Positions 1-64,000 of a DNA stretch of 64,000 nucleotides are shown here, piece by piece. The stretch covers positions 477-64,476 of the forward strand of contig JAZQCG010000012.1 in the NCBI GenBank assembly GCA_045546155.1, in the 5' to 3' direction. A program made the position numbers and the translations under genes. The DNA comes from Candidatus Enterousia sp. (lineage in GTDB: Bacteria; Pseudomonadota; Alphaproteobacteria; Rs-D84). The notes under the pieces were generated by a model. The model had not been told where the DNA came from, ran no database searches, and was given only the letters and a program-made list of their open reading frames with translations. Within the stretch, counting starts at the first letter, position 1. The number at the start of each line of letters is the position of its first letter.

Positions 1-5
1 CGTGT

Positions 6-130
6 GGGGGATTTCTTTTAGTGATTAGTGGTTAGTGCAAGTGATTAGTGATGGCACTATGATGTGCGGCATTCGCCGCACACAAACACTATCCACTAAC
101 CACTAAACACTAATCACTAAAAAAATCCCC
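6..130. repeat. Long imperfect palindrome built from GTGRTTAGTG-type units; gene-less counterpart of the inverted repeats that bracket the 1279-1644 gene
   Basis: Arms at about 6-50 and 87-130 are roughly 80% reverse-complementary (ggggattt..ttagtgattagtg versus cactaatcactaa..aaatcccc). A perfect central hairpin tgtgcggc-attc-gccgcaca lies at 63-82. Positions 94-120 match 1619-1646 apart from one extra a. Confidence 0.6.
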
Positions 131-145
131 TGGTGGGGGGATTGG
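119..145 (-). terminator. Rho-independent terminator of the DedA-family gene
   Basis: The minus strand reads atcccccc-acc-aggggat followed by TTTTTT, directly after the stop at 146-148. Confidence 0.6.
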
Positions 146-721
146 TTAAAACAGACTTATCAAGAATATCCCCAGGCCGGCGGCGATTATCGCGCCAAAT
201 GTTAATGGCCAGAAATACTTTTTTACAATTGTGTTGGCTTGTTCTTGGAAATAATAAAGCAGGGCCCCAATTATCGCAAAGCGGCCCGTGCGGAATATTG
301 CAGATACGCCCAAGAATAACAACATTGGGTATCCGATAAAGCCCAACCAGATTGCCAGCAATTTGTATGGTATTGGGGTTACAGCCGTCAAAACAATTAT
401 CAATATTCCATATTTTGTAAACATTGGCTTAATCGCGGTTTCGATTAATTCGGGGTTTGAAAATGTTTCAATTAACCAAATGCCAACCGAATCGTATAGC
501 CACATACCAATCAAATATGCCAATGCGCCACCGACCAATGACCCCAGTGATGCCGCAACTGTAATAGGAATTGCGCGTTTTTTTGATGCGACAATGGCGG
601 GTGTCATGAATACTTCGGGGGGGATAAATAAAAATATGGATTCGCAAATAGTCAGAAAGAATACAATCCATGAATATGCCGGACTTTCTGATTTCTTTAA
701 TATGTGTTCAACAAGTTTCAT
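146..721 (-). CDS. DedA/YqaA-family integral membrane protein
   Basis: ORF track 146-814. Start trimmed to MKLVEHIL (cat at 719-721), which has purine-rich GGGATGGGGA just upstream. The translation is a multi-pass hydrophobic protein with a DedA-like layout (FLFIPPEV..., TPIPYKL...). Confidence 0.65.
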   Translation of the reverse strand: MKLVEHILKKSESPAYSWIVFFLTICESIFLFIPPEVFMTPAIVASKKRAIPITVAASLGSLVGGALAYLIGMWLYDSVGIWLIETFSNPELIETAIKPMFTKYGILIIVLTAVTPIPYKLLAIWLGFIGYPMLLFLGVSAIFRTGRFAIIGALLYYFQEQANTIVKKYFWPLTFGAIIAAGLGIFLISLF

Positions 722-818
722 TTCCCCATCCCTTTGGTTTTTGTTTTTGCAAAATTTACTTGATTGTAATTGATAATTTATTAATTTACAATAGTATAAA
801 ACATAGGGCATCAATAAA

Positions 819-1166
819 ATGGCAAAAAGACAAATTAATTCTAATCGTGGAGAACGTATCGCAAGTAAGGTGCAAACACAGGTTGCGGAAATATTGCGCG
901 ATAATTATGGCGACGATGCGATTATTTCAGGTGTGTCGTTGGTGGGGGCGGTTGCGCATGGGGGATTGCAATTTGTGCGCCTGTATTACTATTCCCGTAA
1001 CGAAGACAGGGGCGCGGTGCAAAAACGCCTGGATGATGTTACACGCAGTGTGCGTTTTGAATTGGCTGCGCGCATGAATCAGAAATATGTCCCAGATATC
1101 CGATTCGAATATGATGATACGCTGGAAAAGGCCGCGCGTATTGATGAGTTGTTAAACAATTTGTAA
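819..1166 (+). CDS. rbfA: Ribosome-binding factor A
   Basis: 115 aa. RbfA-like pattern: N-terminal RGERIASKVQ..AEILR, central LQFVRLYY, C-terminal VPDIRFEYDDTLEKAARIDELL. Confidence 0.85.
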   Translation: MAKRQINSNRGERIASKVQTQVAEILRDNYGDDAIISGVSLVGAVAHGGLQFVRLYYYSRNEDRGAVQKRLDDVTRSVRFELAARMNQKYVPDIRFEYDDTLEKAARIDELLNNL

Positions 1167-1238
1167 TTTTTGATTTTTGTAAAAAATACACCTTGCGAAT
1201 GCGGCAATCGTATACTAGTATATGCGCATAAAGCCAAT

Positions 1239-1652
1239 AGTGGTTAGTGTAAGTGGTTAGTGGCTAGTGGTGGAATACATGAAATCGGTCAAAGATTTAA
1301 GTGTTTATCAACGAGGATTCGCACTGGCGGTTGATGTTTATAGGGTAACGACTTGCTTTCCACAAATGGAACAATTTGGTTTGGTGTCTCAGATGCGTAG
1401 AGCGGCTGTTTCGATTTGTTCAAACTTAGCAGAGGGGGCGGCGCGTGGGACAACCAAAGAATATTTGCGTTTTGTATATGTTGCCAAAGGGTCGGCGGCA
1501 GAATTAGATACGCAGATAGATCTAGCGTCTGTATTGGGGTTTATGAAAAAAGACCAAGCAGATAAACTAAGAAATGATATAGCGGAAGTGTTAAGAATGT
1601 TATCAGGATTGATTCATTCACTAACCACTAACACTAATCACTAACCACTGGT
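1239..1652. repeat. Pair of inverted (AGTGGTTAGTG)n arrays bracketing the four-helix-bundle gene
   Basis: Left arm 1239-1272 is agtggttagtgtaagtggttagtggctagtggtgg. Right arm 1619-1652 is cactaaccactaacactaatcactaaccactggt. The arms are reverse-complementary unit by unit, and the right arm also encodes the protein C-terminus (SLTTNTNH*). Confidence 0.6.
1279..1644 (+). CDS. Four-helix-bundle protein ('23S rRNA intervening-sequence protein' family)
   Basis: The translation carries the family hallmark: [64 protein letters not shown] at 1279 preferred over GTG at 1267. Confidence 0.85.
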
Positions 1653-1658
1653 ACTAAA

Positions 1659-3452
1659 ATGAAGCAATCTAATATCCGGAATTTTTCAATTGTTGCACAT
1701 ATCGATCATGGTAAATCGACTCTGTCGGACCGCTTGATTGAATTTACAGGTGGCTTGGAATCGCGTGAGATGAAGGCGCAAGTGTTGGATTCTATGGATA
1801 TTGAACGTGAACGTGGTATTACGATCAAGGCCCAGACAGTGCGTCTGAACTACAAGGCCAAGGATGGGCAAGAATACCAACTGAATTTGATGGATACGCC
1901 GGGGCATGTGGACTTTTCTTATGAGGTATCGCGTTCGCTGGCCGCGTGCGAAGGGGCATTGGTTCTGGTCGATGCAACCCAGGGGGTTCAGGCGCAAACA
2001 TTGGCCAATGCGTATTTGGCGTTGGATAATGATTTGGAAATGTTGCCGGTGTTGAACAAGATTGATTTGCCGTCCAGTGATGTTGCCGGAACACGCGAAC
2101 AAATTGCGGATGTTATCGGTCTGGATGCGAACGAAGCGTTGGCCGTATCGGGCAAGACCGGTGCAGGTGTCCCAGAATTGTTGGAAGAAATCGTGACGAA
2201 ATTACCTGCACCACATGGTAATGAAAATGCGCCGACACGTGCGTTGCTGGTGGATTCTTGGTACGATTCATATCTGGGGGTTGTGATTTTGGTGCGTGTG
2301 GTGGATGGCGCATTAAACCGTGGGCAAAAGATTAAATTTATGGCAACGGGCGCAGAATATGTGGTTGATAAAATCGGATACTTTACCCCGAAAATGGTTA
2401 ATGTTGACACACTGCATACCGGGGAAATTGGATTTATTATTACAGGTATGAAGACAATTCACGACTGCAAGGTTGGGGATACGATAACGGATGCAAAAAA
2501 CACTGGTGCTGAAATGTTGCCGGGGTTTAAGCCGTCTGTGCCGGTGGTGTTTTCATCGTTCTTTCCGGTTGAGGCGGATGATTACCCCGCATTTCGTGAA
2601 AGTTCTGAAAAGTTGGCGTTAAATGATGCGTCATTTATGTTCACAGTGGAAAAGTCATCTGCACTGGGGTTTGGGTTGCGGTGCGGATTTTTGGGCCTGT
2701 TGCATATGGAAATTATCAGTGAACGTTTGTCGCGTGAATTTAATCTGAATCTGATTAACACAGTGCCAAGTGTGCTGTACAAAGTATATCTGCGTAATGG
2801 TGAATGTATCGATTTGGAAAATCCTGCGGATATGCCAGAGGCAACACGCATAGAGCGCATAGAAGAACCATGGGTGCGGGCGACGATTATGATGCCTGAT
2901 AAATATATGGGTGGGATTATGTCGCTGTGCGCGGAACGGCGTGGGGTTCAAGAAAATATTTCTTATGTTGGGAATCGTGCGGTCTTGGTTTATCAATTGC
3001 CGTTGGCGGAAATTGTGTTCGATTTCTATGATCGGGTGAAATCTTTGTCGTCGGGATACGCATCATTTGACTATGTAGTTCAAGGATATCAGCCATCTGA
3101 TTTGGTCAAGGTTTCAATCCTGGTTAACGAAGAAAATGTAGAACCATTATCATTTATGTGTCATCGCAGTTTTGCGGAAAAACGCGGTCGCCAGATTGTG
3201 GAAAAATTAAAAGATCTGATACCGCGTCATCAATTCAAAATTCCATTACAGGCTGCAATCGGTGGCAAAATTATTGCAAGAGAGACAATTGCTGCATATC
3301 GCAAAGACGTGACGGCAAAATGCTATGGGGGGGATATAACACGTAAACGTAAACTGCTTGAAAAACAGAAAGAGGGTAAAAAACGTATGCGCACATTTGG
3401 CAACGTCGAAATCCCACAGTCTGCGTTTATTAATGCGTTAAAAGTATCATAA
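1659..3452 (+). CDS. lepA: Elongation factor 4 (LepA)
   Basis: 597 aa. GTPase motifs [18 protein letters not shown], and the LepA-specific C-terminal region ([22 protein letters not shown]). Confidence 0.97.
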
Positions 3453-3461
3453 GGGGTAAAA

Positions 3462-3749
3462 ATGTCTGTTGCAAAAATGAAGCTGGGGCGCGCAAGACGA
3501 AAAATTACGGGGCATTTTCATAATATGGTTTCGTGTCGCATAATAAATGGAAAACAGACCCAGTTTTGTATCAATAAAAATGTCTGGGATACGGAATGGT
3601 TGTTCTTTAAAGCGTGGGAAACAAGACTGTGTCAACATATTGATGAAGAACAATGCTCGGTTTTAAATTGCCCGCAAAAGGCGGCGCATGATAAGTATAT
3701 GAAATTAAAAAATAGTTTGCAGGGTGTGGCAAAGCAAAAGGAAAAATAA
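3462..3749 (+). CDS. Small Cys-cluster protein (P1), hypothetical
   Basis: 95 aa with AAGGGG SD, starting 9 nt after the lepA stop. The Cys pattern FCINK..C..C..C..AH.KY is shared with the N-half of the 4177-4803 product. Confidence 0.5.
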   Translation: MSVAKMKLGRARRKITGHFHNMVSCRIINGKQTQFCINKNVWDTEWLFFKAWETRLCQHIDEEQCSVLNCPQKAAHDKYMKLKNSLQGVAKQKEK

Positions 3750-3750
3750 A

Positions 3751-4161
3751 ATGGATTGGTTTGATTATTATAGGAAAGTGTCGCTGGCTCAATTTGTTCG
3801 TGATGCGCGTGAATTGCGTGCATTGCGTGGTCAATTACGCCAGGCGGAAAATGATTTAGAACATTCGACAAGGTTGCTAACAAAAGACTATGGTATCGAA
3901 GATGATATTAATCATGGGGACGCGTGCTTGAAATTTAAAGAAATTATTGAGCCTACGAATCTATTTGATAAATCTGCGTGTCGTTTTACTTTTTCACGTT
4001 GTCAGTTTTTTAAGCCATCTGGTAATGAAGAACTTTGTCCGAATCATATGTGTTCTTGTTGGCCATATAATAATCGGTATCACCAGGATTTAAATCAGGT
4101 TAAAGAAATAAAACAAAAAATATCAAAATTTTGGTCTGATAAATTATCAAAGGTAAAATAA
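3751..4161 (+). CDS. Small Cys-cluster protein (P2), hypothetical
   Basis: ATG at 3751 lies 1 nt after the P1 stop. The C-terminal CPNHMCSC...KQKISKFWSDKLSKVK parallels the C-terminus of the 4177-4803 product. Confidence 0.5.
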   Translation: MDWFDYYRKVSLAQFVRDARELRALRGQLRQAENDLEHSTRLLTKDYGIEDDINHGDACLKFKEIIEPTNLFDKSACRFTFSRCQFFKPSGNEELCPNHMCSCWPYNNRYHQDLNQVKEIKQKISKFWSDKLSKVK

Positions 4162-4176
4162 CCAAAAGAGGGGTAA

Positions 4177-4803
4177 ATGTTGCTAAAAGAATTTATTCAG
4201 AAAATTCGTGTCGCGCGTGCAGAAAGAAAGATTACATGGAACGAGCGTTGGTGGCACGATGGAATAGATATAGAAAATTGTTTCATAAATAAAGATACGG
4301 GTTATCTTAGTGTGTGCCGTAACTTTCAAGAATGTAATATGGTGCATTGTAAAAGTTATCCTGCGCATTTGAAATATGGTTATCAATTGGCCAGGGAACG
4401 CGAGATAAAAGAAGGGAAAACAGGTAATTGGTTGGCGTATCTGGTTAAAACGCCGGTTGCACAAATGCGTTCAGATTGGATGGAATATAAAAAATTGGGG
4501 TCTAAATTGCGTTGTGCGGGAATTTATAAAGGCAATATGTATCGGCGGATTTATAAATGTTTTTTGAATCCTGATAGTGTGACATTTAATGAACGTTGTA
4601 TTGTTGATTATAACGGGCGTGATGATAAAGGTAATTTGGAACACCGCCAGTATAAATGTCCATCTTTTGTAAATGGGGCACGTTGTGGTGGATGTAGTGT
4701 ATCCAAAAGAAAGTCAGAATATGATGTGGCATGTATGGAATATGAAAAACTGAAATTGAAAAAAAGTGTTTTCTGGCAAGAAAAATTTGACAATGTAAAA
4801 TAA
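4177..4803 (+). CDS. Cys-cluster protein (P3) that looks like a P1-like plus P2-like fusion, hypothetical
   Basis: 208 aa with GAGGGG SD. The N-half (ARAERKIT..CFINK..C..C..C) resembles P1. The C-half (CPSFVNGARCGGC...KLKKSVFWQEKFDNVK) resembles P2. Confidence 0.55.
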   Translation: MLLKEFIQKIRVARAERKITWNERWWHDGIDIENCFINKDTGYLSVCRNFQECNMVHCKSYPAHLKYGYQLAREREIKEGKTGNWLAYLVKTPVAQMRSDWMEYKKLGSKLRCAGIYKGNMYRRIYKCFLNPDSVTFNERCIVDYNGRDDKGNLEHRQYKCPSFVNGARCGGCSVSKRKSEYDVACMEYEKLKLKKSVFWQEKFDNVK

Positions 4804-4822
4804 AAAAACAAAGGGGTCGCCC

Positions 4823-5836
4823 ATGGCGCACCAGTTCTTTTTTAATTCTTATATCTTGGATAATCTGCCGGCGCCGCGGACTGGATTTGATGTTGTCCAA
4901 GATGTGTCTGAACCACGCCTGCGGATGTATATTACCAGTCGCGGGGTAAAAACTTTTTTTGTTCGTAAACGTGTAAATGGTAAAGACAAGCGGATTATAA
5001 TTGGTAACTATCCAGATGTTGATATCGAAGATGCGCGCAGCGCGGTGCAATCTGTGCTGGATACCGCGATGCAAAAACCGGTTACGCGTCGTCGTAAAAT
5101 TACATTTCAAAAGTTTATGGATTTATATCTGGCAAAGTGTGTGCGCCGTGGCGAAGATTCGCGGACCAAACTGGAACGTGCAATCAAGCGACATCTGGAA
5201 GGATTGTTTGAAAAAAATGTTTCTGAAATAACATCTGATGATATTCAAAATGTAATTGCGAATATTGATGGATTGGCCATTGCGGGGCGTATGCAAGAAT
5301 TGTTGCAAAGTGTGTTTAAATTTGCGCTGGAAAATGGATATGTGAAAACCAATCCGGTTGTTGATATTGCGCGTGTTGAACAAAAGCGTCGTGTGCGTCC
5401 GCTAAACAGAAATGGATTATTGCGGCTGATTTCGTCAATTGAAAAAATGGATGATTTAAATTTGCGTGCGGCGTTCTTGATGTTGATTTATGGCTTCGCA
5501 CCAAAGTCAAAGATATTTGCAATGCGCTGGGAAGATTTAGATTTTAATCACGATATGTGGGACAATCGCCCTTTGTCAGATCGCGCAATTGTTTTATTGC
5601 AAGATTTACCGCAATCAAGTAACTGGGTATTTCCGGGACGGGGTGGTTTTCATATTATCGATCCGCGTGTTGCGTGGGGGCGTGTTGCACATGCGGCGGG
5701 TATCCCAAATTTGACCATGGATGACGTTTACAAGTTTTTATTTCGGCAATTGCCATGGGCGCCAGACAAGGCGGATTTCCGCGATAATATGAACGTCTTG
5801 TTGGACGAGTTGTTGGAAACAGAATGCCAATTATAA
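4823..5836 (+). CDS. P4-type tyrosine-integrase-like protein with no recognisable catalytic residues
   Basis: The N-terminus matches the integrase arm-binding fold (LRMYITSRGVKTFFVRKRVNGKDKRIIIGNYPDVDIEDAR). The C-terminal region keeps ..MRWEDLDF.. but I cannot find the R, HxxR or terminal Y motifs. Confidence 0.6.
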   Translation: MAHQFFFNSYILDNLPAPRTGFDVVQDVSEPRLRMYITSRGVKTFFVRKRVNGKDKRIIIGNYPDVDIEDARSAVQSVLDTAMQKPVTRRRKITFQKFMDLYLAKCVRRGEDSRTKLERAIKRHLEGLFEKNVSEITSDDIQNVIANIDGLAIAGRMQELLQSVFKFALENGYVKTNPVVDIARVEQKRRVRPLNRNGLLRLISSIEKMDDLNLRAAFLMLIYGFAPKSKIFAMRWEDLDFNHDMWDNRPLSDRAIVLLQDLPQSSNWVFPGRGGFHIIDPRVAWGRVAHAAGIPNLTMDDVYKFLFRQLPWAPDKADFRDNMNVLLDELLETECQL

Positions 5837-5964
5837 CAAGGTTGGATTTTTGTCCCATTTGTTATCGTTTGTTATAATTTCTTGACATAGGGGGGCTAAA
5901 ATGATAGCTTTATGTAATGACGTTCCCGGTGGGGACCAACAATTCAAATAAAAAAGGAAAAAAA

Positions 5965-6198
5965 ATGTCAGAAACATTTGATAAAGTAAAAAAAATTATT
6001 ATCGAAAAATTGGGCTGCGACGAAGCTAAGGTTGTAGAATCTGCATCCTTTGTTAATGATTTGGGCGCAGACAGCTTGGACGTTGTAGAATTCGTTATGG
6101 AAGTTGAAAAAGAATTCAACGTTGAAATCCCAGACGAAGAAGCTGGTAAATTACAGACAGTTGGTGATGCCGTTAAATATATTGAAGCACACAAATAA
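5965..6198 (+). CDS. acpP: Acyl carrier protein
   Basis: [12 protein letters not shown]...[16 protein letters not shown] with the DSLD phosphopantetheine site. ATG at 5965 with AAGGAAA SD; the ORF-track 5' extension was discarded. Confidence 0.97.
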
Positions 6199-6228
6199 TA
6201 AAAACAATATTGGTATTTGTAATGTTTT

Positions 6229-6256
6229 ATCCGTCACATTGTGGCGGATTTTTTTA
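6229..6256 (+). terminator. Rho-independent terminator after acpP
   Basis: atccgtcac-att-gtggcggat followed by TTTTTTT. Confidence 0.6.
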
Positions 6257-6327
6257 TTGTATTTTGTATCCTAATCGGGCATTATTGAGACGTATGTTAG
6301 TTAATTAGACATAAAGGAAAACATATT

Positions 6328-7578
6328 ATGAAAAGAGTTGTCATTACCGGTATGGGAATTGTATCGCCGGTGGGTACTGGTCTGGATGCGGCATGGCAAA
6401 ATGTTGTTGCCGGTAAATCGGGTGTTCGTAAAATTACTGAATTCGAAGTTGATGATTTAGCATCCCAGATTGCAGGTATCCCAGAACGTGGGGAAGGGGC
6501 CGGACAATATAATCCAGACAGTGTCATTGAACCACGTGAACAACGCAAGATGGATAAATGTATTATTTATGGCATGGTTGCGGCAGATGAAGCAATCAAA
6601 GATGCGGGTTTGGTTGATTATGCCGGTGACAAAGAACGCATTGGCGTTTCAATCGGCAGTGGTATTGGTGGGTTTGACACCATCTATGAAAATTGTATTG
6701 AATTGCATACGGGCGGTCCACGTCGGGTCAGTCCTTTCTTTATCCCAAAGGGTATTATTAATATGACGGCGGGACATGTTTCAATTAAGTATGGGTTCAA
6801 GGGGCCAAACATTTCCGTTGTAACAGCATGTGCAACCGGTGCTCATTCAATTGGAGAAGCCGCCCGCTTAATCAAATATGGTGATGCCGATATTATGATT
6901 TGTGGTGGAACTGAAGGCGCAGTCAGTCGAATCGCCTTGGCGGGATTTTCGGCAATGCGCGCATTAAGTACACGCAACGATGCGCCAGAAGCCGCATCAC
7001 GACCATGGGATAAAAATCGTGATGGTTTTATCATGGCCGAAGGTGCGGGTATTTTGGTTCTGGAAGAATATGAACACGCGGTTGCGCGTGGCGCAAAAAT
7101 CTATGCTGAGGTGGCTGGATACGGCCTGTCGGGGGATGGATATCATATCACAGCGCCCGCCCCAAATGGTGAAGGTGGCAAACGTGCAATGATAGCGGCA
7201 TTAAAAGATGCAGGACTGAACCCAGCGGATGTTAACTATGTTAATGCGCACGGTACATCGACCGGTTTGGGCGACGTTGGTGAATTGGCTGCGGTCCAGG
7301 AATTGTTTAATGGTACAGACGTTTGTATGTCATCAACAAAGTCTGTGACGGGACACTTGTTGGGGGCCGCCGGTGCGGTAGAGGCAATATTCTGTGCCTG
7401 TGCGATTCGTGATGGCATTGTTCCGCCAACAATCAATTTGGATGAACCCGAAGATGCAGTTGGTGATTTCAACCTGGTGCCACATACGGCACAGAAGCGC
7501 GAAGTAAATGTTGCGCTTAGCAATTCGTTTGGGTTTGGTGGGACAAACGCCAGCATCGTCCTTAAAAAAATTAAATAA
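6328..7578 (+). CDS. fabF: 3-oxoacyl-ACP synthase II
   Basis: 416 aa KAS II: active-site context VVTACATG, HGTSTGLGD, GHLLGAAG, NSFGFGGTNAS. Confidence 0.96.
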   Translation: MKRVVITGMGIVSPVGTGLDAAWQNVVAGKSGVRKITEFEVDDLASQIAGIPERGEGAGQYNPDSVIEPREQRKMDKCIIYGMVAADEAIKDAGLVDYAGDKERIGVSIGSGIGGFDTIYENCIELHTGGPRRVSPFFIPKGIINMTAGHVSIKYGFKGPNISVVTACATGAHSIGEAARLIKYGDADIMICGGTEGAVSRIALAGFSAMRALSTRNDAPEAASRPWDKNRDGFIMAEGAGILVLEEYEHAVARGAKIYAEVAGYGLSGDGYHITAPAPNGEGGKRAMIAALKDAGLNPADVNYVNAHGTSTGLGDVGELAAVQELFNGTDVCMSSTKSVTGHLLGAAGAVEAIFCACAIRDGIVPPTINLDEPEDAVGDFNLVPHTAQKREVNVALSNSFGFGGTNASIVLKKIK

Positions 7579-7590
7579 AAAAATCAATTA

Positions 7591-7686
7591 TAATAATTCA
7601 TCTAAAAACAAATCGGGAATCTCATGTAGCGACTTGTACACTACGATTCCCGATTTCTTTTTATCTAAATCATTCTAATTGATTTT
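7591..7686. repeat. Structured intergenic repeat, copy 1 of 3 (long hairpin with conserved apical TGTAGCG..TACAC, flanked by ATCTAA boxes)
   Basis: About 86% identical to 32311-32405. Stem aaatcgggaatc../..gattcccgattt. Lies between the convergent fabF and 7723-8235 genes. Confidence 0.75.
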
Positions 7687-7722
7687 TTCCTAAGCAAGGA
7701 TTTGGTGCTGGGGGATTTTTTC

Positions 7723-8235
7723 TTATTTCTTTTTCTGAACAAAGTGTTTATATAAAAATCGTTGGATTTTTTGCCGTGGCCCTTCGCCAAATGCAAAGAA
7801 GTTTTTTGGTATGTCGGGATATCGATATATTTTGATGTACCCCAATTCTTCACCACGCAGTAATTTTTGACCCACGTCTGGAATTTGGATTGCTTTGATT
7901 GGTTTAACTGTTTCTGCGGAAACATATTCGATTACTGTAACAGATTTATTAGGGTGCAGTTCTGTTAATTGAAATGATTCTGGGGGTAATACATAGATTA
8001 CACCAGATGTGCCACAATATGTCTTTTCAAAAGAACCAGGAAAGGATTCAACTATTGTTGCGGTGTCGTTTTCAATGCCAAAATAATTATTGCCTTTGTT
8101 ATAAACGGCATATCGCAGGGCGGATGCAAAATTTGGTGTGGCAAAAACATATGGCGTGGACAGATAGCCATCCAGATGCGGTCTGATTTCTGGTAAATTT
8201 TGAACCGTGGTTCCGTGATATAATTCCATAGACAA
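7723..8235 (-). CDS. Hypothetical protein (170 aa)
   Basis: Uninterrupted ORF in an otherwise empty interval. No family recognised from the translation. Confidence 0.5.
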   Translation of the reverse strand: MSMELYHGTTVQNLPEIRPHLDGYLSTPYVFATPNFASALRYAVYNKGNNYFGIENDTATIVESFPGSFEKTYCGTSGVIYVLPPESFQLTELHPNKSVTVIEYVSAETVKPIKAIQIPDVGQKLLRGEELGYIKIYRYPDIPKNFFAFGEGPRQKIQRFLYKHFVQKKK

Positions 8236-8266
8236 AATTTTATAACAAAGAATATTTGTGTCAACT

Positions 8267-8296
8267 TAAAAATCCCCCAGTTTTGCTGGGGGATTT
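8267..8296 (-). terminator. Rho-independent terminator of the acyl-CoA synthetase gene
   Basis: The minus strand reads aaatcccccag-caaa-actgggggat followed by TTTTT, directly after the stop at 8298. Confidence 0.6.
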
Positions 8297-8297
8297 A

Positions 8298-10103
8298 TTA
8301 TTTTTCGGTTTTTTCTTCTTCCTTCTTATTTTCGTCTTTGTTCAGACCCAATGTGTCACGAATCGGTTCGATGACGTTTTCCTTAATCGGCTCTATAACA
8401 TTTTCTCTGATTGGTTCAATGACGTTTTCTTTAATAGGCTCGATAACGTTTTCCTTGATTGGGTCGATGATGGTTGCCTTGGCACTGTCCAGTGTGCGGA
8501 TAAGGGCACGTCGGATTTTACCGCTGATTGTCATTGGTAATGAATCGACGTATTCAATAACGCGCGGACATTTGTAATGTGCGGTGCGCTGCTTTACATA
8601 ATTGATTAATTGGCGGGTTAATAAATCAGATTCTGTAAAAGTTTTATTTAAGACAATTGTTGCCTTAATCGCTTGCCCGCGTGATGGGTCGGGAATACCG
8701 GTGACGGCAACTTCGCGTACGGCGGGATGTTCGGTCAAGACACTTTCAACTTCGAACGGGCTGACGCGATATCCGGCGGATTTAATCAAATCGTCATTAC
8801 GGCCAACAAACCAGAAATATCCATCCGCATCACGGTACGCAACGTCGCCGGTGTGATAATATCCATCGCGATATGCGGCGGCGGTTTGTTTTTCGTCGTG
8901 ATGATAGCCCTGGAACAGGCCAACGGGACGTTTGTCTTTTAAACAAACACAAATTTCACCAACACAGTTGTCTTTTATCGGGTGGCCGCGCTCATCCAGT
9001 AACTGAACATCCCAGCCCGCCGCTGGCATCCCCATAGAGCCCGGTTTTGGTTCAATCCATGGATTGTTAAACAGCATGACGGTTGTTTCGGTTTGGCCAA
9101 ATCCTTCGCGCAGCTTGATGCCGGTCTTTTCAAGAAAGCGTTCATAGACTTCGGGGTTTAGGGCCTCGCCAGCGATGTCGGCTTTTTTCAATTTTGATAA
9201 ATCGTATTTTGACATATCGGCGTGAATCATCATCTTGTACGCGGTCGGTGGTGCGCAAAATGATGTTATGCCGTGTGTGGAAATTGCCGTCAATAAATCG
9301 TGCGCATTGAATACGCGTGAAAAATCGTATATGAATACCGTTGCCCCCGCCAGCCATTGACCGTACATTTTTCCCCACGAACATTTTGCCCAGCCGGATT
9401 CAGATAATGTAAAGTGTATATCATTTTCATCCAGTCGTTGCCAGAACATGGCGGTGTTAATATGTCCCAATGGGTATGTAAAATTATGGGCAACCATTTT
9501 TGGCATGTTGGTTGTACCACTTGTAAAATAAACAACCATCGTGTCGGTGTTTTCGTTTTTTATGCGTGGAAAAGTATCTGGGTAATATTCCAATGCACCG
9601 GCGATATCGCTTGATGGGATTAATTGTATATCGGTACTTTCGCCAATTGCAGATTTTATTTCATCTATAATATGACCGTCATCAAATGCGATAATGGTTT
9701 TGACGTCTGCGGTATCAATACGGTATTTAATGTCTTTGGATTTTAATTGATTGGTTGATGGGATTGGAATTGCGCAAATCTTGTGCATTGCCATCATTAG
9801 CACCCAATATTCCCACCGTCTGCGCATAAATAACAGTACTGTATCATTGCGTTTTATTCCGTGGTCGGTTAAAAAATTAGCGACCATATTTGAATAGCGT
9901 GATAGGTCACGAAATGTAAAAGTTTTTGTTTCGCCGCTGTCATCTGTCCAGATTATGGCAACTTTATCCGGTGACACTTTTGCGATTTCATCGATAACAT
10001 CATATGCAAAGTTAAAGTTGTCTGGAACATTTGGCACTGCGTTTTCTTTGTAATCATCATAATTATCAAATGTATTTTTGTTCAAAAACCGTAGTGCGAA
10101 CAT
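8298..10103 (-). CDS. AMP-forming acyl-CoA synthetase (medium-chain/ACSM-like) with repetitive C-terminal tail
   Basis: AMP-binding motifs YFTSGTTNMPKMV, GYYHTGD, ISGKIRR. Start set at MFALRF (10103) with AAAGGA SD. Tail is (ENVIEPIK)x5 plus KDENKKEEEKTEK. Confidence 0.9.
   Translation of the reverse strand: MFALRFLNKNTFDNYDDYKENAVPNVPDNFNFAYDVIDEIAKVSPDKVAIIWTDDSGETKTFTFRDLSRYSNMVANFLTDHGIKRNDTVLLFMRRRWEYWVLMMAMHKICAIPIPSTNQLKSKDIKYRIDTADVKTIIAFDDGHIIDEIKSAIGESTDIQLIPSSDIAGALEYYPDTFPRIKNENTDTMVVYFTSGTTNMPKMVAHNFTYPLGHINTAMFWQRLDENDIHFTLSESGWAKCSWGKMYGQWLAGATVFIYDFSRVFNAHDLLTAISTHGITSFCAPPTAYKMMIHADMSKYDLSKLKKADIAGEALNPEVYERFLEKTGIKLREGFGQTETTVMLFNNPWIEPKPGSMGMPAAGWDVQLLDERGHPIKDNCVGEICVCLKDKRPVGLFQGYHHDEKQTAAAYRDGYYHTGDVAYRDADGYFWFVGRNDDLIKSAGYRVSPFEVESVLTEHPAVREVAVTGIPDPSRGQAIKATIVLNKTFTESDLLTRQLINYVKQRTAHYKCPRVIEYVDSLPMTISGKIRRALIRTLDSAKATIIDPIKENVIEPIKENVIEPIRENVIEPIKENVIEPIRDTLGLNKDENKKEEEKTEK
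8361..8473. repeat. Tandem 24-nt repeat (about 4.7 copies) inside the 3' end of the acyl-CoA synthetase CDS
   Basis: aatcggttcgatgacgttttcctt / aatcggctctataacattttctct / gattggttcaatgacgttttcttt / aataggctcgataacgttttcctt / gattgggtcgatgatgg. In frame, encoding [IP]IKENVIEP units. Confidence 0.9.
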
Positions 10104-10181
10104 ATTTATTCCTTTTGGTTTGCAAAAATAAATATGGGGCACAGATGGCCAAATTACAAGTAAAAATATGAAAAAATTAAG

Positions 10182-10210
10182 TTGATTTTAATCGGTTTTA
10201 ATTGCATAAT
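10182..10210 (+). promoter_or_regulatory. Candidate sigma70 promoter for tRNA-Pro
   Basis: TTGATT-N17-CATAAT, about 20 nt upstream of the tRNA 5' end. Confidence 0.45.
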
Positions 10211-10229
10211 CAGCGGCGTTTAGGTTTGA

Positions 10230-10306
10230 CGGAGTGTAGCTCAGCCTGGTAGAGCGCTACGTTCGGGACGTAGAGGCCGCTGGTTCGAACCCAGTCACTC
10301 CGACCA
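10230..10306 (+). tRNA. tRNA-Pro (anticodon CGG)
   Basis: Manual cloverleaf: acceptor CGGAGTG/CACTCCG, D arm GCTC/GAGC, anticodon arm CTACG-TTCGGGA-CGTAG (U33, CGG, G37), T arm GCTGG-TTCGAAC-CCAGT, encoded CCA. 77 nt. Confidence 0.9.
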
Positions 10307-10311
10307 CTAAT

Positions 10312-10339
10312 AAAAAAATGGCCCAATGGGCCGTTTTTT
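10312..10339 (+). terminator. Rho-independent terminator after tRNA-Pro
   Basis: aaaaaaatggccc-aat-gggcc followed by gTTTTTT. Confidence 0.6.
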
Positions 10340-10401
10340 ATTAGTGTGGGTTTGATGGTCGATATTACACATTGGTGATTTTTGTGATATAATTAATCCT
10401 A

Positions 10402-11385
10402 ATGGTTGATGAAAAAGTAAATTTTGAATTAGTGCCAGAAATCGACTGGGGCGATGAATACGAAGGGGTGTCTGGGCGGGCCACCACGGTTGTGCGTATG
10501 GAATCGTTGGATGGGAGTTTTGTTGAAAAATTTGTAAGTGAAACGGGCCCGTATGCAATGCGGTGGCCAATGTGGTTGGCAAAACAAATAGATGCCGCGC
10601 AAATTACAAATGATTTAAGGGCCAAACATAATCCGCACTATGATGTGCCAAAGACTTTTATTTCCCATGGTCATGTACGTGAACAGTATGTTGATGGGAT
10701 TAATGCAGATGAATACACGGGTAATAAGGCTGATTTAATTCCAGCAATTGCACATTTTATTAATGATATGTCGGAATTGCGCCCGCTTAGGTTTGTTCGT
10801 AATCATGGTGTAAATGGGCTGCAAATGGAAAATATTGCGGATCTGGACAAGCTATTGGACAAGGTGCGTAAATACAATGTTGTTCGTGAAGAGAACTTAA
10901 AATTAATTCGCGATGTATTTGAATTTTTGCGTGATATACCTGAAAACAATTATTTTGTTTTTGGACATAATGATTTGCATCCTGGAAATGTGTTGGTGAA
11001 TCCAAAGACTGGACGTATGTCTGTGATTGATTTTGAATTGTCGGGGTATCAACCAATGTCTTATATGCTTTATACACAAATGCAAATGGGGCCGCCCGTG
11101 TGGGATTATGTAAATAAATTGCCGCGCGTTGTTAACCCGAAGTTGCGCTGGAATTATGATGCACGTATTGCAGAACTCTATAATTTTATGCACAGGGTGA
11201 TGCTGAATATAGAAAAGTCCTATGTGTATGACAAAGATATGGCGGCAAATATTTTGTCGGATATTAATATGCTTTGCAATCCGGTTGTGCGAAAAAAATT
11301 CGCAGCACTTAAACTAAAGTATCAAGATACCTTGGTATGCGACGAGATGTCGTTGGTGCCGGTTTCGCATTATGAACGTGGGTAA
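10402..11385 (+). CDS. Protein-kinase-like-fold phosphotransferase (APH/choline-kinase type), paralog A
   Basis: Catalytic loop HNDLHPGN (HxDxxxxN) followed by VIDFELSGY. Clearly paralogous to 12865-13857 along its length; both end in LVP[VM]SHYE. Confidence 0.7.
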   Translation: MVDEKVNFELVPEIDWGDEYEGVSGRATTVVRMESLDGSFVEKFVSETGPYAMRWPMWLAKQIDAAQITNDLRAKHNPHYDVPKTFISHGHVREQYVDGINADEYTGNKADLIPAIAHFINDMSELRPLRFVRNHGVNGLQMENIADLDKLLDKVRKYNVVREENLKLIRDVFEFLRDIPENNYFVFGHNDLHPGNVLVNPKTGRMSVIDFELSGYQPMSYMLYTQMQMGPPVWDYVNKLPRVVNPKLRWNYDARIAELYNFMHRVMLNIEKSYVYDKDMAANILSDINMLCNPVVRKKFAALKLKYQDTLVCDEMSLVPVSHYERG

Positions 11386-11785
11386 CAAGATACGGTTGGG
11401 GGTAAAAGATATGTTTTTTCCAAAAAGTGTTTTGGGATTTTATGTAAAGTATTTTTGGCGATATTGTGGGCTTGTTGCGCTGTTGTATTCTGTGTTGGCG
11501 ATAATTGATGTGTTTGTGACAAATTTATTGCCTGCATATTTTTTGAAACAGGTGGTAAATGTTCTGGAATCTGTTCAAATGGCAGAGGCTTTTGAACGCT
11601 TGGCGCGTGGTCGAACAACGATTGTTATTGCGCACAGATTATCAACCCTGCGTAACATGGATAGAATTATTGTTTTAGATAATGGCCAGGTTATAGAGCA
11701 GGGCTCGCATAATCAGTTGGTGCGTTCGGGCGGTGTCTATTCTCGATTATGGAAAATGCAATCGGGTGGATTTATTCAAGAATAA
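11372..11785 (+). pseudogene. Internally collapsed ABC exporter (MsbA-type) remnant
   Basis: The N-terminus looks like TM1 of an ABC exporter (WRYCGLVALLYSVLAIIDVFVTNLLPAYFLKQV). It is joined directly to the extreme C-terminus of the ATPase domain (RGRTTIVIAHRLSTLRNMDRIIVLDNGQVIEQGSH..YSRLWKMQ). Walker A, the signature motif and most of the TMD are missing. Confidence 0.7.
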
Positions 11786-11820
11786 ATTCAGTTGTTGAAT
11801 TTTAATTTAGGGTTGTAATA

Positions 11821-12846
11821 ATGCGTGCTATGAAAATGAAAAGATTTTTTCGAAAAAATAAACCGCTGGTCGTTGTCGTTGGGATTGTGGCAGTGGCGTT
11901 TGGTTTAATGGTGTGGCAGTTTGGTGTGCGGTCGACTGTTAACACATCGCGTACATTTATTATAAATCGTGGTGCATCGGTTGGCGCAGTTGCGCACAGT
12001 TTGCATCAACATAATTTAGTTATTTCACCTATGACATTTAAAATGGCGGTGCGTATGAACGGCGGACGCGTGCAAAGCGGCGAATATGATATTCCCCGTG
12101 GGATTAGCAGTTGGGGACTGGCGCGGATGTTCGCAAATGGTGATGTGGCGTCTACGACCGTGACTGTACCAGAGGGATTAACCGTTAAACAGATTAAGCA
12201 ATTATTATTAAATGCATCTGGTTTAACCGGTGGGGTGGAATGTGGCGCGGATAAATCTTTGCCGGTGTGTAATTTGAAAGACGGTGATTTGTTCCCAGAC
12301 ACATATCGGGTCGCACGTGGAACATCGCGTTTGGCGGTGTTGGAATTAATGCGAAAAAAGATGGTTTCGTTACAGGAAGAAATGGATCGGTTTATTCGTC
12401 GCCTGCCAAAGCCGTTAAAGACGTGGGATGATGTTGTGGTGTTGGCATCTATTATTCAAAAGGAAACACCGCGTGAATCAGAAATGCCAATGGTGGCCAG
12501 TGTTTATATCAATCGTTTGAACAAGGGGATGCGACTGCAGGCTGATCCGACGGTTGTCTATGCGATAACAAATGGCCTGGGGGATATGCAGGGTGCGCCG
12601 TTACTAAAAGCACACCTGGGGGTGGACAGTCCATATAATACCTATAAGAAATCAGGATTACCACCGGCGCCAATTGCAAATGTTGGTCGGTCTGCGATTA
12701 GTGCGGCTTTAAAGCCAGCTGATACAAAATATCTGTATTTCGTTGCCGACGGGCAGGGTGGACATAAATTCGCCCGTGATTACGAAACGCACAAGAAGAA
12801 TCATGCCGCATGGCGTCAGATAAAAAAACAGAAAAAATCAAATTAA
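11821..12846 (+). CDS. mltG: Endolytic murein transglycosylase MltG (YceG-like)
   Basis: N-terminal TM helix. Family motifs LASIIQKET, VYINRLNKGMRLQADPTVVYA, YNTYKKSGLPPAPIAN, YLYFVADGQGGHKFA. Confidence 0.9.
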   Translation: MRAMKMKRFFRKNKPLVVVVGIVAVAFGLMVWQFGVRSTVNTSRTFIINRGASVGAVAHSLHQHNLVISPMTFKMAVRMNGGRVQSGEYDIPRGISSWGLARMFANGDVASTTVTVPEGLTVKQIKQLLLNASGLTGGVECGADKSLPVCNLKDGDLFPDTYRVARGTSRLAVLELMRKKMVSLQEEMDRFIRRLPKPLKTWDDVVVLASIIQKETPRESEMPMVASVYINRLNKGMRLQADPTVVYAITNGLGDMQGAPLLKAHLGVDSPYNTYKKSGLPPAPIANVGRSAISAALKPADTKYLYFVADGQGGHKFARDYETHKKNHAAWRQIKKQKKSN

Positions 12847-12864
12847 TTATGGGGGGCTGTGACG

Positions 12865-13857
12865 ATGGATACTAGAACCTTTCAAATTGTTACACCAGAT
12901 GATGCCGCAGAGCAGGTTGATTTGCCATCAGGACATGCAACGGTTGTAAGAAAAATGGAAACATTAACCGGTGATGTTGTTGTTAAGGAAATAAACAAAA
13001 AAACAGGTAAGTTTAATGTTGCAGAGGCGGAACGTGAAGTATGGTGGTTAAATGCCCAGAAAAAAGCTAAGGTAAATTCAGAAAAGATAAGAGAAAAAGG
13101 CAGTTCTGTATATTTTGTTCCAAAAACCTATGTTTCACATGGCAAGGTTCGTGAAGAATTTGTTTCTGGTAATCGTTGGCGCGATGTGTTTAAAGGGCTT
13201 TCAGAACAGGATAAGATGTGGGCGTTTAAAGCGGTGGCAGAATTCATTAATGATATGTCTGAATTATATCCTATTAAATATGATGATAAAGTGCGCAGTG
13301 TGCCTTTTATTCCTATAAAAGGGCCAGAAGCATTGGCCAAAGGGTTGGAAACATTAGATGAAAAATATATTTCCAAAGAAGATAAGCAGTTGATTCAAGA
13401 TATTTATGAATATTTAAGTCGTGTTCCTGAAAACAGAGTATTGGTTTGGGGGCATAATGATTTACATCCTGATAATATCATCATAGACCTGGAAAAAAGA
13501 CAAATTGGTATCATAGATTTTGAATTGTCGGGGTATGGTTCGGCATTTTGTTCTATGTACAGGGGGATGATGGATTCGCCGGATTTTTGGGATTATGTGA
13601 ACAAATTGCCACGTTCAAAAAATCCAGATTTTTCATGGAACTTTGTGTCAGAGCATCGCGATTTGCATCGTTTTTTGCGCTGGGCATATAAGGAAGTTGT
13701 AGAAAGTGGCCAAAGTTTAGAAAGTGTTAGCGATAAGCTGAGGGCGGAGTGTGAAAGGGTTCGATATATTTTTGCGCGTGCTAAGATAAAATCCAACACG
13801 CCTGCTGAAAAGCAGAAAATGCCATTGGTTCCGATGTCGCATTATGAAAAGGATTAA
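12865..13857 (+). CDS. Protein-kinase-like-fold phosphotransferase, paralog B
   Basis: HNDLHPDN and IIDFELSGY motifs. ATG at 12865 with GGGGGG SD preferred over GTG at 12859. Confidence 0.7.
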   Translation: MDTRTFQIVTPDDAAEQVDLPSGHATVVRKMETLTGDVVVKEINKKTGKFNVAEAEREVWWLNAQKKAKVNSEKIREKGSSVYFVPKTYVSHGKVREEFVSGNRWRDVFKGLSEQDKMWAFKAVAEFINDMSELYPIKYDDKVRSVPFIPIKGPEALAKGLETLDEKYISKEDKQLIQDIYEYLSRVPENRVLVWGHNDLHPDNIIIDLEKRQIGIIDFELSGYGSAFCSMYRGMMDSPDFWDYVNKLPRSKNPDFSWNFVSEHRDLHRFLRWAYKEVVESGQSLESVSDKLRAECERVRYIFARAKIKSNTPAEKQKMPLVPMSHYEKD

Positions 13858-14192
13858 AAACATTTTAATTCATTTTTTTGCGCGTTGTATGGCGGGTGTC
13901 GGGTTTGCTAAAAAAATATTTTAAATTTTTTTGCTTGAAGTCGTCACTTGGTTAATTTTATTAATTATTAAAAATTATAACGAATTATAACAAAATAAAT
14001 AAACGCCTTAGATTTTGGGCGTTTTGGTTTGTCTTAAGAATAAAATCCGATTCGTGGACGCGCGTTAGAATAGCATAAAAATGCGTGTTTTGCAAAAATC
14101 TTTAATCTTGTCGGTGGGATTTTTTACCTGATACAATTGTACTAACTAGACGAATTAATCTAGTTTAGTTAACAAAAACGAAAGGAAATAAT

Positions 14193-14960
14193 ATGAAAAA
14201 ATTAGCATTAACTTCTTTGTTGGCTTTCTTTGCAGTATCTGGTGCACACGCGGCAAACATTATTGATGGTAATCCATTATATCGCCCGGGCGAAGGTCAT
14301 TTTTATAGCAATTTTGCCGTAGAATCACATTCAGAGGCAATTGAAGATTGGAAAATTGCCGAGGAATTTGGTTATGGCGTTACAAATGAATTGAAATTGT
14401 TCATGAAGACAGGTGTTTCCGAAACAGAAGGTTTTGATTACATGTCTTGGAACGATTTGACCGTTGGGCTGGATTATCGTTTTTATGATGCAGAAAATTG
14501 GAAGGCCGACGTCTATGGCGTGTACTCGTTAAATCCAGTGTGGGGTGATCATGAACCGTTCTTGGATGAAGATAAGACGGGCTATACTTGGACATTGGGG
14601 GCGCGCGCTGGTTATGTTGGTGCGGGTTGGACCGTGGCTGGACATGTTGATTTTGACTATTTGAATTCAGAATCATTTAACTGGGGTGATGATGGTATCC
14701 ACAAATTAAGCGTGGGTGTTGATGGTCAACTGGTTCTGTGTCCAAAATGGAATCTGATTGCCGGGGTTGAATATACCGGGATATTGGATGACGAATTTGA
14801 AGATGCAGGCAAATGGACTGGCAAATTCGGTGCGAACTATAATTTAGACGAAACCAAATACATTGGTGCTTATATCATGGGTGAAATGGGGCATGCCACA
14901 GGTGATTGGGAAGTTGCCGATGGCTTTGGATTTGGTGTGAACTTTGGTATAGATTTTTAA
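14193..14960 (+). CDS. Small outer-membrane beta-barrel protein
   Basis: Signal peptide MKKLALTSLLAFFAVSGAHA, alternating aromatic/Gly-rich strands, C-terminal ...GVNFGIDF ending in Phe. Confidence 0.7.
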   Translation: MKKLALTSLLAFFAVSGAHAANIIDGNPLYRPGEGHFYSNFAVESHSEAIEDWKIAEEFGYGVTNELKLFMKTGVSETEGFDYMSWNDLTVGLDYRFYDAENWKADVYGVYSLNPVWGDHEPFLDEDKTGYTWTLGARAGYVGAGWTVAGHVDFDYLNSESFNWGDDGIHKLSVGVDGQLVLCPKWNLIAGVEYTGILDDEFEDAGKWTGKFGANYNLDETKYIGAYIMGEMGHATGDWEVADGFGFGVNFGIDF

Positions 14961-14983
14961 AATTAAAATCCATAATATGTTGG

Positions 14984-15012
14984 CCCCCGATAGTATGGTC
15001 GGGGGCGTTTCG
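14984..15012 (+). terminator. Terminator-like hairpin after the OMP gene
   Basis: gcccccg-atagtatggt-cgggggc followed by gTTT (weak T tract). Confidence 0.45.
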
Positions 15013-15108
15013 TACCATGATGTATTTTGTCAAAAATGTATTTTGCCTAAAGTCCTAAAAATACGGCGGTTTCAAGGGGAAATCTTATTATTTTTTCCTA
15101 GATTTTTC

Positions 15109-15137
15109 TTGACAACACGGGGGTTCGGGGTTATAGT
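15109..15137 (+). promoter_or_regulatory. Strong sigma70-type promoter of the str operon
   Basis: TTGACA-N17-TATAGT, 150 nt upstream of rpsL. Confidence 0.65.
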
Positions 15138-15287
15138 GTGTTCGCTTTTCGTGTACTCAAGAAAAGTGGAAAATACAGAAACCGCCTGCAAATTACAGAT
15201 TTATAATCCGGCCTAAGTCGTTGAAATAAGTCTGATTAGGTGGCTTTTGTGCAGAATAAAAACAGGTAGAAAACAAAGAGATTTTGA

Positions 15288-15659
15288 ATGCCAACAGTAA
15301 ACCAACTGATTCGGAAGCCTCGTAAAAAAGTCGTGGTTAAAAGTACTGCGCCTGACATGATGGAAAACCCACAGAAACGTGGTGTTTGCACACGTGTTTA
15401 TACGACAACTCCGAAAAAACCTAACTCGGCGCAGCGTAAGGTTGCCCGTGTAAAATTGGCCAACGGCCGCGAAGTAACAGCCTATATCCCAGGCGAAGGT
15501 CACAATTTACAGGAACACAGCGTTGTTATGATTCGTGGTGGTCGTGTAAAGGACTTACCTGGTGTTAAATATCACATCATCCGTGGTGTATTGGATACCA
15601 AGGGTGTTGAAAGTAGAAAACAGGGTCGTTCTTTGTACGGGGCTAAAACAAAGAAATAA
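15288..15659 (+). CDS. rpsL: 30S ribosomal protein S12
   Basis: [14 protein letters not shown]...[14 protein letters not shown]. Confidence 0.98.
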
Positions 15660-15735
15660 TAAGTTAACCACACGCATATAATGTGCGTGAGTAATCTGTT
15701 GAAAAAACAGGTGAAGTGACAAAAGGAAAAGTAAA

Positions 15736-16212
15736 ATGTCAAGACGTAAAGCTGCAACAAAACGCGAAATTTTACCAGATTCCAAATATAATAATCTGGT
15801 TGTTGCAAAATTGATTAATAATGTTATGTGGGACGGCAAGAAGGAAGTTGCTGAAAATATCGTATATGGCGCAATGGATAAGTTGAAAGCATTGGCCAAA
15901 GACGGTAAAAGCGAATTGGATCTGTGCTTGGAAGCAATTGATGCGTTGAAACCTTCGGTTGAAGTAAAAGGTCGTCGTGTAGGTGGTGCAACATACCAGG
16001 TTCCATGTGAAGTTCGTCCAGCACGTCAGCAAACAATGGCTATTCGTTGGCTGGTTATGTTTGCACGTAAACGTGGCGAACGCACAATGATGGATAGATT
16101 GTTCGGTGAATTGCGTGATGCTTTGAGTGGCCAGGGTGGCGCATTCAAGAAAAAGCTGGATACACACAGAATGGCAGAAGCAAACAAAGCGTTTGCACAC
16201 TTCCGTTGGTAA
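15736..16212 (+). CDS. rpsG: 30S ribosomal protein S7
   Basis: [18 protein letters not shown]...[10 protein letters not shown]. Confidence 0.98.
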
Positions 16213-16239
16213 TAAATACAAAGGAAAAGGAAAGATACA

Positions 16240-18321
16240 ATGTCAGTCGGAAAAACCGCACCTTTACATATGTACCGCAATATTGGCATTATGGCCCATA
16301 TTGATGCGGGTAAAACAACTACATCAGAACGTATCTTGTTCTATACTGGTAAAACATACAAGATTGGTGAAGTGCACGATGGTGGCGCAACCATGGACTG
16401 GATGGAACAGGAACAAGAACGTGGTATTACGATTACGTCTGCGGCAACAACTTGCTTCTGGCGCGATCACCGTATTAACCTGATTGATACACCGGGGCAC
16501 GTGGACTTTACAATGGAAGTAGAACGTTCTTTGCGTGTATTGGACGGCGCGGTTGCGGTTTTCGAATCGGTATCTGGTGTTCAGCCCCAGACAGAAACAG
16601 TATGGCGTCAGGCAGACCGCTATAGAGTTCCACGTATTTGCTTTGTAAATAAGATGGATCGTATCGGTGGTAATTTCTTCCGCTGTGTTGATATGATTCG
16701 TGAACGTTTGGGCGCAAATCCATTGGTTTTGAATTTCCCAATTGGTGCAGAATCAGATTTCTGTGGTGTTGTTGACGTTGTTGAAATGCGCGCAATCGTT
16801 TGGGAAGATGATATGGGTAAAGAACCAATTGTCAAAGAAATCCCAGAAGATTTGAAAGCCAAAGCCCAAGAATTGCATGAAAAATTGGTAGAAGAAGTTG
16901 TAACACTGGATGATGAAATAATGGAAGCTTATATGGAAGGTAATGTTCCAGATACAGCGACTATTAAAAAATTAATCCGCAAGGGTACAATTAATCAGAA
17001 CTTTAACCCAGTTATGTGCGGCACAGCATTTAAGAACAAGGGTGTTCAGCCATTATTGGATGCGATTGTAGATTATTTGCCAAGCCCGTTGGATATTCCA
17101 GCGATTCAGGGTACAAAAATGGATGGTGAAACAGCCGACGAACGTAAGCCAGATGCCAAAGAACCATTTAGCGCATTGGCGTTTAAGGTTGCAAATGACC
17201 CATTTGTAGGTAACCTGATGTTTATCCGTATTTATTCTGGTAAATTACAGTCTGGTTCGTATATCTATAATTCTAACCGTGATAAACGTGAACGCGTTGG
17301 TCGTATGTTGTTGATGCACTCTAATAATCGTGAAGAAATCAAAGAAGCATCAGCTGGTGACATTATCACATTGGTTGGTATGAAGGAAACAATCACAGGT
17401 GATACACTGTGTGATGAAGCGAATCCAATCTTGTTGGAATCTATTCATGTTCCAGAACCGGTTATCAGTATTGCGGTTGAACCAAAGACCAAAGCTGACA
17501 TTGAAAAGATGTCTTTGGGTTTGCAGGCGTTGGCCAAAGAAGATCCTTCGTTCCGTGTATCTGTTGACGAAGAATCTGGTCAAACAATTCTGTCGGGTGT
17601 AGGTGAATTGCACTTGGAAATTTTGGTTGATCGTTTGTTGCGTGAATTTAAAGTGGATGTTAACGTTGGTGAGCCACGTATTGCATACCGTGAAACATTC
17701 CGCAAACCAATCACAGAAGAATATACACACAAGAAACAGTCTGGTGGTTCGGGTCAGTATGCCCAGGTTAAGATTGAATTTGAACCATTAGAACCAGGTC
17801 AGGGTTACGAATTCGAAAACAAGATTGTTGGTGGTGCGATTCCAAAAGAATACATCCCAGGTGTGGAAAAAGGTTTGAAGATAGCACAACAGACAGGTGT
17901 TCTGATTGGCTATCCAACTGTAGATTTCAAGGCTACATTAGTAGATGGTAAGTATCACGAAGTTGACTCTAATGTATTGTGCTTTGAAATTGCGGCGCGT
18001 GCGTGCTTCCGCGAAGCGATGAAGAAAGCGGCGCCAAAATTGTTGGAACCGATTATGAAACTTTCGGTTAACACACCGGAAGAATATGTCGGTGACATCA
18101 TTGGTGACTTGAACAGTCGTCGTGGTCAGATTAACGGAATTGAAACACAGTTCGGTAATCAGCAGATTTCTGCATTTGTACCATTGGCAAATCTGTTCGG
18201 ATACGTCAAGACATTGCGTTCGTTGTCACAGGGTCGTGCAAATCCATATATGGAATTGTCACACTATGACGAAGTACCGCAGAACGTCGCAGATGAAGTA
18301 ATCAAAAAGCTGACGAAATAA
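16240..18321 (+). CDS. fusA: Elongation factor G
   Basis: 693 aa. [21 protein letters not shown] motifs and the EF-G domain order. Confidence 0.98.
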
Positions 18322-18371
18322 TAAAAAGAAAGAAGTTTTAAACTTAACAAGCAAGCCTAAGGAGAAAACTA

Positions 18372-19559
18372 ATGGCAAAAGAAAAGTATGTAAGAACCAA
18401 ACCGCACGTCAATATTGGTACAATTGGTCACGTTGACCATGGTAAAACAACATTGACAGCTGCTATTGTTCATTACTTTGGTGTTGGTGCAGACGCTCAG
18501 AAAGGCGTTTCAGAAATTGACAACGCACCAGAAGAAAAAGCACGTGGTATAACAATTAACACTGCTCACGTTGAATATGAATCAGAAACACGTCACTATG
18601 CACACGTTGACTGTCCAGGACACGCGGACTATGTTAAAAACATGATTACTGGTGCCGCTCAGATGGACGGTGCTATCTTGGTAGTTGCTGCAACAGACGG
18701 TCCAATGCCACAGACGCGTGAACACATCTTGTTGGCACGTCAGGTTGGTATTCCAAAAATCGTTGTGTTCTTGAACAAATGTGACTTGGCAAACGATCCA
18801 GAATTGTTGGAATTGGTTGAAATGGAAATCCGTGAATTGTTGTCTAACAACGATTTCGACGGTGATAACACACCAATCATCCGTGGTTCTGCAGTATCTG
18901 CTGTTGAAGGCAAAAACGACGGTTTGGGTAAAGAATCTATCGAAGCTTTGTTGAAAGCTTGCGACGAATACATCCCAATGCCAGAACGTCCAGTTGACAA
19001 ACCATTCTTGATGCCAATTGAAGACGTATTCTCTATCACAGGTCGTGGTACAGTAGTAACAGGTCGTGTAGAATCTGGTGTTATCAAAGTTGGTGACGAA
19101 TGTGAAATCGTTGGTCTGCGTCCAACACAGAAAACAACAGTTACAGGCGTCGAAATGTTCCGCAAATTGCTGGTTCAGGGTGAAGCCGGTGACAATGTAG
19201 GTTTGTTGTTGCGTGGTACTAAGAAGGAAGATGTAGAACGTGGTCAGATTATCTGCAAACCTGGTTCTATCACACCACACACAGAATTCGAAGCTGAAGT
19301 TTATATCTTGACGAAGGAAGAAGGTGGCCGTCATACAGCGTTCTTCTCTAACTATCGTCCACAGTTCTTCTTCAGCACAACAGACGTAACAGGTACAATT
19401 ACCTTGCCTGCAGACAAAGAAATGGTTCTGCCAGGTGACAACGTTCGTATCAATGTGCAATTGATTGCACCAATTGCTATGGACGAAGGTCGTCGCTTTG
19501 CTATCCGTGAAGGCGGACGCACAGTTGGCGCAGGTGTTGTATCCAAAATTGTAAAATAA
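18372..19559 (+). CDS. tuf: Elongation factor Tu
   Basis: 395 aa. [21 protein letters not shown]. Confidence 0.99.
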
Positions 19560-19632
19560 TGAAATCATGGGTCGGTGTAACTGAATTAAAAGCGTCAGTG
19601 ATTACCGGCCCAGTTAAAGTAAGGAAACAACA

Positions 19633-19944
19633 ATGGTACCAACATCAAAAATTCGTATCAAGTTGACGGCATTCGATCACCGTATCTTGATGGAATCCGT
19701 AGAAGAAATTGTTAAAACGGCCAAACGCACAGGCGCAGAAGTCGTTGGACCAGTTCGCTTGCCGACATTGGTTCAAAAATTTACGGTAAACCGTTCTCCA
19801 CACGTTGATAAAAAATCACGTGAACAGTTCGAAATCCGCAATCATAAAGCGGTTGTCGATATTGTTAATCCAACCCCTCAGACAGTAGATGCCTTGATGA
19901 AGTTGGATTTGGCATCAGGTGTTGATGTAAAAATTAAATTGTAA
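19633..19944 (+). CDS. rpsJ: 30S ribosomal protein S10
   Basis: [15 protein letters not shown]... Confidence 0.97.
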
Positions 19945-20021
19945 ACAATAAAACCGTCAGTGTTGGTGTGGAATTATTCTGAACCACACCAACCAACTGA
20001 CATAAAAAAAGGCATAAAAAA

Positions 20022-20747
20022 ATGAAACGTAGCGGATTAATTACAACAAAAATAGGAATGACGCGTCTGTATGATGATGGCGGCGTTGCACACCCAGTAA
20101 CCGTTTTGTCGGTTGGTGATTGCGCGGTCATTGGAAATCGCACGCAGGATAAAAATGGCTATGTCGCAAATATCTTAGGTATGCGCGAAGCCAAGGCAAA
20201 ACACGTTGCAAAACCACAATTGAAGGCGGCTGAAAAAGCAGGGGTAAAACCATATCGCAAAGTGGTTGAATTCCGTGTAACAGATGACTGTGTTATCCCA
20301 GCAGGGACACAATTGTCGGCGTCTCATTTTGTTGCAGGCCAGTTTGTCGACGTTCAAGCGACAAGCAAAGGTAAAGGCTTCCAGGGTGCTATGAAACGTC
20401 ATAACTTTGGCGGTAAAGAAGCAACCCACGGTGTATTGAAAGCACATCGTTCAATCGGTTCGACTGGTATGCGTGAATGGCCAGGTCGCGTTCTGAAAGG
20501 TAAAAAGATGCCTGGACAGATGGGTAACGAAACTGTTACTGTTCAGAATCTGAAAGTTTTTGGTGTTGATGCATCTGAAAACTTGATCTTTGTTGAAGGC
20601 GCAGTTCCAGGTTCAAACGGTACTTTTGTATTGGTAACCGATGCGATTAAAAAAGAACACAAAGATTTACCAGTTCCGACAGTTGTTGTAAGCAATGAAA
20701 CAGAACAAGTAACAGAAACAACCGAAACAGAAACTGTTGCGGAATAA
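20022..20747 (+). CDS. rplC: 50S ribosomal protein L3 (with acidic C-terminal extension)
   Basis: MKRSGLITTKIGMTRLY.. core; tail ..SNETEQVTETTETETVAE. Confidence 0.97.
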   Translation: MKRSGLITTKIGMTRLYDDGGVAHPVTVLSVGDCAVIGNRTQDKNGYVANILGMREAKAKHVAKPQLKAAEKAGVKPYRKVVEFRVTDDCVIPAGTQLSASHFVAGQFVDVQATSKGKGFQGAMKRHNFGGKEATHGVLKAHRSIGSTGMREWPGRVLKGKKMPGQMGNETVTVQNLKVFGVDASENLIFVEGAVPGSNGTFVLVTDAIKKEHKDLPVPTVVVSNETEQVTETTETETVAE

Positions 20748-20786
20748 TAAAAATAAAAAAGCGACAGAAATAAGTGAGGTAGAAAA

Positions 20787-21407
20787 ATGCAATTAGATAT
20801 TATTAATTTTGATGGCAAAGTTGTTGGTAAGGCTGATTTGGCTGACAGCATCTTTGGTTTAGATCCACGCGCGGATATTTTGCATCGTGTTGTTACTTGG
20901 CAGCGCGCAAAACAACGTGCCGGTACACATGCTGTAAAAACTGTATCTGATGTACAGGGCAGTGGTAAAAAAGCATTCAAACAGAAGAAAACAGGTAACG
21001 CACGTCAAGGTGAAAGATACAACGTTCATATGCGTGGCGGTGGTGTTGTTCACGGTCCAGTTGTTCGTGATCATTCAATTGACTTGCCAAAGAAAATACG
21101 TAGCTTAGGTTTGAAGATGGCATTATCTTCAAAAATCAAAGATGGTTCTTTGGTTGTTATCGATTCTGAAAAATTGGCTGCAGCAAAAACAGGTGCTTTT
21201 GCGAAACAGTTGAAAAAGCTGGAAATCGCGTCTGCATTGTTCGTTGGTGCAGATCAATTGGATGAAAACTTCAAGAAATCTGCGGCAAATATCGCAAATA
21301 TCGACGTATTGCCGACAATGGGCTTAAATGTTTTGGATATTCTGAAACACGAAAAATTGGTTTTGACAGCTGATGCAGTCAAAGCGATTGAAGCCCGCTT
21401 GGCATAA
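20787..21407 (+). CDS. rplD: 50S ribosomal protein L4
   Basis: L4 core (..RQGERYNVHMRGGGVVHGP..) at the expected operon position. Confidence 0.96.
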   Translation: MQLDIINFDGKVVGKADLADSIFGLDPRADILHRVVTWQRAKQRAGTHAVKTVSDVQGSGKKAFKQKKTGNARQGERYNVHMRGGGVVHGPVVRDHSIDLPKKIRSLGLKMALSSKIKDGSLVVIDSEKLAAAKTGAFAKQLKKLEIASALFVGADQLDENFKKSAANIANIDVLPTMGLNVLDILKHEKLVLTADAVKAIEARLA

Positions 21408-21442
21408 TAAAATAAGCAACAGATAAATAAAAGGTCAATAAA

Positions 21443-21775
21443 ATGGCAGAAAAAAAAGTAAGTACAGAGAAAAAAATCGTTGCGACCGCCGGTATTTATG
21501 ATATACTGCGTCGTCCGGTTATCTCGGAAAAGGCTGCAAAATTGTCTGAAAACAATGGTGTTGCATTTGAAGTTGCGCCAAGCGCAACCAAAGAAGATGT
21601 TGCACGTGCGGTTCAGGCTATCTATGGTGTAAAACCGGTTAAGGTAAACATCGTAGTGACAAAAGGTAAAGTGAAAACTTTCCGTGGTCGCAGCACAGGT
21701 ACACAACGCACAGTTAAAAAAGCATATGTGTCCCTGCCGGCAGATGCAGAATTGAATCTGACGGAAAATGCATAA
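21443..21775 (+). CDS. rplW: 50S ribosomal protein L23
   Basis: YDILRRPVISEKA...AFEVAPSATKEDV, at the expected operon position. Confidence 0.95.
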   Translation: MAEKKVSTEKKIVATAGIYDILRRPVISEKAAKLSENNGVAFEVAPSATKEDVARAVQAIYGVKPVKVNIVVTKGKVKTFRGRSTGTQRTVKKAYVSLPADAELNLTENA

Positions 21776-21857
21776 TAAATAAAATAAACAGCCTTGGCAG
21801 AGAACCCAAAATAAAAGGGTGTTATTGCCAAGGCATAAAACAGTAAGGAAAAATAAA

Positions 21858-22691
<834 letters not shown>

Positions 22692-22710
22692 TAAAAAAAC
22701 GGAGTAAATG

Positions 22711-22995
22711 ATGTCTCGTTCAGTATGGAAAGGGCCTTATGTTCACCCATCTGTTTTGAAAAAAGCAGCTGCGGCGAATGAAAAAAACGACCATAAGCCA
22801 ATTAAAACTTGGTCACGTGGTAGCACAATTGTGCCACCAATGGTTGGATTAACATTTGATGTTCACAATGGTAATAAATTTATCCCAGTATCAATCAACG
22901 AAGATATGATTGGTCATAAATTGGGTGAATTTGCACCAACACGTACATTCAAAGGCCATGCTGCAAATAAAAAGGCCGCAGCAGGCAAGAAATAA
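22711..22995 (+). CDS. rpsS: 30S ribosomal protein S19
   Basis: [11 protein letters not shown].. The second ATG is preferred because its spacing to GGAG (22701-22704) is 6 nt. Confidence 0.96.
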
Positions 22996-23022
22996 TAATT
23001 CTGATATCAAAAGGTAACAGTT

Positions 23023-23424
23023 ATGACAACAGCAAGATATGGAATCAAAGATAATCAAGTTCGTGCGTTCAATAAAATGATCCGCATCAGCCACCAGAAA
23101 TTAAACCTGGTTTGTGATTTGGTGCGTGGTTTGCCAGTTGAACGTGCAATTGATGTCTTGAAATTTTCAAAGAAGCGTGTTGCCGGCGAAGTTTTAAAAA
23201 CTTTATTGTCAGCCGTTGCAAATGCAGAACACAACAAAAAATTAGCAGCAGATACACTGTTTGTTAAAGAAATTTGGTGTGGTAAAGCGTTAACAATGAA
23301 ACGCATTATGCCGGGACCACGTGGTAGCGCACGTCCAATTTTGAAACCATTTTCAAATTTGACAATTGTTTTGGAATCTGGCGCAGCACCATCTAAGAAA
23401 GCAACAAAAAAAGAAGCAAAATAA
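23023..23424 (+). CDS. rplV: 50S ribosomal protein L22
   Basis: L22 core (RISHQKLNLVCDLVRG..) at the expected operon position. Confidence 0.95.
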   Translation: MTTARYGIKDNQVRAFNKMIRISHQKLNLVCDLVRGLPVERAIDVLKFSKKRVAGEVLKTLLSAVANAEHNKKLAADTLFVKEIWCGKALTMKRIMPGPRGSARPILKPFSNLTIVLESGAAPSKKATKKEAK

Positions 23425-23516
23425 TGTAAGTCGTGTGGGGCGGTATGGGACTGAAACGTTCCTGAATAAAGCGAAAGCTTCAAGAACGCCCCCACAAAAT
23501 ATAAGGAAAAAAAGAA

Positions 23517-24227
23517 ATGGGACAGAAAGTATCACCAATTTCACTGCGCGAATTTATCAACAAGATTACTGATTCTCGTTGGATTGCAGGCAAGAAAGAT
23601 TATGCAAATCTGTTGGCCGAAGACATTAAAATTCGCAAATTTATTGAAAAGAAATTGAAAAAAGCTGGCTTGGCTAAGGTTGTTATTGAACGCTTTGCCA
23701 AAAAAGTAGTTGTAACAATTCATACCTCGCGTCCAGGTATGATTATCGGTAAGAACGGCGCCGATATCGAAACATTACGTAACGATATCAAAAAACTGGT
23801 TAAAAATGACCAGGTCGTAGTTAACATCTACGAAGTTCGTCGTCCAGACCTGAATGCGCAATTAGTTGCACAAAACATTGCGCAGCAAATCGAAGGCCGC
23901 GTTTCGTTCAAACGTGCAATGAAAAAAGCCGTTCAGAACGCACAAAAAGCAGGGGCTCAGGGTATCAAAGTTATGTGCTCGGGTCGTTTAAATGGTGCGG
24001 AAATCGCCCGCAGCGAACAAATTCGCGAAGGTCGTATTCCATTGCACACTTTGCGCGCGGATATTGACTATGCGTCAATCCAGGCGAAAACAACATATGG
24101 TGTTATCGGTGTGAAAGTTTGGATTTACACAGGTGATGTTGTAAATAAAGACAAGTTGGCATCTGAAATGGCACGTCCAACAGAATATGCCGGCAGCAGC
24201 GAAAGAAAAAACACAATTCGTAAATAA
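23517..24227 (+). CDS. rpsC: 30S ribosomal protein S3
   Basis: [11 protein letters not shown]..., KH-domain region, [10 protein letters not shown]. Confidence 0.98.
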
Positions 24228-24251
24228 TATAAATACACAAGGGATTAAGTC

Positions 24252-24665
24252 ATGTTAATGCCAAATAAAACAAAATTTCGCAAACAGCACAAAGGCCGTA
24301 TTCACGGTGTTGCGAAAGGTGGCAGCGAATTAGCATTTGGTTCTTTTGGACTGAAAGCAATGTCACCAGAACGCGTAACAGCGCGCCAAATTGAAGCAGC
24401 GCGTCGCGCAATCACACGTCACATGAGACGTATGGGTAAACTGTGGATTCGTATTTTCCCAGACGTTCCTGTTACTTCTAAGCCAGCCGAAGTTCGTATG
24501 GGTAAGGGTAAAGGTGCGGTTGAATACTGGATCTGCCGTGTAAAACCAGGTCGTATTATGTTTGAATTGGATGGTGTAAAACCAGAAGTTGCATATGAAG
24601 CATTTGCTTTGGCTGCAGCAAAATTACCAGTTAAAACAAAAGTCGTTGAACGTAAAGCAAACTAA
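24252..24665 (+). CDS. rplP: 50S ribosomal protein L16
   Basis: [16 protein letters not shown]... Confidence 0.98.
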
Positions 24666-24687
24666 TTAAACGCGAAGGTAAGATAAA

Positions 24688-24882
24688 ATGGCAGAAAAGA
24701 AAATCGAAAATGAAGCGTTGACGGTCGAAGCGTTGGAAAGCAAATTGGTTGATTTGAAAAAAGAACAAATGAACCAGCGCTTTCAGCACGCAGCAGGTCA
24801 GATGCCAAAAACACATGTTATGCGTCAGACCCGTCGCGAAATTGCACGCGTAAAAACAAAATTGAACGCTGCAAAAAAATAA
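24688..24882 (+). CDS. rpmC: 50S ribosomal protein L29
   Basis: 64 aa at the expected position; L29-like helical sequence (LKKEQMNQRFQHA). Confidence 0.9.
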   Translation: MAEKKIENEALTVEALESKLVDLKKEQMNQRFQHAAGQMPKTHVMRQTRREIARVKTKLNAAKK

Positions 24883-25043
24883 TAACTAATTGCTGATTTT
24901 TGTTGAGATTTCTAAAAATTTAGGTATCATATACGAAGCTCAGTTAATGAAACAAGGATTTTGTCCGTGTTTTTTGCGGCCGCTAAAGATGGCAAAAGTC
25001 GCAGAAAACCGGGCGAAATTAAGAAAATAGTAAGGGAAAAGTT

Positions 25044-25310
25044 ATGCCAAGACGTATACTGCAAGGAACAGTAACAAGTACAGCAAACGACAAAACAGTT
25101 GTCGTAGAAGTGGAACGTCGTTTCCGTCATCCGCTGTATGGTAAGTTCGTTAAGCAGAACAAAAAGTACAAAGCGCACGACGAAAACAACGAATACAAAG
25201 TTGGTGAAATCGTCGCTATTGAAGAACATCGCCCAATTTCCAAGACAAAAGCTTGGGTTGTTAAGGGTCGCGTTGGTGTATCCAAAGACGAAGCGGTTGA
25301 TGTTGAATAA
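25044..25310 (+). CDS. rpsQ: 30S ribosomal protein S17
   Basis: [32 protein letters not shown]. Confidence 0.96.
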
Positions 25311-25416
25311 TTAACCTGATGGTTCTTTGAGGCTCTGATGGGATGGAAGAGGGCAGTCGGAACCATATAACAAAGCGGTGGGGGATCGCCCCGCTCGCAG
25401 GACAAGGAAGTAAAAA

Positions 25417-25791
25417 ATGATTCAAAACGAAACAGTTATGACAGTGGCTGACAATTCAGGTGCGCGTAAAGCTATGTGCATCAAGGTTTTGGGTGGCTCA
25501 CATCGTCGTTATGCAACAGTCGGTGACAAAATCGTTGTTGCAATTAAAGAAGCCATTCCACGTGGCAAGGTTCAAAAAGGTACTGTACAGCGTGCAATCA
25601 TCGTTCGTACAAAGTTTCCAGTAAAACGTCCAGACGGTTCTATTATCCGTTTCGATGACAATGCGGTTGTTTTGATTAACAAAAACAATTTCGAACCAAT
25701 TGGTACACGTATCTTTGGTCCGATTGCCCGTGAAGTTCGTCGTAAATATGACGTTCAGAAAATCGTGTCTTTGGCACCGGAAGTAATCTAA
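25417..25791 (+). CDS. rplN: 50S ribosomal protein L14
   Basis: [18 protein letters not shown]... Confidence 0.98.
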
Positions 25792-25812
25792 TAACAGATG
25801 GAAGGTCTAAAA

Positions 25813-26115
25813 ATGAAAATTAAAAAAGGCGACGAAGTCGTAGTTATTTCGGGAAAATACAAGGGTGTTAAAGGCAAAGTTCTGGAAGCACGTCCAGTTG
25901 AATCCCGCGTTGTAGTAGAAGGTGTCAATCGTCGTAAATGGCACATCAAACCAACACAAGAACAACCAGGTCACATCATTGACCGCGAAGCACCAATCCA
26001 TGTTTCCAACGTTGCTTTAGTTGATCCAAAAACTAAGAAAGCAACACGCGTTGGTTACAAAGTAGAAGGTGATAAAAAAGTTCGCGTTGCAAAAAAATCT
26101 GGCGCTGAAATATAA
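25813..26115 (+). CDS. rplX: 50S ribosomal protein L24
   Basis: [18 protein letters not shown].. Start trimmed to ATG 25813. Confidence 0.96.
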
Positions 26116-26164
26116 AACAATGGTTTCCGCTGTTACGGAAACAGAAAACATTAAGGAATAAAAA

Positions 26165-26710
26165 ATGCAAAGCAGATTGCGTGAAATTTATGAAAAACAG
26201 ATTGTACCTGAATTGGTAAAAGAATTCGGTTACAAAAATGCTTTGGCGGTTCCAAAACTGACCAAAATCGTATTGAATATGGGTGTTGGCGAAGCGGTAT
26301 CTGATAAAAAGAAATTAGATGCAGCTGTTGCAGATTTGACTGCGATTGCCGCCCAGAAATCAGTTATCACACGTGCAAAGAAATCAATTGCTACATATCG
26401 TCTGCGCGAAGGTCAGGCTATTGGTACAAAGGTTACATTGCGTGGTAAACGTATGTATGACTTCTTGGACAAATTGATTACAGTTGCATTGCCACGTGTA
26501 AAAGACTTTCGTGGTTTGTCAAAATCAAAATTCGATGGTCGTGGTAACTATGCATTTGGTATCAAAGAACATTTGATTTTCCCAGAAATTTCTGTTGACA
26601 AGATTGATGCTATTCGCGGTATGGATATCGTGATTGCAACAACTGCGAAAACAGACGATGAAGCACGTGCATTGCTGACTAAAATCGGCTTGCCATTGGT
26701 TTTGAAATAA
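26165..26710 (+). CDS. rplE: 50S ribosomal protein L5
   Basis: L5 core ([11 protein letters not shown].., GMDIVI.TTA). Confidence 0.97.
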
Positions 26711-26727
26711 TAAAAAGGTAAAAGAAG

Positions 26728-27030
26728 ATGGCTAAATTAGCGTTGATAAACAAACAAAAAAGACGTGAAAAGCTGGTCGCACAGTATGCAAAAAAGCACG
26801 ATGCGATTAAAGCAAAAATGTCTGTTAATGCAACACCAGACGAACGTATGGAAGCAATGAAAAAGCTGGCAAAATTGCCACGCAATGCGAACAAAACACG
26901 TCTGCGCAACCGTTGCAGTGTAACGGGTCGTTCACGCGGGTTCTCGCGTTTGTTCGGTCTGTGCCGTCAGCAATTGCGTACATTGGCATCCGAAGGGAAA
27001 TTGCCAGGCGTACGTAAATCAAGCTGGTAA
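26728..27030 (+). CDS. rpsN: 30S ribosomal protein S14 (long, 100-aa type)
   Basis: [13 protein letters not shown]...RNRC..TGRSRGF...LPGVRKSSW. Confidence 0.96.
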
Positions 27031-27108
27031 AAACAAGAACAATCCAATTGTGGACAATGCAGTTGGTTAACGTAGTGTGGGGTAACCCACAGATACAAGG
27101 AGTATAAG

Positions 27109-27507
27109 ATGTCATTATCACACCCAATTGGCGATATGGTGACCCGTATTCGTAATGGTCAGAATGCAGGTAAAGAATTCGTCACAGTACCAAACAGCAA
27201 ATTGCGTCAAGCAGTTTTGACTGTTTTAAAAGAAGAAGGTTTCATCACGGATTTCCGCATTGAACAAATTGATGAACACCGTGCAAATATTGTTGTTGAA
27301 TTGAAATACGTTGGTGGCAACGGTGCAATCCAGGAAATTTCTGTTGTATCAAAGCCAGGTCGTCGTGTTTATTCAGGCAGTGCAAAAATGCCAAAAGTCT
27401 TGAACGGTTTGGGTATCGCAATCGTTTCTACACCAAATGGTGTTATGACTGATCACAAGGCACGCTTGATGAACGTTGGCGGTGAAGTATTGTGCAAGGT
27501 TATCTAA
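27109..27507 (+). CDS. rpsH: 30S ribosomal protein S8
   Basis: DPIGDMVTRIRNG-type N-terminus (SHPIGDMVTRIRNGQ). Confidence 0.97.
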   Translation: MSLSHPIGDMVTRIRNGQNAGKEFVTVPNSKLRQAVLTVLKEEGFITDFRIEQIDEHRANIVVELKYVGGNGAIQEISVVSKPGRRVYSGSAKMPKVLNGLGIAIVSTPNGVMTDHKARLMNVGGEVLCKVI

Positions 27508-27525
27508 GAAAGTGAGGATTGAATT

Positions 27526-28077
27526 ATGTCTCGTGCAGGAAAATATCCAGTTAAACTGAAAGATGGCGTTAGTGTCGCAATGGCGGACAACGCATTGGTC
27601 GTCAAAGGGCCAAAGGGTGAATTGAAATTAGCCTTGGATACAAAAAATGCAAACTTGGTTGACGTTGCTATTGAAGAAGGCCAGGTTGTAATTACACCAA
27701 AAGATGCAGAAGACAAAGCATCACGCGCAATGTGGGGTACGATGGCTCGTAATATCCGCAGTGCAGTTCAGGGTGTATCCGAAGGTTTTGCAAAACCTAT
27801 GTATATGAAGGGTGTTGGTTATAAAGCATCGGTCAAAGGTAATCAATTGGTATTGGTTGCGGGTTATTCACACGATGTTATTATGGACATCCCAGCGGGC
27901 TTGACCGTTGTTATGGGTGATGCACCAACAGAATTTACTGTTATGGGTATGGATAAATGCTTGGTTGGCCAATTCGCGGATAAAATCCACAAGGTTCGCA
28001 AAGCAGACCCATATAAAGGTAAAGGTATCTTCTATAAGGGCGAAAGAATCCGCCGCAAAGAAGGTAAAAAGAAATAA
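27526..28077 (+). CDS. rplF: 50S ribosomal protein L6
   Basis: MSRAGKYPVKL... with the L6 two-domain pattern. Confidence 0.96.
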   Translation: MSRAGKYPVKLKDGVSVAMADNALVVKGPKGELKLALDTKNANLVDVAIEEGQVVITPKDAEDKASRAMWGTMARNIRSAVQGVSEGFAKPMYMKGVGYKASVKGNQLVLVAGYSHDVIMDIPAGLTVVMGDAPTEFTVMGMDKCLVGQFADKIHKVRKADPYKGKGIFYKGERIRRKEGKKK

Positions 28078-28127
28078 TAACTAATTGATTCCCGCTGTTA
28101 CGGGGATCGGAACAAAGGAAAAAGAAA

Positions 28128-28484
28128 ATGTTGAAACATTTATCTACAGAAGAAAGACGTACACTGGCGAATCGCGGTGCGTTGAAAAGAAAAAATCCTG
28201 GCAAGATTCGTTTGTCGGTTTTCCGTTCTGGACGTCATATTGAAGTTCAGGCGATTGATGATGTCAAAGGCCACACAGTTTGTGCTGCTTCGTCCAAAGA
28301 AAAGGGCTTTGCTGGTAAAGGCTGGAATATTGCAGGTGCAGAACTGGTTGGTAAAGCATTAGCAGAACGTATTGTTGCTGCGAAAATTGCTGACAACTGC
28401 TATTTTGATCGTGGTGGTTATCGTTATCACGGTCGTGTAAAAGCACTGTGCGAAGCAATCCGCGCAGGTGGTGTAAGAATCTAG
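28128..28484 (+). CDS. rplR: 50S ribosomal protein L18
   Basis: ..RLSVFRSGRHIEVQAIDD...FDRGGYRYHGRVKAL. Confidence 0.96.
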   Translation: MLKHLSTEERRTLANRGALKRKNPGKIRLSVFRSGRHIEVQAIDDVKGHTVCAASSKEKGFAGKGWNIAGAELVGKALAERIVAAKIADNCYFDRGGYRYHGRVKALCEAIRAGGVRI

Positions 28485-28508
28485 GATCAGGAATAACGGA
28501 GTATATAA

Positions 28509-29066
28509 ATGGCACGTTTTGATGATAAAAAATTGCAGACGGATAATTTGGTAGATAAATTAGTTTCTATCAACCGTGTGTCTAAAACAGTAAAAGGTGG
28601 ACGTAATATGTCTTTCTCGGCCTTGGTTGTGGTCGGGGACAAGGCAGGTCGTGTTGGTTTCGGCAAAGGTAAAGCACTGGAAGTTCAGGCTGCTGTGCAG
28701 AAAGCAACAAAGGCTGCAAAAGCAAAGATGATTCGCGTTCCATTGAAGGAAGGTCGTACATTACATCACGATAGCGCGGCTAAATACGGTGCAAGCAAAT
28801 TGGTTGTACGTTCAGCAGTTCCAGGTACTGGTATTATTGCTGGTGGTGCGTTGCGTGCAGTATTTGAATGCTTGGGTGTTCAGGACGTTGTTGTTAAATC
28901 ACAGGGTTCAAACAATCCAAACAATATGATCCGTGCAGCGTTCTTGGCGTTCAATAAAATGAATTCTCCAAAAACTGTGGCGGCACGTCGTGGCAAGACA
29001 GTTGCGGAAATTATCGCCGGTCGTGACGGTAAAAAATTAGAAGCAACTGATGCAGAAGCGAAATAA
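28509..29066 (+). CDS. rpsE: 30S ribosomal protein S5
   Basis: ..[26 protein letters not shown].. Confidence 0.97.
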
Positions 29067-29093
29067 TCTGGACAATTGATAGGAGTTTGAATT

Positions 29094-29270
29094 ATGGCTA
29101 AAATAGTTGTAAAACAAGTTAAAAGTACAATCGGTCGTCCAGAATCACAGGTCAAAATTGTAAAAGCTTTGGGCCTGGGACGCATCGGTAAAACCAAAGA
29201 AATGGAAGATACAGCATCTGTACGTGGTATGGTTGCCAAAGTTTCTCATTTGGTTGAAATTGTAAAATAA
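29094..29270 (+). CDS. rpmD: 50S ribosomal protein L30 (58 aa; below the ORF-track length cutoff)
   Basis: Hand translation: [65 protein letters not shown] at 29081-29085; expected position between rpsE and rplO. Confidence 0.92.
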
Positions 29271-29363
29271 GAAAAAATAAACCGAGTACGTGGACAAGGG
29301 GGACTTGTCCACGTGCGAAAAAAGACTATATAAATAGTCGTTAGGACAAAAAGGAAAGAAAAA

Positions 29364-29822
29364 ATGAAATTAAATGCATTGATGGATAATTTTGGTGCAC
29401 GTAAAGACGTTAAACGCGTTGGTCGTGGTATGGCATCAGGTTATGGTAAAACAGCAGGTCGTGGTCACAAAGGTCAGAAGGCACGCAGTGGTTCACGTAA
29501 ACAGGCAACTTTCCAGGGTGGTCAGATGCCAATTCTGCGCCGTTTCCCAAAATTCGGTTTCAACAATCCTTTTGCGAAGGAATATGTTACAATCAATTTG
29601 GGTGATATTGAAAAATTCATTGCATCTGGCAAGATTGATGCGTCCAAAGAAATCACAATTGATTCTTTGTTGGCTGCAAAAATCATCAATCGCAAATTAG
29701 ATGGCTTGAAAGTTTTGGCCAAAGGCGAAATTAAAACAGCTGTTAATGTTGTTGCTACGAAATGGTCAAAATCAGCAGAAGAAGCGATTGTTAAAGCTGG
29801 TGGTTCAATTAAAAACAACTAA
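29364..29822 (+). CDS. rplO: 50S ribosomal protein L15
   Basis: ..RVGRGMASGYGKTAGRGHKGQKARSG.. Confidence 0.97.
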   Translation: MKLNALMDNFGARKDVKRVGRGMASGYGKTAGRGHKGQKARSGSRKQATFQGGQMPILRRFPKFGFNNPFAKEYVTINLGDIEKFIASGKIDASKEITIDSLLAAKIINRKLDGLKVLAKGEIKTAVNVVATKWSKSAEEAIVKAGGSIKNN

Positions 29823-29887
29823 TCTTTCTTTACGGCACTTGGGGCAAATACCCCAAGTGCCGTTCAACGGTTAAAATTCAAAGCGCA

Positions 29888-31207
29888 ATGAAATTCTTGA
29901 AAAAATATTTAGGGAATTTAACGGACCTGCAAAAGCGTATTTTGTTTACGTTGGGTGCGTTAATTGTTTATCGTATCGGATCGTTTATTCCACTGCCGGG
30001 GGTTAATGCGTCGGCGGTGCTGCATTTGTTTAGTGGCGAAGGCAGCGGTATGATGGATATGTTCAATATGTTCAGTGGTGGTTCTTTGTCACGTATGTCC
30101 GTATTGGCGTTGAACATTTTCCCATATATTTCAGCATCTATCGTTTTGCAGTTGTTAACAGCAACCAGTAAATCGTTAAGTGATTTGCGCAAAGAAGGGG
30201 AATCAGGTCGTGTAAAAATCAATCAATATACACGTTATTTGGCGGTTATATTGGCGATAGTTCAAGGATGGGCGATTGTACGTGGATTGCAGGCAATGGC
30301 GCCGGTAAACGGTGTTGCCGCAGTTGTTAACCCAGGCTTTGCATTTGAATTGTCTGCGATTATTGCGTTGGTCGGTGGTACTGTATTTGTTATGTGGCTT
30401 GCAGAACAAATTACAGCACGTGGTATTGGCCAGGGTGCATCACTGTTGATTTTTGCAGGTATTATTGCAGAAGTTCCAGGTGGTACAATGCAGTTGCTGT
30501 CACGCGCAGGTGTTGGTGAAGTCTCGCCGGCGATGTTGGCATTAACCATTGCATTTGTTGTTGGAATTGTTGCATTGATTGCTTTCTTTGAACAGGCACA
30601 GCGTCGTATTCAGATTCTGTATCCACGTCAAGTTATGGCAAATGGTGTTATGAATACAAACGCATCATATTTACCAATCAAGGTTAATATGTCTGGTGTT
30701 ATGGGGCCTGTGTTCGCAGCCAGTATTATGATGTTGCCTGCGTTTATTCAGCGCTTTGTTCAAAGTGAAAACTTAATCGTTCAAAATATCATGGGTGTGT
30801 TTACGTATGGTACGTGGTCATATATATTTATTTATACAGTTTTGATTGCGTTCTTTGCGTATTTCCAGACTGCGGTTATCTTTAATTCCGAAGAGACCAG
30901 CAATAATCTGAAAAATGCCGGTGGTTATGTTCCAGGTGTTCGTCCAGGTGAACAGACGATTCAGTATTTAGACGGTGTTGTTTCACGTACGACTGCAATC
31001 GGTGTTATGTATTTGTTGGTAATATGTGTGTTGCCAATAATTCTGAATACTCATTTAGGGTTGCCAGTTATGATTGGTGGAACAAGTGTTTTAATCGTTG
31101 CAGGTGTTGTTTTAGATACAATGAACCAGGTGCAATCTTATTTGGTTGCAAAGCATTATAGTGGTGCTATTAAAAAAGCATCCAAGAAGGGACGTTTCCG
31201 CGGCTAA
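29888..31207 (+). CDS. secY: Preprotein translocase subunit SecY
   Basis: 439 aa with 10 TM segments. SecY motifs (RILFTLGALIVYRIGSFIPLPG, GISLLIF-like GASLLIFAGI). Confidence 0.97.
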   Translation: MKFLKKYLGNLTDLQKRILFTLGALIVYRIGSFIPLPGVNASAVLHLFSGEGSGMMDMFNMFSGGSLSRMSVLALNIFPYISASIVLQLLTATSKSLSDLRKEGESGRVKINQYTRYLAVILAIVQGWAIVRGLQAMAPVNGVAAVVNPGFAFELSAIIALVGGTVFVMWLAEQITARGIGQGASLLIFAGIIAEVPGGTMQLLSRAGVGEVSPAMLALTIAFVVGIVALIAFFEQAQRRIQILYPRQVMANGVMNTNASYLPIKVNMSGVMGPVFAASIMMLPAFIQRFVQSENLIVQNIMGVFTYGTWSYIFIYTVLIAFFAYFQTAVIFNSEETSNNLKNAGGYVPGVRPGEQTIQYLDGVVSRTTAIGVMYLLVICVLPIILNTHLGLPVMIGGTSVLIVAGVVLDTMNQVQSYLVAKHYSGAIKKASKKGRFRG

Positions 31208-31234
31208 ATAAAATAGTGCGTGGGACAAAAGAAT

Positions 31235-31262
31235 TTGACTTTTGTCGCATTTTATATAAAAT
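31235..31262 (+). promoter_or_regulatory. Candidate sigma70 promoter before rpsM
   Basis: TTGACT-N16-TAAAAT. The string ttgacttttgt...tataaaata is nearly repeated at 34282-34310. Confidence 0.5.
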
Positions 31263-31373
31263 AGTGCGGCAGAATAGAATAACCGAATGTTTGTGTAATG
31301 TGAATATTCGGGGATAAATCCGGGGTGCGGGTGGACGCATTCCGACCGTTAAACAAAACAAGGAAAATGAAAA

Positions 31374-31751
31374 ATGGCACGTATAGCAGGTGTGAATATT
31401 CCGACAGAAAAGCGCATCGAAATCGCGTTGCAGTACATTCACGGTATTGGTCCAGCCAAATCCGCACAAATCTGCAAGGCTTTGAAACTGAAAGATGGTT
31501 TGCGCGCAAAAGATCTGACGGACGAAGATGTTATTAAAATTTCTAAATACATCGAAGAAAACTTTAAAGTAGAAGGTGATGTTCGTCGTGAAGTTACAAT
31601 GAACATCAAACGTTTGCAGGACTTGAAGGCATATCGTGGTATCCGTCATCGTAACCGTTTGCCGGTTCGTGGTCAGCGTACCCAGACAAATGCCCGTACA
31701 CGTAAAGGTAAACGTGTTGTAGTCGCAGGTTCAGCAACCAAAGGGAAATAA
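31374..31751 (+). CDS. rpsM: 30S ribosomal protein S13
   Basis: [14 protein letters not shown]... Confidence 0.98.
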
Positions 31752-31756
31752 AAATT

Positions 31757-31855
31757 AATCTAACGCCGCATCTATGCGCGTTGGGCTCTGGTCATGTAGC
31801 GTTTGTACACTCCCGTCGCCCAACACACATACCTGCAACGTTATCTTAATTTTTT
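31757..31855. repeat. Structured intergenic repeat, copy 2 of 3 (divergent)
   Basis: Shares the ATCTAA box, the apical catgtagcgtttgtacact and the 3' ttatcttaatttttt with copies 1 and 3. The basal stem is changed to gttgggc/gcccaac but still pairs. Confidence 0.6.
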
Positions 31856-31916
31856 GGAATAAGGTAGAGATTAACACCATAGTTAATTGAAGACATCTAA
31901 ATAAGGAAAAATAAAA

Positions 31917-32300
31917 ATGGCAGTAACAAAAGCTAAAAAGAAAGTCGTAAAAAAAGTATCGCATGGTATTGCGCATATTGTTGCGACAAATAACAATACA
32001 CGTATCACAATCACAGACCAGTCTGGCGCCGTATTGACATGGGCAACCGCTGGGGCGAATAATTTTAAAGGCGCAAAGAAATCTACACCATATGCTGCGA
32101 CAGTAGTAGCAGACGCAGTTGGCAAGAAAGTCGCCGAAATGGGCATGAAAACAGTTGATGTTTTGATGCGTGGTATTGGTCAGGGTCGTGAATCAGCGGT
32201 TCGTGGCTTGGCAAATGCAGGCTTGGTCGTACAATCAATCACAGACACAACACGTATTCCACACAATGGTTGTCGTCCAAAGAAAGTACGTCGCGTATAA
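31917..32300 (+). CDS. rpsK: 30S ribosomal protein S11
   Basis: ..GIAHIVATNNNTRITITD...GCRPKKVRRV. Confidence 0.98.
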   Translation: MAVTKAKKKVVKKVSHGIAHIVATNNNTRITITDQSGAVLTWATAGANNFKGAKKSTPYAATVVADAVGKKVAEMGMKTVDVLMRGIGQGRESAVRGLANAGLVVQSITDTTRIPHNGCRPKKVRRV

Positions 32301-32310
32301 AGTAAATTGC

Positions 32311-32405
32311 AATAATTTATCTAAGAATAAATCGGGCATCTTGTGTAGCGAATTTACACTATGATGCCCGATTTGATTTTATCTAAATCGTTCTAATTTA
32401 TTTTA
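32311..32405. repeat. Structured intergenic repeat, copy 3 of 3
   Basis: About 86% identical to 7591-7686. Stem aaatcgggcatc../..gatgcccgattt with a compensatory A-T to C-G change relative to copy 1. Confidence 0.75.
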
Positions 32406-32422
32406 ATAAATATTTGTGCACT

Positions 32423-32998
32423 ATGGGGATGGCATTGTTTATATCTAGATTATTATCTTTATCATCAAGTGCATCGGGTGTAAATACCAAACCGGAAAAA
32501 GATTTGGAAACAATATTAAATAATTCTGACAAATCTTTGGGTATGGTTAATGGTAATATGATAAAACTGGTGCCGATGAACACAACCAATGGAACAAGTG
32601 CAAAAATCATTAATATTAATGGTAATGCGGTTGCGGTTGTGGACTATCGTGGACGCAGATTGCCGTACTATGTAAATGCCCAGACTGGTTCATGGATACC
32701 TTTGTTGGGTATTGGTAAAACAGGTGGCTGGTTTAATACATACCTGTCTAATACCCCGGGCAGGGTGGTGGACCAGGTACAGCGCGTGTTGAATCAGCAA
32801 TTAAAGCCGGCAATTGTTGCCCAGTTTGTTGGTGCAAATGCCTTGGGCGTTCAATTCCCAATGCCGGCTTTGGATGCGTACAATGTTATCAATGCAGAAT
32901 TCCCAAATGGTGTTGTTGAAACATTTAACGGTACGTTTAGTCCATCGGACCAGGCTTTGTATAATGATAATTATAACAAAATGAAAAATATCGCATAA
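32423..32998 (+). CDS. Hypothetical protein inserted between rpsK and rpoA
   Basis: ORF track 32414-32998 (TTG). First ATG at 32423, so the start is uncertain. No family recognised. Confidence 0.45.
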   Translation: MGMALFISRLLSLSSSASGVNTKPEKDLETILNNSDKSLGMVNGNMIKLVPMNTTNGTSAKIININGNAVAVVDYRGRRLPYYVNAQTGSWIPLLGIGKTGGWFNTYLSNTPGRVVDQVQRVLNQQLKPAIVAQFVGANALGVQFPMPALDAYNVINAEFPNGVVETFNGTFSPSDQALYNDNYNKMKNIA

Positions 32999-33026
32999 AA
33001 AAATCCGCCCGTTTGGGCGGTTTTTT
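32997..33026 (+). terminator. Rho-independent terminator
   Basis: aaaaaaatccgccc-gttt-gggcgg followed by TTTTTT. Confidence 0.7.
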
Positions 33027-33100
33027 GTGGACATATGTGAATTGTATGCTACCATGGTTTCACCAGTGGGGTGGGGTGTAGTGGTATATAAGGATTTAAT

Positions 33101-33427
33101 ATGAAAAAAATTTTATTTGCATCTTTTTTGTCGATGGTTATTGCTGCGCCGGCTGTTGCGGATGGGGTGGTAACTGAAACAGAAACTGTTACAACGGTCG
33201 AAGTAGTTGAATATAACTACAATGCGCCACGTTATGTGTCGTCGGCCCAGGTTGTTCCGCATAAACGCCCATGTGCGAAAAAGGCAATGCCTGTTCGTGT
33301 CAAAACACACACAGAAGTCATTGATCATTATCAATTGTATCAACCAGTAACGATTTATCAGCCCGCGGGTCGTGTATCAACACGTCGTATTATTCGTGCC
33401 CCCCAGGTGTGCAATAAATGTTATTAA
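33101..33427 (+). CDS. Small secreted protein, hypothetical
   Basis: Signal peptide MKKILFASFLSMVIAAPAVA; 108 aa; ends CNKCY. Confidence 0.5.
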   Translation: MKKILFASFLSMVIAAPAVADGVVTETETVTTVEVVEYNYNAPRYVSSAQVVPHKRPCAKKAMPVRVKTHTEVIDHYQLYQPVTIYQPAGRVSTRRIIRAPQVCNKCY

Positions 33428-34071
33428 TGCTTATTATTACGGTGTTGTCAATGAGTCCAGCGTTAAGATTAAAGTTCTTGGAAAAATTGTTCGCTAAACG
33501 CGAAGTGGTTGTGCCAGAAAAGTTAACTGATGAACGTGCACGACAAATTTTGGCGGATTACGCTAATCATGTTGTGATGTATAATTTTGATACACGCAAA
33601 TGGAATTGTTATTATTATCTGGGGCACAGTGTTATGACAACGGGTGTTGATTGCGCGCGTATGAAAAGCGAAATTGAACGCACGCATCCAAATATTGAAT
33701 TGGCGGCGGTGGTTGGTATGGCGATTGTAAAGCCGCGCTTACAATTGTTTACATATTTACCAAAACCTGCAACACGTAGCGATTCTGCACCGATGGCGTA
33801 TGCGACATTTATTACCCGTGACAAAAAAACGGGAAAATTAAATGAATTGCCACAAAAATGGGTACGCTTGTCTGAGTGCACACATCCTAATTTTGTATGT
33901 GAGGCAATGCCACAGTTGCTGTCTAGTATGGGGTATTCTTCGGCGCCAATGTGGCATATAGATTGGTGTTTGGATGGTGAAAAGATAACGTCGCCATTGA
34001 TTGCCGCGCAGGAGCGAGAAAAATATTATCGCCAAGTTAAGAAGGAAATGTCAGGGGCTAAAAAAAGATAA
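33418..34071 (+). CDS. Hypothetical cytosolic protein, paralog of 63279-63884
   Basis: Shares YNFDTRKWN..YYLG with FNFDTECWNRSRYLG in the paralog, plus similar length and layout. Start uncertain (33418 or 33451). Confidence 0.5.
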   Translation: MLLMLIITVLSMSPALRLKFLEKLFAKREVVVPEKLTDERARQILADYANHVVMYNFDTRKWNCYYYLGHSVMTTGVDCARMKSEIERTHPNIELAAVVGMAIVKPRLQLFTYLPKPATRSDSAPMAYATFITRDKKTGKLNELPQKWVRLSECTHPNFVCEAMPQLLSSMGYSSAPMWHIDWCLDGEKITSPLIAAQEREKYYRQVKKEMSGAKKR

Positions 34072-34079
34072 TATGCGCA

Positions 34080-34268
34080 ATGGGACGGCCACGTAAGCTT
34101 TTGTCAAATGACCAGATTGATACAATTTCCTGTGATTTAGAATTTTCAAAACAAATGATAAAAACACGGAATTTAACGGTTAATGATTTAACCGTTGTAT
34201 TGCGTCATATTGATATGGTGCGTGATGATTTGGTGGCGGCGCTAAATGCCCGACAAAAACAAAAATAG
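34080..34268 (+). CDS. Small hypothetical protein (62 aa) with GRPRK N-terminus
   Basis: ORF only. The basic N-terminus MGRPRKLL suggests nucleic-acid binding, but this is weak. Confidence 0.3.
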   Translation: MGRPRKLLSNDQIDTISCDLEFSKQMIKTRNLTVNDLTVVLRHIDMVRDDLVAALNARQKQK

Positions 34269-34281
34269 CATGAATATTCAA

Positions 34282-34310
34282 TTGACTTTTGTGCGTTCCT
34301 GCTATAAAAT
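34282..34310 (+). promoter_or_regulatory. Candidate sigma70 promoter for rpoA-rplQ
   Basis: TTGACT-N17-TAAAAT. Near-duplicate of the promoter at 31235-31262. Confidence 0.5.
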
Positions 34311-34378
34311 ACGCGGGCGCGAACATAAATGCGCAGCCATTTGGCGAAAATGATAAACTAAGCTAAAAGGAAAAATGT

Positions 34379-35407
34379 ATGATTGAAAAGAACTGGATGA
34401 CGTTGATTAAGCCAAAAAAATTGACAATCAACACAGATGAACATAATCCAAATATTGCAACATTGGTTGCCGAACCATTGGAAAAAGGTTTCGGTCTGAC
34501 ATTGGGTACGGCATTGCGTCGTGTTCTGTTGTCTTCGTTGCAGGGGTGTGCGCCAATCTATATCAAAATTGATGGTGTACAACACGAATTTTCCAGCATT
34601 TCTGGTGTTCGCGAAGATGTGACTGATATTATCTTGAACTTGAAGGGTGTTTATTTCAAGGCTTTGAGTGAAGGTCAGCACAAAGCATATTTGAAAGTTA
34701 AGGGCCCAGCCGTTGTTACAGCCGGTATGATTGAAACAACAGGTGGTGTCGAAGTTATGAACAAAGATGTCGAAATCTGCACATTGGACAAAGGTGCGAA
34801 TTTAGATATGGAAATCACATTGGGTTCAGGTCGTGGTTATGTGCCTGCATCTGCCCATGCAGAAGATTTGCCATTGGGCGTGATTCCGGTGGATTCTATT
34901 TTCTCGCCAATCTTGAACGTTGCAACAGAAGTTTTGCCAACACGCGTTGGTCAATCGACAGACTTTGATAAGTTGGAATTAACAGTTAAAACAAATGGTT
35001 CGGTATCGCCAGAAGATGCAATCGCATTTGCAGCACGTATCTTGACGGATCAATTGGTTGTATTTATTAACTTTGAAGATCCTGCACAAATCAGCGCACC
35101 AAGCGAAGATGAAAAAGCAAAAGATGCACTGCCATTTGATCCAAAATTGTTAAAGCATGTTGATGAACTGGAATTGTCGGTTCGTGCAAACAATTGCTTA
35201 AAGAACGATAAAATTAATTGGTTGGGTGAATTGGTACAAAAAACCGAAGCTGATATGTTGAAAACACCAAACTTTGGCCGTAAATCTTTGAACGAAATCA
35301 AAGTTCAATTAGAAGCTATGGGCTTAGGTTTGGGGATGGAAGTTCCGGGTTGGCCACCAGAAAATATTGCAGAGTTGGCCAAAAAATACGAAGACCCTTA
35401 TAAATAA
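34379..35407 (+). CDS. rpoA: DNA-directed RNA polymerase subunit alpha
   Basis: 342 aa. NTD (..[22 protein letters not shown]..) and CTD (..[13 protein letters not shown]...). Confidence 0.98.
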
Positions 35408-35573
35408 GTGGCTTTGGTGCACGGGCGGGGAGATTTAAAATTTCCTTGCCTTGTGCAGAAAATAATATAAAATAAAACGAATTTAATCCCGTGGTTCTGG
35501 TGTGAGTCAGGTCGCGGACGTCTCAGAAAAAATCCCATCGGGTGGTGGGCTGAAGCAAACAAAGGAGTAATCG

Positions 35574-36011
35574 ATGAGACATATGAAAGCAGGTCGTACA
35601 TTTAATCGCGACACAAATGCACGTAAAGCACTGTTTGTTGGTTTGACCAAAAGCTTGGTTGAAAAAGAACAGATTAAAACAACATTACCAAAAGCCAAAG
35701 ATTTGCGCAGAGTTGTCGAAAAATTGATTACTCGTGCAAAGAACGACACAGTTGCAAATCGTCGTTTGACTGCATCTGAACTAGGCAACAACAGCGAAGC
35801 AACGGTTAAAAAATTGTTTGATGTTTTGGGTAAACGTTATGCAAACCGTCCAGGTGGCTATACACGCGTTTTAAAGGCGGGTTTCCGTTATGGTGATGCG
35901 GCGCCGATGGCGATTATCGAATTGGTTGATCGTGATGAAAATGCGAAAAAAGCACCGGTTGTTGCAGAACCAGTTGTCGAAGAAAAAGCAGCAGAAACAG
36001 TTGCTGAATAA
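35574..36011 (+). CDS. rplQ: 50S ribosomal protein L17 (acidic C-terminal extension)
   Basis: [20 protein letters not shown].. Tail ..[12 protein letters not shown]. Confidence 0.97.
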
Positions 36012-36028
36012 TTTGATGATTTAAATTT

Positions 36029-36058
36029 AAAAAATCCCGCATTTTGCGGGATTTTTTT
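36029..36058. terminator. Bidirectional rho-independent terminator (rplQ / 36057-36809)
   Basis: aaaaaatcccgc-atttt-gcgggattttttt, with A and T tracts on both sides. Confidence 0.75.
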
Positions 36059-36809
36059 ATCGGGTGCGTTGAAATGAAATTATTTTTGGACCAAATGGGT
36101 CGGTGTTGGATGCAAATTTGCCTTCGTATTCGAACTTGATACCGGTTTTTGGGTTTTCGTATTTTATTACGTCATAGTTATATTTGTTCATTTGTGCAAT
36201 GTAAAGGATGCGGCCGCCTACACTTAAATGCGGAAGCAGGCTGGACATTATTTGAAGTTGTTCACGCCAGTCAACAGTGTCGAATATATTCGAAATGTTG
36301 ATAATGTCGTATTGACCGGATATGTGTTCATGTAAACGGTTTAATGGTGTGTGAATAAAATTATATGGTTGGGTAATCTTGGCCTGCATGCGGGCATATT
36401 CATTTGCCGTCGGCAGGTGTTCTGGGTACATCGAGCCGCGATTAAAGCGTGCGTATTTGCCATGTTTGTTCAGTATGTCTTTGCTGGCCGGTGGCAGGTG
36501 TGGTAATATTTTTTCGATATGTTTTGCCTGATTGTAGTCGCCGTACATGTTGCAAAGGCTTTCAACCAGTTCACAATATTCGGCATGGTTTAATATTTTT
36601 AACGCTGTTGTTTTTATGTCTTGAATAACGCGCGCAAATAATGCGATGTCGTATGTGTCGACATGTGCTGCACCGTTAATGGTGTAAAACATTGCTTGGT
36701 CGCCGCTGCCGGTGACGGTTAAGATGCGTTTCGCGTCCTGGAAACGAGATGTTATCCAGCGCTGATTTTCATTTGATATGGCGTATGCCGGAATTAAATC
36801 TTGGGTCAT
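36057..36809 (-). CDS. DUF3419/BtaA-like SAM-dependent enzyme, paralog 1
   Basis: ILTVTGSGDQAMFY..AHVDTYDI...IKTTALKIL and YDIINISNIFD...GGRILY resemble the DUF3419 layout (recalled from memory, not searched). GGAGG SD. Paralog of 39944-40756. Confidence 0.5.
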   Translation of the reverse strand: MTQDLIPAYAISNENQRWITSRFQDAKRILTVTGSGDQAMFYTINGAAHVDTYDIALFARVIQDIKTTALKILNHAEYCELVESLCNMYGDYNQAKHIEKILPHLPPASKDILNKHGKYARFNRGSMYPEHLPTANEYARMQAKITQPYNFIHTPLNRLHEHISGQYDIINISNIFDTVDWREQLQIMSSLLPHLSVGGRILYIAQMNKYNYDVIKYENPKTGIKFEYEGKFASNTDPFGPKIISFQRTR

Positions 36810-36951
36810 TTTGAAACCTCCGTGTCATTATTAATATAGTACAAAATATTAAAATGTCAATAATGTATAAAAATGTGTATTGTAAAGCAAAATTAGGCTT
36901 TTATTAAATTCCCAGGTGTGATAAAATAAAAAAGATAGAAGGGAAGAGTCT

Positions 36952-39855
36952 ATGAAAAAAATTGCAATTTTTTCTATGTTAATCGCGGGATTCATGATGT
37001 CTGCGGATGCGGCGACGCGTGGACGTACAACGCCGGCAACGGCATCGAATAGTGGTGCGGCTAAGCCAGTGGCGGCCCGTGCGGCGACTGGGGCACGTAC
37101 AGCACCACGTGCAGCGGCGCCGGCGGCATCAACGTCGAATACGGTTGTTCGTGGTCGTGCGGCGACTGTGGCGGCCAAGCCAGTGGTCGCAGCGCGTGCA
37201 GGTACAACGCAAAAAGTTATCAATTCTGGAACCAAGGTGTCGACAGCGGCAAAAAATGTTGTGGTTAGTGAAGAGTGTCGTGCAAAATTCGAAGGCTGTA
37301 TGGATGCATTCTGTATGCTGGATAATGAAACCGGCGGGCGTTGTATTTGCAGTGATAAAAATGCAGAATATGATTCTATTTTGGCTGAAATTGAAAAGCT
37401 GGATCAACAGTCCTATAAAATGGCGACCGTAGGGGTAGAACGTCTGGAAATGGGTGACGATGCCGAAGCGGCGATGAGTATGGCAAAGTCGGTTGCAGAT
37501 TCATTGGCAGAAGATGAAAAGAAGGAAGCATCGCGTGCACGTCGTACTTTGGACTTGTCAATGTGGGATACAAATGTTGACTTTGAAGAAGAAGTGGATG
37601 TTTTTGGTGCGGCGGCATCGGATGGTATCGAAGGAAAAGAAGGTGATGCGCTTTATGTTGCAGCGGCTAAGTTGTGTTCAGCGCAAATCCCAGAGTGTGC
37701 ATCTGAAATGACGTTAATGAAAACATTATATGGTCAAAAGATTCGTTCGGATTGTGCTGCGTATGAAAACAGTTTAAAGCAACAGAAAAATGCTAGTGCG
37801 CAAAAATTAGCAGCGGCAGAACAGGCGTTGCGTCAAACTGCGTTGGAACAGTATCGCAGTGCGAATAAATATGATTTAGGTCAATGTACAGTTCAGTTTA
37901 AGAAGTGCATGCAGACAACAGGTGGCTGTGGCGATGATTTTTCTGGATGTGCATCTGTGTCGGCGATGGATTCAACGAATTTGCGTAAAAGCACAACACG
38001 TGGCTCAAAGCCATATCAGATTAAGGGGACTGTAACCACTATTGAAATTTCTGCATCAACATATGATGCGTTGGTCGCAAAAAAGCCATTGTGTGAAAAT
38101 ATTACAAAATCCTGTGTTGCGGTTGCAGATCAGGTTTGGGATACTTTCCTGCGCGAAGTTGCACCCCAGGTAAAATCTGCAGAATTAATTGCCGAAGATA
38201 AAGCGCGTCAGGATTGTATTGGAAATATTTCATCGTGTTTCCAAAAGGCGTGTAAGGATACAATGGATCCAAATGACCCAGATGGTTCATATGATATGTG
38301 TTTGTCACGACCAGAAACAATGCTGAATTTGTGTAAAGTTCCGCTGAACGCGTGTGGTATTGATGCTTCGTCGGCGGCTGCGGCACAACAGTCACAGATT
38401 TGGGATTTCGTAACGGCAAGATTAGCATCAATGCGTGTCGATTCTTGCACGACAGAGGTAAAAGAGTGTCTGCAATCCCCAGACAGATGTGGTGAAGATT
38501 ATTCACAGTGCATCGGCTTGGATTTGTCTGATTTGCGTGCAATGTGTCCGTTGGAAAAACTGGTTGGTTGCCAGAAGGAAGTTGGTATGGATGAAGAATC
38601 TGGTAAAAAGACTTTTGCGGCATCATGGGACTACATAGACAGTGTTATCCAAGGAATTTGGTTGGGAATTGATAATTCTATGTTGGAACAATGCCAGAAT
38701 CTGGTTAATGAAAAAATGCTTGAAGTTTGTGGGGATACCTTGTCCTGTGAAGCGGCATTTGCATCAGATAAGGCGATTGGTACAGACAGCTTGACATCAT
38801 ATACGGATAAAAATGGTGACTTTGTAATTGATGGTTTGATTTCATTTGGTAATGTTCAAATAAACCGGATTACAGACGAAGAAAAAACACGTGATGAAAA
38901 CGTAAAATTTGGCACGTATGAGGTTGATATTGCGGGATACGCAGATCGTATTTCGGATGCGGATACAGTTGCTAAGTCGCGTGTTATTTCTGCTTTGCAG
39001 TCAACGGCGAACAAGATTAATCAAACAATTGCTGTGATTTCACAGGATTCAAAAATCAAGATGTGTGTCCAAGGGCGCGATATGTCCCAGGTACGTACAC
39101 GTGAAGATGCGCGTACAACATCAACGGCGCGTTATCCGCACTTGTTGGATTCTGCGATAATGGCGATTGTAGAATCTGGGATTGATCGTGCTAACAAGAA
39201 TTATACAGAAAAGTATAATGGTTTGGTTGAAAAAGCATTGGAAACAGCAGATGACCAGGTAAAATCTGTGCTGTGTGCGGCAATGGCTTCGTCCGAAGAA
39301 CCAAAGTGTGCTAATTGGCGTCCGGCAAATCTGATTGACAGAATTACTGGGGCCAGTGTTCAAGATGGTCGTGTTTGTACAGAATACGCCAGCAGTGTTT
39401 TTGATACAATCTTTCAAGAAGATTCAGGTGCAAAAACAGGTATGAACGATGCAGGATTGTTTGCAACGAAATATGTTATTTCGGGGGCCAAGTTGGCAGA
39501 TTTAGCATCTGTTCAACAATCGGGTCATTCGGAATATGTTCAAACGGATGATTATGGTAACATGCTGGGACGTATAGCGATGAATTCTTCGTATTCTGCG
39601 ACAAATAATACATGTACGTTGACAACGACGTCGACATTGTGTGAAGATGCGGCGGCGGTGGTAACAACAAACACATCAGAGGTTTGCGAATCAAATGGGT
39701 TTAGTTGGATTGGTGGAAATGGCTGTCGTGGTGGTGGTGGTATTTTCAGTGGTGGTAACAACAAGCACACAACCACATCTGTTCAGAATTATCATGGCAC
39801 AATGTGTGAAAAGTTCGCAGAACCAGTTGTAACCACAGAAGTTATAAAGATGTAA
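36952..39855 (+). CDS. Large Cys-rich secreted protein (967 aa), family member 1
   Basis: Signal peptide MKKIAIFSMLIAGFMMSADA, an Ala/Arg-rich N-region, and repeated Cx6C..CGxD[FY]xxC motifs (CTVQFKKCMQTTGGCGDDFSGC; CTTEVKECLQSPDRCGEDYSQC). Confidence 0.8.
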   Translation: MKKIAIFSMLIAGFMMSADAATRGRTTPATASNSGAAKPVAARAATGARTAPRAAAPAASTSNTVVRGRAATVAAKPVVAARAGTTQKVINSGTKVSTAAKNVVVSEECRAKFEGCMDAFCMLDNETGGRCICSDKNAEYDSILAEIEKLDQQSYKMATVGVERLEMGDDAEAAMSMAKSVADSLAEDEKKEASRARRTLDLSMWDTNVDFEEEVDVFGAAASDGIEGKEGDALYVAAAKLCSAQIPECASEMTLMKTLYGQKIRSDCAAYENSLKQQKNASAQKLAAAEQALRQTALEQYRSANKYDLGQCTVQFKKCMQTTGGCGDDFSGCASVSAMDSTNLRKSTTRGSKPYQIKGTVTTIEISASTYDALVAKKPLCENITKSCVAVADQVWDTFLREVAPQVKSAELIAEDKARQDCIGNISSCFQKACKDTMDPNDPDGSYDMCLSRPETMLNLCKVPLNACGIDASSAAAAQQSQIWDFVTARLASMRVDSCTTEVKECLQSPDRCGEDYSQCIGLDLSDLRAMCPLEKLVGCQKEVGMDEESGKKTFAASWDYIDSVIQGIWLGIDNSMLEQCQNLVNEKMLEVCGDTLSCEAAFASDKAIGTDSLTSYTDKNGDFVIDGLISFGNVQINRITDEEKTRDENVKFGTYEVDIAGYADRISDADTVAKSRVISALQSTANKINQTIAVISQDSKIKMCVQGRDMSQVRTREDARTTSTARYPHLLDSAIMAIVESGIDRANKNYTEKYNGLVEKALETADDQVKSVLCAAMASSEEPKCANWRPANLIDRITGASVQDGRVCTEYASSVFDTIFQEDSGAKTGMNDAGLFATKYVISGAKLADLASVQQSGHSEYVQTDDYGNMLGRIAMNSSYSATNNTCTLTTTSTLCEDAAAVVTTNTSEVCESNGFSWIGGNGCRGGGGIFSGGNNKHTTTSVQNYHGTMCEKFAEPVVTTEVIKM

Positions 39856-39860
39856 AATAT

Positions 39861-39884
39861 AATCCCCCGTTTGGGGGATTTTTA
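39861..39884 (+). terminator. Rho-independent terminator
   Basis: aatccccc-gttt-gggggattttt. Confidence 0.7.
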
Positions 39885-39908
39885 TATTTGGTATATGAAA
39901 ACTCTTTG

Positions 39909-39936
39909 TTGACATTATTTTATATTTGTCTATAAT
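39909..39936 (+). promoter_or_regulatory. Consensus sigma70 promoter placed for a leaderless transcript
   Basis: TTGACA-N16-TATAAT. The ATG at 39944 begins 8 nt after the last base of the -10, and there is no SD. Confidence 0.6.
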
Positions 39937-39943
39937 CCTGTCT

Positions 39944-40756
39944 ATGAAATATGATATAAGTCAGGCTCGTTTAGCATATGATTCATACACCGGGAATTAC
40001 GGTGCGGCGAATTTTGCACAATTTTCGCCGGCTTATGCGCAGACCAATGAAGATGTTCGTGAAATTTTTTGGACACTAGCACCAAAGCCAGGGATGCATG
40101 TTTTGACAGTTGCGGGCAGTGGTGACCAGGCCTTGCATTATAAAATGGCGGGCGCGGCGCATGTTGATACGTTTGATATTACATTTAATGCAAAAATGAT
40201 GATGGATATTAAAACGACGGCGATTCAGAAATTAAGTCGGGCGGATTATGTCGAATTAATTAATTCTGTGTCGCGTATACGTAATATCGCGGATATACCG
40301 CAGTATCAGAAAATTGCTGAATTTTTGCCAGAAGATACCTGTCAGTATATTCAAAATATGCGTGGTGCGCGTTTGGTTCGTGGTGGCTTGTATTTTGAAA
40401 CGCTTTATAATGATGAGTATGCAAAATTGCAGAAATTGATTACAAAGCCTTTTAATTTTATATGGACGGATTTGTCAGAATTATCAACACATTTAACCCA
40501 ACAATATGATCATATTTATTTATCTAATATTTTACAATATCGTCCTGAACCGGGGTATGTTACACCATTGGTTTTGAATTTGGTCCGCTTTTTAAAGCCC
40601 GGTGGTTTAATTGTGGTAAATGTTGCGCCGTTCTTTGTCGACCAAGATATTGAGGCTGTTAGACATTTGAAGCATCAGGTCGAAGCCCAAGGTATTGGCA
40701 GAGTAAAAATGATTCGTAATCACTTTTTTGATATGTGTGTTTTAGAAAAAAGATAG
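39944..40756 (+). CDS. DUF3419/BtaA-like SAM-dependent enzyme, paralog 2
   Basis: VLTVAGSGDQALHY..AHVDTFDI..IKTTAIQKL and YDHIYLSNILQ..GGLIVV parallel 36057-36809. The ORF-track TTG start at 39926 overlaps the -10 box, so ATG 39944 is preferred. Confidence 0.5.
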   Translation: MKYDISQARLAYDSYTGNYGAANFAQFSPAYAQTNEDVREIFWTLAPKPGMHVLTVAGSGDQALHYKMAGAAHVDTFDITFNAKMMMDIKTTAIQKLSRADYVELINSVSRIRNIADIPQYQKIAEFLPEDTCQYIQNMRGARLVRGGLYFETLYNDEYAKLQKLITKPFNFIWTDLSELSTHLTQQYDHIYLSNILQYRPEPGYVTPLVLNLVRFLKPGGLIVVNVAPFFVDQDIEAVRHLKHQVEAQGIGRVKMIRNHFFDMCVLEKR

Positions 40757-40821
40757 GTTAAAACCCATTTTTGTCTTTCTATTATAAAAAAAATGTGTTA
40801 AAATTGGTGGCAAGAGAGAAT

Positions 40822-42597
40822 ATGAAGCCAATTTATCGCATTTTGTTTTTTGTAATGTGCGTGTTGCCGGCTGTGGCTGGGGCAGCGCCTGTTGCCACGA
40901 CCGCAGGCAGTAATTTAACTGCGTATAACCCAAATTCAATGGGGTCGATTAATAATAATCAATGGAATTCTATGATGAACAGTCGTACGGGCTCGGATTC
41001 TGCACCGACGGCTGATTTTGGTAACTGTAATGCATTAATCATGCGATGTGCCCAGCCGAAGTGTGCATCGGGTGGATGTACGTCGATGGATGTAACGTTA
41101 CCGATTGTTAATGGATGTGTGAATTCTAATAACGCGTGTAAGCAATACGGTAATGATTTGGCGCAATCTATTGCGGCGCAAATCGTTGCGAATTCTAATG
41201 CAAAGGCCAGTCAGGCGGCCCAGGATGCTGCGGCAGCTGCGGCGGCCCAGTCCAGCCAGCAAATGGCCCAGTTGCAGCAAGAAATGAATATGCAGATGCA
41301 GCAAATGCAACAACAGATGCAGATGCAAAATCAACAGACTGTTTCGCAATTACAGGCCGCACTGGAAGAACAAAAACAGATTGCCGCTGCCGCCCAGCAA
41401 CAGGTGGCAGAAGCGCAGATTGCACAAAACGCAGCGCAATCATCTGGGTTAACGTTGGCCCAAGAAGATGCTGCATCACGTGGTATTGATTCAGATTTAA
41501 TTGTGCGCGAACAGGTAACAGGCCAGATTATGTCCAAGTTGGAAAATGCGGAAACCGCATTGAAAACGTTGCGTGACACGATGAAGGATGCGTTTGAATA
41601 TGCGGGCTGTGATTCCAAGGGAAATAATTGTAACAGTCCAAAACGTGTCAAGGTATTTAAGCAAAAGGCGATGGGATTCTTTGAACCGTATAACGATGTT
41701 TTGGATGAATTGTATGATGCCTTGATTACAGCCCAGGCGGTTGGTGTTGATATTACAGATATTTACATGATGCTTAATGGTTCGTGTAATGTTTGGGGTG
41801 AATATTTGTGTACTGGGGCGGTTGAGCTGAAAAAGGGCAATGAATCCACAGGTTTGTACGAGTGGCCAAGGTACGACAAAAGCAGTTGTCCAACCGATGG
41901 TGGAAAGTCTAAGGCATATGGTACGGTTATTGGTGGACATGAATGTTTTTATGGTGGTGTGATTCCGCCCGAAGACAGTCGTAATTGTACATTAAATCGT
42001 ACCTTTACAACGGCGGATGAACAGGATGATTTAAAGCGTGATTGGTTGGAAGGCGAGTCGGCTGATAATACAATTCGTATCGGTTGTGCATCCAGTGCGT
42101 TGGAAAATTCTGTGCTTTTCCGTAATCGTAAAAAGCAGGCTTCGATTGATATTGAAACACTGGAACGCATTATTGAACAAGATGCGCCGCAAACATTTGG
42201 ACGGAAATATGCCGGCAAAAAAACAACTCAGCCAGATCCAGATGGCGTGAAATATTGCGCGGTTGGTGTTGGTGGTGTAGAACGTCTGGAACAGGCGGTG
42301 GCGCTGAAAAAATTACCAAAGGGTGCAATTTGTATTGATGAAAATGATTTGATGAAGAAACTGGAAAATGATGACTATGTTGTTGCAGTCGCCAGTCAGG
42401 CAGAATCAGTTGGTGAATATGCTAAGGTGGATTGTGAACATAACGATTGGAAGGGCAAGCCGCGCTGCATATGTCAGGAAAGTGGTGGTAAATACTATAA
42501 CGATGGTACGTGTGCTTGTGGTGGTGATCTGGTTGAATCCGGTGGTAAATGTGTGCCAAAAAAGAACAGTGTTTCAGTGACTCTGGGGGGGGGGTGA
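40822..42597 (+). CDS. Cys-rich secreted protein with Gln-rich coiled segment, family member 2 (3' end interrupted at a G10 tract)
   Basis: Start at MKPIYRILFFVMCVLPAVAGA (ATG 40822). CNALIMRCAQPKCASGGC; the QQMAQLQQEMNMQMQQMQQQMQMQNQQ stretch; C-terminal CxC modules. Stops at TGA right after the G run. Confidence 0.75.
   Translation: MKPIYRILFFVMCVLPAVAGAAPVATTAGSNLTAYNPNSMGSINNNQWNSMMNSRTGSDSAPTADFGNCNALIMRCAQPKCASGGCTSMDVTLPIVNGCVNSNNACKQYGNDLAQSIAAQIVANSNAKASQAAQDAAAAAAAQSSQQMAQLQQEMNMQMQQMQQQMQMQNQQTVSQLQAALEEQKQIAAAAQQQVAEAQIAQNAAQSSGLTLAQEDAASRGIDSDLIVREQVTGQIMSKLENAETALKTLRDTMKDAFEYAGCDSKGNNCNSPKRVKVFKQKAMGFFEPYNDVLDELYDALITAQAVGVDITDIYMMLNGSCNVWGEYLCTGAVELKKGNESTGLYEWPRYDKSSCPTDGGKSKAYGTVIGGHECFYGGVIPPEDSRNCTLNRTFTTADEQDDLKRDWLEGESADNTIRIGCASSALENSVLFRNRKKQASIDIETLERIIEQDAPQTFGRKYAGKKTTQPDPDGVKYCAVGVGGVERLEQAVALKKLPKGAICIDENDLMKKLENDDYVVAVASQAESVGEYAKVDCEHNDWKGKPRCICQESGGKYYNDGTCACGGDLVESGGKCVPKKNSVSVTLGGG
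42585..42594 (+). repeat. Homopolymeric G10 tract (candidate slipped-strand switch)
   Basis: Counted directly: ctct-GGGGGGGGGG-tgattg. Confidence 0.9.
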
Positions 42598-42727
42598 TTG
42601 CAGCGCTGCTGGTGGTCATTATGAAAATATGCAGTGCAAATGTGGGGCGTTACCTCTTAATCCAATGACGCAAAAGTGTGAGAAGACTGCGTTTGGAGAA
42701 GTGGTTAAAAATAAATTTGGGAAATAA

Positions 42728-43462
42728 ATGAAAAAGCTGTTTGGTTTTTTATTGTGTGTTTCGGTCCTGGTGATTCCGGTGGTGTCGGGGGCGGCTGTGC
42801 TTAATGGGTGTGAAGACGAAAATAATGAGTTTATTACCCCTGAATTAGCACTGTGTTCGACACATGTGTTTAATATTCGTGGTGTAAAAAATCCAGATAA
42901 CGAAGCAGATCGGGGATATATGCGTGATGTTGTTGCGTTAAAAACAACTATTATGACCCAGCAAATGAATAAACAGTACGAATATCTGGAATCGATGATT
43001 CGTCGTTTCAAAACCCAGTTAGAAAAGGCTATATTGACAACGCGCCTGCAGGCATCGGGTGCGGGGGCGGATGAATCTTCGTCGTCGGGTGGTGGATCGT
43101 CGTCTTTTAAATCAAATGATCGAAGCATATTTATTTCTGGGGTTGAAAATTGCGATACTAAATTGTTGCCGTCGGATGTTTTGAGTTGTCTTAGCAGTAA
43201 TTTGACGACAATTTCCAATATGTCGATTAATGGCAGTGAAGTTACATCAGAGGTTCGTAAGCAATTTGGAAATGATTATAAGTTGCTGACACGGACGTAT
43301 GATGTAACTGACGCTAAATGTGCTACGACTAAAATTGATTGTACCAAGGATTCAGATCTAAGAAAAAAACAAAATTTCCAAGAGTGTATGGATAATGCGC
43401 GTTCATGTATTCGTGACAAGATGTACAAGTTGAATTTGGAAGAACAACGGAACAGAAAATAA
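42728..43462 (+). CDS. Secreted Cys-containing protein (244 aa), family-associated
   Basis: Signal peptide MKKLFGFLLCVSVLVIPVVSGA. The ATG abuts the TAA of the out-of-frame extension of the preceding gene. Confidence 0.65.
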   Translation: MKKLFGFLLCVSVLVIPVVSGAAVLNGCEDENNEFITPELALCSTHVFNIRGVKNPDNEADRGYMRDVVALKTTIMTQQMNKQYEYLESMIRRFKTQLEKAILTTRLQASGAGADESSSSGGGSSSFKSNDRSIFISGVENCDTKLLPSDVLSCLSSNLTTISNMSINGSEVTSEVRKQFGNDYKLLTRTYDVTDAKCATTKIDCTKDSDLRKKQNFQECMDNARSCIRDKMYKLNLEEQRNRK

Positions 43463-43490
43463 AAAAATCCCGCGTCTGCGGGATTTTTTT
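43461..43490. terminator. Bidirectional rho-independent terminator
   Basis: aaaaaaatcccgc-gtct-gcgggattttttt between convergent genes. Confidence 0.75.
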
Positions 43491-44481
43491 AATCGCTGAT
43501 TTCGTCTGGGGATTTTATGATTTGAATTCCCATCGATTCCCATGTTTTGCACAATGTATCAATATCCATTATGTTTTTAGCCCCCAGGTACAATGTCGGT
43601 ATTAATTTGCGTTCTGTGGCAATTTTTGTGACGCGTGCAATTGGGGATTCGATTTGTTTGCCGGTTGCAAACCAGAATTCGTCGTCGCATACCCAAAAGT
43701 CTTCATCGATGTGTGATACGATTGCGTGTTTGTCTGTGATGATAATGTCATCAATAATTTCGTATTGTTTGCCGGTTGAATCCAGATATTCTGATATTGG
43801 GTTGGATTGGGTGTTGTCTAGGGTGTCGTCAAATGTTATGTCTGTAAATGTTGGTGCAGGCATTTGGGTAAAATCGGGTGTCAAGAAATCAGAATCAGGG
43901 GTCGTTGGTTCGATATCAAAGTCTGATGGTAATGGGATGTCGTCCAATTCGGATTCGATTATCGGTGTTGCCATGTCGCTTATTGGTTGTGGGATTTGTG
44001 AAATTGGTTGATTAAATGCAGAACGCTGTTCGGGGGTGATGTTCATACGTGCCCGAATATATGCAGTGCGTAATTCAGACGGCAATTCGTCGGGTAATGC
44101 ATCCTGTTGTGGGGCAGATGTGGCGTTTGATTTTTTTTCTTCTGGGGTATCTGGGGCGGGGGGATTTATTAGTGTTGGTTGCATGTTTGCCCAAATCTTT
44201 TTTACAGGTTTTGGGACTGGGACGGTAACCAATGGCTTTTTTGTGCGTATGATTAATGTTGTTGTTGCGATGTACAATGGTAATGCCGCCAGCAGCAGTA
44301 TCCCAAATACAAAGCCCGGAAATCCGTTCAATTTGGCATGAAACAGGTAGCGCCAATATGCCCCGGAAAACATGTTGAAATTGAATAGAAACCTTAATAT
44401 TGCCCACATTGTGGCCGTATAGCACACGGTCCAAATTATGGCGTATTTGTGAGTCTTTAAAATTTCAAATATTTTTTTCAT
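43489..44481 (-). CDS. Membrane protein with Pro/Asp-rich linker and globular C-terminal domain, hypothetical
   Basis: Start set at MKKIFEILK. Two or three N-terminal TM helices, then a low-complexity PxP/acidic linker. Confidence 0.55.
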   Translation of the reverse strand: MKKIFEILKTHKYAIIWTVCYTATMWAILRFLFNFNMFSGAYWRYLFHAKLNGFPGFVFGILLLAALPLYIATTTLIIRTKKPLVTVPVPKPVKKIWANMQPTLINPPAPDTPEEKKSNATSAPQQDALPDELPSELRTAYIRARMNITPEQRSAFNQPISQIPQPISDMATPIIESELDDIPLPSDFDIEPTTPDSDFLTPDFTQMPAPTFTDITFDDTLDNTQSNPISEYLDSTGKQYEIIDDIIITDKHAIVSHIDEDFWVCDDEFWFATGKQIESPIARVTKIATERKLIPTLYLGAKNIMDIDTLCKTWESMGIQIIKSPDEISD

Positions 44482-44557
44482 CAAAAAGATTATAGACAAT
44501 CTGTGTAATTTGTCAAATATTTTTTGTCAAAAAGGGCTTTTTTTATAGCGCGTTTAA

Positions 44558-44566
44558 TGATATAAT
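44558..44566 (+). promoter_or_regulatory. Extended -10 promoter element (TGaTATAAT)
   Basis: tgatataat lies 31 nt upstream of ATG 44597. No clear -35. Confidence 0.4.
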
Positions 44567-44596
44567 TGAAAGGATAATATTAATGGGGGGACGGTT

Positions 44597-46705
44597 ATGC
44601 GTTGTTCAAATTTAAAGAAAATGGTTGGTATGTCATTCGCAGGTATTGGGATATTTGCGTTTGTGGGGATGTGTTATGCGGCAACTAATCCAGGGCGCAG
44701 TGCATACAGCAATGTGAGGGGTGTAACCACAGCACGCATGCCGTCAATGCCAACGTTGCCAGGTATGGCGGTGGGAAATACAACGCAACATGTTCCGACT
44801 GTGCCATCTGTGCCAAGTGTGCCAGATGTTCCAGACACCCCAGATCAGCCAGATACCCCAGATCAGCCGGATGTCCCAGATAACCCTAAGCCTGAATGCC
44901 CAGATGGTGGTGTCAAGAATTCGACATATACGGTTGAAAACTGTATGAACGATGTATTGCGTTGTGTAAATTCTGGTGCATTGCCAGGTGGGTTAAATGA
45001 TTTGTTTAATGAGGATCTGCGCAATGCTATTGAAAACGGTATGGGCATTTGTTCGGTTCAGGTTGATAAGTGTATTACCGATGTTCGCAAGGACTGTCGA
45101 AATGTTTATCGTTCGGCGGCGGATGTTTGGATTGACTTTAATTCACGTCGTGTTCAGCCAGAATATTATAACTTTGTTTTGCGCAAAACTGGTTTGACAC
45201 CCAATCAGGCGGAAAATACATGCAGACTGTTGGATAAAAACACATATGGTTCGTCATTTACGGCGGTATCAAATTCTGGAAATGTGACGGCAGAATATAA
45301 TACCAAGGTTGGTGCATATAATGGTCAGCATGGTAATGTATTGGTTAAAAGTCAACCGATGGGTGTAAAGGTTAATGACGGTAATCCGGGGGTTGATGGT
45401 GGTCGTGGACACTATGCACGTTGGGATGCATCGACGGCGACGTGCTATGTTCGTGTTGCTGCATATAACAAAGATGAACAGATTAAAAACAGCTGGCTGT
45501 TTGGCGCGGTTGGAAATGATAAGCCCGCAGAAGTATGGAAGCCAGCCGGTGAAACGTTCAGTTGCAACAAAGATTTGTTTGGATTTTCGCTTATGAACGA
45601 TACTAATACTGTTGCGGTTGTTGGTGTTGGTGGTGGTACACTGTTGGGGGCGGGTATTGGTTTGGCCGCGGGGCACGGTGATCAACGCTTTGACTGTGCC
45701 AATGATAAGCATCGTGAATTATTGTTTGAAGAATTACGTGGTGATGCTGCGGTTGGTGTGTTGGGTGAATATATGCAAACTTCATCGCGGATTGCGCTGT
45801 CTGATAAGACATTGGATATGGATCAGTGTTCTGAAATTATGGATTTGTATGATACGTATCGTCAAATTAAAACAGCGGTTGATGATTGCGATGGCCCACG
45901 TACCCAGGTCGAAGTGCATCGTGAAATTTTAGCGGTTTGCAATATTTCTATGCCGACCACTGCAACAGATCAAGATGTTTTAAATGCTTGTATCGGTTCG
46001 TTGGCGGAAAAGAATTCTGTGTTTAATATCTGCTTTGATGCGTCGGTCAAAACCTTGGATGATTGTACCCAGAAAGTTTTGGCGCATTATGCAGCCCAGG
46101 ATTCTGCAACAAGTCAGCAATGTACACAGTTCCGCGATATTAATATTGCTAAGTTAAAAGGCGAAGGGATTTATTGTAACCCAAGTGAAAGCAGCTGTCG
46201 CTCGCATCAGGAACTGCGCCCAGAATTAGACAGACTGGGGCGTGTGTTTACGGATGATGTGACGAATATGTTCGAAAAAGGTATCGATGGCAATCGTGGT
46301 AAAACAACTGCGATTGGTGCAGCCACAGGTGCAGCCGCGGGTGGATTGGCAACAGCGATTACAGCATTTGTTGAAAAGAACAATATTAGTTGTCGTGTGG
46401 GCGATGGTTTGGAAACAGTTGCGTATGGAAAATCGTATTCGATTGGTAACTTGCGTGATTTCTATGTAAAATGGAATTTGCAGTTGCCGGATACTGTATC
46501 GCCGACAGCACATGTGACAGATTGTCAGTCTTGGAAGGATATGTGCGCAGCGTATACTGATTTAGGTTTGTGTAAATCTGCACAGTTTAATTATAAGCCA
46601 GCAGATGCGCCAACTATCAAGGCTATACCGTCTGCGTGTGTGGCATCGGGCAGTGTTTGTATTGAAAATTACCCCGTTGCAAAGTCATATGGGGCATGTG
46701 AATAA
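44597..46705 (+). CDS. Large Cys-rich secreted protein (702 aa), family member 3
   Basis: Signal-like N-terminus, (VP[ST]/PD) repeats, CMNDVLRC.., and two Gly-zipper segments (VVGVGGGTLLGAGIGLAAG; AIGAATGAAAGGLATAI). Confidence 0.75.
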   Translation: MRCSNLKKMVGMSFAGIGIFAFVGMCYAATNPGRSAYSNVRGVTTARMPSMPTLPGMAVGNTTQHVPTVPSVPSVPDVPDTPDQPDTPDQPDVPDNPKPECPDGGVKNSTYTVENCMNDVLRCVNSGALPGGLNDLFNEDLRNAIENGMGICSVQVDKCITDVRKDCRNVYRSAADVWIDFNSRRVQPEYYNFVLRKTGLTPNQAENTCRLLDKNTYGSSFTAVSNSGNVTAEYNTKVGAYNGQHGNVLVKSQPMGVKVNDGNPGVDGGRGHYARWDASTATCYVRVAAYNKDEQIKNSWLFGAVGNDKPAEVWKPAGETFSCNKDLFGFSLMNDTNTVAVVGVGGGTLLGAGIGLAAGHGDQRFDCANDKHRELLFEELRGDAAVGVLGEYMQTSSRIALSDKTLDMDQCSEIMDLYDTYRQIKTAVDDCDGPRTQVEVHREILAVCNISMPTTATDQDVLNACIGSLAEKNSVFNICFDASVKTLDDCTQKVLAHYAAQDSATSQQCTQFRDINIAKLKGEGIYCNPSESSCRSHQELRPELDRLGRVFTDDVTNMFEKGIDGNRGKTTAIGAATGAAAGGLATAITAFVEKNNISCRVGDGLETVAYGKSYSIGNLRDFYVKWNLQLPDTVSPTAHVTDCQSWKDMCAAYTDLGLCKSAQFNYKPADAPTIKAIPSACVASGSVCIENYPVAKSYGACE

Positions 46706-46711
46706 GGTGTC

Positions 46712-46742
46712 AAAAAAAATCCCGGCATTGCCGGGATTTTTA
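46712..46742. terminator. Bidirectional rho-independent terminator
   Basis: aaaaaaaatcccggc-att-gccgggattttt between convergent genes. Confidence 0.75.
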
Positions 46743-47297
46743 TTTTGTATATGTGTATGTAGAACGGGCATAGCCGGATAAAACACGCGTTGTTGTTTTT
46801 ACCTGGGCTACTGTATCTTGGATTGGTGCGCTGTTACTATTGATAACTACTGTGTTTACTGTGTTGTTATCGCCAATGATTACAGTATTGTTGCCACCAT
46901 TGTTTTCTTTGATTATAACCTGGTTTGTTGTGCCGGCTGGTTTTGTAGCCGTTGGTTTTGTTGCGACTGGGGTTGTAACAACAGGCTTTGTGATAACTGG
47001 TTTTGTGATTTTTGGTGCTGTTATTTTTTTTCTTGGGGTTGGTGTTTTTTCGCATGGGCAACGTTTGCTGCGTGCAGATTCACAATCGTCCAAGCGTTCA
47101 TTTACAACCGCCAAAGAGTCGGTTAATCTGTGGTTTTCTTGCAATAAATATTCAACAACGGATGCGGTGCAATCGTCTTCGTCATAGTAAGAATTTGAAG
47201 AGTTGTTGTTTTTGCAACCGACCAACATAACAATCATTGTTGTTAATGGTAATGCAATACGGGTCAAGAAACGTTTGTTTGTTGTGTTTTTTGTCAT
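46740..47297 (-). CDS. Lipoprotein with (TKP)-type repeats
   Basis: Lipobox MIVMLVGC. Repeat KITKPVITKPVVTTPVATKPTATKP. Confidence 0.65.
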   Translation of the reverse strand: MTKNTTNKRFLTRIALPLTTMIVMLVGCKNNNSSNSYYDEDDCTASVVEYLLQENHRLTDSLAVVNERLDDCESARSKRCPCEKTPTPRKKITAPKITKPVITKPVVTTPVATKPTATKPAGTTNQVIIKENNGGNNTVIIGDNNTVNTVVINSNSAPIQDTVAQVKTTTRVLSGYARSTYTYTK

Positions 47298-47390
47298 AAT
47301 GTATCCTTTGTGTATTTTTTTGTTGACTTTAATTTAGACAAAAAACAAAACTTTGTCAAACAAAAAGTTGGGGGTTGTGTGTTTTTTCGG

Positions 47391-47420
47391 TTTGCAGGCC
47401 ATGCTGTTTTTTGATATAAT
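47391..47420 (+). promoter_or_regulatory. Candidate promoter with extended -10
   Basis: TTGCAG-N18-(TGa)TATAAT, 18 nt upstream of ATG 47438. Confidence 0.5.
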
Positions 47421-47437
47421 TTTGTACTAAGAGAGAA

Positions 47438-48304
47438 ATGAAAAAACATATATTATTTTTATTTGGGGCGATTATGCTGATGTCGGGTCCGGCTTGGGCG
47501 GCGGCATCGTGTTCGCGGGCTAACTTAACACGTTGTTTGGATTCTGTGTGTGCGATAAATATTTCGTCTAATCCGGCGGCGCGCTGTCAATATTGCGGTA
47601 CGTCCAGTGCGGGCGAGCCAGCATCGGGTGGTATGCGCAGTGTGTCGGTTGGTTCGTCTGCAAAATATAATATATCCGACAAGGATTTGAAAAAAGCACC
47701 AAAAGAACCATCTGAACGTTATTCGTGGGCTGCGGAACAGTGTTTAAAGAAGGTGTCGGGTTGTACGACTGATGATGTCGCAGATGTTTACGATTCGTTA
47801 ATTGAACAGTCTTGTAAAGCGGCGGGTGTCGCGGCGGAAATGAAATCGCTGTCAGCGGCGGCAGCAGAAAAACCGTCACAGTCATCATGTCGTGCAAGTA
47901 TTGATGCGTGCATAATGGCGGATAATCGTTGTGGTGCGGATTTTTCAAACTGTAAATCGGATGCTGATTTTAATAAGCATTTTGCATCTTGTGGGGTTGA
48001 TGCAACCGGATGTGATGAATATGTGTCGGATATTCGTGATGAATTGATTGCGACGCGTGACAGTGTGGTTGAAAGTGCGGATGCGATAATTGATAACATT
48101 ATTGTTGCGTATCAAAATGCGCGCGCAAAATTGTTTGTTAGTGCAGAAAACCAGTGCAAGGATAATTCGGCGCGTGATGCCTGTATTGAACGGGTGTGTG
48201 CGGCCAATATGCCAAATAAATGTGCCACAGGATTTGAAGCGGAACGTGCGTTGGCGATGCAGATGTGTAAGTTTTATGATGTTGCGTGTGCGGCGCTGAA
48301 ATAA
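47438..48304 (+). CDS. Cys-rich secreted protein (288 aa), family member 4
   Basis: Signal peptide ..LMSGPAWA. CSRANLTRCLDSVC and CRASIDACIMADNRCGADFSNC motifs. Confidence 0.75.
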   Translation: MKKHILFLFGAIMLMSGPAWAAASCSRANLTRCLDSVCAINISSNPAARCQYCGTSSAGEPASGGMRSVSVGSSAKYNISDKDLKKAPKEPSERYSWAAEQCLKKVSGCTTDDVADVYDSLIEQSCKAAGVAAEMKSLSAAAAEKPSQSSCRASIDACIMADNRCGADFSNCKSDADFNKHFASCGVDATGCDEYVSDIRDELIATRDSVVESADAIIDNIIVAYQNARAKLFVSAENQCKDNSARDACIERVCAANMPNKCATGFEAERALAMQMCKFYDVACAALK

Positions 48305-48322
48305 ATTGGGGACGGTGTACTT

Positions 48323-50455
48323 ATGACGACACAGAAAGAATTTTTTAAACGATTTATCCCATTTTGTATGGTGATGGGGGCTGTGTTTGTTATGGGGGAT
48401 GCGTATGCGGCGGCGGTTGCAAAGCGTGGTACGGTTTCCCGTGCCCAGGTTGCAGTTCGTGCACCGGTGGCGGCAAAAAATGTTGCCCCCACGGCCCAAG
48501 AAGAGCCAGAAGAAGTTATCGAAGAAGATGTTGTAGTCGAAGAATCAGAACCGTTTGAATTCGAAGATCGTACCAGTCAATTTGATGATGCAATTGGAAC
48601 GGTGGCAACATCGGTGGAATCTGCGGATGATGAATTGGCAGAAATGATACGTCGCCAGCGTGCAGCGGCGGATGCGGCGGATGCGACGACCGCGGTAAAG
48701 GCAAATGTAAAAAAAGCGACGGGGTCGGGGCAAAATGCGTGCGACGTGGGATTGCGTAAATGTATGCAGGCAAAATGTGGTGCAGATTTTGGAAAATGTG
48801 CCGGCGATACAGATACGATTTGGGGTGATAAACTGGATGCGTGTCGTCGTGATTTGAAGTGCAGTGGGCATGAATATTCATTATTTGTGACGGAAATCAA
48901 AGCGGATCGTGATGCAAATGCAGAACTGGCCAATTTTAACGCGATTATAAATTGTGGTAATAAATATAATTCATGTATCTTGGCGGAATGTGGGGCGACG
49001 TTCTCTAAATGTTTGGGCAAGTCCGAAGGGGACAAGGCTATTGCGAAATGTAAAAAAATTCAAAATGACTGTGTTAAGTTGGATGGTGGCCTGGCGTCGC
49101 GTATGATGGATGTGTTTGCCGGTGTTCGCCAGGATGCAGAAAAGAAAATTCAACGTGATGAACAGCGTCTTTATGATTTGCGTGATGAAATGGAATCTGT
49201 GTGCAGTCGTATGGGCGCGATGTTTGATACGCGTTCGTTGGATTGTGTTTATACGGTTAATTTCTTTGCGGATAATGCAACCACACCATATGCATCGAAA
49301 AAAGCATATGCCGGTGGGATGTTTAGTTGTGAGCCGGGCTGGTTCGGGATAGATGTTACGACGTTCAAAGAAAATGCTTATCGCTTAACACGTGCACAGA
49401 CGGCGGCATCATCGGCAATGTTGGGGTCGGGGATTGGTATGGCGGCTGGTGCGATTACATCGGGTGCGATTGATCGGGCGCTTGAAACACAGAAGGCTAA
49501 AAAAGAATTAAAGGAAGCCCAAGAAGGCGACAAAGCGGATAAAAAGGCAGACGAGAAAGAAAAAAAAGGTGAGCCCGATAACAAGGATGGCAATGATGAC
49601 AACAAGCTAGGCGCAGCCGGTCGTCGTTGTACCAAGGCGGGCGGAAACTGGGAAAATGGTGCGTGTGTCGGTGCGAAGTGTGATGATGGCGAAGAATGGA
49701 ATTCGGAAAAGAATAAGTGTGTCAAGAATAAGGGGGCGGACGAGCCTGAAAAATCCAGCGAAGAAGACGATAAGAAGGATAAAGAAGAAGAATCTTATGA
49801 AGATGTCTCTGCGCGTGTAATGTGTGATAGTGCGGATGGTGAATGGGATGAAAAGAAAAAAAAGTGTAAATGCAAAGACGAAGGTGGCAAAACCATAAAC
49901 ACAAAAAATCCGAAAGAATGCTTTATTGAGACTGAAGAAGAAATAATAGAAGAAGATGATTTAGATTCGGCAGCGGTTGCTTGTGATTATCAAGGTGGGA
50001 AATGGGAAAATGGTACATGTTCGTGTACGAACGCTAAAGGAAAAAAGATTAAGACCTTGAATCCGCTGAATGATTGCGTAAAGCCAAGCGAAGCTGGTTC
50101 GGCGAATGGTGGTGAAAAAAGGGGGGCAGAATCGGCAAAGGACAAAAAGAAAGTACTTAGTGCTACACAAAAGAAAGCCTGTACAGCCAGAGATGGAACG
50201 TTGAATGCAGATGCCACCATGTGTTCATGCAAAGATCGCAATGGTAGGGATATTGATACCAATAATCCGATAAACAAATGCGTAAAACAAAATGATTCAG
50301 GCCAACAAAATAAAAACGTAGCGGAAAGGAAAATAGATACTGCTGGCCAGACAGTTGAGGAAGCGGCGATATCACAAGGGCCTAAGAGTGAAATAAAGTC
50401 GCGTGAAGATATGGAAGCAGAACGCGCCGCCAAAAATGCAAGCCAATCAGAATAA
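48323..50455 (+). CDS. Large Cys-rich secreted protein (710 aa), family member 5, with four tandem CxC modules
   Basis: CDVGLRKCMQAKCGADFGKC, CGNKYNSCILAECGATFSKC, a Gly-zipper (MLGSGIGMAAGAITSGA), a Lys/Asp/Glu linker, and 4 copies of C-x4-GG-x-W-(E/D)..C-x-C..NP..C. Confidence 0.8.
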   Translation: MTTQKEFFKRFIPFCMVMGAVFVMGDAYAAAVAKRGTVSRAQVAVRAPVAAKNVAPTAQEEPEEVIEEDVVVEESEPFEFEDRTSQFDDAIGTVATSVESADDELAEMIRRQRAAADAADATTAVKANVKKATGSGQNACDVGLRKCMQAKCGADFGKCAGDTDTIWGDKLDACRRDLKCSGHEYSLFVTEIKADRDANAELANFNAIINCGNKYNSCILAECGATFSKCLGKSEGDKAIAKCKKIQNDCVKLDGGLASRMMDVFAGVRQDAEKKIQRDEQRLYDLRDEMESVCSRMGAMFDTRSLDCVYTVNFFADNATTPYASKKAYAGGMFSCEPGWFGIDVTTFKENAYRLTRAQTAASSAMLGSGIGMAAGAITSGAIDRALETQKAKKELKEAQEGDKADKKADEKEKKGEPDNKDGNDDNKLGAAGRRCTKAGGNWENGACVGAKCDDGEEWNSEKNKCVKNKGADEPEKSSEEDDKKDKEEESYEDVSARVMCDSADGEWDEKKKKCKCKDEGGKTINTKNPKECFIETEEEIIEEDDLDSAAVACDYQGGKWENGTCSCTNAKGKKIKTLNPLNDCVKPSEAGSANGGEKRGAESAKDKKKVLSATQKKACTARDGTLNADATMCSCKDRNGRDIDTNNPINKCVKQNDSGQQNKNVAERKIDTAGQTVEEAAISQGPKSEIKSREDMEAERAAKNASQSE

Positions 50456-50472
50456 CATACGGGTGAATATTG

Positions 50473-53298
50473 ATGAAAAAAATATTATTTGGAATTTTTG
50501 CTGTTGTTGGTTTGTTCGCTGGTGATGCGTACGCTGGGAACATGTGCGAATATAATGGTGGGCGGCATGCAGATGGCTATACATATCCTGCTGGGTATGA
50601 ACCGCATACCACAGATCATCCGGTTTGTAAAAGAGAGGGTGGCGAAGGTGTTAAATTCTGTTTTATTCGTTGTGATAATGGTACATGGAGATTTGAAAAA
50701 GCAACAGTATGTGAAACAGACAAGGGATATTCGCTGCAAGATGGTAAATGCGTAAAGCCAGAGCCCGAAGCATCGGCGGCAAGTGCCACCGCAACAAAGA
50801 AGGTTGCAGGTTGTTCGTGTCGAAATCATGTTGCCGGTGGTGCATGCGCTGAGGCGGGGATAGTAAATAAAAAATGTGTGCCGACTAAATGCCCAAAAAC
50901 TGTGACGGAAAAAGGAAAAACGTACAACACATATATGGTGCGCAATGGCAAGGGCGGTGCAGTTCTATATTTTTGCCATAATGATGCACTGTGCGAGCTT
51001 GGCAATGCCAAGAAAAAGTTGAGTGATTTTCCGCAATATGCCCTTAATACCTGGCAAGAGGGTAATGTTTGGTACACTGATAAAAAGTGTAAATGTGCGG
51101 ATTCTACGCGTGTGCTAAAAAATGGAAATTGTGTATGTGGTGGCGATACGCCGATTGATAACAATGGTACGTGTATCAGTCAAGCACACAAAGATTGTAT
51201 TGATACAAATGGTACATGGACGGGTTCTGCATGTGATTGCGGCAGCAAGGTTTTAAATGGCACAAAATGCGAGGAGAAAAGCGAACCACCAGTTAGTCAG
51301 CCCGTAGAACAGTCTGTGGCCCCGGTTGAAGAAGATAAACAAGAGCCCCAACCAACAGAATTTAACATATCTGGAAGTATTGTTGATCAAGATAATGAAC
51401 CATTGATTGCGACTGTTACGTTCGGAAACTGGGGGGTGACTGCGGGGGTAGATGGTAAATTTTCAACGACATACAAAGGCAACTCGGATGACATGTTGGA
51501 AATTAGTCATGTGGGATGCACACCGCAAAAGTTTAAGCCAACGGATTTAAAGAATAAAACCATTAAATTGGATTGTGTAACCGAGATAGAAGAAGTGATG
51601 ATTGTCGGGTGTAAAGGGGATGTAGCCAATGGTATCAAGACCAAGATATTGATTGATGATCAATGTTACCCCAGTGAATGTGTTACACCGGGCTGGAAAT
51701 TGACGGGATCTGGTGTTGATGCACAATGTGTTAAGGAAAAGGAATCAGAAGCCGCAGTTGTTCCAGGTGATGACGAAAATGAAGAGCCAGCACCAGAAGA
51801 TGACACACCAGAAGAAGTTGTAGACGAAGAGCCAGAAGAGCAGGAATACGATCCGGAACGCGAACAGCGTATCGCAGATGCCCAGGCAAAATATGATGCC
51901 GCCAAGGCCAATGAACAATCATTGGGTAATCGTATGTTGGGTGCGGCATCTATGGGGGCTATGGGGATTGGTGGTATGATGGTTGCGTCCAGTTTGTCGG
52001 AACAAAAAGCCGATGACGAAGCTGAAATTGATATGAAGGCATACCTGGCAACGTTCAGATGTGCATATGGCAATGCCAAGAATATCAAGGGCGGCGAAGT
52101 AAATATAGAATTGCCAGGGGCGTCTGAATTAATCCCGCTGTATGCAGAATACGTGGCGTTGGCAAATGACTTAAAATCGCGCAAAGCTCAATTGGGAATC
52201 AAGGCGGGTATTGAATCTGAAAAGATTTTGGATTCTGCGACAACGGGCCTTTATGACGATGTGGGAACTGGGGTAACATCGGGGGCGTATGCGTCATTAG
52301 CGCGCGCGTTGCAAGACCCAGATGGCGAAGATGCCAAAATGTGGAACGAACAGAAAGACAAAACAGCCAAGAATTTGAAAACCGGGGCGATAACCGCTGG
52401 GGTTGGTGCTGCGGTTGGGATTGTTGGTAATATTATTAGCAAAGCTGTAGCCAATAAGAAATATAAGTCTTTGGATGAATTGGAAAATAAAATTTCTGCA
52501 GGGACGACGGCGACTACAAAATGTCCATCGCAGTCAACTGGGACATATCCGAACTGCATATGCAATAGCGATAAAGAATATAATGCAAACAAAAATGAAT
52601 GTCGTGCCTGTACAGGTGGTCAGAAAATTGATAATACGGATGGTTATGCAAAATGCGTTTGCATGGGTGATACACCGTTGTGGGATACAGAACGTGGTAG
52701 ATGTATTGCACGTCCAAATTCATGTAATAATGGTTTTGTAAAAGGCGAGGATGGTAAATGTGATTGCCCAGCTGAACGGGGGATGACGGTACAAGGTGGC
52801 AAATGCGTAATAATTGAAACAGTTACACGTTCGTTATTTTCAACAACAGATGTGTCGACGGCGACGTTGGATGCGGGGCATTTATTTGAAATTGGTTCTG
52901 CTGAAATTCAAGCTTCGGCACAAGAGGCCTTAACAGATTTTGCAGATGGATTAAAGAAGGAGGCTTTATCGGATTGTAAGATTTCTATTATTGGATATAC
53001 AGATCCTGTGGGTAGCGCAGACGCAAACCAGCGTTTGTCAGAACAGCGTGCCAATGCAATTAAAACATTTTTAGAATCTTTGCAAGCTTATAAAGAAGTT
53101 GTTACAAGTACTTCAGCAACTGGTAATGGTGAAAATAATTGTACGTGTGGTGTTGGGGCAATTCCAGCTGGCCAAGAAAACAGTGCAGACTATAAGTTTT
53201 GTGTTGGCAAGGCGGGAACATATCCTGTTTCTGGTAACAACAGATATGCACCGTGTCGTCGTGTTGTAATTGAAGCATCATGTACAAAGGGAGATTAA
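50473..53298 (+). CDS. Large Cys-rich envelope protein (941 aa) with carboxypeptidase-regulatory-like fold and C-terminal OmpA-like domain, family member 6
   Basis: Signal peptide; CxC modules; FNISGSIVDQDNEPLIATVTFGN..DGKF (CarboxypepD_reg-like); acidic linker; Gly-zippers; C-terminal FEIGSAEI...IIGYTDPVGSADANQRLSEQRANAIKTFL (OmpA_C-like). Confidence 0.8.
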   Translation: MKKILFGIFAVVGLFAGDAYAGNMCEYNGGRHADGYTYPAGYEPHTTDHPVCKREGGEGVKFCFIRCDNGTWRFEKATVCETDKGYSLQDGKCVKPEPEASAASATATKKVAGCSCRNHVAGGACAEAGIVNKKCVPTKCPKTVTEKGKTYNTYMVRNGKGGAVLYFCHNDALCELGNAKKKLSDFPQYALNTWQEGNVWYTDKKCKCADSTRVLKNGNCVCGGDTPIDNNGTCISQAHKDCIDTNGTWTGSACDCGSKVLNGTKCEEKSEPPVSQPVEQSVAPVEEDKQEPQPTEFNISGSIVDQDNEPLIATVTFGNWGVTAGVDGKFSTTYKGNSDDMLEISHVGCTPQKFKPTDLKNKTIKLDCVTEIEEVMIVGCKGDVANGIKTKILIDDQCYPSECVTPGWKLTGSGVDAQCVKEKESEAAVVPGDDENEEPAPEDDTPEEVVDEEPEEQEYDPEREQRIADAQAKYDAAKANEQSLGNRMLGAASMGAMGIGGMMVASSLSEQKADDEAEIDMKAYLATFRCAYGNAKNIKGGEVNIELPGASELIPLYAEYVALANDLKSRKAQLGIKAGIESEKILDSATTGLYDDVGTGVTSGAYASLARALQDPDGEDAKMWNEQKDKTAKNLKTGAITAGVGAAVGIVGNIISKAVANKKYKSLDELENKISAGTTATTKCPSQSTGTYPNCICNSDKEYNANKNECRACTGGQKIDNTDGYAKCVCMGDTPLWDTERGRCIARPNSCNNGFVKGEDGKCDCPAERGMTVQGGKCVIIETVTRSLFSTTDVSTATLDAGHLFEIGSAEIQASAQEALTDFADGLKKEALSDCKISIIGYTDPVGSADANQRLSEQRANAIKTFLESLQAYKEVVTSTSATGNGENNCTCGVGAIPAGQENSADYKFCVGKAGTYPVSGNNRYAPCRRVVIEASCTKGD

Positions 53299-53379
53299 TA
53301 CAATGGGGGCCGAGTAAAAAATAGGGTGGACATATTTACGGATTATATGCTAAACTGAACTTAGTCAGAGAGAATAGTT

Positions 53380-56300
53380 ATGAAATATATCAGAATTTTG
53401 TTTCTTAGTTTGTTTGTTTTCCCATTTGGGGCGCATGCTGCGGGTACACAAAATGACTTTATGGTGGCGGCGCAATTATTGGCGGCGGCGCGTAATGCCG
53501 ATATTCAACAGGTTCAGGTGCTGGTTAATAATGGGGCTGATATTAACTATGTTGATGCGACGGGATTATCGTTGGTGTGTACAGCATTGATGAACAATGA
53601 CACACGTGCAGCCCAGATTTTGCAAATGTATGGCGCAGATGCATCGCAATGTGATCGCCAGATTAAAAAGTATAATAATCGAACAAAGCCAAAGCCCAGT
53701 GGGGGACTGTTTAGCGGGCTGTCTTCCGCCCAGAGTTTGACATTAGCGGCGGCGGGGGCCGCCGTTGTCGTAGGGGGGCTGTTATTATTAACAGATGTCT
53801 TTGACCCGGGTAATGATAATGAAAATTCTAACCTGTCGGGTGGCAATCGGCCCGGTTCTGGGGGAAATGGTGGCAGCACTGGGGGGACGGCAGGGCTAAC
53901 CGTGCCATACAGTCCAGCATATTTGTATGGGGATGTTTTAAAGCCAGGGGATAAAACGCAATATAATGCTAATTTAGCATCATGGAATCCATCCCAGGGC
54001 GGTATTCGTCAGGCAGACTTTAACTATTTTAGACCAACGGTTGAACCGGGAATTAGTAATTTTTTAACGGATAATATTCTGTTGCCGGTACAAAATTATT
54101 TGCTGATGATGCATGGCTATTCTGCGTTTGCAAACAAATATTTAGGCCAGGAAATATTTAGAAATTCAGCCAGTAATTTTGCCCCATATCCAATGGAAAA
54201 TTCCGCAGATGGTGGCAGACCGGTTCGTGTTGGCTTAGTAACGGCAAATGGTGTTAATCCGACTGGTTCAGCGGCGCGTGGTGATGAAAATAGTGTTGGT
54301 ATTTTATGGGCATCTGGGTATGGTGCGGGTGCTGATATGGACAGGGTTGATAAATTTTTGAACTATAATAAGCCTGCGAACGGTGTGCTAGGGGATGAAG
54401 TTTCAAGTATTGGATTTGATTTGTCGGGTACTGGGACGGCAATGAACCCATTTGCAAGTTCGTATGATAGCGCATTGATGAAAATCGTAGCAGGTTGGAC
54501 GGGCGACCGCGGCGGATATGAATACGAAGACAAGGCATATGAATATGGCGACTTCTGGGGATTTGTTCCCAATGGGCAGGTTGGTGTATTTAAAACCGGT
54601 AATGGCCAGGCGTTTGTAAATATCCCAAATGCAACCGATGGAGCGGTTCTGGGGACAAGCAGTTCTGCTGATGAAATTAAGGTTAACGATACAATCGTAT
54701 TAAATGGCATCACGTACAAGATGTCTTTGGCGGTGGATTCTGCGGTTACCAATCCAACAATAACAGTAAATGGTCAAACGTATAAATTGCCCGTCGAAAG
54801 TACTATGTTGCGTGGTGTGTGTGTCGGTGATGCAAATACGTGCAAGGATGTTTCTGATATTGCAGTGTACAAGGGGACGGATGGCTATTTTTATGTTAAC
54901 ACCACAGGGGGAAATAGCCCAGATGCGGTATACGTCGTAAAGGAAAATAATATTTATGCGCAAAAAGAATTGCAGGATGCTGATTATGCAAATTTTGAAG
55001 CGATGTTTAATGCTAAATCTGTTAGTGATGTGGTTGTAAATGTGTCGGTTATTCAGCCGTCACGTGCCATTGATTATGTGAAAATGTCTGATATGCCACA
55101 ATTGATGGATTTATTAGAAGCGTCCGCCGAAGATGTGTATTTGGGACTGGTTAATGATATTTACGATCGCGAAGGCGACCAAGATGTTTCCCAGCGGAAT
55201 TTTGCAAACCAATTGTTGGGTGGTTATAACGCCAGTTCGCCAATTATGGTTATGCCGGCGGGGGAATTTGTGTATGGATACGGCGAAGGAAAATCTTTGT
55301 CTGTATTGGATGCTACGTTTGAAAACTATGCGCCGGTTGCGTATCCTAATCTGGAGCACTTGTTTATGACTGTGGTTGCGGTACGCCATAAATCAGGTAC
55401 AGACAAAGCAAATTCTATTGAAGGCTATGGTAATGGTGTTGGCAATGATTATGGACCGTTAACATTGTCATATTGGACCGACTTTAATGGAACATTGGAC
55501 GATACGTCGGATGATATTACATATAAATCACGTAAATGTGGCATTGCTGGTTTGGGTATCAATGGAATTGACCCATGGTGCTTTGCCGCAGCAGGTGCAA
55601 ATTCAGAAATGGCAACAGCAGCGGCGGCGGGGTCGGTTGCAGCTGTGAAGGCGGCATTTGCAAAAACACAAATGTCGAATTCTGAGTTGTTTACGTTATT
55701 GGCGTTGACGGCGGATGGACCATATTTGGGAACTAATGACGATGGTGTTGCGTATACAAAACAGAGTTTGGCAAAGTATTTGCAAAATATGTATGAATTG
55801 CCCCCAGAATATTACGAAGATGACTTTGATTTAAATACAGATGCAGGAGCGGCTGGATACTTAAATGCCTTTGCAGAGGTTTATGGCTATGGATTAATTA
55901 ATCTGGAACGTGCAATGACACCGAATAAAACCCTGTATTTCTTTGATGGAAATCAGATTGTATCCGGCGATAAAAATGCATATTGGGGTTCAACAAAAAG
56001 TACCAGTGTGCGTGCGTCCAGTGTTTTGAATCTGGCGGGGGCGCGTGTAAGTGCATCTGTGTTTGATGTGCTGGAAAGTGTAGATGGAACAATGCGTTTA
56101 CCGCGTGTGTGGAAAAATGAATTTGCGCTGGGGAATACGACCAAACGTGGCCTTTATATGGGGGATGTGTTGGGGGATTTCAAAGTACGCAAAGACGCAC
56201 CATCCATAACAGAAGTTGGAAATATGTCATTGTCGATGGCGATGTCGGAACGCGCATATGTTGATAATATGGGGGGATTGGATAATTTGTCATTGGCATA

Positions 56301-57156
56301 TTCAAATGATAATTGGAATATGCGCGCATCATATCAGCACTATTTCACAGATGGTATGTCGCGCTTTAATGGTATGGCGAACCCAGTATTAAATTTGGCA
56401 TCTAATGTTGTGATGACGGGGGCAGAATATAAATCTGGGAATTGGTCGTTCGGTGGTCGTGGATATTCGGGCCTGGTTACGGATGAAAGTTTGCTGGAAA
56501 ATGATCCAACGATTTCGGCGCAATATATGCCAGGACGTCTGGGACGCATGTCCGGCGCAGAAAGCCATGTTGCATATGGCAATGATAAATTTGGATTTAC
56601 TGCATCGGTTGGTGCAGCACGCGAAAGTGATACATTGCTGGGGGCGGTGACGGATGGGTTGTTGGCCTTGGGCGCGGGGGATACAACATATGTTGATGTT
56701 GTGTCGCGATATGATTTTTCGGACGACGTTGGATTTACTGCACGTGCAACATTTGCACGCACAACATCTGATGCATCAGGGGCGCTGATTTTGGGGTTGA
56801 CCGATATTGAATCTAATTCATTTGCGTTTGGTGCAAATATTGGGAATTTTGAATTTACAGTTGCACAACCGCTGGCAATCACAGATGGGGCACTGCAATA
56901 TGCCCACGCAGAATATGATGTGGTTGAGGTTGCCAAAGGACAATATGACCTGGTGGTGCGGGATGCAGGGGTGGCTGATTTATCAATGCGTCCAGATAAT
57001 CGTGAAGTGCGCTTTACTGCGACATATCGTCATCGTTTTGGTGAATTCACAGATGGTGCATTGGGATTAGTTTATCGTGTAAATCCAAATCATACGGATG
57101 ATTTTGGTAATGAATCAATATTCATGATGAAATTGGCGCATCGTTTGGGAATCTGA
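53380..57156 (+). CDS. 1258-aa protein: signal peptide, ankyrin repeats, hydrophobic segment, large passenger-like region, C-terminal beta-barrel-like domain
   Basis: ANK: AARNADIQQVQVLVNNGADINYVDATGLSLVCTALMNNDTRAAQILQMYGADAS. Hydrophobic: LTLAAAGAAVVVGGLLLL. The last roughly 300 aa show alternating amphipathic strands (NLSLAYSNDNWNMRASYQHYF ... EVRFTATYRHRF ... IFMMKLAHRLGI). Confidence 0.7.
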   Translation: MKYIRILFLSLFVFPFGAHAAGTQNDFMVAAQLLAAARNADIQQVQVLVNNGADINYVDATGLSLVCTALMNNDTRAAQILQMYGADASQCDRQIKKYNNRTKPKPSGGLFSGLSSAQSLTLAAAGAAVVVGGLLLLTDVFDPGNDNENSNLSGGNRPGSGGNGGSTGGTAGLTVPYSPAYLYGDVLKPGDKTQYNANLASWNPSQGGIRQADFNYFRPTVEPGISNFLTDNILLPVQNYLLMMHGYSAFANKYLGQEIFRNSASNFAPYPMENSADGGRPVRVGLVTANGVNPTGSAARGDENSVGILWASGYGAGADMDRVDKFLNYNKPANGVLGDEVSSIGFDLSGTGTAMNPFASSYDSALMKIVAGWTGDRGGYEYEDKAYEYGDFWGFVPNGQVGVFKTGNGQAFVNIPNATDGAVLGTSSSADEIKVNDTIVLNGITYKMSLAVDSAVTNPTITVNGQTYKLPVESTMLRGVCVGDANTCKDVSDIAVYKGTDGYFYVNTTGGNSPDAVYVVKENNIYAQKELQDADYANFEAMFNAKSVSDVVVNVSVIQPSRAIDYVKMSDMPQLMDLLEASAEDVYLGLVNDIYDREGDQDVSQRNFANQLLGGYNASSPIMVMPAGEFVYGYGEGKSLSVLDATFENYAPVAYPNLEHLFMTVVAVRHKSGTDKANSIEGYGNGVGNDYGPLTLSYWTDFNGTLDDTSDDITYKSRKCGIAGLGINGIDPWCFAAAGANSEMATAAAAGSVAAVKAAFAKTQMSNSELFTLLALTADGPYLGTNDDGVAYTKQSLAKYLQNMYELPPEYYEDDFDLNTDAGAAGYLNAFAEVYGYGLINLERAMTPNKTLYFFDGNQIVSGDKNAYWGSTKSTSVRASSVLNLAGARVSASVFDVLESVDGTMRLPRVWKNEFALGNTTKRGLYMGDVLGDFKVRKDAPSITEVGNMSLSMAMSERAYVDNMGGLDNLSLAYSNDNWNMRASYQHYFTDGMSRFNGMANPVLNLASNVVMTGAEYKSGNWSFGGRGYSGLVTDESLLENDPTISAQYMPGRLGRMSGAESHVAYGNDKFGFTASVGAARESDTLLGAVTDGLLALGAGDTTYVDVVSRYDFSDDVGFTARATFARTTSDASGALILGLTDIESNSFAFGANIGNFEFTVAQPLAITDGALQYAHAEYDVVEVAKGQYDLVVRDAGVADLSMRPDNREVRFTATYRHRFGEFTDGALGLVYRVNPNHTDDFGNESIFMMKLAHRLGI

Positions 57157-57230
57157 GTCTTGGGTGTAGAACCTTGACATTTATTGGTTTCTGTGTAATA
57201 CTTGCAATCCAAATAAAATGGAGTTTGTAA

Positions 57231-57662
57231 ATGCATATTTATAATGTAAAGGCTGCGTTACGTGACAAGTTTTATGGCGAGCCAACCATATTATACGGTA
57301 CACCAAAAATGGATGCGCGCGCATTGGCGGCTTTGTTGGCGGGGGTTACGCGCTTGCGTGCATTAGATGGGCGTCATTATTGGTATTTCTTTGTAAAAGA
57401 TATAAAAAATCGTGATACGGTTCGTTTTTTGATGCGTCGTAATGGATTGCGTCCAAAATTTCATATGTCCGAATATTATGCAGAACCGTTGCCAGCATTT
57501 CGTGTGCCTTTGTCAGACGTTGTAAATTCACAGCATATTGCTGATTTTACTAATCAAATCAAAGATGCGTATACCGAAGATGATAAATTAGTCGTGGAAA
57601 TGGCGCGATATGTTGATACGGTTAAGACTAAATTGGAAAATTGTAAAAATAAATCTAAGTAA
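57231..57662 (+). CDS. Hypothetical cytosolic protein (143 aa)
   Basis: ORF with GGAG SD. No family recognised. Confidence 0.5.
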   Translation: MHIYNVKAALRDKFYGEPTILYGTPKMDARALAALLAGVTRLRALDGRHYWYFFVKDIKNRDTVRFLMRRNGLRPKFHMSEYYAEPLPAFRVPLSDVVNSQHIADFTNQIKDAYTEDDKLVVEMARYVDTVKTKLENCKNKSK

Positions 57663-57663
57663 A

Positions 57664-57689
57664 TTCCCCGCCAAATGGCGGGATTTTTA
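57664..57689 (+). terminator. Rho-independent terminator (start of the 112-nt direct repeat)
   Basis: cccgcc-aaat-ggcggg followed by aTTTTT. Confidence 0.7.
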
Positions 57690-57778
57690 TTTATTCAAAT
57701 TAACATGCGAATAAAAAAATTATAATTCCATGTTTCTATATATAATTATTTGAAATCAGTGTAAAAAATCCTAAAAAA
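57667..57778 (+). repeat. 112-nt direct repeat, copy A (copy B at 63890-64000)
   Basis: About 92% identity by hand alignment. Covers the terminator plus about 85 nt of AT-rich downstream sequence (..cgaataaaaaaattataattccatgttt.tatatataa.tatttgaaatcagtgtaaaaaa.cctaaaaaa). Confidence 0.85.
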
Positions 57779-57945
57779 ATATGCCGAATCGAAACGGTGG
57801 TTTGTTTTCGACACTTCTTAGCCCTTATTTTATCCCAGAATTACGGGTTCTGTCAACCCGATTTTGTGCCGAATCTAAACCTCCGTTTGGATTGGTGGGG
57901 TTGTTTTCAGGATGAAACAAATCTTGGGGGGAAAGGGAAAAAACA

Positions 57946-58968
57946 ATGGCAGAACAAATAAGAAGCTTTTGGTCGCACCTGTGCGGGATATTTGGTGCAA
58001 TATTTGGCATGATTGCTGGCGGCACACTGGTCACGATTGAACATGCGGACGCAGCAGAATCTTATAGTAATCAAATTTTAAGTAATGGCGCGATTGTTAA
58101 TTATAAGTTCGGGCGTTATTATACCCCTTATTTTGTATCCTATGGTGGAAATGGATCATGTTTGAAAATCTGCGGCGATAGTACTTATGGTTGTGGTCAT
58201 TATTCTCGGTATTATGTTACATTTCTTGGCTGTGCCGATGGGTATTATAGCACGGGGTTGGTGGCTGAAAATACAAACATAACACTGCCTGTTGGTACTA
58301 CTTCAACACTTGGAACTGCTAGTACTACGATAGGGACTTTGACGGATAGAGGCATATGTAGAACATACAAATTATGTGGTAATTCGACCATGTATGATGC
58401 AGCGTGTAGTGGGAGCCTTTTTTATTCGCCATTTAATGGGCAATATATATCGTATGATGCGTTGCCAGAAACGCAGACCGACGGCTTGTGTAATAAATGT
58501 CCAGATTATGGAACATATGCGGCGGACACAATAAGCGCTATAGGCAAGGGGAATATTACAAGTTGTTTTATGTCCCCAGATACGGAATATTCCGATGAAA
58601 GCGATCAGGCGGATGGCGTTGCAACTGGGAAATTTATTTGGACCAATAGTTGTTTTTACCAAGACGATACGAATCCTGGTTTGACACCGTATTGTGATGC
58701 GTTGTTGGCAGAGGGAAATGATGAAAATTGTATATTATATCTGACCGCGGTTGCTATTAGCGCTGGTTTAGTGGAAACAACGACACAGATAGTGGGCAAT
58801 ATTTATGGTAATTATAATTCTGCAATTGATGAGGTACAATATGTTTTAAACAATAAAAAGGAAACTCTGATACGAAATAGTATGAGTTGTTCGGCGGCGA
58901 ATTGTTATAAAACTGCCCTAAAGACCTTAGGTGGAAGTTCTGCAAGAATTGAATATTATTATGATTAA
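57946..58968 (+). CDS. Cys/Tyr-rich exported protein with N-terminal signal anchor (340 aa)
   Basis: N-terminal hydrophobic LCGIFGAIFGMIAGGTLV..ADA, with many Cys, Tyr and Gly. Confidence 0.6.
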   Translation: MAEQIRSFWSHLCGIFGAIFGMIAGGTLVTIEHADAAESYSNQILSNGAIVNYKFGRYYTPYFVSYGGNGSCLKICGDSTYGCGHYSRYYVTFLGCADGYYSTGLVAENTNITLPVGTTSTLGTASTTIGTLTDRGICRTYKLCGNSTMYDAACSGSLFYSPFNGQYISYDALPETQTDGLCNKCPDYGTYAADTISAIGKGNITSCFMSPDTEYSDESDQADGVATGKFIWTNSCFYQDDTNPGLTPYCDALLAEGNDENCILYLTAVAISAGLVETTTQIVGNIYGNYNSAIDEVQYVLNNKKETLIRNSMSCSAANCYKTALKTLGGSSARIEYYYD

Positions 58969-58971
58969 TCT

Positions 58972-59038
58972 AAAAAAAATCCCCCGAATATCACCCACGT
59001 AAAAACTTGGTTGCGTGGGGGCAGAACGGGGGATTTTT
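58972..59038. terminator. Compound bidirectional terminator
   Basis: Outer stem aatcccccg/cgggggatt and inner stem cccacg/cgtggg, flanked by A8 and T5 tracts, between convergent genes. Confidence 0.6.
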
Positions 59039-59765
59039 ACATTACGAAATCTTCGCCCAGGTATACTTTTTTTACCATTTCGTCTTTGACGATTTCTTCG
59101 GTTGTGCCATGTTTCAATATTTTGCCATCGTGTAAAACATAACTGCGATCGGTAATGCCCAATGTTTCACGAACGTTATGGTCGGTAATAATTACCCCCA
59201 GGCCGCGATTCTTTAACTGTGATACCAATCCACGAATATCGTTCACCGCAATTGGGTCAATCCCAGCAAACGGTTCGTCCAGTAATATAAACTTAGGATC
59301 GTTTGCCAATGCGCGGGCAATTTCAACACGACGACGTTCGCCACCCGACAGGGCGGTCGCAGGACTGTGCCGCAGGGATGAAATCGAAAATTCTTCTAAT
59401 AATGAATCTAATTTCTTTTTGCGTTTTTTCTTGTCTGGTTCGACAACCTCCAAGATTGCCATGATATTTTGTTCCACCGTCAGACCACGAAAAACACTGT
59501 TTTCCTGGGGCAGGTATCCGATATGCAGGCGCGCCCGCTGATAAAATGGCAGGTGGGTGATATTCTGGGAATTTAAAAATATTTGACCACCGGTTGCAGA
59601 TAGCTGGCCTGTTATGCAATAGAACGCCGTTGTTTTACCCGCACCATTTGGACCAAGTAAGCCGACCGATTCGCCCTGGCGTGCGATTAATGATACGTCT
59701 TTGATAACCATACGTTTGCCGTATGTTTTAGATAAGTGTTCAACACGCAGTACAGATTGCTTCAT
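59037..59765 (-). CDS. lptB: LPS export ABC transporter ATP-binding protein LptB
   Basis: 242 aa. Walker A GPNGAGKTT, signature LSGGERRRVEIARAL, Walker B ILLDEPFAGIDP, LptB-type C-terminus ..KVYLGEDF. Confidence 0.9.
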   Translation of the reverse strand: MKQSVLRVEHLSKTYGKRMVIKDVSLIARQGESVGLLGPNGAGKTTAFYCITGQLSATGGQIFLNSQNITHLPFYQRARLHIGYLPQENSVFRGLTVEQNIMAILEVVEPDKKKRKKKLDSLLEEFSISSLRHSPATALSGGERRRVEIARALANDPKFILLDEPFAGIDPIAVNDIRGLVSQLKNRGLGVIITDHNVRETLGITDRSYVLHDGKILKHGTTEEIVKDEMVKKVYLGEDFVM

Positions 59766-60268
59766 AATTTAATCACCATTTCGTCTGTAAATATTTTGTC
59801 GCCGTTGCTGATATAAATTTTTACATCACCAATTAAGCGAATTGTTTTTTTTGCACGATTGTATTCACCGGTATTTGCAATAAAGTCATATTTGACGCGT
59901 TCACCATCCTGGATTCGAACCGCATTGCCAGATACAGAATCCATATAGACTATGTCGGGGGTGTCATATTCTTGGCGACCGGTTTTTGCCTTTAGTCTAA
60001 ATGGTTCACCATTTTGATCTGTGCCTGCAAATGATGCGTTTGACATCTTGAACTGATTCGTGACGATGTCTGTCATGTTAATCGCAGAAATCGGTGTCCA
60101 CAATAATTCGTGGGTGAACAGTGATGTTGCAATCAATGCCACCACCATAACCAACCCCCATCCGGTAAAGAAAAACTGCCACAAACGTTTTAAACGTCTG
60201 TGTTTAAAGAATATAATAAAATTACGTCTATCTTTGTGCACGTGCCCAGTGTACCGCGCATAAAACAA
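59762..60268 (-). CDS. lptC: LptC-like LPS export protein
   Basis: Single N-terminal TM helix plus a beta-jellyroll-like pattern (FAGTDQNGEPFRLKAKTG...IRLIGDVKI). ATGA overlap with lptB. Start uncertain. Confidence 0.6.
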   Translation of the reverse strand: MFYARYTGHVHKDRRNFIIFFKHRRLKRLWQFFFTGWGLVMVVALIATSLFTHELLWTPISAINMTDIVTNQFKMSNASFAGTDQNGEPFRLKAKTGRQEYDTPDIVYMDSVSGNAVRIQDGERVKYDFIANTGEYNRAKKTIRLIGDVKIYISNGDKIFTDEMVIKL

Positions 60269-60304
60269 AAAAGCAATTTTTATATTTATCTGAGAAAGAT
60301 TTTA

Positions 60305-60313
60305 TGTTATAAT
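60305..60313 (+). promoter_or_regulatory. Extended -10 promoter element (TGtTATAAT)
   Basis: tgttataat lies 15 nt upstream of ATG 60328. Confidence 0.45.
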
Positions 60314-60327
60314 GCGCATCAAGAGAG

Positions 60328-61146
60328 ATGAATAAAACTTTTCGTTTTTTTGTGGGATGTATGTGCATGGTCGCAATGCCGGCCATGGCGGCGGTGTCTA
60401 TTAAAAAGGCAGCGCCCGTCGCAACACAAGAAAGCTCTAAGTTGGATGGCGCAGGCAGTTTGGTTTCTACGGCCTTAAATTTAGTCGCAGGTGTCAAAGA
60501 TTTAAATGCAAAGGTTGATGCCTTGACCACAGAATGTCAGCCGACATCTGCGGAAATTACGTTTGTAAATGAAACTATTAAAGAGTGGGCAAAAACTGGT
60601 GCCGCCAGTGCCGAAGATGTTCAACGTAGCTTAAAACGCAAGCAATGCCAGGATTCAAGTGGTGTTGGCGGGTATCAGCATGCGGTTGAAATCGCGGTTA
60701 TGATGGATGATGGGTCTGAGATATGCTATGATTCCTTTAAAGGGGAAGGAAACGAAGGCATGGTTTGGGAAAATTTCCCACGTGTTGGAACGGCGACATA
60801 TTGTGATGATGGCTCAAGCTCGTGTGGAAAAAATCAAAAAAGTGTATCCGATATATATGAAATATTTAATCTGATTGATTTTACAGAGGCAGATTACACC
60901 AAACAAGAAGCAACAACCGCAGGTAAATTAATTGCAAAGATTGAAAAATGCTCTTCGGCTAGGTTAAGTCAGACCAAGAAGGAGTTGTGGGGTAGTTTCT
61001 TGACAGAATCAATTGGAAATATGGGGCAAAAAACCAGTACTGCGTCAATTATGGATACCGTCGGTGGCGTGGTTAGTGGTGGCGGCGGTGCAATGGGTGG
61101 TTTGTCAACCATTGGCAGCTTTATCACAAACACAATGAATAAATAA
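60328..61146 (+). CDS. Secreted protein with C-terminal Gly-zipper (272 aa), family-associated
   Basis: Signal peptide ..MVAMPAMAA, scattered Cys, C-terminal GGVVSGGGGAMGGLSTIGSFI. Confidence 0.65.
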   Translation: MNKTFRFFVGCMCMVAMPAMAAVSIKKAAPVATQESSKLDGAGSLVSTALNLVAGVKDLNAKVDALTTECQPTSAEITFVNETIKEWAKTGAASAEDVQRSLKRKQCQDSSGVGGYQHAVEIAVMMDDGSEICYDSFKGEGNEGMVWENFPRVGTATYCDDGSSSCGKNQKSVSDIYEIFNLIDFTEADYTKQEATTAGKLIAKIEKCSSARLSQTKKELWGSFLTESIGNMGQKTSTASIMDTVGGVVSGGGGAMGGLSTIGSFITNTMNK

Positions 61147-61170
61147 ATTCCGGGATTGCCGGAATTTTTT
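61146..61170 (+). terminator. Rho-independent terminator
   Basis: aaattccgg-gattg-ccggaatttttt. Confidence 0.65.
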
Positions 61171-61230
61171 ATGCTTTACTAATATTGCAAAAAATCGTAT
61201 AATAATAAAGATTATAAAAAGGATTCAGGG

Positions 61231-62904
61231 ATGAGAAATAAGTTTTCTTGCTTGTTTATTGCGCGTATGCTGGTGGCGACATCTGTGGTGGTTTTGGCTG
61301 GATGCGCTGGGTCTGGTAACGATATGGACCAGTGGGGGCCAATTGCAACACCAACGGTTGACTATATCGAAGGATTGGATGTTTATTCGGCGCCGCACAA
61401 AGATTCCTTTTTGAATCAATTGGCGATGAATTATCGTTCGTATGCAATTTATAACGCGCGGACCAGTGGGTATCCAGATATGGGGGAATTGTTCGCAAAC
61501 AAGGCGGTGGCAGCATTTAGTGGTGAAACACCGTTCCCAGAATCCTTGGATAATTGGCCGGTTGCAGACGAACAAATGTCGTTTGAATTGTATAATGCGT
61601 ATAATCAATTGATGGAACAGTTGAAAACAGATGCAGCGGATAATAATCCACAACTGGCAGCTGAGGCCCAGGCAAAGTTTGATTGCTGGTTGTCAGCAAC
61701 GGCCAGTGAACAGATGAAAACGGCTGCGCAGTGTCGTGATCGTTTCCAAAAGACTATTTCGGCATTGGCGGACTGCAAAGATGGTCGTGTGATTAATGTG
61801 GTTAAAGCGTCCAATGTGCCAAGTGTAGAAACAACAGTTGAAACAGTGTCAGAGGTTGCCGCTGTATCGGGTTGTGCAAATGGCGCATGTGCGGCTGAAA
61901 AGATTGTACAAACGGAAACTTATTATCCAGAAACACGTAATATGGCGGCGATGACGGATTCTGCGCGTACACGTGAAGGGGTTATTATTGTTAATAATGT
62001 TAATGTGCCAGAACACCTGATTAATCCAGTGCCTGTTCAGCCGGTTGTGTTTAACCAGAACATTTATGGTGGTGATAAAACAATTTCAAAAAGCGCAAAT
62101 GACAACAGTGTTCGCAACAGTAATAATAATGTCGCACCACGTGACTGTCCAAAAGATGATAAAGAGTGCCTGAGTGCGGTTATTAATCCATTGGTAATCG
62201 TAGAAGAAGAGCAGGTTGTAACGCCATGTGAACAACAACTGTGCCCAGAAGGCTTGCCGTGTCCGGAATGTGAAAAATGTCCAGAAGGTCAGCCATGTCC
62301 AGAAATGCCAATGATTAGCGAAGAATTGGTTACACGCGAAGAATTCATCAATATGATGATGGCGATGCGTGATGAATTGGCGGCGATTAATGCGCGTCTG
62401 GACCAGATTCAAGCGGCCCAGGGCGAAAAAACAATGATTAAGGTTCAGCAGATTCCATTAACGCCACAACAGCATGTTATGGAAGAAGTCTTTGAAGTTC
62501 GCTTTGATTTTGATAAAGCAACTATTAAGCCAGAATATCAGGAATTGATTAAGAAGTTAGCATCTGCGACCCAGGAAAATAAAAATATCAAGGTATCTGT
62601 TGTTGGGCATACAGATACAGTTGGAACAAGTAACTATAATTATGCATTGGGTGGACGTCGTGCCGAAGCGGTTCAAAAGATGCTGATTAAGTATGGTATC
62701 CCAGCCAGCCAGATTGTTGCGGTGTCCGCTGGCGAAGAAGGTTTGGCTGTGCCAACCCCAGATAATACACCAAATGCAGAAAATCGTCGTGTGCGTGTCG
62801 TAAAAGAAGTTCATTATGAAGAACCAGCTGCACCAGCACCGGTCGCAATCGAGGTTCAAGAATATTCAGGCGCGACATGCGGCGAATATGGCTGTGATGA
62901 ATAA
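61231..62904 (+). CDS. OmpA-family lipoprotein (peptidoglycan-binding C-terminal domain)
   Basis: Lipobox VVLAGC. Cys/Pro-rich CEQQLCPEGLPCPECEKCPEGQPCPE. C-terminal FDFDKATIKPEY...VVGHTDTVGTSNYNYALGGRRAEAV...NRRVRVV. Confidence 0.85.
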   Translation: MRNKFSCLFIARMLVATSVVVLAGCAGSGNDMDQWGPIATPTVDYIEGLDVYSAPHKDSFLNQLAMNYRSYAIYNARTSGYPDMGELFANKAVAAFSGETPFPESLDNWPVADEQMSFELYNAYNQLMEQLKTDAADNNPQLAAEAQAKFDCWLSATASEQMKTAAQCRDRFQKTISALADCKDGRVINVVKASNVPSVETTVETVSEVAAVSGCANGACAAEKIVQTETYYPETRNMAAMTDSARTREGVIIVNNVNVPEHLINPVPVQPVVFNQNIYGGDKTISKSANDNSVRNSNNNVAPRDCPKDDKECLSAVINPLVIVEEEQVVTPCEQQLCPEGLPCPECEKCPEGQPCPEMPMISEELVTREEFINMMMAMRDELAAINARLDQIQAAQGEKTMIKVQQIPLTPQQHVMEEVFEVRFDFDKATIKPEYQELIKKLASATQENKNIKVSVVGHTDTVGTSNYNYALGGRRAEAVQKMLIKYGIPASQIVAVSAGEEGLAVPTPDNTPNAENRRVRVVKEVHYEEPAAPAPVAIEVQEYSGATCGEYGCDE

Positions 62905-62929
62905 TTAATTTGATGGGATTAAAAAATAC

Positions 62930-62958
62930 TTGACAAAAAAAATTGTTTGGTATATATT
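62930..62958 (+). promoter_or_regulatory. Candidate sigma70 promoter
   Basis: TTGACA-N17-TATATT. Confidence 0.55.
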
Positions 62959-63000
62959 TTAATCCTGTCAGAGAGATGTTGTGTAAAAAGGACATTGAAA

Positions 63001-63156
63001 ATGACCAACAAGGTGAATATTTTTAACAGTGGTGCAAAGGTGGCGCGCTTTGGAAACGCCAGAAATGCAGTGCCGTTTGCGGTTGGTAAAATGCTAAGCG
63101 AACGTGGTATTGATTGCACACAGCATATTTGTGATCCAAATAATTACATCAAATAA
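63001..63156 (+). CDS. Small hypothetical protein (51 aa) with its own promoter and terminator
   Basis: MTNKVNIFNSGAKVARFGNARNAVPFAVGKMLSERGIDCTQHICDPNNYIK. ATG at 63001 follows AAAGGA. The ORF-track start at 62947 lies inside the promoter. Confidence 0.45.
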   Translation: MTNKVNIFNSGAKVARFGNARNAVPFAVGKMLSERGIDCTQHICDPNNYIK

Positions 63157-63185
63157 TATGTAATGTTTGGGATTGGAATTTGAAA

Positions 63186-63219
63186 ATCAGGGGGTGGTTT
63201 TTGCCCCCTGATGTTTTTG
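63186..63219 (+). terminator. Rho-independent terminator
   Basis: tcaggggg-tggtttttg-ccccctga followed by tgTTTTT. Confidence 0.7.
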
Positions 63220-63220
63220 T

Positions 63221-63248
63221 TTGACAAATTGTTGGTGTGTGCTATATT
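63221..63248 (+). promoter_or_regulatory. Candidate sigma70 promoter
   Basis: TTGACA-N16-TATATT. Confidence 0.55.
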
Positions 63249-63278
63249 TTGTCCACTAAAAATTTAAGGGATATTAAT

Positions 63279-63884
63279 ATGAATGACAAATCAAAGAAAT
63301 TAGACCCAAAATGGGCCAGATTATTAAAAAATGTTGGTATTGGGTGCTATAATTTTAAGACAAAGCCCCAGGTGCAGCCCGTTGTTGAAAAAGAAATTTT
63401 AACCGATGGTAAAATGAAAAATCTGTTCGGGGCATCGTATGAAAATATCGTTTATTTCAATTTTGATACAGAATGCTGGAATCGTTCAAGATACCTTGGG
63501 TTTACAATGGGTGACCAGAGTGTTGATGCACGCAATGCAATGGAAATGAAGCAAATGGTTGAAAAAGAGCCACAGATGCAGGGACTGGAAGTTGTGGCAT
63601 CGGTTACAATGTCGACACCGGATTGTGAATACCCAGGCACAGGTAATATTGCAGGCAAACCAACGTACAAACGTGCACGCAATATAGTTGGTACATTAAT
63701 TTTGCGTGACAAAGTTTCTGGCAAGATTTTACCGCCAGCCCCATGTTGGTTGGGCGTTGATGATTATGCCAAGGTATCGGTTGCTGCATTTTATGGCGCA
63801 GACGGTTTGGTATACAAATTGGCAAATAATGGGCTGCTGCGAAATAAGTTTATTTCGGAATTAACCCGTCAAATTCAGCATTAA
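63279..63884 (+). CDS. Hypothetical cytosolic protein, paralog of 33418-34071
   Basis: ATG 63279 with AAGGGA SD; the ORF-track start at 63237 overlaps the promoter. Shares the FNFDTECWN..RYLG block with the paralog. Confidence 0.55.
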   Translation: MNDKSKKLDPKWARLLKNVGIGCYNFKTKPQVQPVVEKEILTDGKMKNLFGASYENIVYFNFDTECWNRSRYLGFTMGDQSVDARNAMEMKQMVEKEPQMQGLEVVASVTMSTPDCEYPGTGNIAGKPTYKRARNIVGTLILRDKVSGKILPPAPCWLGVDDYAKVSVAAFYGADGLVYKLANNGLLRNKFISELTRQIQH

Positions 63885-63889
63885 TAAAT

Positions 63890-64000
63890 CCCGCCAAATG
63901 GCGGGATTTTTATTTATTCAGATTTCGTACGAATAAAAAAATTATAATTCCATGTTTTTATATATAACTATTTGAAATCAGTGTAAAAAAACCTAAAAAA
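63890..64000 (+). repeat. 112-nt direct repeat, copy B (runs into the window end)
   Basis: Begins with the terminator cccgcc-aaat-ggcggg-attttt. About 92% identical to 57667-57778. Confidence 0.85.

Follow-up and report, generated by a model that had tools for sequence, protein, structure and literature searches.

A dispersed family of palindromic cassettes docked behind stop codons in Candidatus Enterousia

What is the structured repeat that recurs behind fabF, rpsM, and rpsK in a gut alphaproteobacterium, and why do the stems of its copies differ by changes that compensate each other? The question is raised by a 64,000-nt stretch of DNA, hereafter the window, which is contig C12 of a 1.0-Mb assembly (12 contigs, 97% complete) of Candidatus Enterousia, an uncultured gut alphaproteobacterium of the order Rs-D84 (PMC12306168). 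A chance origin of the three-copy repeat is excluded, and the flagged stretches are members of a dispersed family of ~113-nt palindromic cassettes that is apparently undescribed. A literature search found no account of repeats in Enterousia. No Rfam family matches the repeat: at the gathering score the only match in the window was a tRNA, and in E-value mode the best models for the repeat were those of plant miRNA precursors, at 30 bits versus a threshold of 211.

The three copies lie where a preliminary description of the window had placed them (Table 1), and Pfam confirms that the genes upstream of them are fabF, rpsM (S13), and rpsK (S11). The similarity of copies 1 and 3 had been put at about 86% for positions 7591-7686 and 32311-32405; a global alignment lowers this figure to 83.5%, while the 3' halves are 88% identical. 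The rpsM copy, at ~56% identity to the other two, does share the ATCTA box and the apex with them and has an unrelated but complementary middle stem, and the paired change between the copies behind fabF and rpsK (cgggAATc/gATTcccg versus cgggCATc/gATGcccg) is present as described. The hairpin had been taken to comprise some 19 bp. In fact, the inverted arms are 43–44 nt long (44 nt and 86% complementary in copy 1), which makes each unit, of 113–115 nt, one hairpin of ~45 bp. Copy 1 folds with −32.9 kcal/mol on the plus strand and −50.8 on the minus strand (z −8.5 and −12.4), copy 2 has z scores of −4.6 on the plus and −9.5 on the minus strand, and that of copy 3 is −8.2; over all three copies z ranges from −4.6 to −12.4, and none of 200 shuffles folded as well. 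The fold energies of the two strands disagree between copies. Copy 2 has orthologous copies in the genomes G006, G019, G021, G024, G074, and G205. Copy 3 borders, as had been noticed, an insert in the alpha operon, a stretch between rpsK and rpoA that is unannotatable and also variable, since in G074, a close relative, what lies downstream of rpsK shows no similarity to our genome. Four ORFs (194, 108, 217, and 62 aa) without Pfam match occupy this stretch (window 32414-34268), and rpsD is missing from the operon.

Table 1. Parts of the three units in the window and tail or leader sites beside units (window positions unless another locus is named)
Feature	Position	Strand	Remarks
Copy 1, full unit after fabF	7577-7691	+	fabF stop 7576-7578; covariance-model score 118.5 bits
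Copy 1, 5' basal arm	7577-7599	+	
Copy 1, ATCTA boxes	7600-7604 and 7663-7667	+	
Copy 1, middle arms	5' 7605-7621; 3' 7645-7662	+	
Copy 1, apex	7622-7644	+	TCA TGTA GCGACTTG TACA CTAC
Copy 1, 3' basal arm and T-run	7668-7688	+	
Tail after copy 1 (tail/leader site)	7689-7721	+	CCTAAGCAAGGATTTGGTGCTGGGGGA, then T-run
Copy 2, full unit between rpsM and rpsK	31747-31859	+	rpsM stop 31749-31751; 79.6 bits
Copy 2, ATCTA box	31770-31774	+	
Copy 2, middle arms	5' 31775-31791; 3' from 31814	+	5' arm TGCGCGTTGGGCTCTGG
Copy 2, apex	31792-31813	+	
Copy 2, T-run	31850-31855	+	
Copy 3, full unit after rpsK	32296-32409	+	rpsK stop 32298-32300; 98.6 bits
Copy 3, ATCTA boxes	32319-32323 and 32381-32385	+	
Copy 3, middle arms	5' 32324-32340; 3' 32363-32380	+	
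Copy 3, apex	32341-32362	+	
Copy 3, 3' base	32386-32404	+	
Tail-like sequence behind copy 3 (tail/leader site)	32414-32435	+	TGTGCACTATGGGGATGGC, then variable insert before rpoA
Other tail/leader sites	L113:9380-9860; L117:16270-16540		

As a single strand, the unit forms one long hairpin of four parts. The AT-rich basal stem begins on the stop codon or a few bases from it and sometimes supplies it. ATCT is invariant on both sides, and in the fold the two ATCT boxes make up a symmetric internal loop. The middle stem, of 17–18 bp, is free in sequence and keeps its pairing. The apex is conserved and asymmetric (TGTA-loop-TACACT), and its mini-stem is lengthened in variants by compensated pairs (TGTAC...GTACA, TGTAT...ATACA). 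The internal GTAG, earlier regarded as a feature, occurs inside the apex only and is replaced in many copies, which have GTAAC, GTACG, or GTATG there. Units are mosaics of basal-arm, middle-arm, and apex types, and chimeric units were found at L103:419 and L089:10258.

The compensation that first drew attention to the repeat is real. In an alignment of 54 distinct full units, for which a three-helix structure was written and pairs were counted, 86.4% of the paired cells hold a pair, versus 67.4% in shuffles and 36–45% when the partners are slid. The covariation score is 0.468 versus 0.142 ± 0.007 in shuffles, none of 500 of which reaches 0.468, and with slid partners it stays at or below 0.127. 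Of the helices, the middle one has 20 pairs and is 91% paired; 18 of the 20 show double changes, with up to five pair types per position. The basal helix comes in two types that co-vary: TAATGGCAT with ATACCATTA, and TAATAATTC with AAATCATTC. Mismatches on the sense strand comprise 72 G.T versus 41 A.C, a proportion that is compatible with the mutational skew of the strand and bears no clear mark of a single-stranded RNA.

The family extends well beyond the three copies that had been counted: a motif scan together with a covariance model trained on 17 copies found nine full units and one partial, 5'-truncated unit in the genome. The six full units outside the window lie 3' of dnaN, efp, an SNase-like gene (two in tandem), clpB, and trxB, and the truncated unit sits behind that of efp. 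Across the genus, at least one unit was found in 156 of 201 genomes among the candidates scored in the model search; a second search of the genus gave, among the matches listed, 0 to 38 model matches per genome with both strands counted, and genomes of the genus differ in copy number from none to more than 20. Weaker matches occur in six other genera of the order Rs-D84, five of the six from the same family, and the apex motif has no match in a viral contig collection. On these matches, the repeat does not extend beyond Candidatus Enterousia and some of the sister genera within its order. Copy-free genomes have a FabF at most 80% identical to that of our genome and copy-rich ones a FabF at least 83% identical; the copy-free genomes are thus all distant, so that a contrast of gene content between the two is confounded by phylogeny. 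For a closer survey, 40 regions from six related genomes were scanned together with our genome (~1.7 Mb in total), yielding 133 units, of which 82 are full at the 5' end and 51 truncated.

Two rules of placement, absent from the preliminary description, emerge from these data. Every full unit of our genome starts at most 5 nt from the stop codon of the upstream gene and in the orientation of that gene, and in all 133 of the 133 units surveyed the sense strand is the locally G-rich, leading strand. The contigs of our genome agree, C12, C10, and C11 combining a positive skew with plus-strand units and C5 a negative skew with a minus-strand unit. Among ORFs of at least 100 aa, a docked unit stands behind 59 of 605 on the leading strand versus none of 319 on the lagging strand (Fisher p = 7e-12). 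The template of the lagging strand is the parental strand whose sequence is that of a leading-strand gene; from this established replication geometry we infer that the sense hairpin would lie on the strand that becomes single-stranded for a time at the fork. The orientation of the apex is almost as strict, being normal in 88 distinct units and inverted in one. This one, found at the efp 3' end of G074 (L152:~2907-3010) and G205 (L158), has its base in the normal orientation, and its apex looks like a loop inversion of the template-switching kind.

The units surveyed make up 75 arrays, 41 of them single units. A full unit at the stop codon opens 73 of the 75, the two exceptions being a contig end and a fragment, and 49 of the 58 later units lack the 5' base together with most of the arm on that side. 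Truncated units of this kind open with a conserved leader (C-run, YGCAAGGGG, G-run), and their remaining distal arms pair less well (5.8 versus 8.1 of 9). A leader-like tail (C-run, YGCAAGGGG or GCTAGGAG, G-run) is also seen behind many last units, including copies 1 and 3. In a comparison of 80 fabF 3' ends (L029, L032, L015, and L019 versus L004, L008, and our genome), the tail of copy 1 occupies the place of the fabF terminator CCCCCAGAAATTCTGGGGGATTTTT of element-free relatives; it is not called by a simple terminator scan and is probably a decayed resident terminator.

A site-by-site comparison with two close relatives, whose FabF is 97% and 96% identical to that of our genome, reveals an exchange of units and of their parts, and stems that change fast while keeping their pairing. 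At fabF both relatives have another arm type, docked 13 nt nearer the stop codon. The dnaN unit retains its basal arms and has a different inner cassette between the two ATCT boxes. At clpB the three genomes differ at 5–6 of 17 arm positions, all compensated, within flanks that are ~93% identical. The nuclease gene is followed by the resident A-type unit alone in G074 and in G024, a more distant genome, and by a canonical terminator in more distant relatives; our genome has an extra complete unit of 107 nt, c4, placed precisely between that A-type unit and the TAA, with a junction ambiguity of 0–3 nt (AAT). Parsimony over the three genomes favors reading c4 as an insertion, a deletion via the AAT microhomology being formally possible, and the c4 insertion, taken as such, shows that the leader is not part of the inserted unit. 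No other copy in our genome has the arms of c4, an arm type common in other species, and identical arms are found at different genes in different species, such as TGAACGGTGCCGTCCCC in four of them. No target-site duplication is visible. Since the ATCTA boxes of a unit are direct repeats, we considered ATCTA as the target duplication of a mobile inner unit and rejected it: 2.5 Mb of sequence hold essentially no basal hairpin that stands alone with one ATCTA. Short, degenerate AT-rich hairpins resembling the basal stem alone occur at the 3' end of the SNase-like gene in L183 (G060) and L180 (G123), one of them with a single ATCTA (ATTAGAATAACTT ATCTA ACTTAATTTATT), and may possibly be footprints or empty sites. 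Exchange is one side of the picture: the rpsM, dnaN, efp, trxB, and fabF sites are occupied across many species, so vertical inheritance and gene conversion, in place of transposition, may explain much of the distribution.

The arms change together even between very similar units. The units c1 and c5 differ at three positions, two of which form one compensated pair. In 35 close pairs differing at 1–14 positions, 92 stem differences are double-sided versus 82 single-sided; random placement gives 12.9 ± 3.3 double-sided differences (maximum 24 in 1000 trials), about one seventh of those observed, although the pairs are not independent of one another. Templating of one arm by the other within the fold would account for this, as would a process in which only fold-competent masters leave descendants; as both need the fold, the single-strand fold would be part of the mechanism. 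The preliminary description had taken the covariation as a sign of selection on structure. The covariation itself stands; selection is only one reading of it, since arm templating or the selection of masters fits equally well.

The place occupied by the units is that of a terminator. We matched 53 arrays in relatives to the orthologous gene ends of our genome; in the 36 comparisons where our genome has no unit, a canonical terminator lies within 110 nt of the stop codon in 34, usually abutting it, whereas only 8 of the 53 arrays in relatives have one behind them (Fisher p = 1e-14 versus 34/36). Among the 80 fabF 3' ends are plain terminators, eroded units, units that represent at least eight arm types, and, in L011, a plain terminator with an A-type arm as its stem. 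Plain terminator hairpins with such A-type arm stems (AAATCGGGMATC ... GATKCCCGATTT) and neither apex nor ATCTA boxes occur in C5:75700-75800 of our genome and in L011:2750-2800; either units have eroded to them or the arm type has come from them. Whole units are not called by a simple terminator scan, and the basal stem by the T-run is AU-only; A-type inner stems carry a T-run. We infer the terminator role of the units from their position only, and the copy between rpsM and rpsK, inside what is normally a single operon, is awkward for a strong terminator.

Other repeats in the window are of different kinds. Positions 8-130 and 1239-1649 hold inverted arrays of GTTAGTG-like heptads, a second kind of repeat whose heptads follow canonical terminators elsewhere in the genome. 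Two intergenic segments of ~110 nt (57667-57778 and 63890-64000), each a terminator hairpin followed by an AT-rich segment, are 96–97% identical. Four to five tandem 24-nt repeats (8362-8481) lie in the 3' part of a minus-strand gene for an AMP-binding enzyme (8298-10142), and the stretches 10743-11391 and 13230-13863, 2487 nt apart and 71–81% identical, are probably tandem paralogous genes.

One of the known systems that come nearest is that of REP, BIME, and REPIN sequences with their RAYT transposases (TnpA-REP, Y1 HUH; PMC3733652, PMC3479197). Like REPINs, the Enterousia units are extragenic, multi-copy, and hairpin-forming, have a similar total length, and stand singly or in tandem at gene 3' ends; as with REPs and REPINs, sequence sub-families exist within a genome and the elements are presumed to act as folded single strands. 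Unlike them, the Enterousia repeat comes without a RAYT: PF01797 (Y1_Tnp), the domain of RAYT and of IS200/IS605 TnpA, has no match in any of 41 genomes (our own, 24 of the same genus, and 16 of the same order), in a search whose control was positive in 6 of 14 model genomes. The absence of a RAYT noted for the window therefore holds equally for the rest of the genome and for 40 relatives. Moreover, whereas REPs carry a GTAG/CGTC tag at the foot of the hairpin, the Enterousia repeat conserves its apex and has an AT-rich, untagged foot; its arms are not REP palindromes, and its exact docking at stop codons and absolute restriction to the leading strand set it further apart.

Insertion sequences of the IS200/IS605 family (IS608, ISDra2) are oriented strictly by the direction of replication, their active strand being on the template of the lagging strand; they recognize hairpins and make no target duplication. 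Enterousia units resemble them in their strict replication polarity, with the sense strand on the lagging-strand template, and differ in the lack of TnpA in the 41 genomes, in having a single long hairpin rather than two subterminal ones, and in a target of which only a TAA/A-rich context can be defined (TAA/AAT at c4), in place of a fixed tetra- or pentanucleotide. With intrinsic (Rho-independent) terminators, bidirectional ones included, they share an A-rich 5' flank, a hairpin, and a T-rich 3' flank directly after the stop codon, and they substitute for them at orthologous gene ends; however, their hairpin has ~45 bp, two internal loops, an AU-only base, and an apex and boxes conserved in sequence, their arm types are common to loci and species, and they serve leading-strand genes only. 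Palindromes of ~100–150 bp are also known from small or AT-rich genomes (Correia, ERIC, and RUP elements, Rickettsia palindromic elements, and the double-hairpin elements of fungal mitochondria), where some are co-transcribed and work as sites of termination or processing, and some contribute ORF ends. In contrast to MITEs with terminal inverted repeats, the center and boxes of the Enterousia unit are conserved and its inner termini variable, it has neither a target-site duplication nor a parent IS, and its polarity is absolute; and unlike the Rickettsia palindromic elements, by description in-frame inside ORFs of Rickettsiales, it lies at ORF ends. Finally, the unit recalls the attC sites of integrons in that structure is conserved over sequence and that a folded single-strand hairpin with unpaired features lies, strand-specifically, 3' of ORFs, but it comes without IntI, without R and L core sequences, and beside core genes. 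The earlier suggestion of a small RNA, a terminator, or a REP/MITE-like element is supported in part: the repeat is REP/MITE-like in kind and, by the comparison of orthologous gene ends, in terminator position, while nothing in the sequence comparisons speaks for a free-standing small RNA. It is like a single-strand element (REPIN, IS200) in polarity and like a terminator in position, and does not bear the defining marks of REP/RAYT systems, MITEs with terminal inverted repeats, or attC.

On balance, and with considerable reserve, we favor the view that the units are REPIN-like hairpin cassettes, mobile or recombining, which serve as gene terminators and have probably spread by a strand-specific, replication-linked mechanism. 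The cassette would fill the slot between the stop codon and the next gene in which relatives have an intrinsic terminator, and the hairpin of its transcript would most likely be the terminator or 3'-end hairpin of the gene. Insertion of units right behind the TAA, exchange of their inner parts, and co-change of their arms are seen in the comparison of genomes; propagation would occur at the replication fork, on single-stranded DNA in its folded form, by a logic like that of IS200/IS605 elements and REPINs. To judge from the genomes searched, the enzyme of this spread is not a RAYT/Y1 transposase. Tyrosine recombinases (PF00589) number 2–8 per genome without relation to copy number, and G023, with 17 model matches, has two, presumably XerC and XerD. 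The presence of xerC near the trxB copy was considered as a link and reflects only conserved synteny; similarly, no convincing dif/Xer likeness of the basal stem was found, the dif candidates of our genome being unrelated.

It is also conceivable, if rather doubtful, that the units propagate themselves as ‘terminator cassettes’ whose copying or insertion needs no HUH transposase, and that an Enterousia factor or the replisome recognizes the invariant apex on the lagging-strand template. Whichever it is would act a fixed distance away, on the ATCT/ATCT loop or on the foot of the hairpin that follows the TAA, and one arm would serve as template for the other in this same fold. Such a mode of propagation would explain the absolute polarity, the docking at stop codons, the swaps of inner cassettes, and the concerted arms.

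We consider it unlikely that the repeat is instead a cis-acting RNA element, a 3'-UTR hairpin whose apex and ATCU loop are bound by a host protein for processing, stabilization, or factor-dependent termination, and whose copies are kept by selection on RNA structure and resemble each other through shared function, not mobility. The copies, always in sense orientation and directly after the stop codon, would indeed be part of the mRNA, and their strong covariation, conserved apex and internal loop, occupancy of orthologous rpsM, dnaN, efp, trxB, and fabF sites over many species, and replacement of terminators would all suit such a role. Nevertheless, an RNA function does not predict that none of 319 lagging-strand genes has a copy. 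Copy numbers from 0 to more than 20 within one genus, tandem arrays with 5'-truncated units, the swapping of whole units and inner cassettes between close relatives, and double changes among near-identical copies also speak against it, as do the A.C mismatches, common on the sense strand (41 versus 72 G.T).

That the units are ordinary intrinsic terminators, homogenized by gene conversion and template switching without transposition or dedicated machinery, seems to us improbable. New sites would then arise when copy-choice, running through the A-tract and T-tract of a terminator, overwrites it, and canonical terminators here are also docked at stop codons and flanked by such tracts. Plain terminators with A-type arms (L011 at fabF; C5:75797 of our genome), mosaic and chimeric units, and the lack of a transposase (PF01797, 41 genomes) agree with this, and the one inverted apex is what template switching in inverted repeats predicts, according to an excerpt of PMC8604942. 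Conversion leaves unexplained, however, the absolute strand polarity, the 88:1 orientation of the apex, and the retention of the invariant apex and ATCT boxes, and c4 added a complete 107-nt unit beside an existing one, which is no conversion. Very improbable, lastly, are folded single-strand recombination sites (like attC or the Xer substrate of the CTX phage) at which a tyrosine recombinase exchanges adjacent DNA, since in spite of the conserved boxes, the unpaired symmetric internal loop, the variable stem, a length in the attC range, the strand-specific position 3' of ORFs, and one copy that borders the variable insert after rpsK, the docked genes are core genes (fabF, rpsM, rpsK, dnaN, efp, trxB, clpB) and not cassettes, the ends have no GTTRRRY/RYYYAAC cores, G023 combines 17 model matches with two tyrosine recombinases, and the units bear no likeness to the dif-like candidates of our genome.

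If the favored reading, a REPIN-like cassette that serves as terminator, is true, an entire genus of gut bacteria with minimal genomes has swapped many of its ordinary terminators for a mobile hairpin cassette whose orientation follows that of replication without a single exception. The family would then offer a natural system for the recognition and copying of folded single-stranded DNA at the fork without the known REP and IS200 enzymes, a clear case of concerted evolution between the arms of short palindromes, and a practical marker of replichore orientation for fragmented metagenome-assembled genomes. It would also remind us that covariation in a repeat family need not imply a functional RNA. 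Should the units prove to be self-propagating, they would represent a new mobility mechanism for bacterial repeats.

Follow-up and report, generated by a model that had tools for sequence, protein, structure and literature searches.

Candidatus Enterousia and its order, Rs-D84, are uncultured gut alphaproteobacteria with genomes smaller than 1 Mb, for which a partner-dependent lifestyle has been proposed. They are strict fermenters from anoxic habitats. The lineage has retained RodA, MreB and MrdA, and with them the peptidoglycan synthesis genes, which indicates that it makes peptidoglycan (PMC12306168). The window, a stretch of 64,000 nucleotides, came from a Candidatus Enterousia-like bacterium of the order Rs-D84, as judged from locus titles and taxonomy, and carries a probable cell-envelope gene cluster. 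It was compared with 80 related loci (81 in total, approximately 20 kb per genome); 58 of these loci, in which the sequence extended ≥9.5 kb downstream of core protein A, were informative for synteny.

A first-pass annotation had reported nine Cys-rich ORFs with signal-peptide-like N-termini. All nine, which we have designated A to G, I and J in their order along the window, were present where it had placed them and both properties were borne out. A K/R-containing n-region, a hydrophobic h-region and an AXA-like site were recognised in 9/9 ORFs by a home-made rule used in place of SignalP. Their Cys content was 2.9–6.9% (A and B 3.9%, C 3.7%, D 4.0%, E 6.9%, F 4.5%, G 5.0%, I 4.7% and J 2.9%), compared to 0.5–0.9% in adjoining non-exported proteins and a median of 0.8% when 865 ORFs outside the cluster that lack a signal peptide were pooled from the window and the 80 related loci. 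Each Cys motif string quoted in the annotation was found in the translations. The strict motif occurred five times in the nine proteins (residues 312 and 499 of A, 151 of E, 140 and 211 of F) and zero times in 2000 residue shuffles; a looser site was located at residue 69 of B. A recurring six-Cys module, C-x6-C-x4-6-C-x6-C-x11-14-C-x5-7-C, was found in A, E and the F core. When columns with at least 80% Cys were scored as conserved, there were 34 in A, 22 in D, 20/20 in E and 15 in F, and every such column was 100% Cys in E and F.

The gene for core protein A (36,952–39,855, + strand; 967 amino acids) is flanked by two DUF3419-like genes whose products have a SAM-methyltransferase fold. The short upstream protein of 250 amino acids (36,057–36,809, − strand; PF11899, E = 9.5e-9) lacks a signal peptide and is a paralogue, at 44% identity, of the downstream protein of 276 amino acids (39,926–40,756, + strand; PF11899, E = 1.3e-14). 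Co-occurrence of the cluster with DUF3419-like genes, a check that had been proposed for the locus, proved to be real, as 37 of the 58 informative loci had one within 10 kb of A. Protein A consists of a signal peptide, an Ala/Arg/Thr-rich disordered stretch, a putatively disulfide-stapled helical region with two motif modules, a mixed alpha/beta region and Thr-rich C-terminal beta hairpins. The AF2 model of A showed long helices followed by the C-terminal hairpins; the models of A and E were of moderate confidence (mean pLDDT 63 and 72.7; pTM 0.43 and 0.34, respectively). Following these are two accessory genes. B (40,822–42,597, + strand; 591 amino acids) has a signal peptide, a loose four-Cys motif (residue 69), a Gln/Ala-rich coiled region and C-terminal EGF-like Cys knots (538–578), and had homologues in 3/81 loci. 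C (42,728–43,462, + strand; 244 amino acids), also Cys-rich and secreted, was present in 3/81 loci and each time adjoined B.

The next two core genes are divergent from each other and were paired in 48/58 loci. The first encodes a membrane protein with three transmembrane segments (43,489–44,499, − strand; 336 amino acids), hereafter 43489, in which N-terminal hydrophobic segments (21–39 and 55–86) precede a Pro/acidic linker and a conserved C-terminal globular domain. The second encodes D (44,597–46,705, + strand; 702 amino acids), in which a signal peptide and Pro-rich spacer are followed by a highly conserved Cys-rich domain (101–365; median identity 76%), a glycine zipper (~338–361), a variable helical region, a second glycine zipper (~564–590) and a Cys-rich C-terminal domain. 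Assignment of these segments as glycine zippers was based on composition and on one weak Gly-zipper_YMGG match in D that was below the Pfam cut-off (18 bits vs 28.9). A terminator-like hairpin of 12 bp with a T run (46,715–46,741, + strand) separates D from the convergent gene of a small lipoprotein (46,740–47,297, − strand; 185 amino acids, Thr/Pro/Lys-rich repeat, lipobox LVGC with Cys28), a homologue of which adjoined E in seven loci.

A promoter-like site (47,391–47,420, + strand), recognised by consensus match only, comprises TTTGCA, an 18 nt spacer and a TG-extended TATAAT, and lies 18 nt upstream of E. Core protein E (47,438–48,304, + strand; 288 amino acids) has a signal peptide and an all-helical body, with AF2 pLDDT of ~90 in its C-terminal half; all 20 of its cysteines are invariant. 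Core protein F (48,323–50,455, + strand; 710 amino acids) runs from a signal peptide and acidic spacer through two six-Cys modules (140–180 and 211–250) and a glycine zipper (~360–385) to a variable charged tail with EGF-like knots. Identity within the F family was 61% in the core (87–392) and 17% in the tail, and family members ranged from 279 to 1161 amino acids. Core protein G (50,473–53,298, + strand; 941 amino acids) is a mosaic in which a conserved core (481–657, with a single invariant Cys530) between Gly/Ala-rich segments contrasts with fast-changing parts containing EGF-like knots and Ig-like domains. On its N-terminal side are a signal peptide, variable Cys knots, a CarboxypepD_reg-like beta-sandwich (299–371) and an acidic spacer, and on its C-terminal side Cys knots and an OmpA-like peptidoglycan-binding domain (804–885; PF00691, E = 1.1e-13). 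Among 29 G family members, OmpA was found in 24, CarboxypepD_reg in 22–23, CPL1-like in seven and cEGF in three. Core protein H (53,380–57,156, + strand; 1258 amino acids; Ank_4 and DARPin matches) has a signal peptide, ankyrin repeats (30–95), a hydrophobic Gly/Ala segment (117–143), a Gly-rich linker and ~1100 conserved residues. Its family is 1204–1237 amino acids long, and H adjoined E in 28/58 loci. On visual inspection, the C-terminal 330 residues look like an autotransporter beta-domain. The first-pass annotation had called H a beta-barrel protein, a description that was not borne out, as the N-terminal ankyrin repeat was the sole feature that the profile searches picked up. A small non-secreted ORF of 143 amino acids (57,231–57,662, + strand), without a match in Pfam, followed H in seven loci, and the first terminator-like hairpin downstream of E on the + strand (57,667–57,682) is readable on both strands.

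Further downstream, accessory protein I (57,946–58,968, + strand; 340 amino acids, 16 Cys) has an N-terminal hydrophobic anchor or signal, and a homologue was found in 0/81 loci. On the opposite strand (59,037–60,268, −) are lptC (59,762–60,268; PF06835, E = 2.2e-6) and, without lptA in between, an ABC ATPase gene (59,037–59,765; PF00005, E = 8.7e-36) whose product fits LptB. Accessory secreted protein J (60,328–61,146, + strand; 272 amino acids, 8 Cys) is paired with K (61,231–62,904, + strand; 557 amino acids, 17 Cys), which carries a C-terminal OmpA-like domain (PF00691, E = 7.8e-20); the pair adjoined the cluster in four loci. The envelope-anchoring neighbours that had been proposed, namely the OmpA domains of G and K, the lipoprotein at 46,740 and LptC, were confirmed by Pfam or lipobox. 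K itself also has a lipobox (LAGC, Cys25).

That the cluster belonged to no nameable family was upheld. Pfam and NCBIfam searches of A, B, C, D, E, F, I and J matched no family, including characterised adhesin and S-layer families, and Pfam scans across the D and F families gave no consistent match. PDB sequence and profile searches with A and D, Foldseek searches with the A and E models (E against PDB), and Pfam and PDB searches with the 43489 family and with H beyond its N-terminal ankyrin repeat were likewise without match. None of A, D, E, F, H and 43489 is accounted for by a match in Pfam, NCBIfam, PDB sequences or Foldseek. Core protein A had >1261 homologues, every one named hypothetical, and its relatives were found at 379 genomic stretches of a species-representative genome collection. 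An E profile searched against 1.84 billion proteins matched only 66 representative clusters, nearly all of them E-like proteins, full-length or fragmentary. Plasmid and phage searches returned zero copies, and the cluster is restricted to the Rs-D84 lineage.

The nine proteins had also been called paralogous, which holds in part. Profile alignment by hhalign linked A with E (E = 2.3e-5), and F with each of E (E = 9.3e-5), D (E = 1.4e-4) and A (E = 3.7e-4). The six-Cys motif module is common to A, E and F, and weakly to B; D and F have in common a segment adjoining a glycine zipper; and small EGF-like knots are common to B, F and G. C, D, I and J have neither the motif module nor the knots. Paralogy is thus limited in extent and of modest statistical weight (hhalign E from 1e-4 to 2e-5).

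Across the order, the syntenic core comprises seven genes, A, 43489 (− strand), D, E, F, G and H. Of the 58 informative loci, 48 had D and 43489, 39 had F, 36 had E, 33 had G and 28 had H; accessories B, C, I and J occurred in 0–4 of the 81 loci. Homologues were strongly co-localised rather than scattered, and core genes remained adjacent through inversions, such as that of the D/43489 pair, and through moves to the other side of A, as for E-F-G/H, which lie downstream of A in some loci and upstream in others. Of the nine ORFs first grouped together, A, D, E, F and G therefore stand as core and B, C, I and J as variable, while 43489 and H have to be added. E-F-G was contiguous and collinear in every case with gaps of 14–18 nt; in the window the gaps are 18 nt (E-F), 17 nt (F-G) and 81 nt (G-H). 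A single operon spanning 47,438–57,156 had been suggested. In most relatives, however, H is transcribed divergently from E, so a four-gene operon would be limited to this genome and those most closely related to it. Taken with the signal-peptide-like N-termini and the lack of a family match, the co-localisation runs against every outcome that had been named as refuting the first-pass reading of the locus, which is supported in part.

On balance we favour a lineage-specific Rs-D84 envelope gene cluster encoding a disulfide-stabilised scaffold on membrane and wall with variable outward-facing modules. The core proteins (A, 43489, D, the E-F-G unit and H) would leave the cytoplasm through Sec and fold in the periplasm, where many structural disulfides may form, with the helical six-Cys module as the building unit of E, A and the F core. 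In the anoxic habitats of strict fermenters, extensive disulfide formation needs explaining. The Gly/Ala-rich zipper-like hydrophobic segments of D, F, G and H most likely hold the proteins in the membrane, and the OmpA-like domains of G and the neighbouring lipoprotein K would link the set, whose members presumably assemble, to peptidoglycan. Purifying selection on the cores is strong. Turnover is quick in the F and G tails and in the accessory genes inserted into the same neighbourhood (B, C, I and J in the window); the variable parts consist of predicted Ig-like beta-sandwiches and EGF-like Cys knots, which would suit exposed parts contacting a partner. An adhesin role under host pressure would fit only the tails, the core sequences being too conserved. 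The cluster may plausibly help to keep the envelope intact and to attach the bacterium to a partner cell or host material, a role to be seen in the context of an organism unable to synthesise most of the metabolites it needs.

It is also conceivable, if rather unlikely, that these are functionally unrelated periplasmic and outer-membrane proteins and that high Cys is a general habit of the lineage's exported proteins. Non-cluster signal-peptide-like proteins of the same loci had a median of 1.7% Cys vs 0.8%, several unrelated ones reached 4–9%, and the same neighbourhood in other genomes was also occupied by other, unrelated Cys-rich signal-peptide proteins. Between-family similarity is weak, and in many genomes the cluster abuts the ribosomal super-operon at its rpoA-rplQ end. 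Clustering would then stem, with similarly low probability, from infrequent rearrangement of a streamlined genome or from the permissive, well-expressed surroundings of the ribosomal-protein operons; since synteny may be generally conserved in small genomes, clustering alone is weak evidence for common function. Against this, the gene set holds together through several different rearrangements, E-F-G never separates, and a specific module unites A, E and F as a zipper-side segment unites D and F. We consider very doubtful an extremely diverged trans-envelope machine with components past sequence recognition, and just as doubtful any particular candidate for it, such as a type IV or II secretion system, a Tol-Pal-like tether, a type V autotransporter (H) or a trimeric-autotransporter-like adhesin (A). 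The combination of inner-membrane 43489, periplasmic helical and membrane-associated proteins and peptidoglycan anchor G would suit a machine, as would the very large H with its possibly beta-rich, autotransporter-like C-terminus and the helix-then-hairpin model of A. However, machine components were not matched in Pfam, NCBIfam or PDB profiles, nor by Foldseek for A and E, the conserved core has no ATPase or other energising component, and the A hairpins, as read from sequence, are Thr-rich and Cys-containing, unlike membrane strands.

A further reading is a Chlamydia-like arrangement, in which intermolecular disulfides would cross-link the proteins into a rigid, possibly redox-switched outer-envelope lattice giving osmotic and mechanical stability. 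This seems improbable here, although the many Cys-rich exported proteins in a single cluster are consistent with it, and the odd conserved Cys count of F (15), with Cys336 beside its zipper, the single invariant Cys530 of the G core and the constant adjacency of the two genes would fit an intermolecular F-G bond. The even counts in A, D and E (34, 22 and 20) are those expected for purely internal disulfides. Compared to the Chlamydia envelope, the cluster has no homologues of OmcA, OmcB or MOMP by Pfam/NCBIfam, and it belongs to a lineage that has kept its peptidoglycan synthesis genes (PMC12306168) and OmpA-type wall anchors, so that a wall substitute is not needed.

Analysis of the nine ORFs that the first-pass annotation had singled out, here termed A (starting at 36952), B (40822), C (42728), D (44597), E (47438), F (48323), G (50473), I (57946) and J (60328), showed that all are present in the window as described. 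The end of a ribosomal-protein super-operon, with secY, rpoA (34379-35407) and rplQ (35574-36011), lies 5′ of the cluster. The claimed Cys richness of the nine was borne out, at 2.9-6.9 % Cys, with a median of 0.8 % in 865 non-cluster ORFs lacking a signal peptide from the window and 80 related loci. Values of 0.5-0.9 % were found in two methyltransferase-like proteins, in the membrane protein encoded at 43489-44499(-) (protein 43489) and in the ankyrin-repeat protein H (53380). Judged by our own heuristic, the nine also have signal-peptide-like N-termini, with K/R in the n-region, a hydrophobic h-region and an AXA-type site; by the same heuristic such an N-terminus is shared by H, by protein K (61231) and by the small protein at 46740, the last two of which carry lipoboxes. 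The motif strings quoted in that annotation were all found. The strict motif, C-x6-C-x3-6-C-G-x-[DT]-[FY]-x-x-C, occurred five times (A312, A499, E151, F140 and F211) and never when the nine proteins were shuffled 2000 times, and it forms the first two-thirds of a six-Cys unit, C-x6-C-x4-6-C-x6-C-x11-14-C-x5-7-C.

Arg/Ala/Thr-rich low-complexity sequence follows directly after the signal peptide in A (residues 22-105, window 36952-37270; AF2 pLDDT <35) and in F, and at the same place D has an almost invariant RMPTMPTLP. These stretches might be sorting or wall-attachment signals. The long antisense and alternative-frame ORFs within the cluster genes (e.g. 36849-37235(-) and 37007-37432(+)) are by-products of composition and not genes.

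Homologues of A numbered >1261 in a collection of 5.8 billion proteins; every one was named hypothetical, and the named sources were Alphaproteobacteria MAGs. When GTDB species were scanned with a single genome for each, relatives of A were found on 379 genomic stretches, and among the matches listed there were 79 distinct loci from gut or rumen MAGs, many with the title Candidatus Enterousia. One locus, L063 (CAVGNU010000007.1), is from a bin labelled 'Bacteroides fragilis' and has an Enterousia-type methyltransferase-A arrangement with an A protein 52 % identical to that of the window; the label probably reflects bin contamination or mislabelling of the public record.

The window proteins were searched by tblastn against 81 loci, and homologues were counted over those 58 loci in which the sequence downstream of A extended for at least 9.5 kb. 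D and 43489 each had a homologue in 48 of the 58, F in 39, E in 36, G in 33 and H in 28; a DUF3419-like gene lay within 10 kb of A in 37/58. Homologues of the cluster genes therefore co-localise in related loci; the opposite outcome, scattered homologues, was the one that the first-pass annotation had named as counting against the cluster. Homologues of I were absent from all the loci, and those of B and C were limited to 3, of J to 4 and of K to 7; the counts redefine the conserved unit as a core of seven genes (A, 43489, D, E, F, G and H) with variable accessory Cys-rich genes. The commonest order was A(+) 43489(-) D(+) [G F E](-) H(+), with E, F and G contiguous and collinear in every case. 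In L034 (10361-13219) and L047 (8550-11408) a 952-aa signal-peptide protein of 7.1 % Cys, unrelated to the window proteins, is encoded between D and G, which suggests that this part of the genome is a hot spot for accessory genes of Cys-rich secreted proteins. A mobile-element origin was rejected, as no plasmid or phage homologues were found and its chromosomal context is stable.

The proposal that the four genes from E to H are one operon fits this genome and its nearer relatives but not most of the others. The gaps are 18 nt (E-F), 17 nt (F-G) and 81 nt (G-H), and a promoter-like site (47391-47420) lies just 5′ of E. Strong terminator-like hairpins follow D (46715-46741) and the small ORF 3′ of H (57667-57682), with nothing comparable between them. 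Together the sites and short gaps are suggestive of a single E-F-G-H-57231 transcript, although counts of promoter- and terminator-like sites showed no excess over shuffled sequence. In the relatives, however, H was mostly divergent from E, and co-directional E, F, G and H were confined to the window and its nearer relatives (e.g. L025 and L032).

A is flanked by a pair of DUF3419-like (BtaA-like, SAM-dependent) genes at 36057-36809(-) and 39926-40756(+). Their matches to PF11899 (385 positions; cut-off 28.2 bits) were 35.3 bits over profile positions 5-151 and 54.6 bits over positions 28-121 respectively, partial-length matches to the N-terminal third of the model only, in proteins of 250-276 aa. 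A role in lipid or other small-molecule modification is possible. The assignment of lptC and lptB proved sound (PF06835 27.8 bits against a cut-off of 21; adjacent ABC_tran 124 bits). At 59037-60268(-) the gene for the lptB-like ABC ATPase comes directly after lptC and overlaps it by 4 nt, so placed that lptA is missing from between the two, and the LptC C-terminus has a faint LptA/LptD_N-like match.

Two paralogous ORFs, 33418-34071 and 63237-63884 (217 and 215 aa; 28 % identical, E=1e-8; no Pfam match), bracket the whole region, and in ~9-12 related loci their homologues lie side by side in tandem, upstream of the genes for the methyltransferase and A. The integrase-like ORF at 4823-5836(+) (337 aa) matched Arm-DNA-binding, SAM-like and central domains and had no match to the catalytic domain; a remnant of an integrase, left in a streamlined genome, is one possibility. 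A tRNA-Pro (10230-10306) was noted with it. Two APH/choline-kinase-like phosphotransferase genes (10402-11385 and 12859-13857) flank an MltG/YceG gene, and in the related locus L001 an APH-like gene is within the ribosomal operon region. Throughout 1-64000 every 2-kb bin has a positive GC skew, and the + strand carries nearly all genes.

Among the relatives on the 379 stretches of the species-representative collection, the core proteins showed 50-85 % identity with nearly all conserved Cys fixed. E (288 aa) was 54-83 % identical to 35 orthologues and all 20 of its 20 Cys were invariant. Conserved Cys columns numbered 34 in A, 22 in D and 15 in F, and the conserved core of G had one invariant Cys, Cys530; the count is thus even in A, D and E and odd in F and the G core. 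Family members differed little in length in A, D, E, 43489 and H but widely in F (279-1161 aa) and G (316-1236 aa). Median identity to the window protein formed a mosaic. Residues 87-392 of F had a median identity of 61 %, and the F tail, 35 % of which was alignable, 17 %. Residues 481-657 of G had 60 % and its N-terminal 270 residues were missing in most relatives; in D, residues 101-365 had 76 %. Gly/Ala-rich weakly hydrophobic stretches, here called zippers, are present in D (~338-361 and ~564-590), F (~360-385), G (~490-510 and ~637-660) and H (117-143), a label whose one profile match was to Gly-zipper_YMGG in D, below threshold.

A CarboxypepD_reg beta-sandwich (PF13620/PF13715) was matched by 22-23 of 29 G relatives, PF21671 (CPL1-like) by 7/29 and PF12662 (cEGF) by 3/29; these EGF-/CPL1-like knots and Ig-like sandwiches occurred in variable parts only and the conserved cores have none. 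The Cys knots (C..W..CxC..C) of B, F and G in the window resemble the CPL1-like/cEGF knots of the G relatives and fell below every Pfam threshold. The AF2 model of E was all-helical (pLDDT 72.7, ~90 in the C-terminal half), and that of A (pLDDT 63) had very long helices (247-304, 392-436, 559-593 and 733-779) and Thr-rich C-terminal hairpins. A reading of A as a trimeric autotransporter was rejected, the predicted C-terminal strands being Thr-rich and Cys-containing with no YadA_anchor match. CHCH-type twin-CxnC hairpins were rejected as well, since their Cys are spaced differently and the E model shows no helix at the second C-x6-C.

BLAST between the cluster proteins revealed nothing convincing. 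Profile-profile alignment with hhalign pointed to modest similarity between families: E with A (E=2.3e-5, 46 columns), F with E (E=9.3e-5, 113 columns across both F modules), F with A (E=3.7e-4, 131 columns) and F with D (E=1.4e-4, 52 columns spanning AGxTFxC..FG and the zipper). The alignment of G with D (E=0.05, 71 columns) was not significant. The nine had been called paralogues; A, E and F do share the module, and D and F a segment, but C, I and J share neither motif. The set would be better described as modular, with two recurring Cys modules, than as nine paralogues.

Searches of Pfam (2025 copy) and NCBIfam (2026) agreed with the earlier statement that no family could be named for the proteins: A, B, C, D, E, F, I and J had no match, nor had 43489, and the same held for the 1100 residues of H outside its ankyrin repeats. 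Scans of the whole cluster returned only OmpA, CarboxypepD_reg, Ank, LptC, ABC and DUF3419. By these profile comparisons A, D, E, the F core, H and 43489 are at least six protein families without a Pfam or NCBIfam model. In the literature searched on RF32, Enterousia and Rs-D84, the cluster proteins were nowhere described.

Enterousia is a member of the uncultured order Rs-D84, whose genomes of ~0.75-1.0 Mb lack respiration, the TCA cycle, flagella and amino acid, nucleotide and lipid biosynthesis, and whose glycolysis is incomplete (PMC12306168). RodA, MreB and MrdA, and therefore peptidoglycan, are retained, and an obligate partner-dependent lifestyle has been proposed (PMC12306168). These bacteria are widespread in the guts of humans, livestock, rodents, birds and insects (PMC12306168); the order also occurs in flagellate-free higher termites and so is not simply a protist endosymbiont (PMC11257099). 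The cluster, at ~26 kb, is ~3 % of a genome of <1 Mb, and its size and conservation make it a prime candidate for the envelope and attachment biology behind this lifestyle. Real, strongly conserved and large relative to the genome, it offers a promising way into the biology of an uncultured lineage that is widespread in the gut. The six-Cys helical module could become a family model for annotating such MAGs and, if abundant and surface-exposed, the proteins would be targets for antibodies or FISH-coupled sorting that could help in finding and enriching these organisms.

It is highly probable that these are envelope proteins that are exported, contain disulfide bonds and have been conserved together as a cluster. 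The core proteins would be exported by Sec and then oxidised in the periplasm, where the even numbers of invariant Cys in A, D and E point to internal structural disulfides stapling long helical proteins. D, F, G and H would be held in a membrane by their zipper segments, G and K would tie the set to peptidoglycan, and 43489 is the sole candidate inner-membrane partner. The conserved cores would make conserved internal contacts. EGF-/CPL1-like knots and Ig-like sandwiches of the CarboxypepD_reg type are typical of proteins with an extracellular binding role, and fast-changing F and G tails and accessory genes with such modules are expected of exposed parts that bind something variable. We favour a disulfide-stabilised scaffold of the envelope whose variable modules face outwards and which would make the envelope robust and help a partner-dependent bacterium to attach. 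That the proteins form one physical assembly is put forward tentatively, and attachment as the function is the more doubtful part. An unlikely extension is that the seven conserved proteins are an envelope-spanning, disulfide-stapled structure of a new type, with 43489 in the inner membrane, G in the wall, and the zipper proteins and H in the outer membrane, whose variable F and G tails would hold the cell on a partner microbe or host surface, giving it access to metabolites that it is unable to make. If true, it would be a signature organelle of Rs-D84 and a Gram-negative counterpart of the attachment apparatus proposed for Patescibacteria.

The proteins could instead be unrelated envelope proteins clustered for non-functional reasons, which we consider rather unlikely. 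Unrelated Cys-rich signal-peptide proteins do occupy the same neighbourhood in other genomes; the core blocks, found on either side of A or inverted, are yet kept together. A known trans-envelope machine that has diverged past recognition is very improbable. An HMMER profile of the E family, run against 1.84 billion representatives, gave 66 clusters of essentially only E-like proteins or fragments and missed even A and F, which shows that a module this short and divergent escapes HMMER. Searches of PDB by sequence and by profile, with A, D, 43489 and H (whole and without Ank) as queries, returned only DARPin matches to the H ankyrin repeats, and Foldseek of the AF2 models of E and A against PDB gave no match at E<=0.001; no structural relatives were thus found for the two modelled proteins. 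For H as a type V autotransporter there was no match to PF03797 or to any other Pfam, NCBIfam or PDB profile outside the ankyrin repeats, and a word-based search with its C-terminal 559 aa returned same-lineage hypotheticals only, with no autotransporter names. The beta-barrel label that the first-pass annotation gave H gained nothing from a crude hydrophobic-moment test, which was uninformative (z=0.4). By eye the last 330 residues of H look like an autotransporter beta-domain, which is an impression and not a result.

A Chlamydia-like lattice, in which the proteins are cross-linked to each other, overlaps with the favoured scaffold and is quite improbable. The odd number of conserved Cys in F, the single Cys of the G core and the constant adjacency of the two genes raise a speculative candidate for one intermolecular bond, F(Cys336)-G(Cys530). 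The chlamydial outer membrane complex of MOMP, OmcA and OmcB likewise has several Cys-rich Sec-exported envelope proteins in an obligately partner-dependent reduced-genome bacterium, with disulfides presumed central to envelope stability. In the cluster, in contrast, Cys are mostly even-numbered and within a helical module, which suggests internal staples, there is OmpA-domain anchoring to peptidoglycan, and no developmental cycle is known for these bacteria. No cluster protein had a Pfam or NCBIfam match to OmcB, OmcA or MOMP at E<=0.1.

The Helicobacter Hcp proteins (Sel1-like repeats) are secreted helical repeats in which regularly spaced Cys pairs staple helices, and the cluster proteins resemble them as secreted helical proteins with Cys-stapled helices. 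They differ in Cys spacing (a six-Cys unit), in not being tandem arrays of one repeat and, in the E model, in having the second C-x6-C in a loop rather than a helix; Sel1 (PF08238) had no match in the cluster proteins, and Foldseek of the E and A models gave no repeat protein. SlyB/Pcp, the Rickettsia 17-kDa antigen and YMGG-like proteins are lipoproteins with a membrane-inserted glycine zipper. D, F, G and H have similar GxxxG/AxxxG-rich weakly hydrophobic stretches of ~20-25 residues; unlike those lipoproteins, they lack a lipobox and carry the zippers inside very large Cys-rich proteins. D scored 18 bits against a Gly-zipper cut-off of 28.9, and 2/42 D relatives matched at E<=0.01.

The OmpA-like C-termini reported for G and K were upheld by PF00691 (G residues 804-885, 51.8 bits; K residues 424-519, 71.5 bits; cut-off 27.2), which 24/29 G relatives also matched, and no NCBIfam equivalog of the OmpA/Pal type reached its cut-off. 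K, with a lipobox and an OmpA-like domain, is like Pal. In G, unlike OmpA, Pal and MotB, the domain ends a 941-aa protein that also contains an Ig-like sandwich, Cys knots and two hydrophobic segments rich in Gly/Ala, an architecture not known from any of the three. As a general kind, Cys-rich envelope proteins that OmpA domains fix to the wall of a reduced-genome bacterium are familiar; what is new is the families themselves, undescribed so far.

Follow-up and report, generated by a model that had tools for sequence, protein, structure and literature searches.

Results

The locus and its protein family

The window, by which we mean the whole 64-kb stretch of DNA that was analysed, is chromosomal (it carries lepA, fabF, fusA, tuf and secY plus a tRNA-Pro gene) and belongs to Candidatus Enterousia, an uncultured gut lineage of the order Rs-D84 with genomes below 1 Mb that lack the TCA cycle and the respiratory chain (PMC12306168). 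A conserved cluster of genes for Cys-rich secreted proteins, an OmpA-domain protein among them, spans positions 36952-57156, and it is within this cluster that the gene described here resides (Table 1). Its product as assembled is identical to NCBI protein P0121 (591 aa), and it is this truncated product that the NCBI annotation of the contig gives. Look-ups of the exact products of the truncated ORF and of the downstream gene returned no record and no further copies of the allele; P0121 surfaced in a cluster look-up.

The protein has more than 1300 homologues, and all of the named ones come from gut metagenome-assembled genomes (MAGs) labelled either ‘Alphaproteobacteria bacterium’ or Candidatus Enterousia. 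A signal peptide is common to the family, as is a conserved body (~510 aa) that contains a long coiled coil; the C-terminal extension is variable and carries anything from zero to several small Cys modules, with none at all in some orthologues (P0003, P0004 and P0006-P0008). In agreement with this layout, the AF2 model (pLDDT 68) and the sequence together indicate a signal peptide, a coiled-coil stalk and Cys modules, with the segment of the penultimate module reaching a pLDDT of 82-89. A Pfam search returned no family over the curated cut-off, just sub-threshold low-complexity matches, a PDB profile search with the protein found no match, and Foldseek with the AF2 model produced coiled-coil noise only. 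The protein is presumably exposed on the cell surface.

Table 1. Features of the locus in the window and G tracts at the same junction in other assemblies
Feature	Locus	Coordinates	Strand	Remarks
ORF as assembled (G10)	window	40822..42597	+	591-aa secreted Cys-rich protein without last module
Predicted Sec signal peptide, MKPIYRILFFVMCVLPAVAGA then AP...	window	40822..40884	+	hydrophobic core and A-x-A-type site, by eye from sequence
Penultimate Cys module, in frame, CICQESGGKYYNDGTCACGGDLVESGGKC	window	42466..42552	+	motif scan
G10 homopolymer, proposed slippage tract	window	42585..42594	+	module out of frame; in frame at G9
TGA stop right behind G10	window	42595..42597	+	reached only in G10 (or G13, G7) frame
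Terminal Cys module, 43 codons, +1 frame	window	42596..42727	+	read only with G9 or G12
Downstream 244-aa Cys-containing gene	window	42728..43462	+	ATG adjoins stop of in-frame reading
G9 tract	L002	1938-1946		out of frame; in frame at G8; body 77% identical to window's
G9 tract	L004	2203-2211		out of frame, ends ...TSEGGG then stop; in frame at G8
G8 tract	L005	4855-4862		in frame; relative of L004
G8 tract	L168, L169			in frame; relatives of L004
G8 tract	L035	7638-7645		in frame
G8 tract	L065	7813-7820		out of frame; in frame at G9
G8 tract	L069	7752-7759		out of frame; in frame at G9
G11 tract	L070	7870-7880		in frame

A run of ten G separates the gene from an out-of-frame Cys module

A previous sequence-only reading of this DNA had proposed that the ORF ends in a run of ten G and that this run is the longest G/C homopolymer of the window. 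Both statements proved correct upon re-reading of the sequence and its frames; in fact, G10 is the sole homopolymer of any kind of at least 9 bases in the 64 kb, in which the runner-up G runs are two G7, no C run of at least 7 occurs, and an i.i.d. model predicts 0.05 G10 runs. The 591-aa product ends in ...VTLGGG. When one G is deleted, a 634-aa fusion results with the tail ...VTLGGGDCSAAGGHYENMQCKCGALPLNPMTQKCEKTAFGEVVKNKFGK followed by a stop; past the tract it reads DCSAAGGHYENMQCKCGALPLNPMTQKCEKTAFGEVVKNKFGK, the junction peptide of this G9 reading being ...VTLGGGDCSAAGGHYENMQCK and the peptide across the junction of the module-attached form LGGGDCSAAGGHYENMQCK. When one G is inserted, the frame continues into GGGVIAALLVVIMKICSANVGRYLLIQ and a stop, i.e. 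into a hydrophobic tail of 25 residues. The product thus varies with tract length, such that G9 or G12 would give the 634-aa protein with the module, G10 gives the 591-aa protein, and G11 or G8 would give a short unrelated tail. The tract occupies codons 588-591 of the 634, and the truncated form retains 93% of the protein.

The terminal module has its Cys motif at 42599-42679 and ends in a TAA (42725-42727) that adjoins the ATG of the next gene (42728) without a gap, as had been claimed for the reading with one G fewer, and two near-identical strains indeed encode that 634-aa fusion. The further claim that tract length selects among three C-termini stands in so far as all three readings exist, but the hydrophobic third tail is conserved in no other lineage. 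We rejected it as a meaningful third C-terminus, because the equivalent frame elsewhere is unrelated or stops at once, and regard it as probably incidental. An immediate stop behind the tract in one out-of-frame reading is found in most of the other tract-bearing lineages as well.

The module had also been described as a clean copy of the repeats in the protein encoded at 48323-50455. The likeness is real at the level of the motif, with C-x3-GG-x-[WY]-EN-x2-C-x-C...NP-x3-C common to the module and the repeats, but BLASTP E values of 0.005 and 0.008 make ‘clean copy’ too strong a term. The protein encoded at 50470-53298 contains a weaker match to the terminal module. Between the tract and the downstream gene, which is syntenic in L001, L002, L004, L005 and L166, neither a promoter nor a terminator was found; a coupling or polarity effect of the switch on this gene is conceivable.

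The closest strains read in frame through an interrupted junction

Two Logan assemblies of the closest strains encode proteins (P0001 and P0122, 98% identical) of 634 aa that are in frame through the module, and we therefore take the fused reading to be the authentic C-terminus. The module is in frame in both L001 and L166. The junction of the two closest strains, CTCT-GGGGTTGGG-TGATTGC, comprises nine bases, is interrupted (G4TTG3) and encodes L-G-L-G-D-C. Relative to it, the tract of the window differs by two substitutions (TT to GG) and one extra G, which is not a simple slip, and the alleles of the window's own species that are available for comparison are all interrupted. Judged from their sequence, the two closest strains look like carriers of locked-on alleles; the allele of the window is the ‘module off’ state. 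Orthologues, to which the sequence-only reading had pointed as a check because those without a homopolymer at the junction would speak against it, thus give a divided answer: the two closest strains are without a run, whereas six other lineages carry G8-G11.

The tract recurs at the same junction in diverged lineages

A run of G8-G11 lies just before the last Cys module in seven further assemblies, which represent six other Ca. Enterousia lineages (Table 1). Gene bodies among the tract-bearing lineages are just 51-77% identical and the peptides flanking the tracts are unrelated (VTLGGGDC, NANAGGVDY, TSEGGGNAQ, FPLAGGDKP, ISVGGGRLQ, AGSAGGGRAF and TTPGGGGNT), from which it follows that the conserved element at this domain boundary is a nucleotide feature and not a peptide. 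Counting the window, there are seven tract-bearing lineages: three have the module in frame and four do not, and one lineage shows both states. It is in this last one that a length polymorphism can be seen directly, as G8 in L005, L168 and L169 (in frame) stands against G9 in L004 (truncated) with 15 identical bases on each side.

The out-of-frame alleles err either way: the window, L002 and L004 have one G too many, L065 and L069 one too few. This argues against a systematic sequencing bias as well as against a programmed frameshift of fixed direction. In every out-of-frame allele the module can be read without interruption up to a stop close to the following gene and retains the C..GG..C-x-C..C motif, and neither a stop codon nor the loss of a Cys was seen in any out-of-frame module; in L002 the last module (CCSTFGGQWQFGKCNC...) forms a separate ORF of 55 aa.

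These data bear on the most mundane explanation, namely that G10 is a homopolymer error of sequencing or assembly, that the true tract is G9 and that the gene simply runs to 42727. Homopolymers are error-prone, the contig is metagenome-derived and the fused 634-aa product is present in two close strains, all of which would fit. However, the tract is not the usual artefact, since TT to GG as well as the length distinguishes it from its relatives. Moreover, the module is out of frame in four of the seven tract-bearing lineages, with departures both ways and in independent assemblies of different projects, a share that far exceeds the consensus error rate for G8-G10, and the recurrence of the tract at one position would remain unexplained. 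We thus consider such an error very unlikely.

The same variation of frame speaks to the notion that the shift is corrected at the RNA level, with RNA-polymerase slippage or +1 ribosomal frameshifting yielding both proteins from the G10 template. Transcriptional slippage can arise at long homopolymers, A/T runs being the best-documented case, and three of the out-of-frame alleles would need the same one-base correction. A programmed signal would, however, keep one frame relation, whereas here three alleles are in frame, three have one G too many and two have one too few; RNA folding of 42570-42700 (z = -1.2) revealed no stable structure downstream of the tract, so that the marks of programmed ribosomal frameshifting at a conserved slippery site, a constant frame relation and a stimulatory element behind it, are absent; and the close strains are in frame, yet without the run. 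As the main mechanism, RNA-level recoding is the least probable of the explanations that we weighed, although it may add to the effect.

Tract-like sequences also occur in other settings: L060 and L078 have an in-frame G7 beside or within the last module, in L077 the junction is interrupted (G5CG3CG2) and the module is shifted out of frame by one base, and the distant orthologue L120 has a G8 at its 5' end. At the junction, runs of at least 7 G are missing from ~90% of reference species, and the junction tract is absent from 80 metagenome loci with more distant orthologues; the feature is therefore confined to a subset of Enterousia. A pattern scan of metagenome contigs with the tract flanks and a variable gap gave 0 matches and hence no further alleles, and a protein search that started from the L070 (G11) protein detected no additional truncated relatives. 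Multiple assemblies of a single allele mostly agree in tract length (G8 in three assemblies; G11 on three contigs encoding an identical protein), and switching is thus too slow to make each sample different.

Long G runs are enriched at the junction and not genome-wide

L035, L065, L069 and L070 come from an unbiased sample of 80 loci of reference species (0.96 Mb in total), in which there are 11 G/C runs of at least 8 bases. Those of the four loci just named all fall in the junction zone of one gene, which makes up 5.5% of the set (binomial P = 0.002); the tracts of L002, L004 and L005 are three more from beyond the 80 loci. A genome-wide excess of long G runs was considered and dismissed, 8 being observed against ~22 expected under a simple run-extension model, so that the signal is positional and not global. 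As for codon choice, glycine in the window is encoded by GGG in 18% and by GGT in 49% of cases, and the Gly runs at the tracts use GGG exclusively. Positional enrichment, codon choice and the non-homologous flanks all suggest that the tract is maintained and is not a chance run.

The terminal module evolves far faster than the body

Three alleles of the window's species can be compared pairwise. Between the window and L001 the body diverges by 1.3% (pN/pS 0.04) and the module by 9.0% (non-synonymous to synonymous changes, N:S, 11.5:0.5); between the window and L166 the figures are 0.9% (pN/pS 0.11) and 9.8% (N:S 13:0); and between L001 and L166, which are both in frame, they are 1.4% (pN/pS 0.02) and 5.3% (N:S 7:0). 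Neighbouring genes diverge by 0.7-1.2% in the three-allele comparisons. All Cys residues as well as the GG, C-x-C and NP positions of the module are kept throughout. As the counts are small, the excess of N changes over neutrality is suggestive; module and body differ very strongly in this respect, and this is seen between the two in-frame alleles too, not just with the out-of-frame one. An imported divergent allele is an unlikely source of the 9% module divergence in this species, as the differences are almost all non-synonymous, and silent donor cassettes of the pilS kind were discounted because the window holds no second nucleotide-level copy of the module. In the lineage of L004 and L005, bodies are 97-98% identical and tails 46-51% identical, the alternative tail allele having G5AG at the junction and no long run; this has the appearance of cassette-like replacement with its break at the tract.

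Such fast change could also be read as decay. If G-rich Gly linkers merely drift towards homopolymers and one of them slipped, the frameshift would be fixed and non-adaptive, and the module would be a decaying remnant with no reversible switching. In keeping with this, the module of the window has accumulated more substitutions than either of the other two alleles (~9 on its own branch), the interrupted, out-of-frame junction of L077 looks like a frozen off allele, and the orthologues without C-terminal modules indicate that the module is dispensable. On the other hand, a remnant would not be expected to escape stop codons and Cys losses in every out-of-frame lineage, nor to share its excess of amino acid changes with a pair of in-frame alleles, and the GGG-only usage together with the enrichment at one junction across lineages argues that the tract is maintained. 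As the explanation for the window, a fixed frameshift of this kind is, in our judgement, quite unlikely, although single alleles such as that of L077 may well have arisen in this way.

Discussion

Taken together, our results are best explained if G10 is a contingency tract that brings about slipped-strand, C-terminal phase variation of the tip module of a surface protein, a reading to which we assign a probability of roughly 70%. The central proposal of the sequence-only reading, a slippage-prone poly-G that governs attachment of the last Cys module, is thus supported by the recurrence of the tract, by the occurrence of both frame states, by the G8/G9 difference within one lineage and by the intact modules behind out-of-frame tracts. 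The G10, hypermutable on this reading, sits exactly at the boundary between the conserved body and the last small, disulfide-rich module, where slipped-strand mispairing during replication would add or drop a G. A tract of 9 (or 12) G would give the 634-aa protein bearing the terminal module; with 10 G, translation would halt just after the tract and the 591-aa product would be missing it; and the third frame would append a short, non-conserved tail that is probably meaningless. Within this strain, such changes in length by replication slippage would presumably be frequent and reversible.

Since the module changes its amino acids very fast and nevertheless keeps its Cys/Gly scaffold, the switch probably exposes or hides a tip under diversifying pressure, whether this comes from a host, from an immune system, from phages or from partner cells. 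It is conceivable to go one step further and to propose a conserved ‘tip switch’ of Ca. Enterousia surface fibres, in which the tract would bound a receptor-binding module that is positively selected and swapped between strains as a cassette, in which the tip would be shown or hidden stochastically, and to which RNA-level slippage might add both isoforms in each cell. In this extended form the proposal is unlikely, but if it were true, a bacterium with a reduced genome and a probable dependence on a host or partner would be hiding and showing its tip at random.

Were a contingency tract to switch such a rapidly evolving tip on and off, it would mark out those molecules that are under the strongest external pressure, and tract length combined with the module allele would offer a handle for tracking in metagenomes. 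There is also a practical consequence for annotation. Several other MAGs have genes split at the same place, and such ‘frameshifts’ should be neither auto-corrected nor dismissed as pseudogenes.

Production of two C-termini from one gene via a slippery homopolymer is familiar from dnaX and IS elements. The Enterousia junction is unlike these in that its frame relation is not conserved, no stimulatory structure is found and in-frame alleles exist. The wider class to which it would belong is that of the poly-G/C contingency loci known from Campylobacter jejuni, Neisseria, Haemophilus and Helicobacter pylori, in which tracts of ~8-11 bases lie in genes for surface structures, strains carry on and off alleles and interrupted tracts act as locked alleles; G8-G11 runs, on/off alleles and interrupted alleles are all found here as well. 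Classical tracts, however, usually lie close to the 5' end or within promoters, turn the entire gene on or off and typically number dozens per genome, whereas the Enterousia tract is late in its gene and one was seen in 64 kb. That reduced-genome, host-dependent bacteria vary surface families by simple repeats is known from the poly-G frameshifts of Chlamydia pmp genes and from the repeat-driven surface proteins of Mycoplasma and Ureaplasma, with the Mycoplasma mechanisms often based on promoter spacers or inversion. The protein families are unrelated to ours, which is without a Pfam domain or a structural match.

C-terminal phase variation through 3' homopolymers has been described in Helicobacter canadensis, where reads revealed length variation at the level of the population (Snyder et al. 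2010, PMC2823697), and has been discussed for Neisseria gonorrhoeae too (PMC5320596). The likeness to H. canadensis lies in a homopolymer late in the ORF, whose change in length swaps or truncates the C-terminus and does not abolish the protein. The organism differs, being an uncultured alphaproteobacterium with a reduced genome, for which the tract lengths compared here come from assemblies; and unlike in H. canadensis, the Enterousia tract sits at a domain boundary, the same junction is tract-bearing in several diverged species, and the switch would attach or remove a discrete hypervariable Cys module. The sequences compared here thus suggest an on/off switch that is prone to slippage, familiar in kind but previously undescribed in this group. 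Its mechanism is well known; what is new is the lineage, the position at a module boundary that is conserved across species, and the link to a terminal module that is itself diversifying.

Cysteine-rich gene cluster and its surroundings

Window positions 36952-57156 are occupied by an unbroken plus-strand cluster encoding large secreted proteins rich in cysteine (4-7%), in which Pfam families were absent except for an OmpA C-terminal domain and ankyrin repeats (see table). The upstream part of this cluster, comprising the 967-aa Cys-rich gene, the DUF3419 gene and the main tract-bearing gene, is syntenic in three homologous loci of other assemblies (L001, L003 and L166), and in L001 and L166 the block also includes the 244-aa gene found downstream of the main gene. 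Elsewhere in the window, the phage-type integrase gene is flanked by lepA (1659-3452) and fabF (6328-7578), and this region could be what is left of an element once integrated into a very small genome; yceG sits between the two paralogous phosphotransferase genes.

Features in the window and in homologous loci (L-numbers) of other assemblies
Feature	Position	Strand	Source
Phage-type integrase with an Arm DNA-binding domain and an integrase central domain	window 4823-5836		
tRNA-Pro(cgg)	window 10230-10306		
APH/choline-kinase-like phosphotransferases, paralogous pair	window 10402-11385, 12859-13857		
OmpA C-terminal domain protein	window 50470-53298	+	Pfam
Ankyrin repeat protein	window 53380-57156	+	Pfam
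C11, apparently non-coding, same cluster in another species	L009:5033-5043		
C8, apparently non-coding, same cluster in another species	L070:9910-9917		
Interrupted G-rich junction, G5CG3CG2	L077:8007-8018		
C8, in frame, upstream 967-aa-type Cys-rich gene	L059:4530-4537		
G8, in frame, 5' end of distant orthologue of main gene	L120:3132-3139		

Homopolymeric tracts and their possible consequences

Because the TAA of the in-frame (G9) reading of the main gene immediately adjoins the ATG of the 244-aa gene (42725-42730), and because in the G10 state translation stops 130 nt before that TAA, translational coupling to the 244-aa gene could also be open to influence from tract length. This abutment of stop and start codons is not kept in L004 or L005.

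In L077 the last Cys module lies one base off the reading frame, and its interrupted junction looks like a degenerated tract, frozen off. The L059 run immediately precedes the final Cys-rich segment of its gene, which may be a second gene in the cluster to carry a junction tract. The two apparently non-coding C runs could be promoter-type tracts. Finally, the L120 run is placed at its gene's 5' end, after the signal peptide and before an ADFGNCN motif, which is the classical site for phase variation that switches a whole gene on or off.
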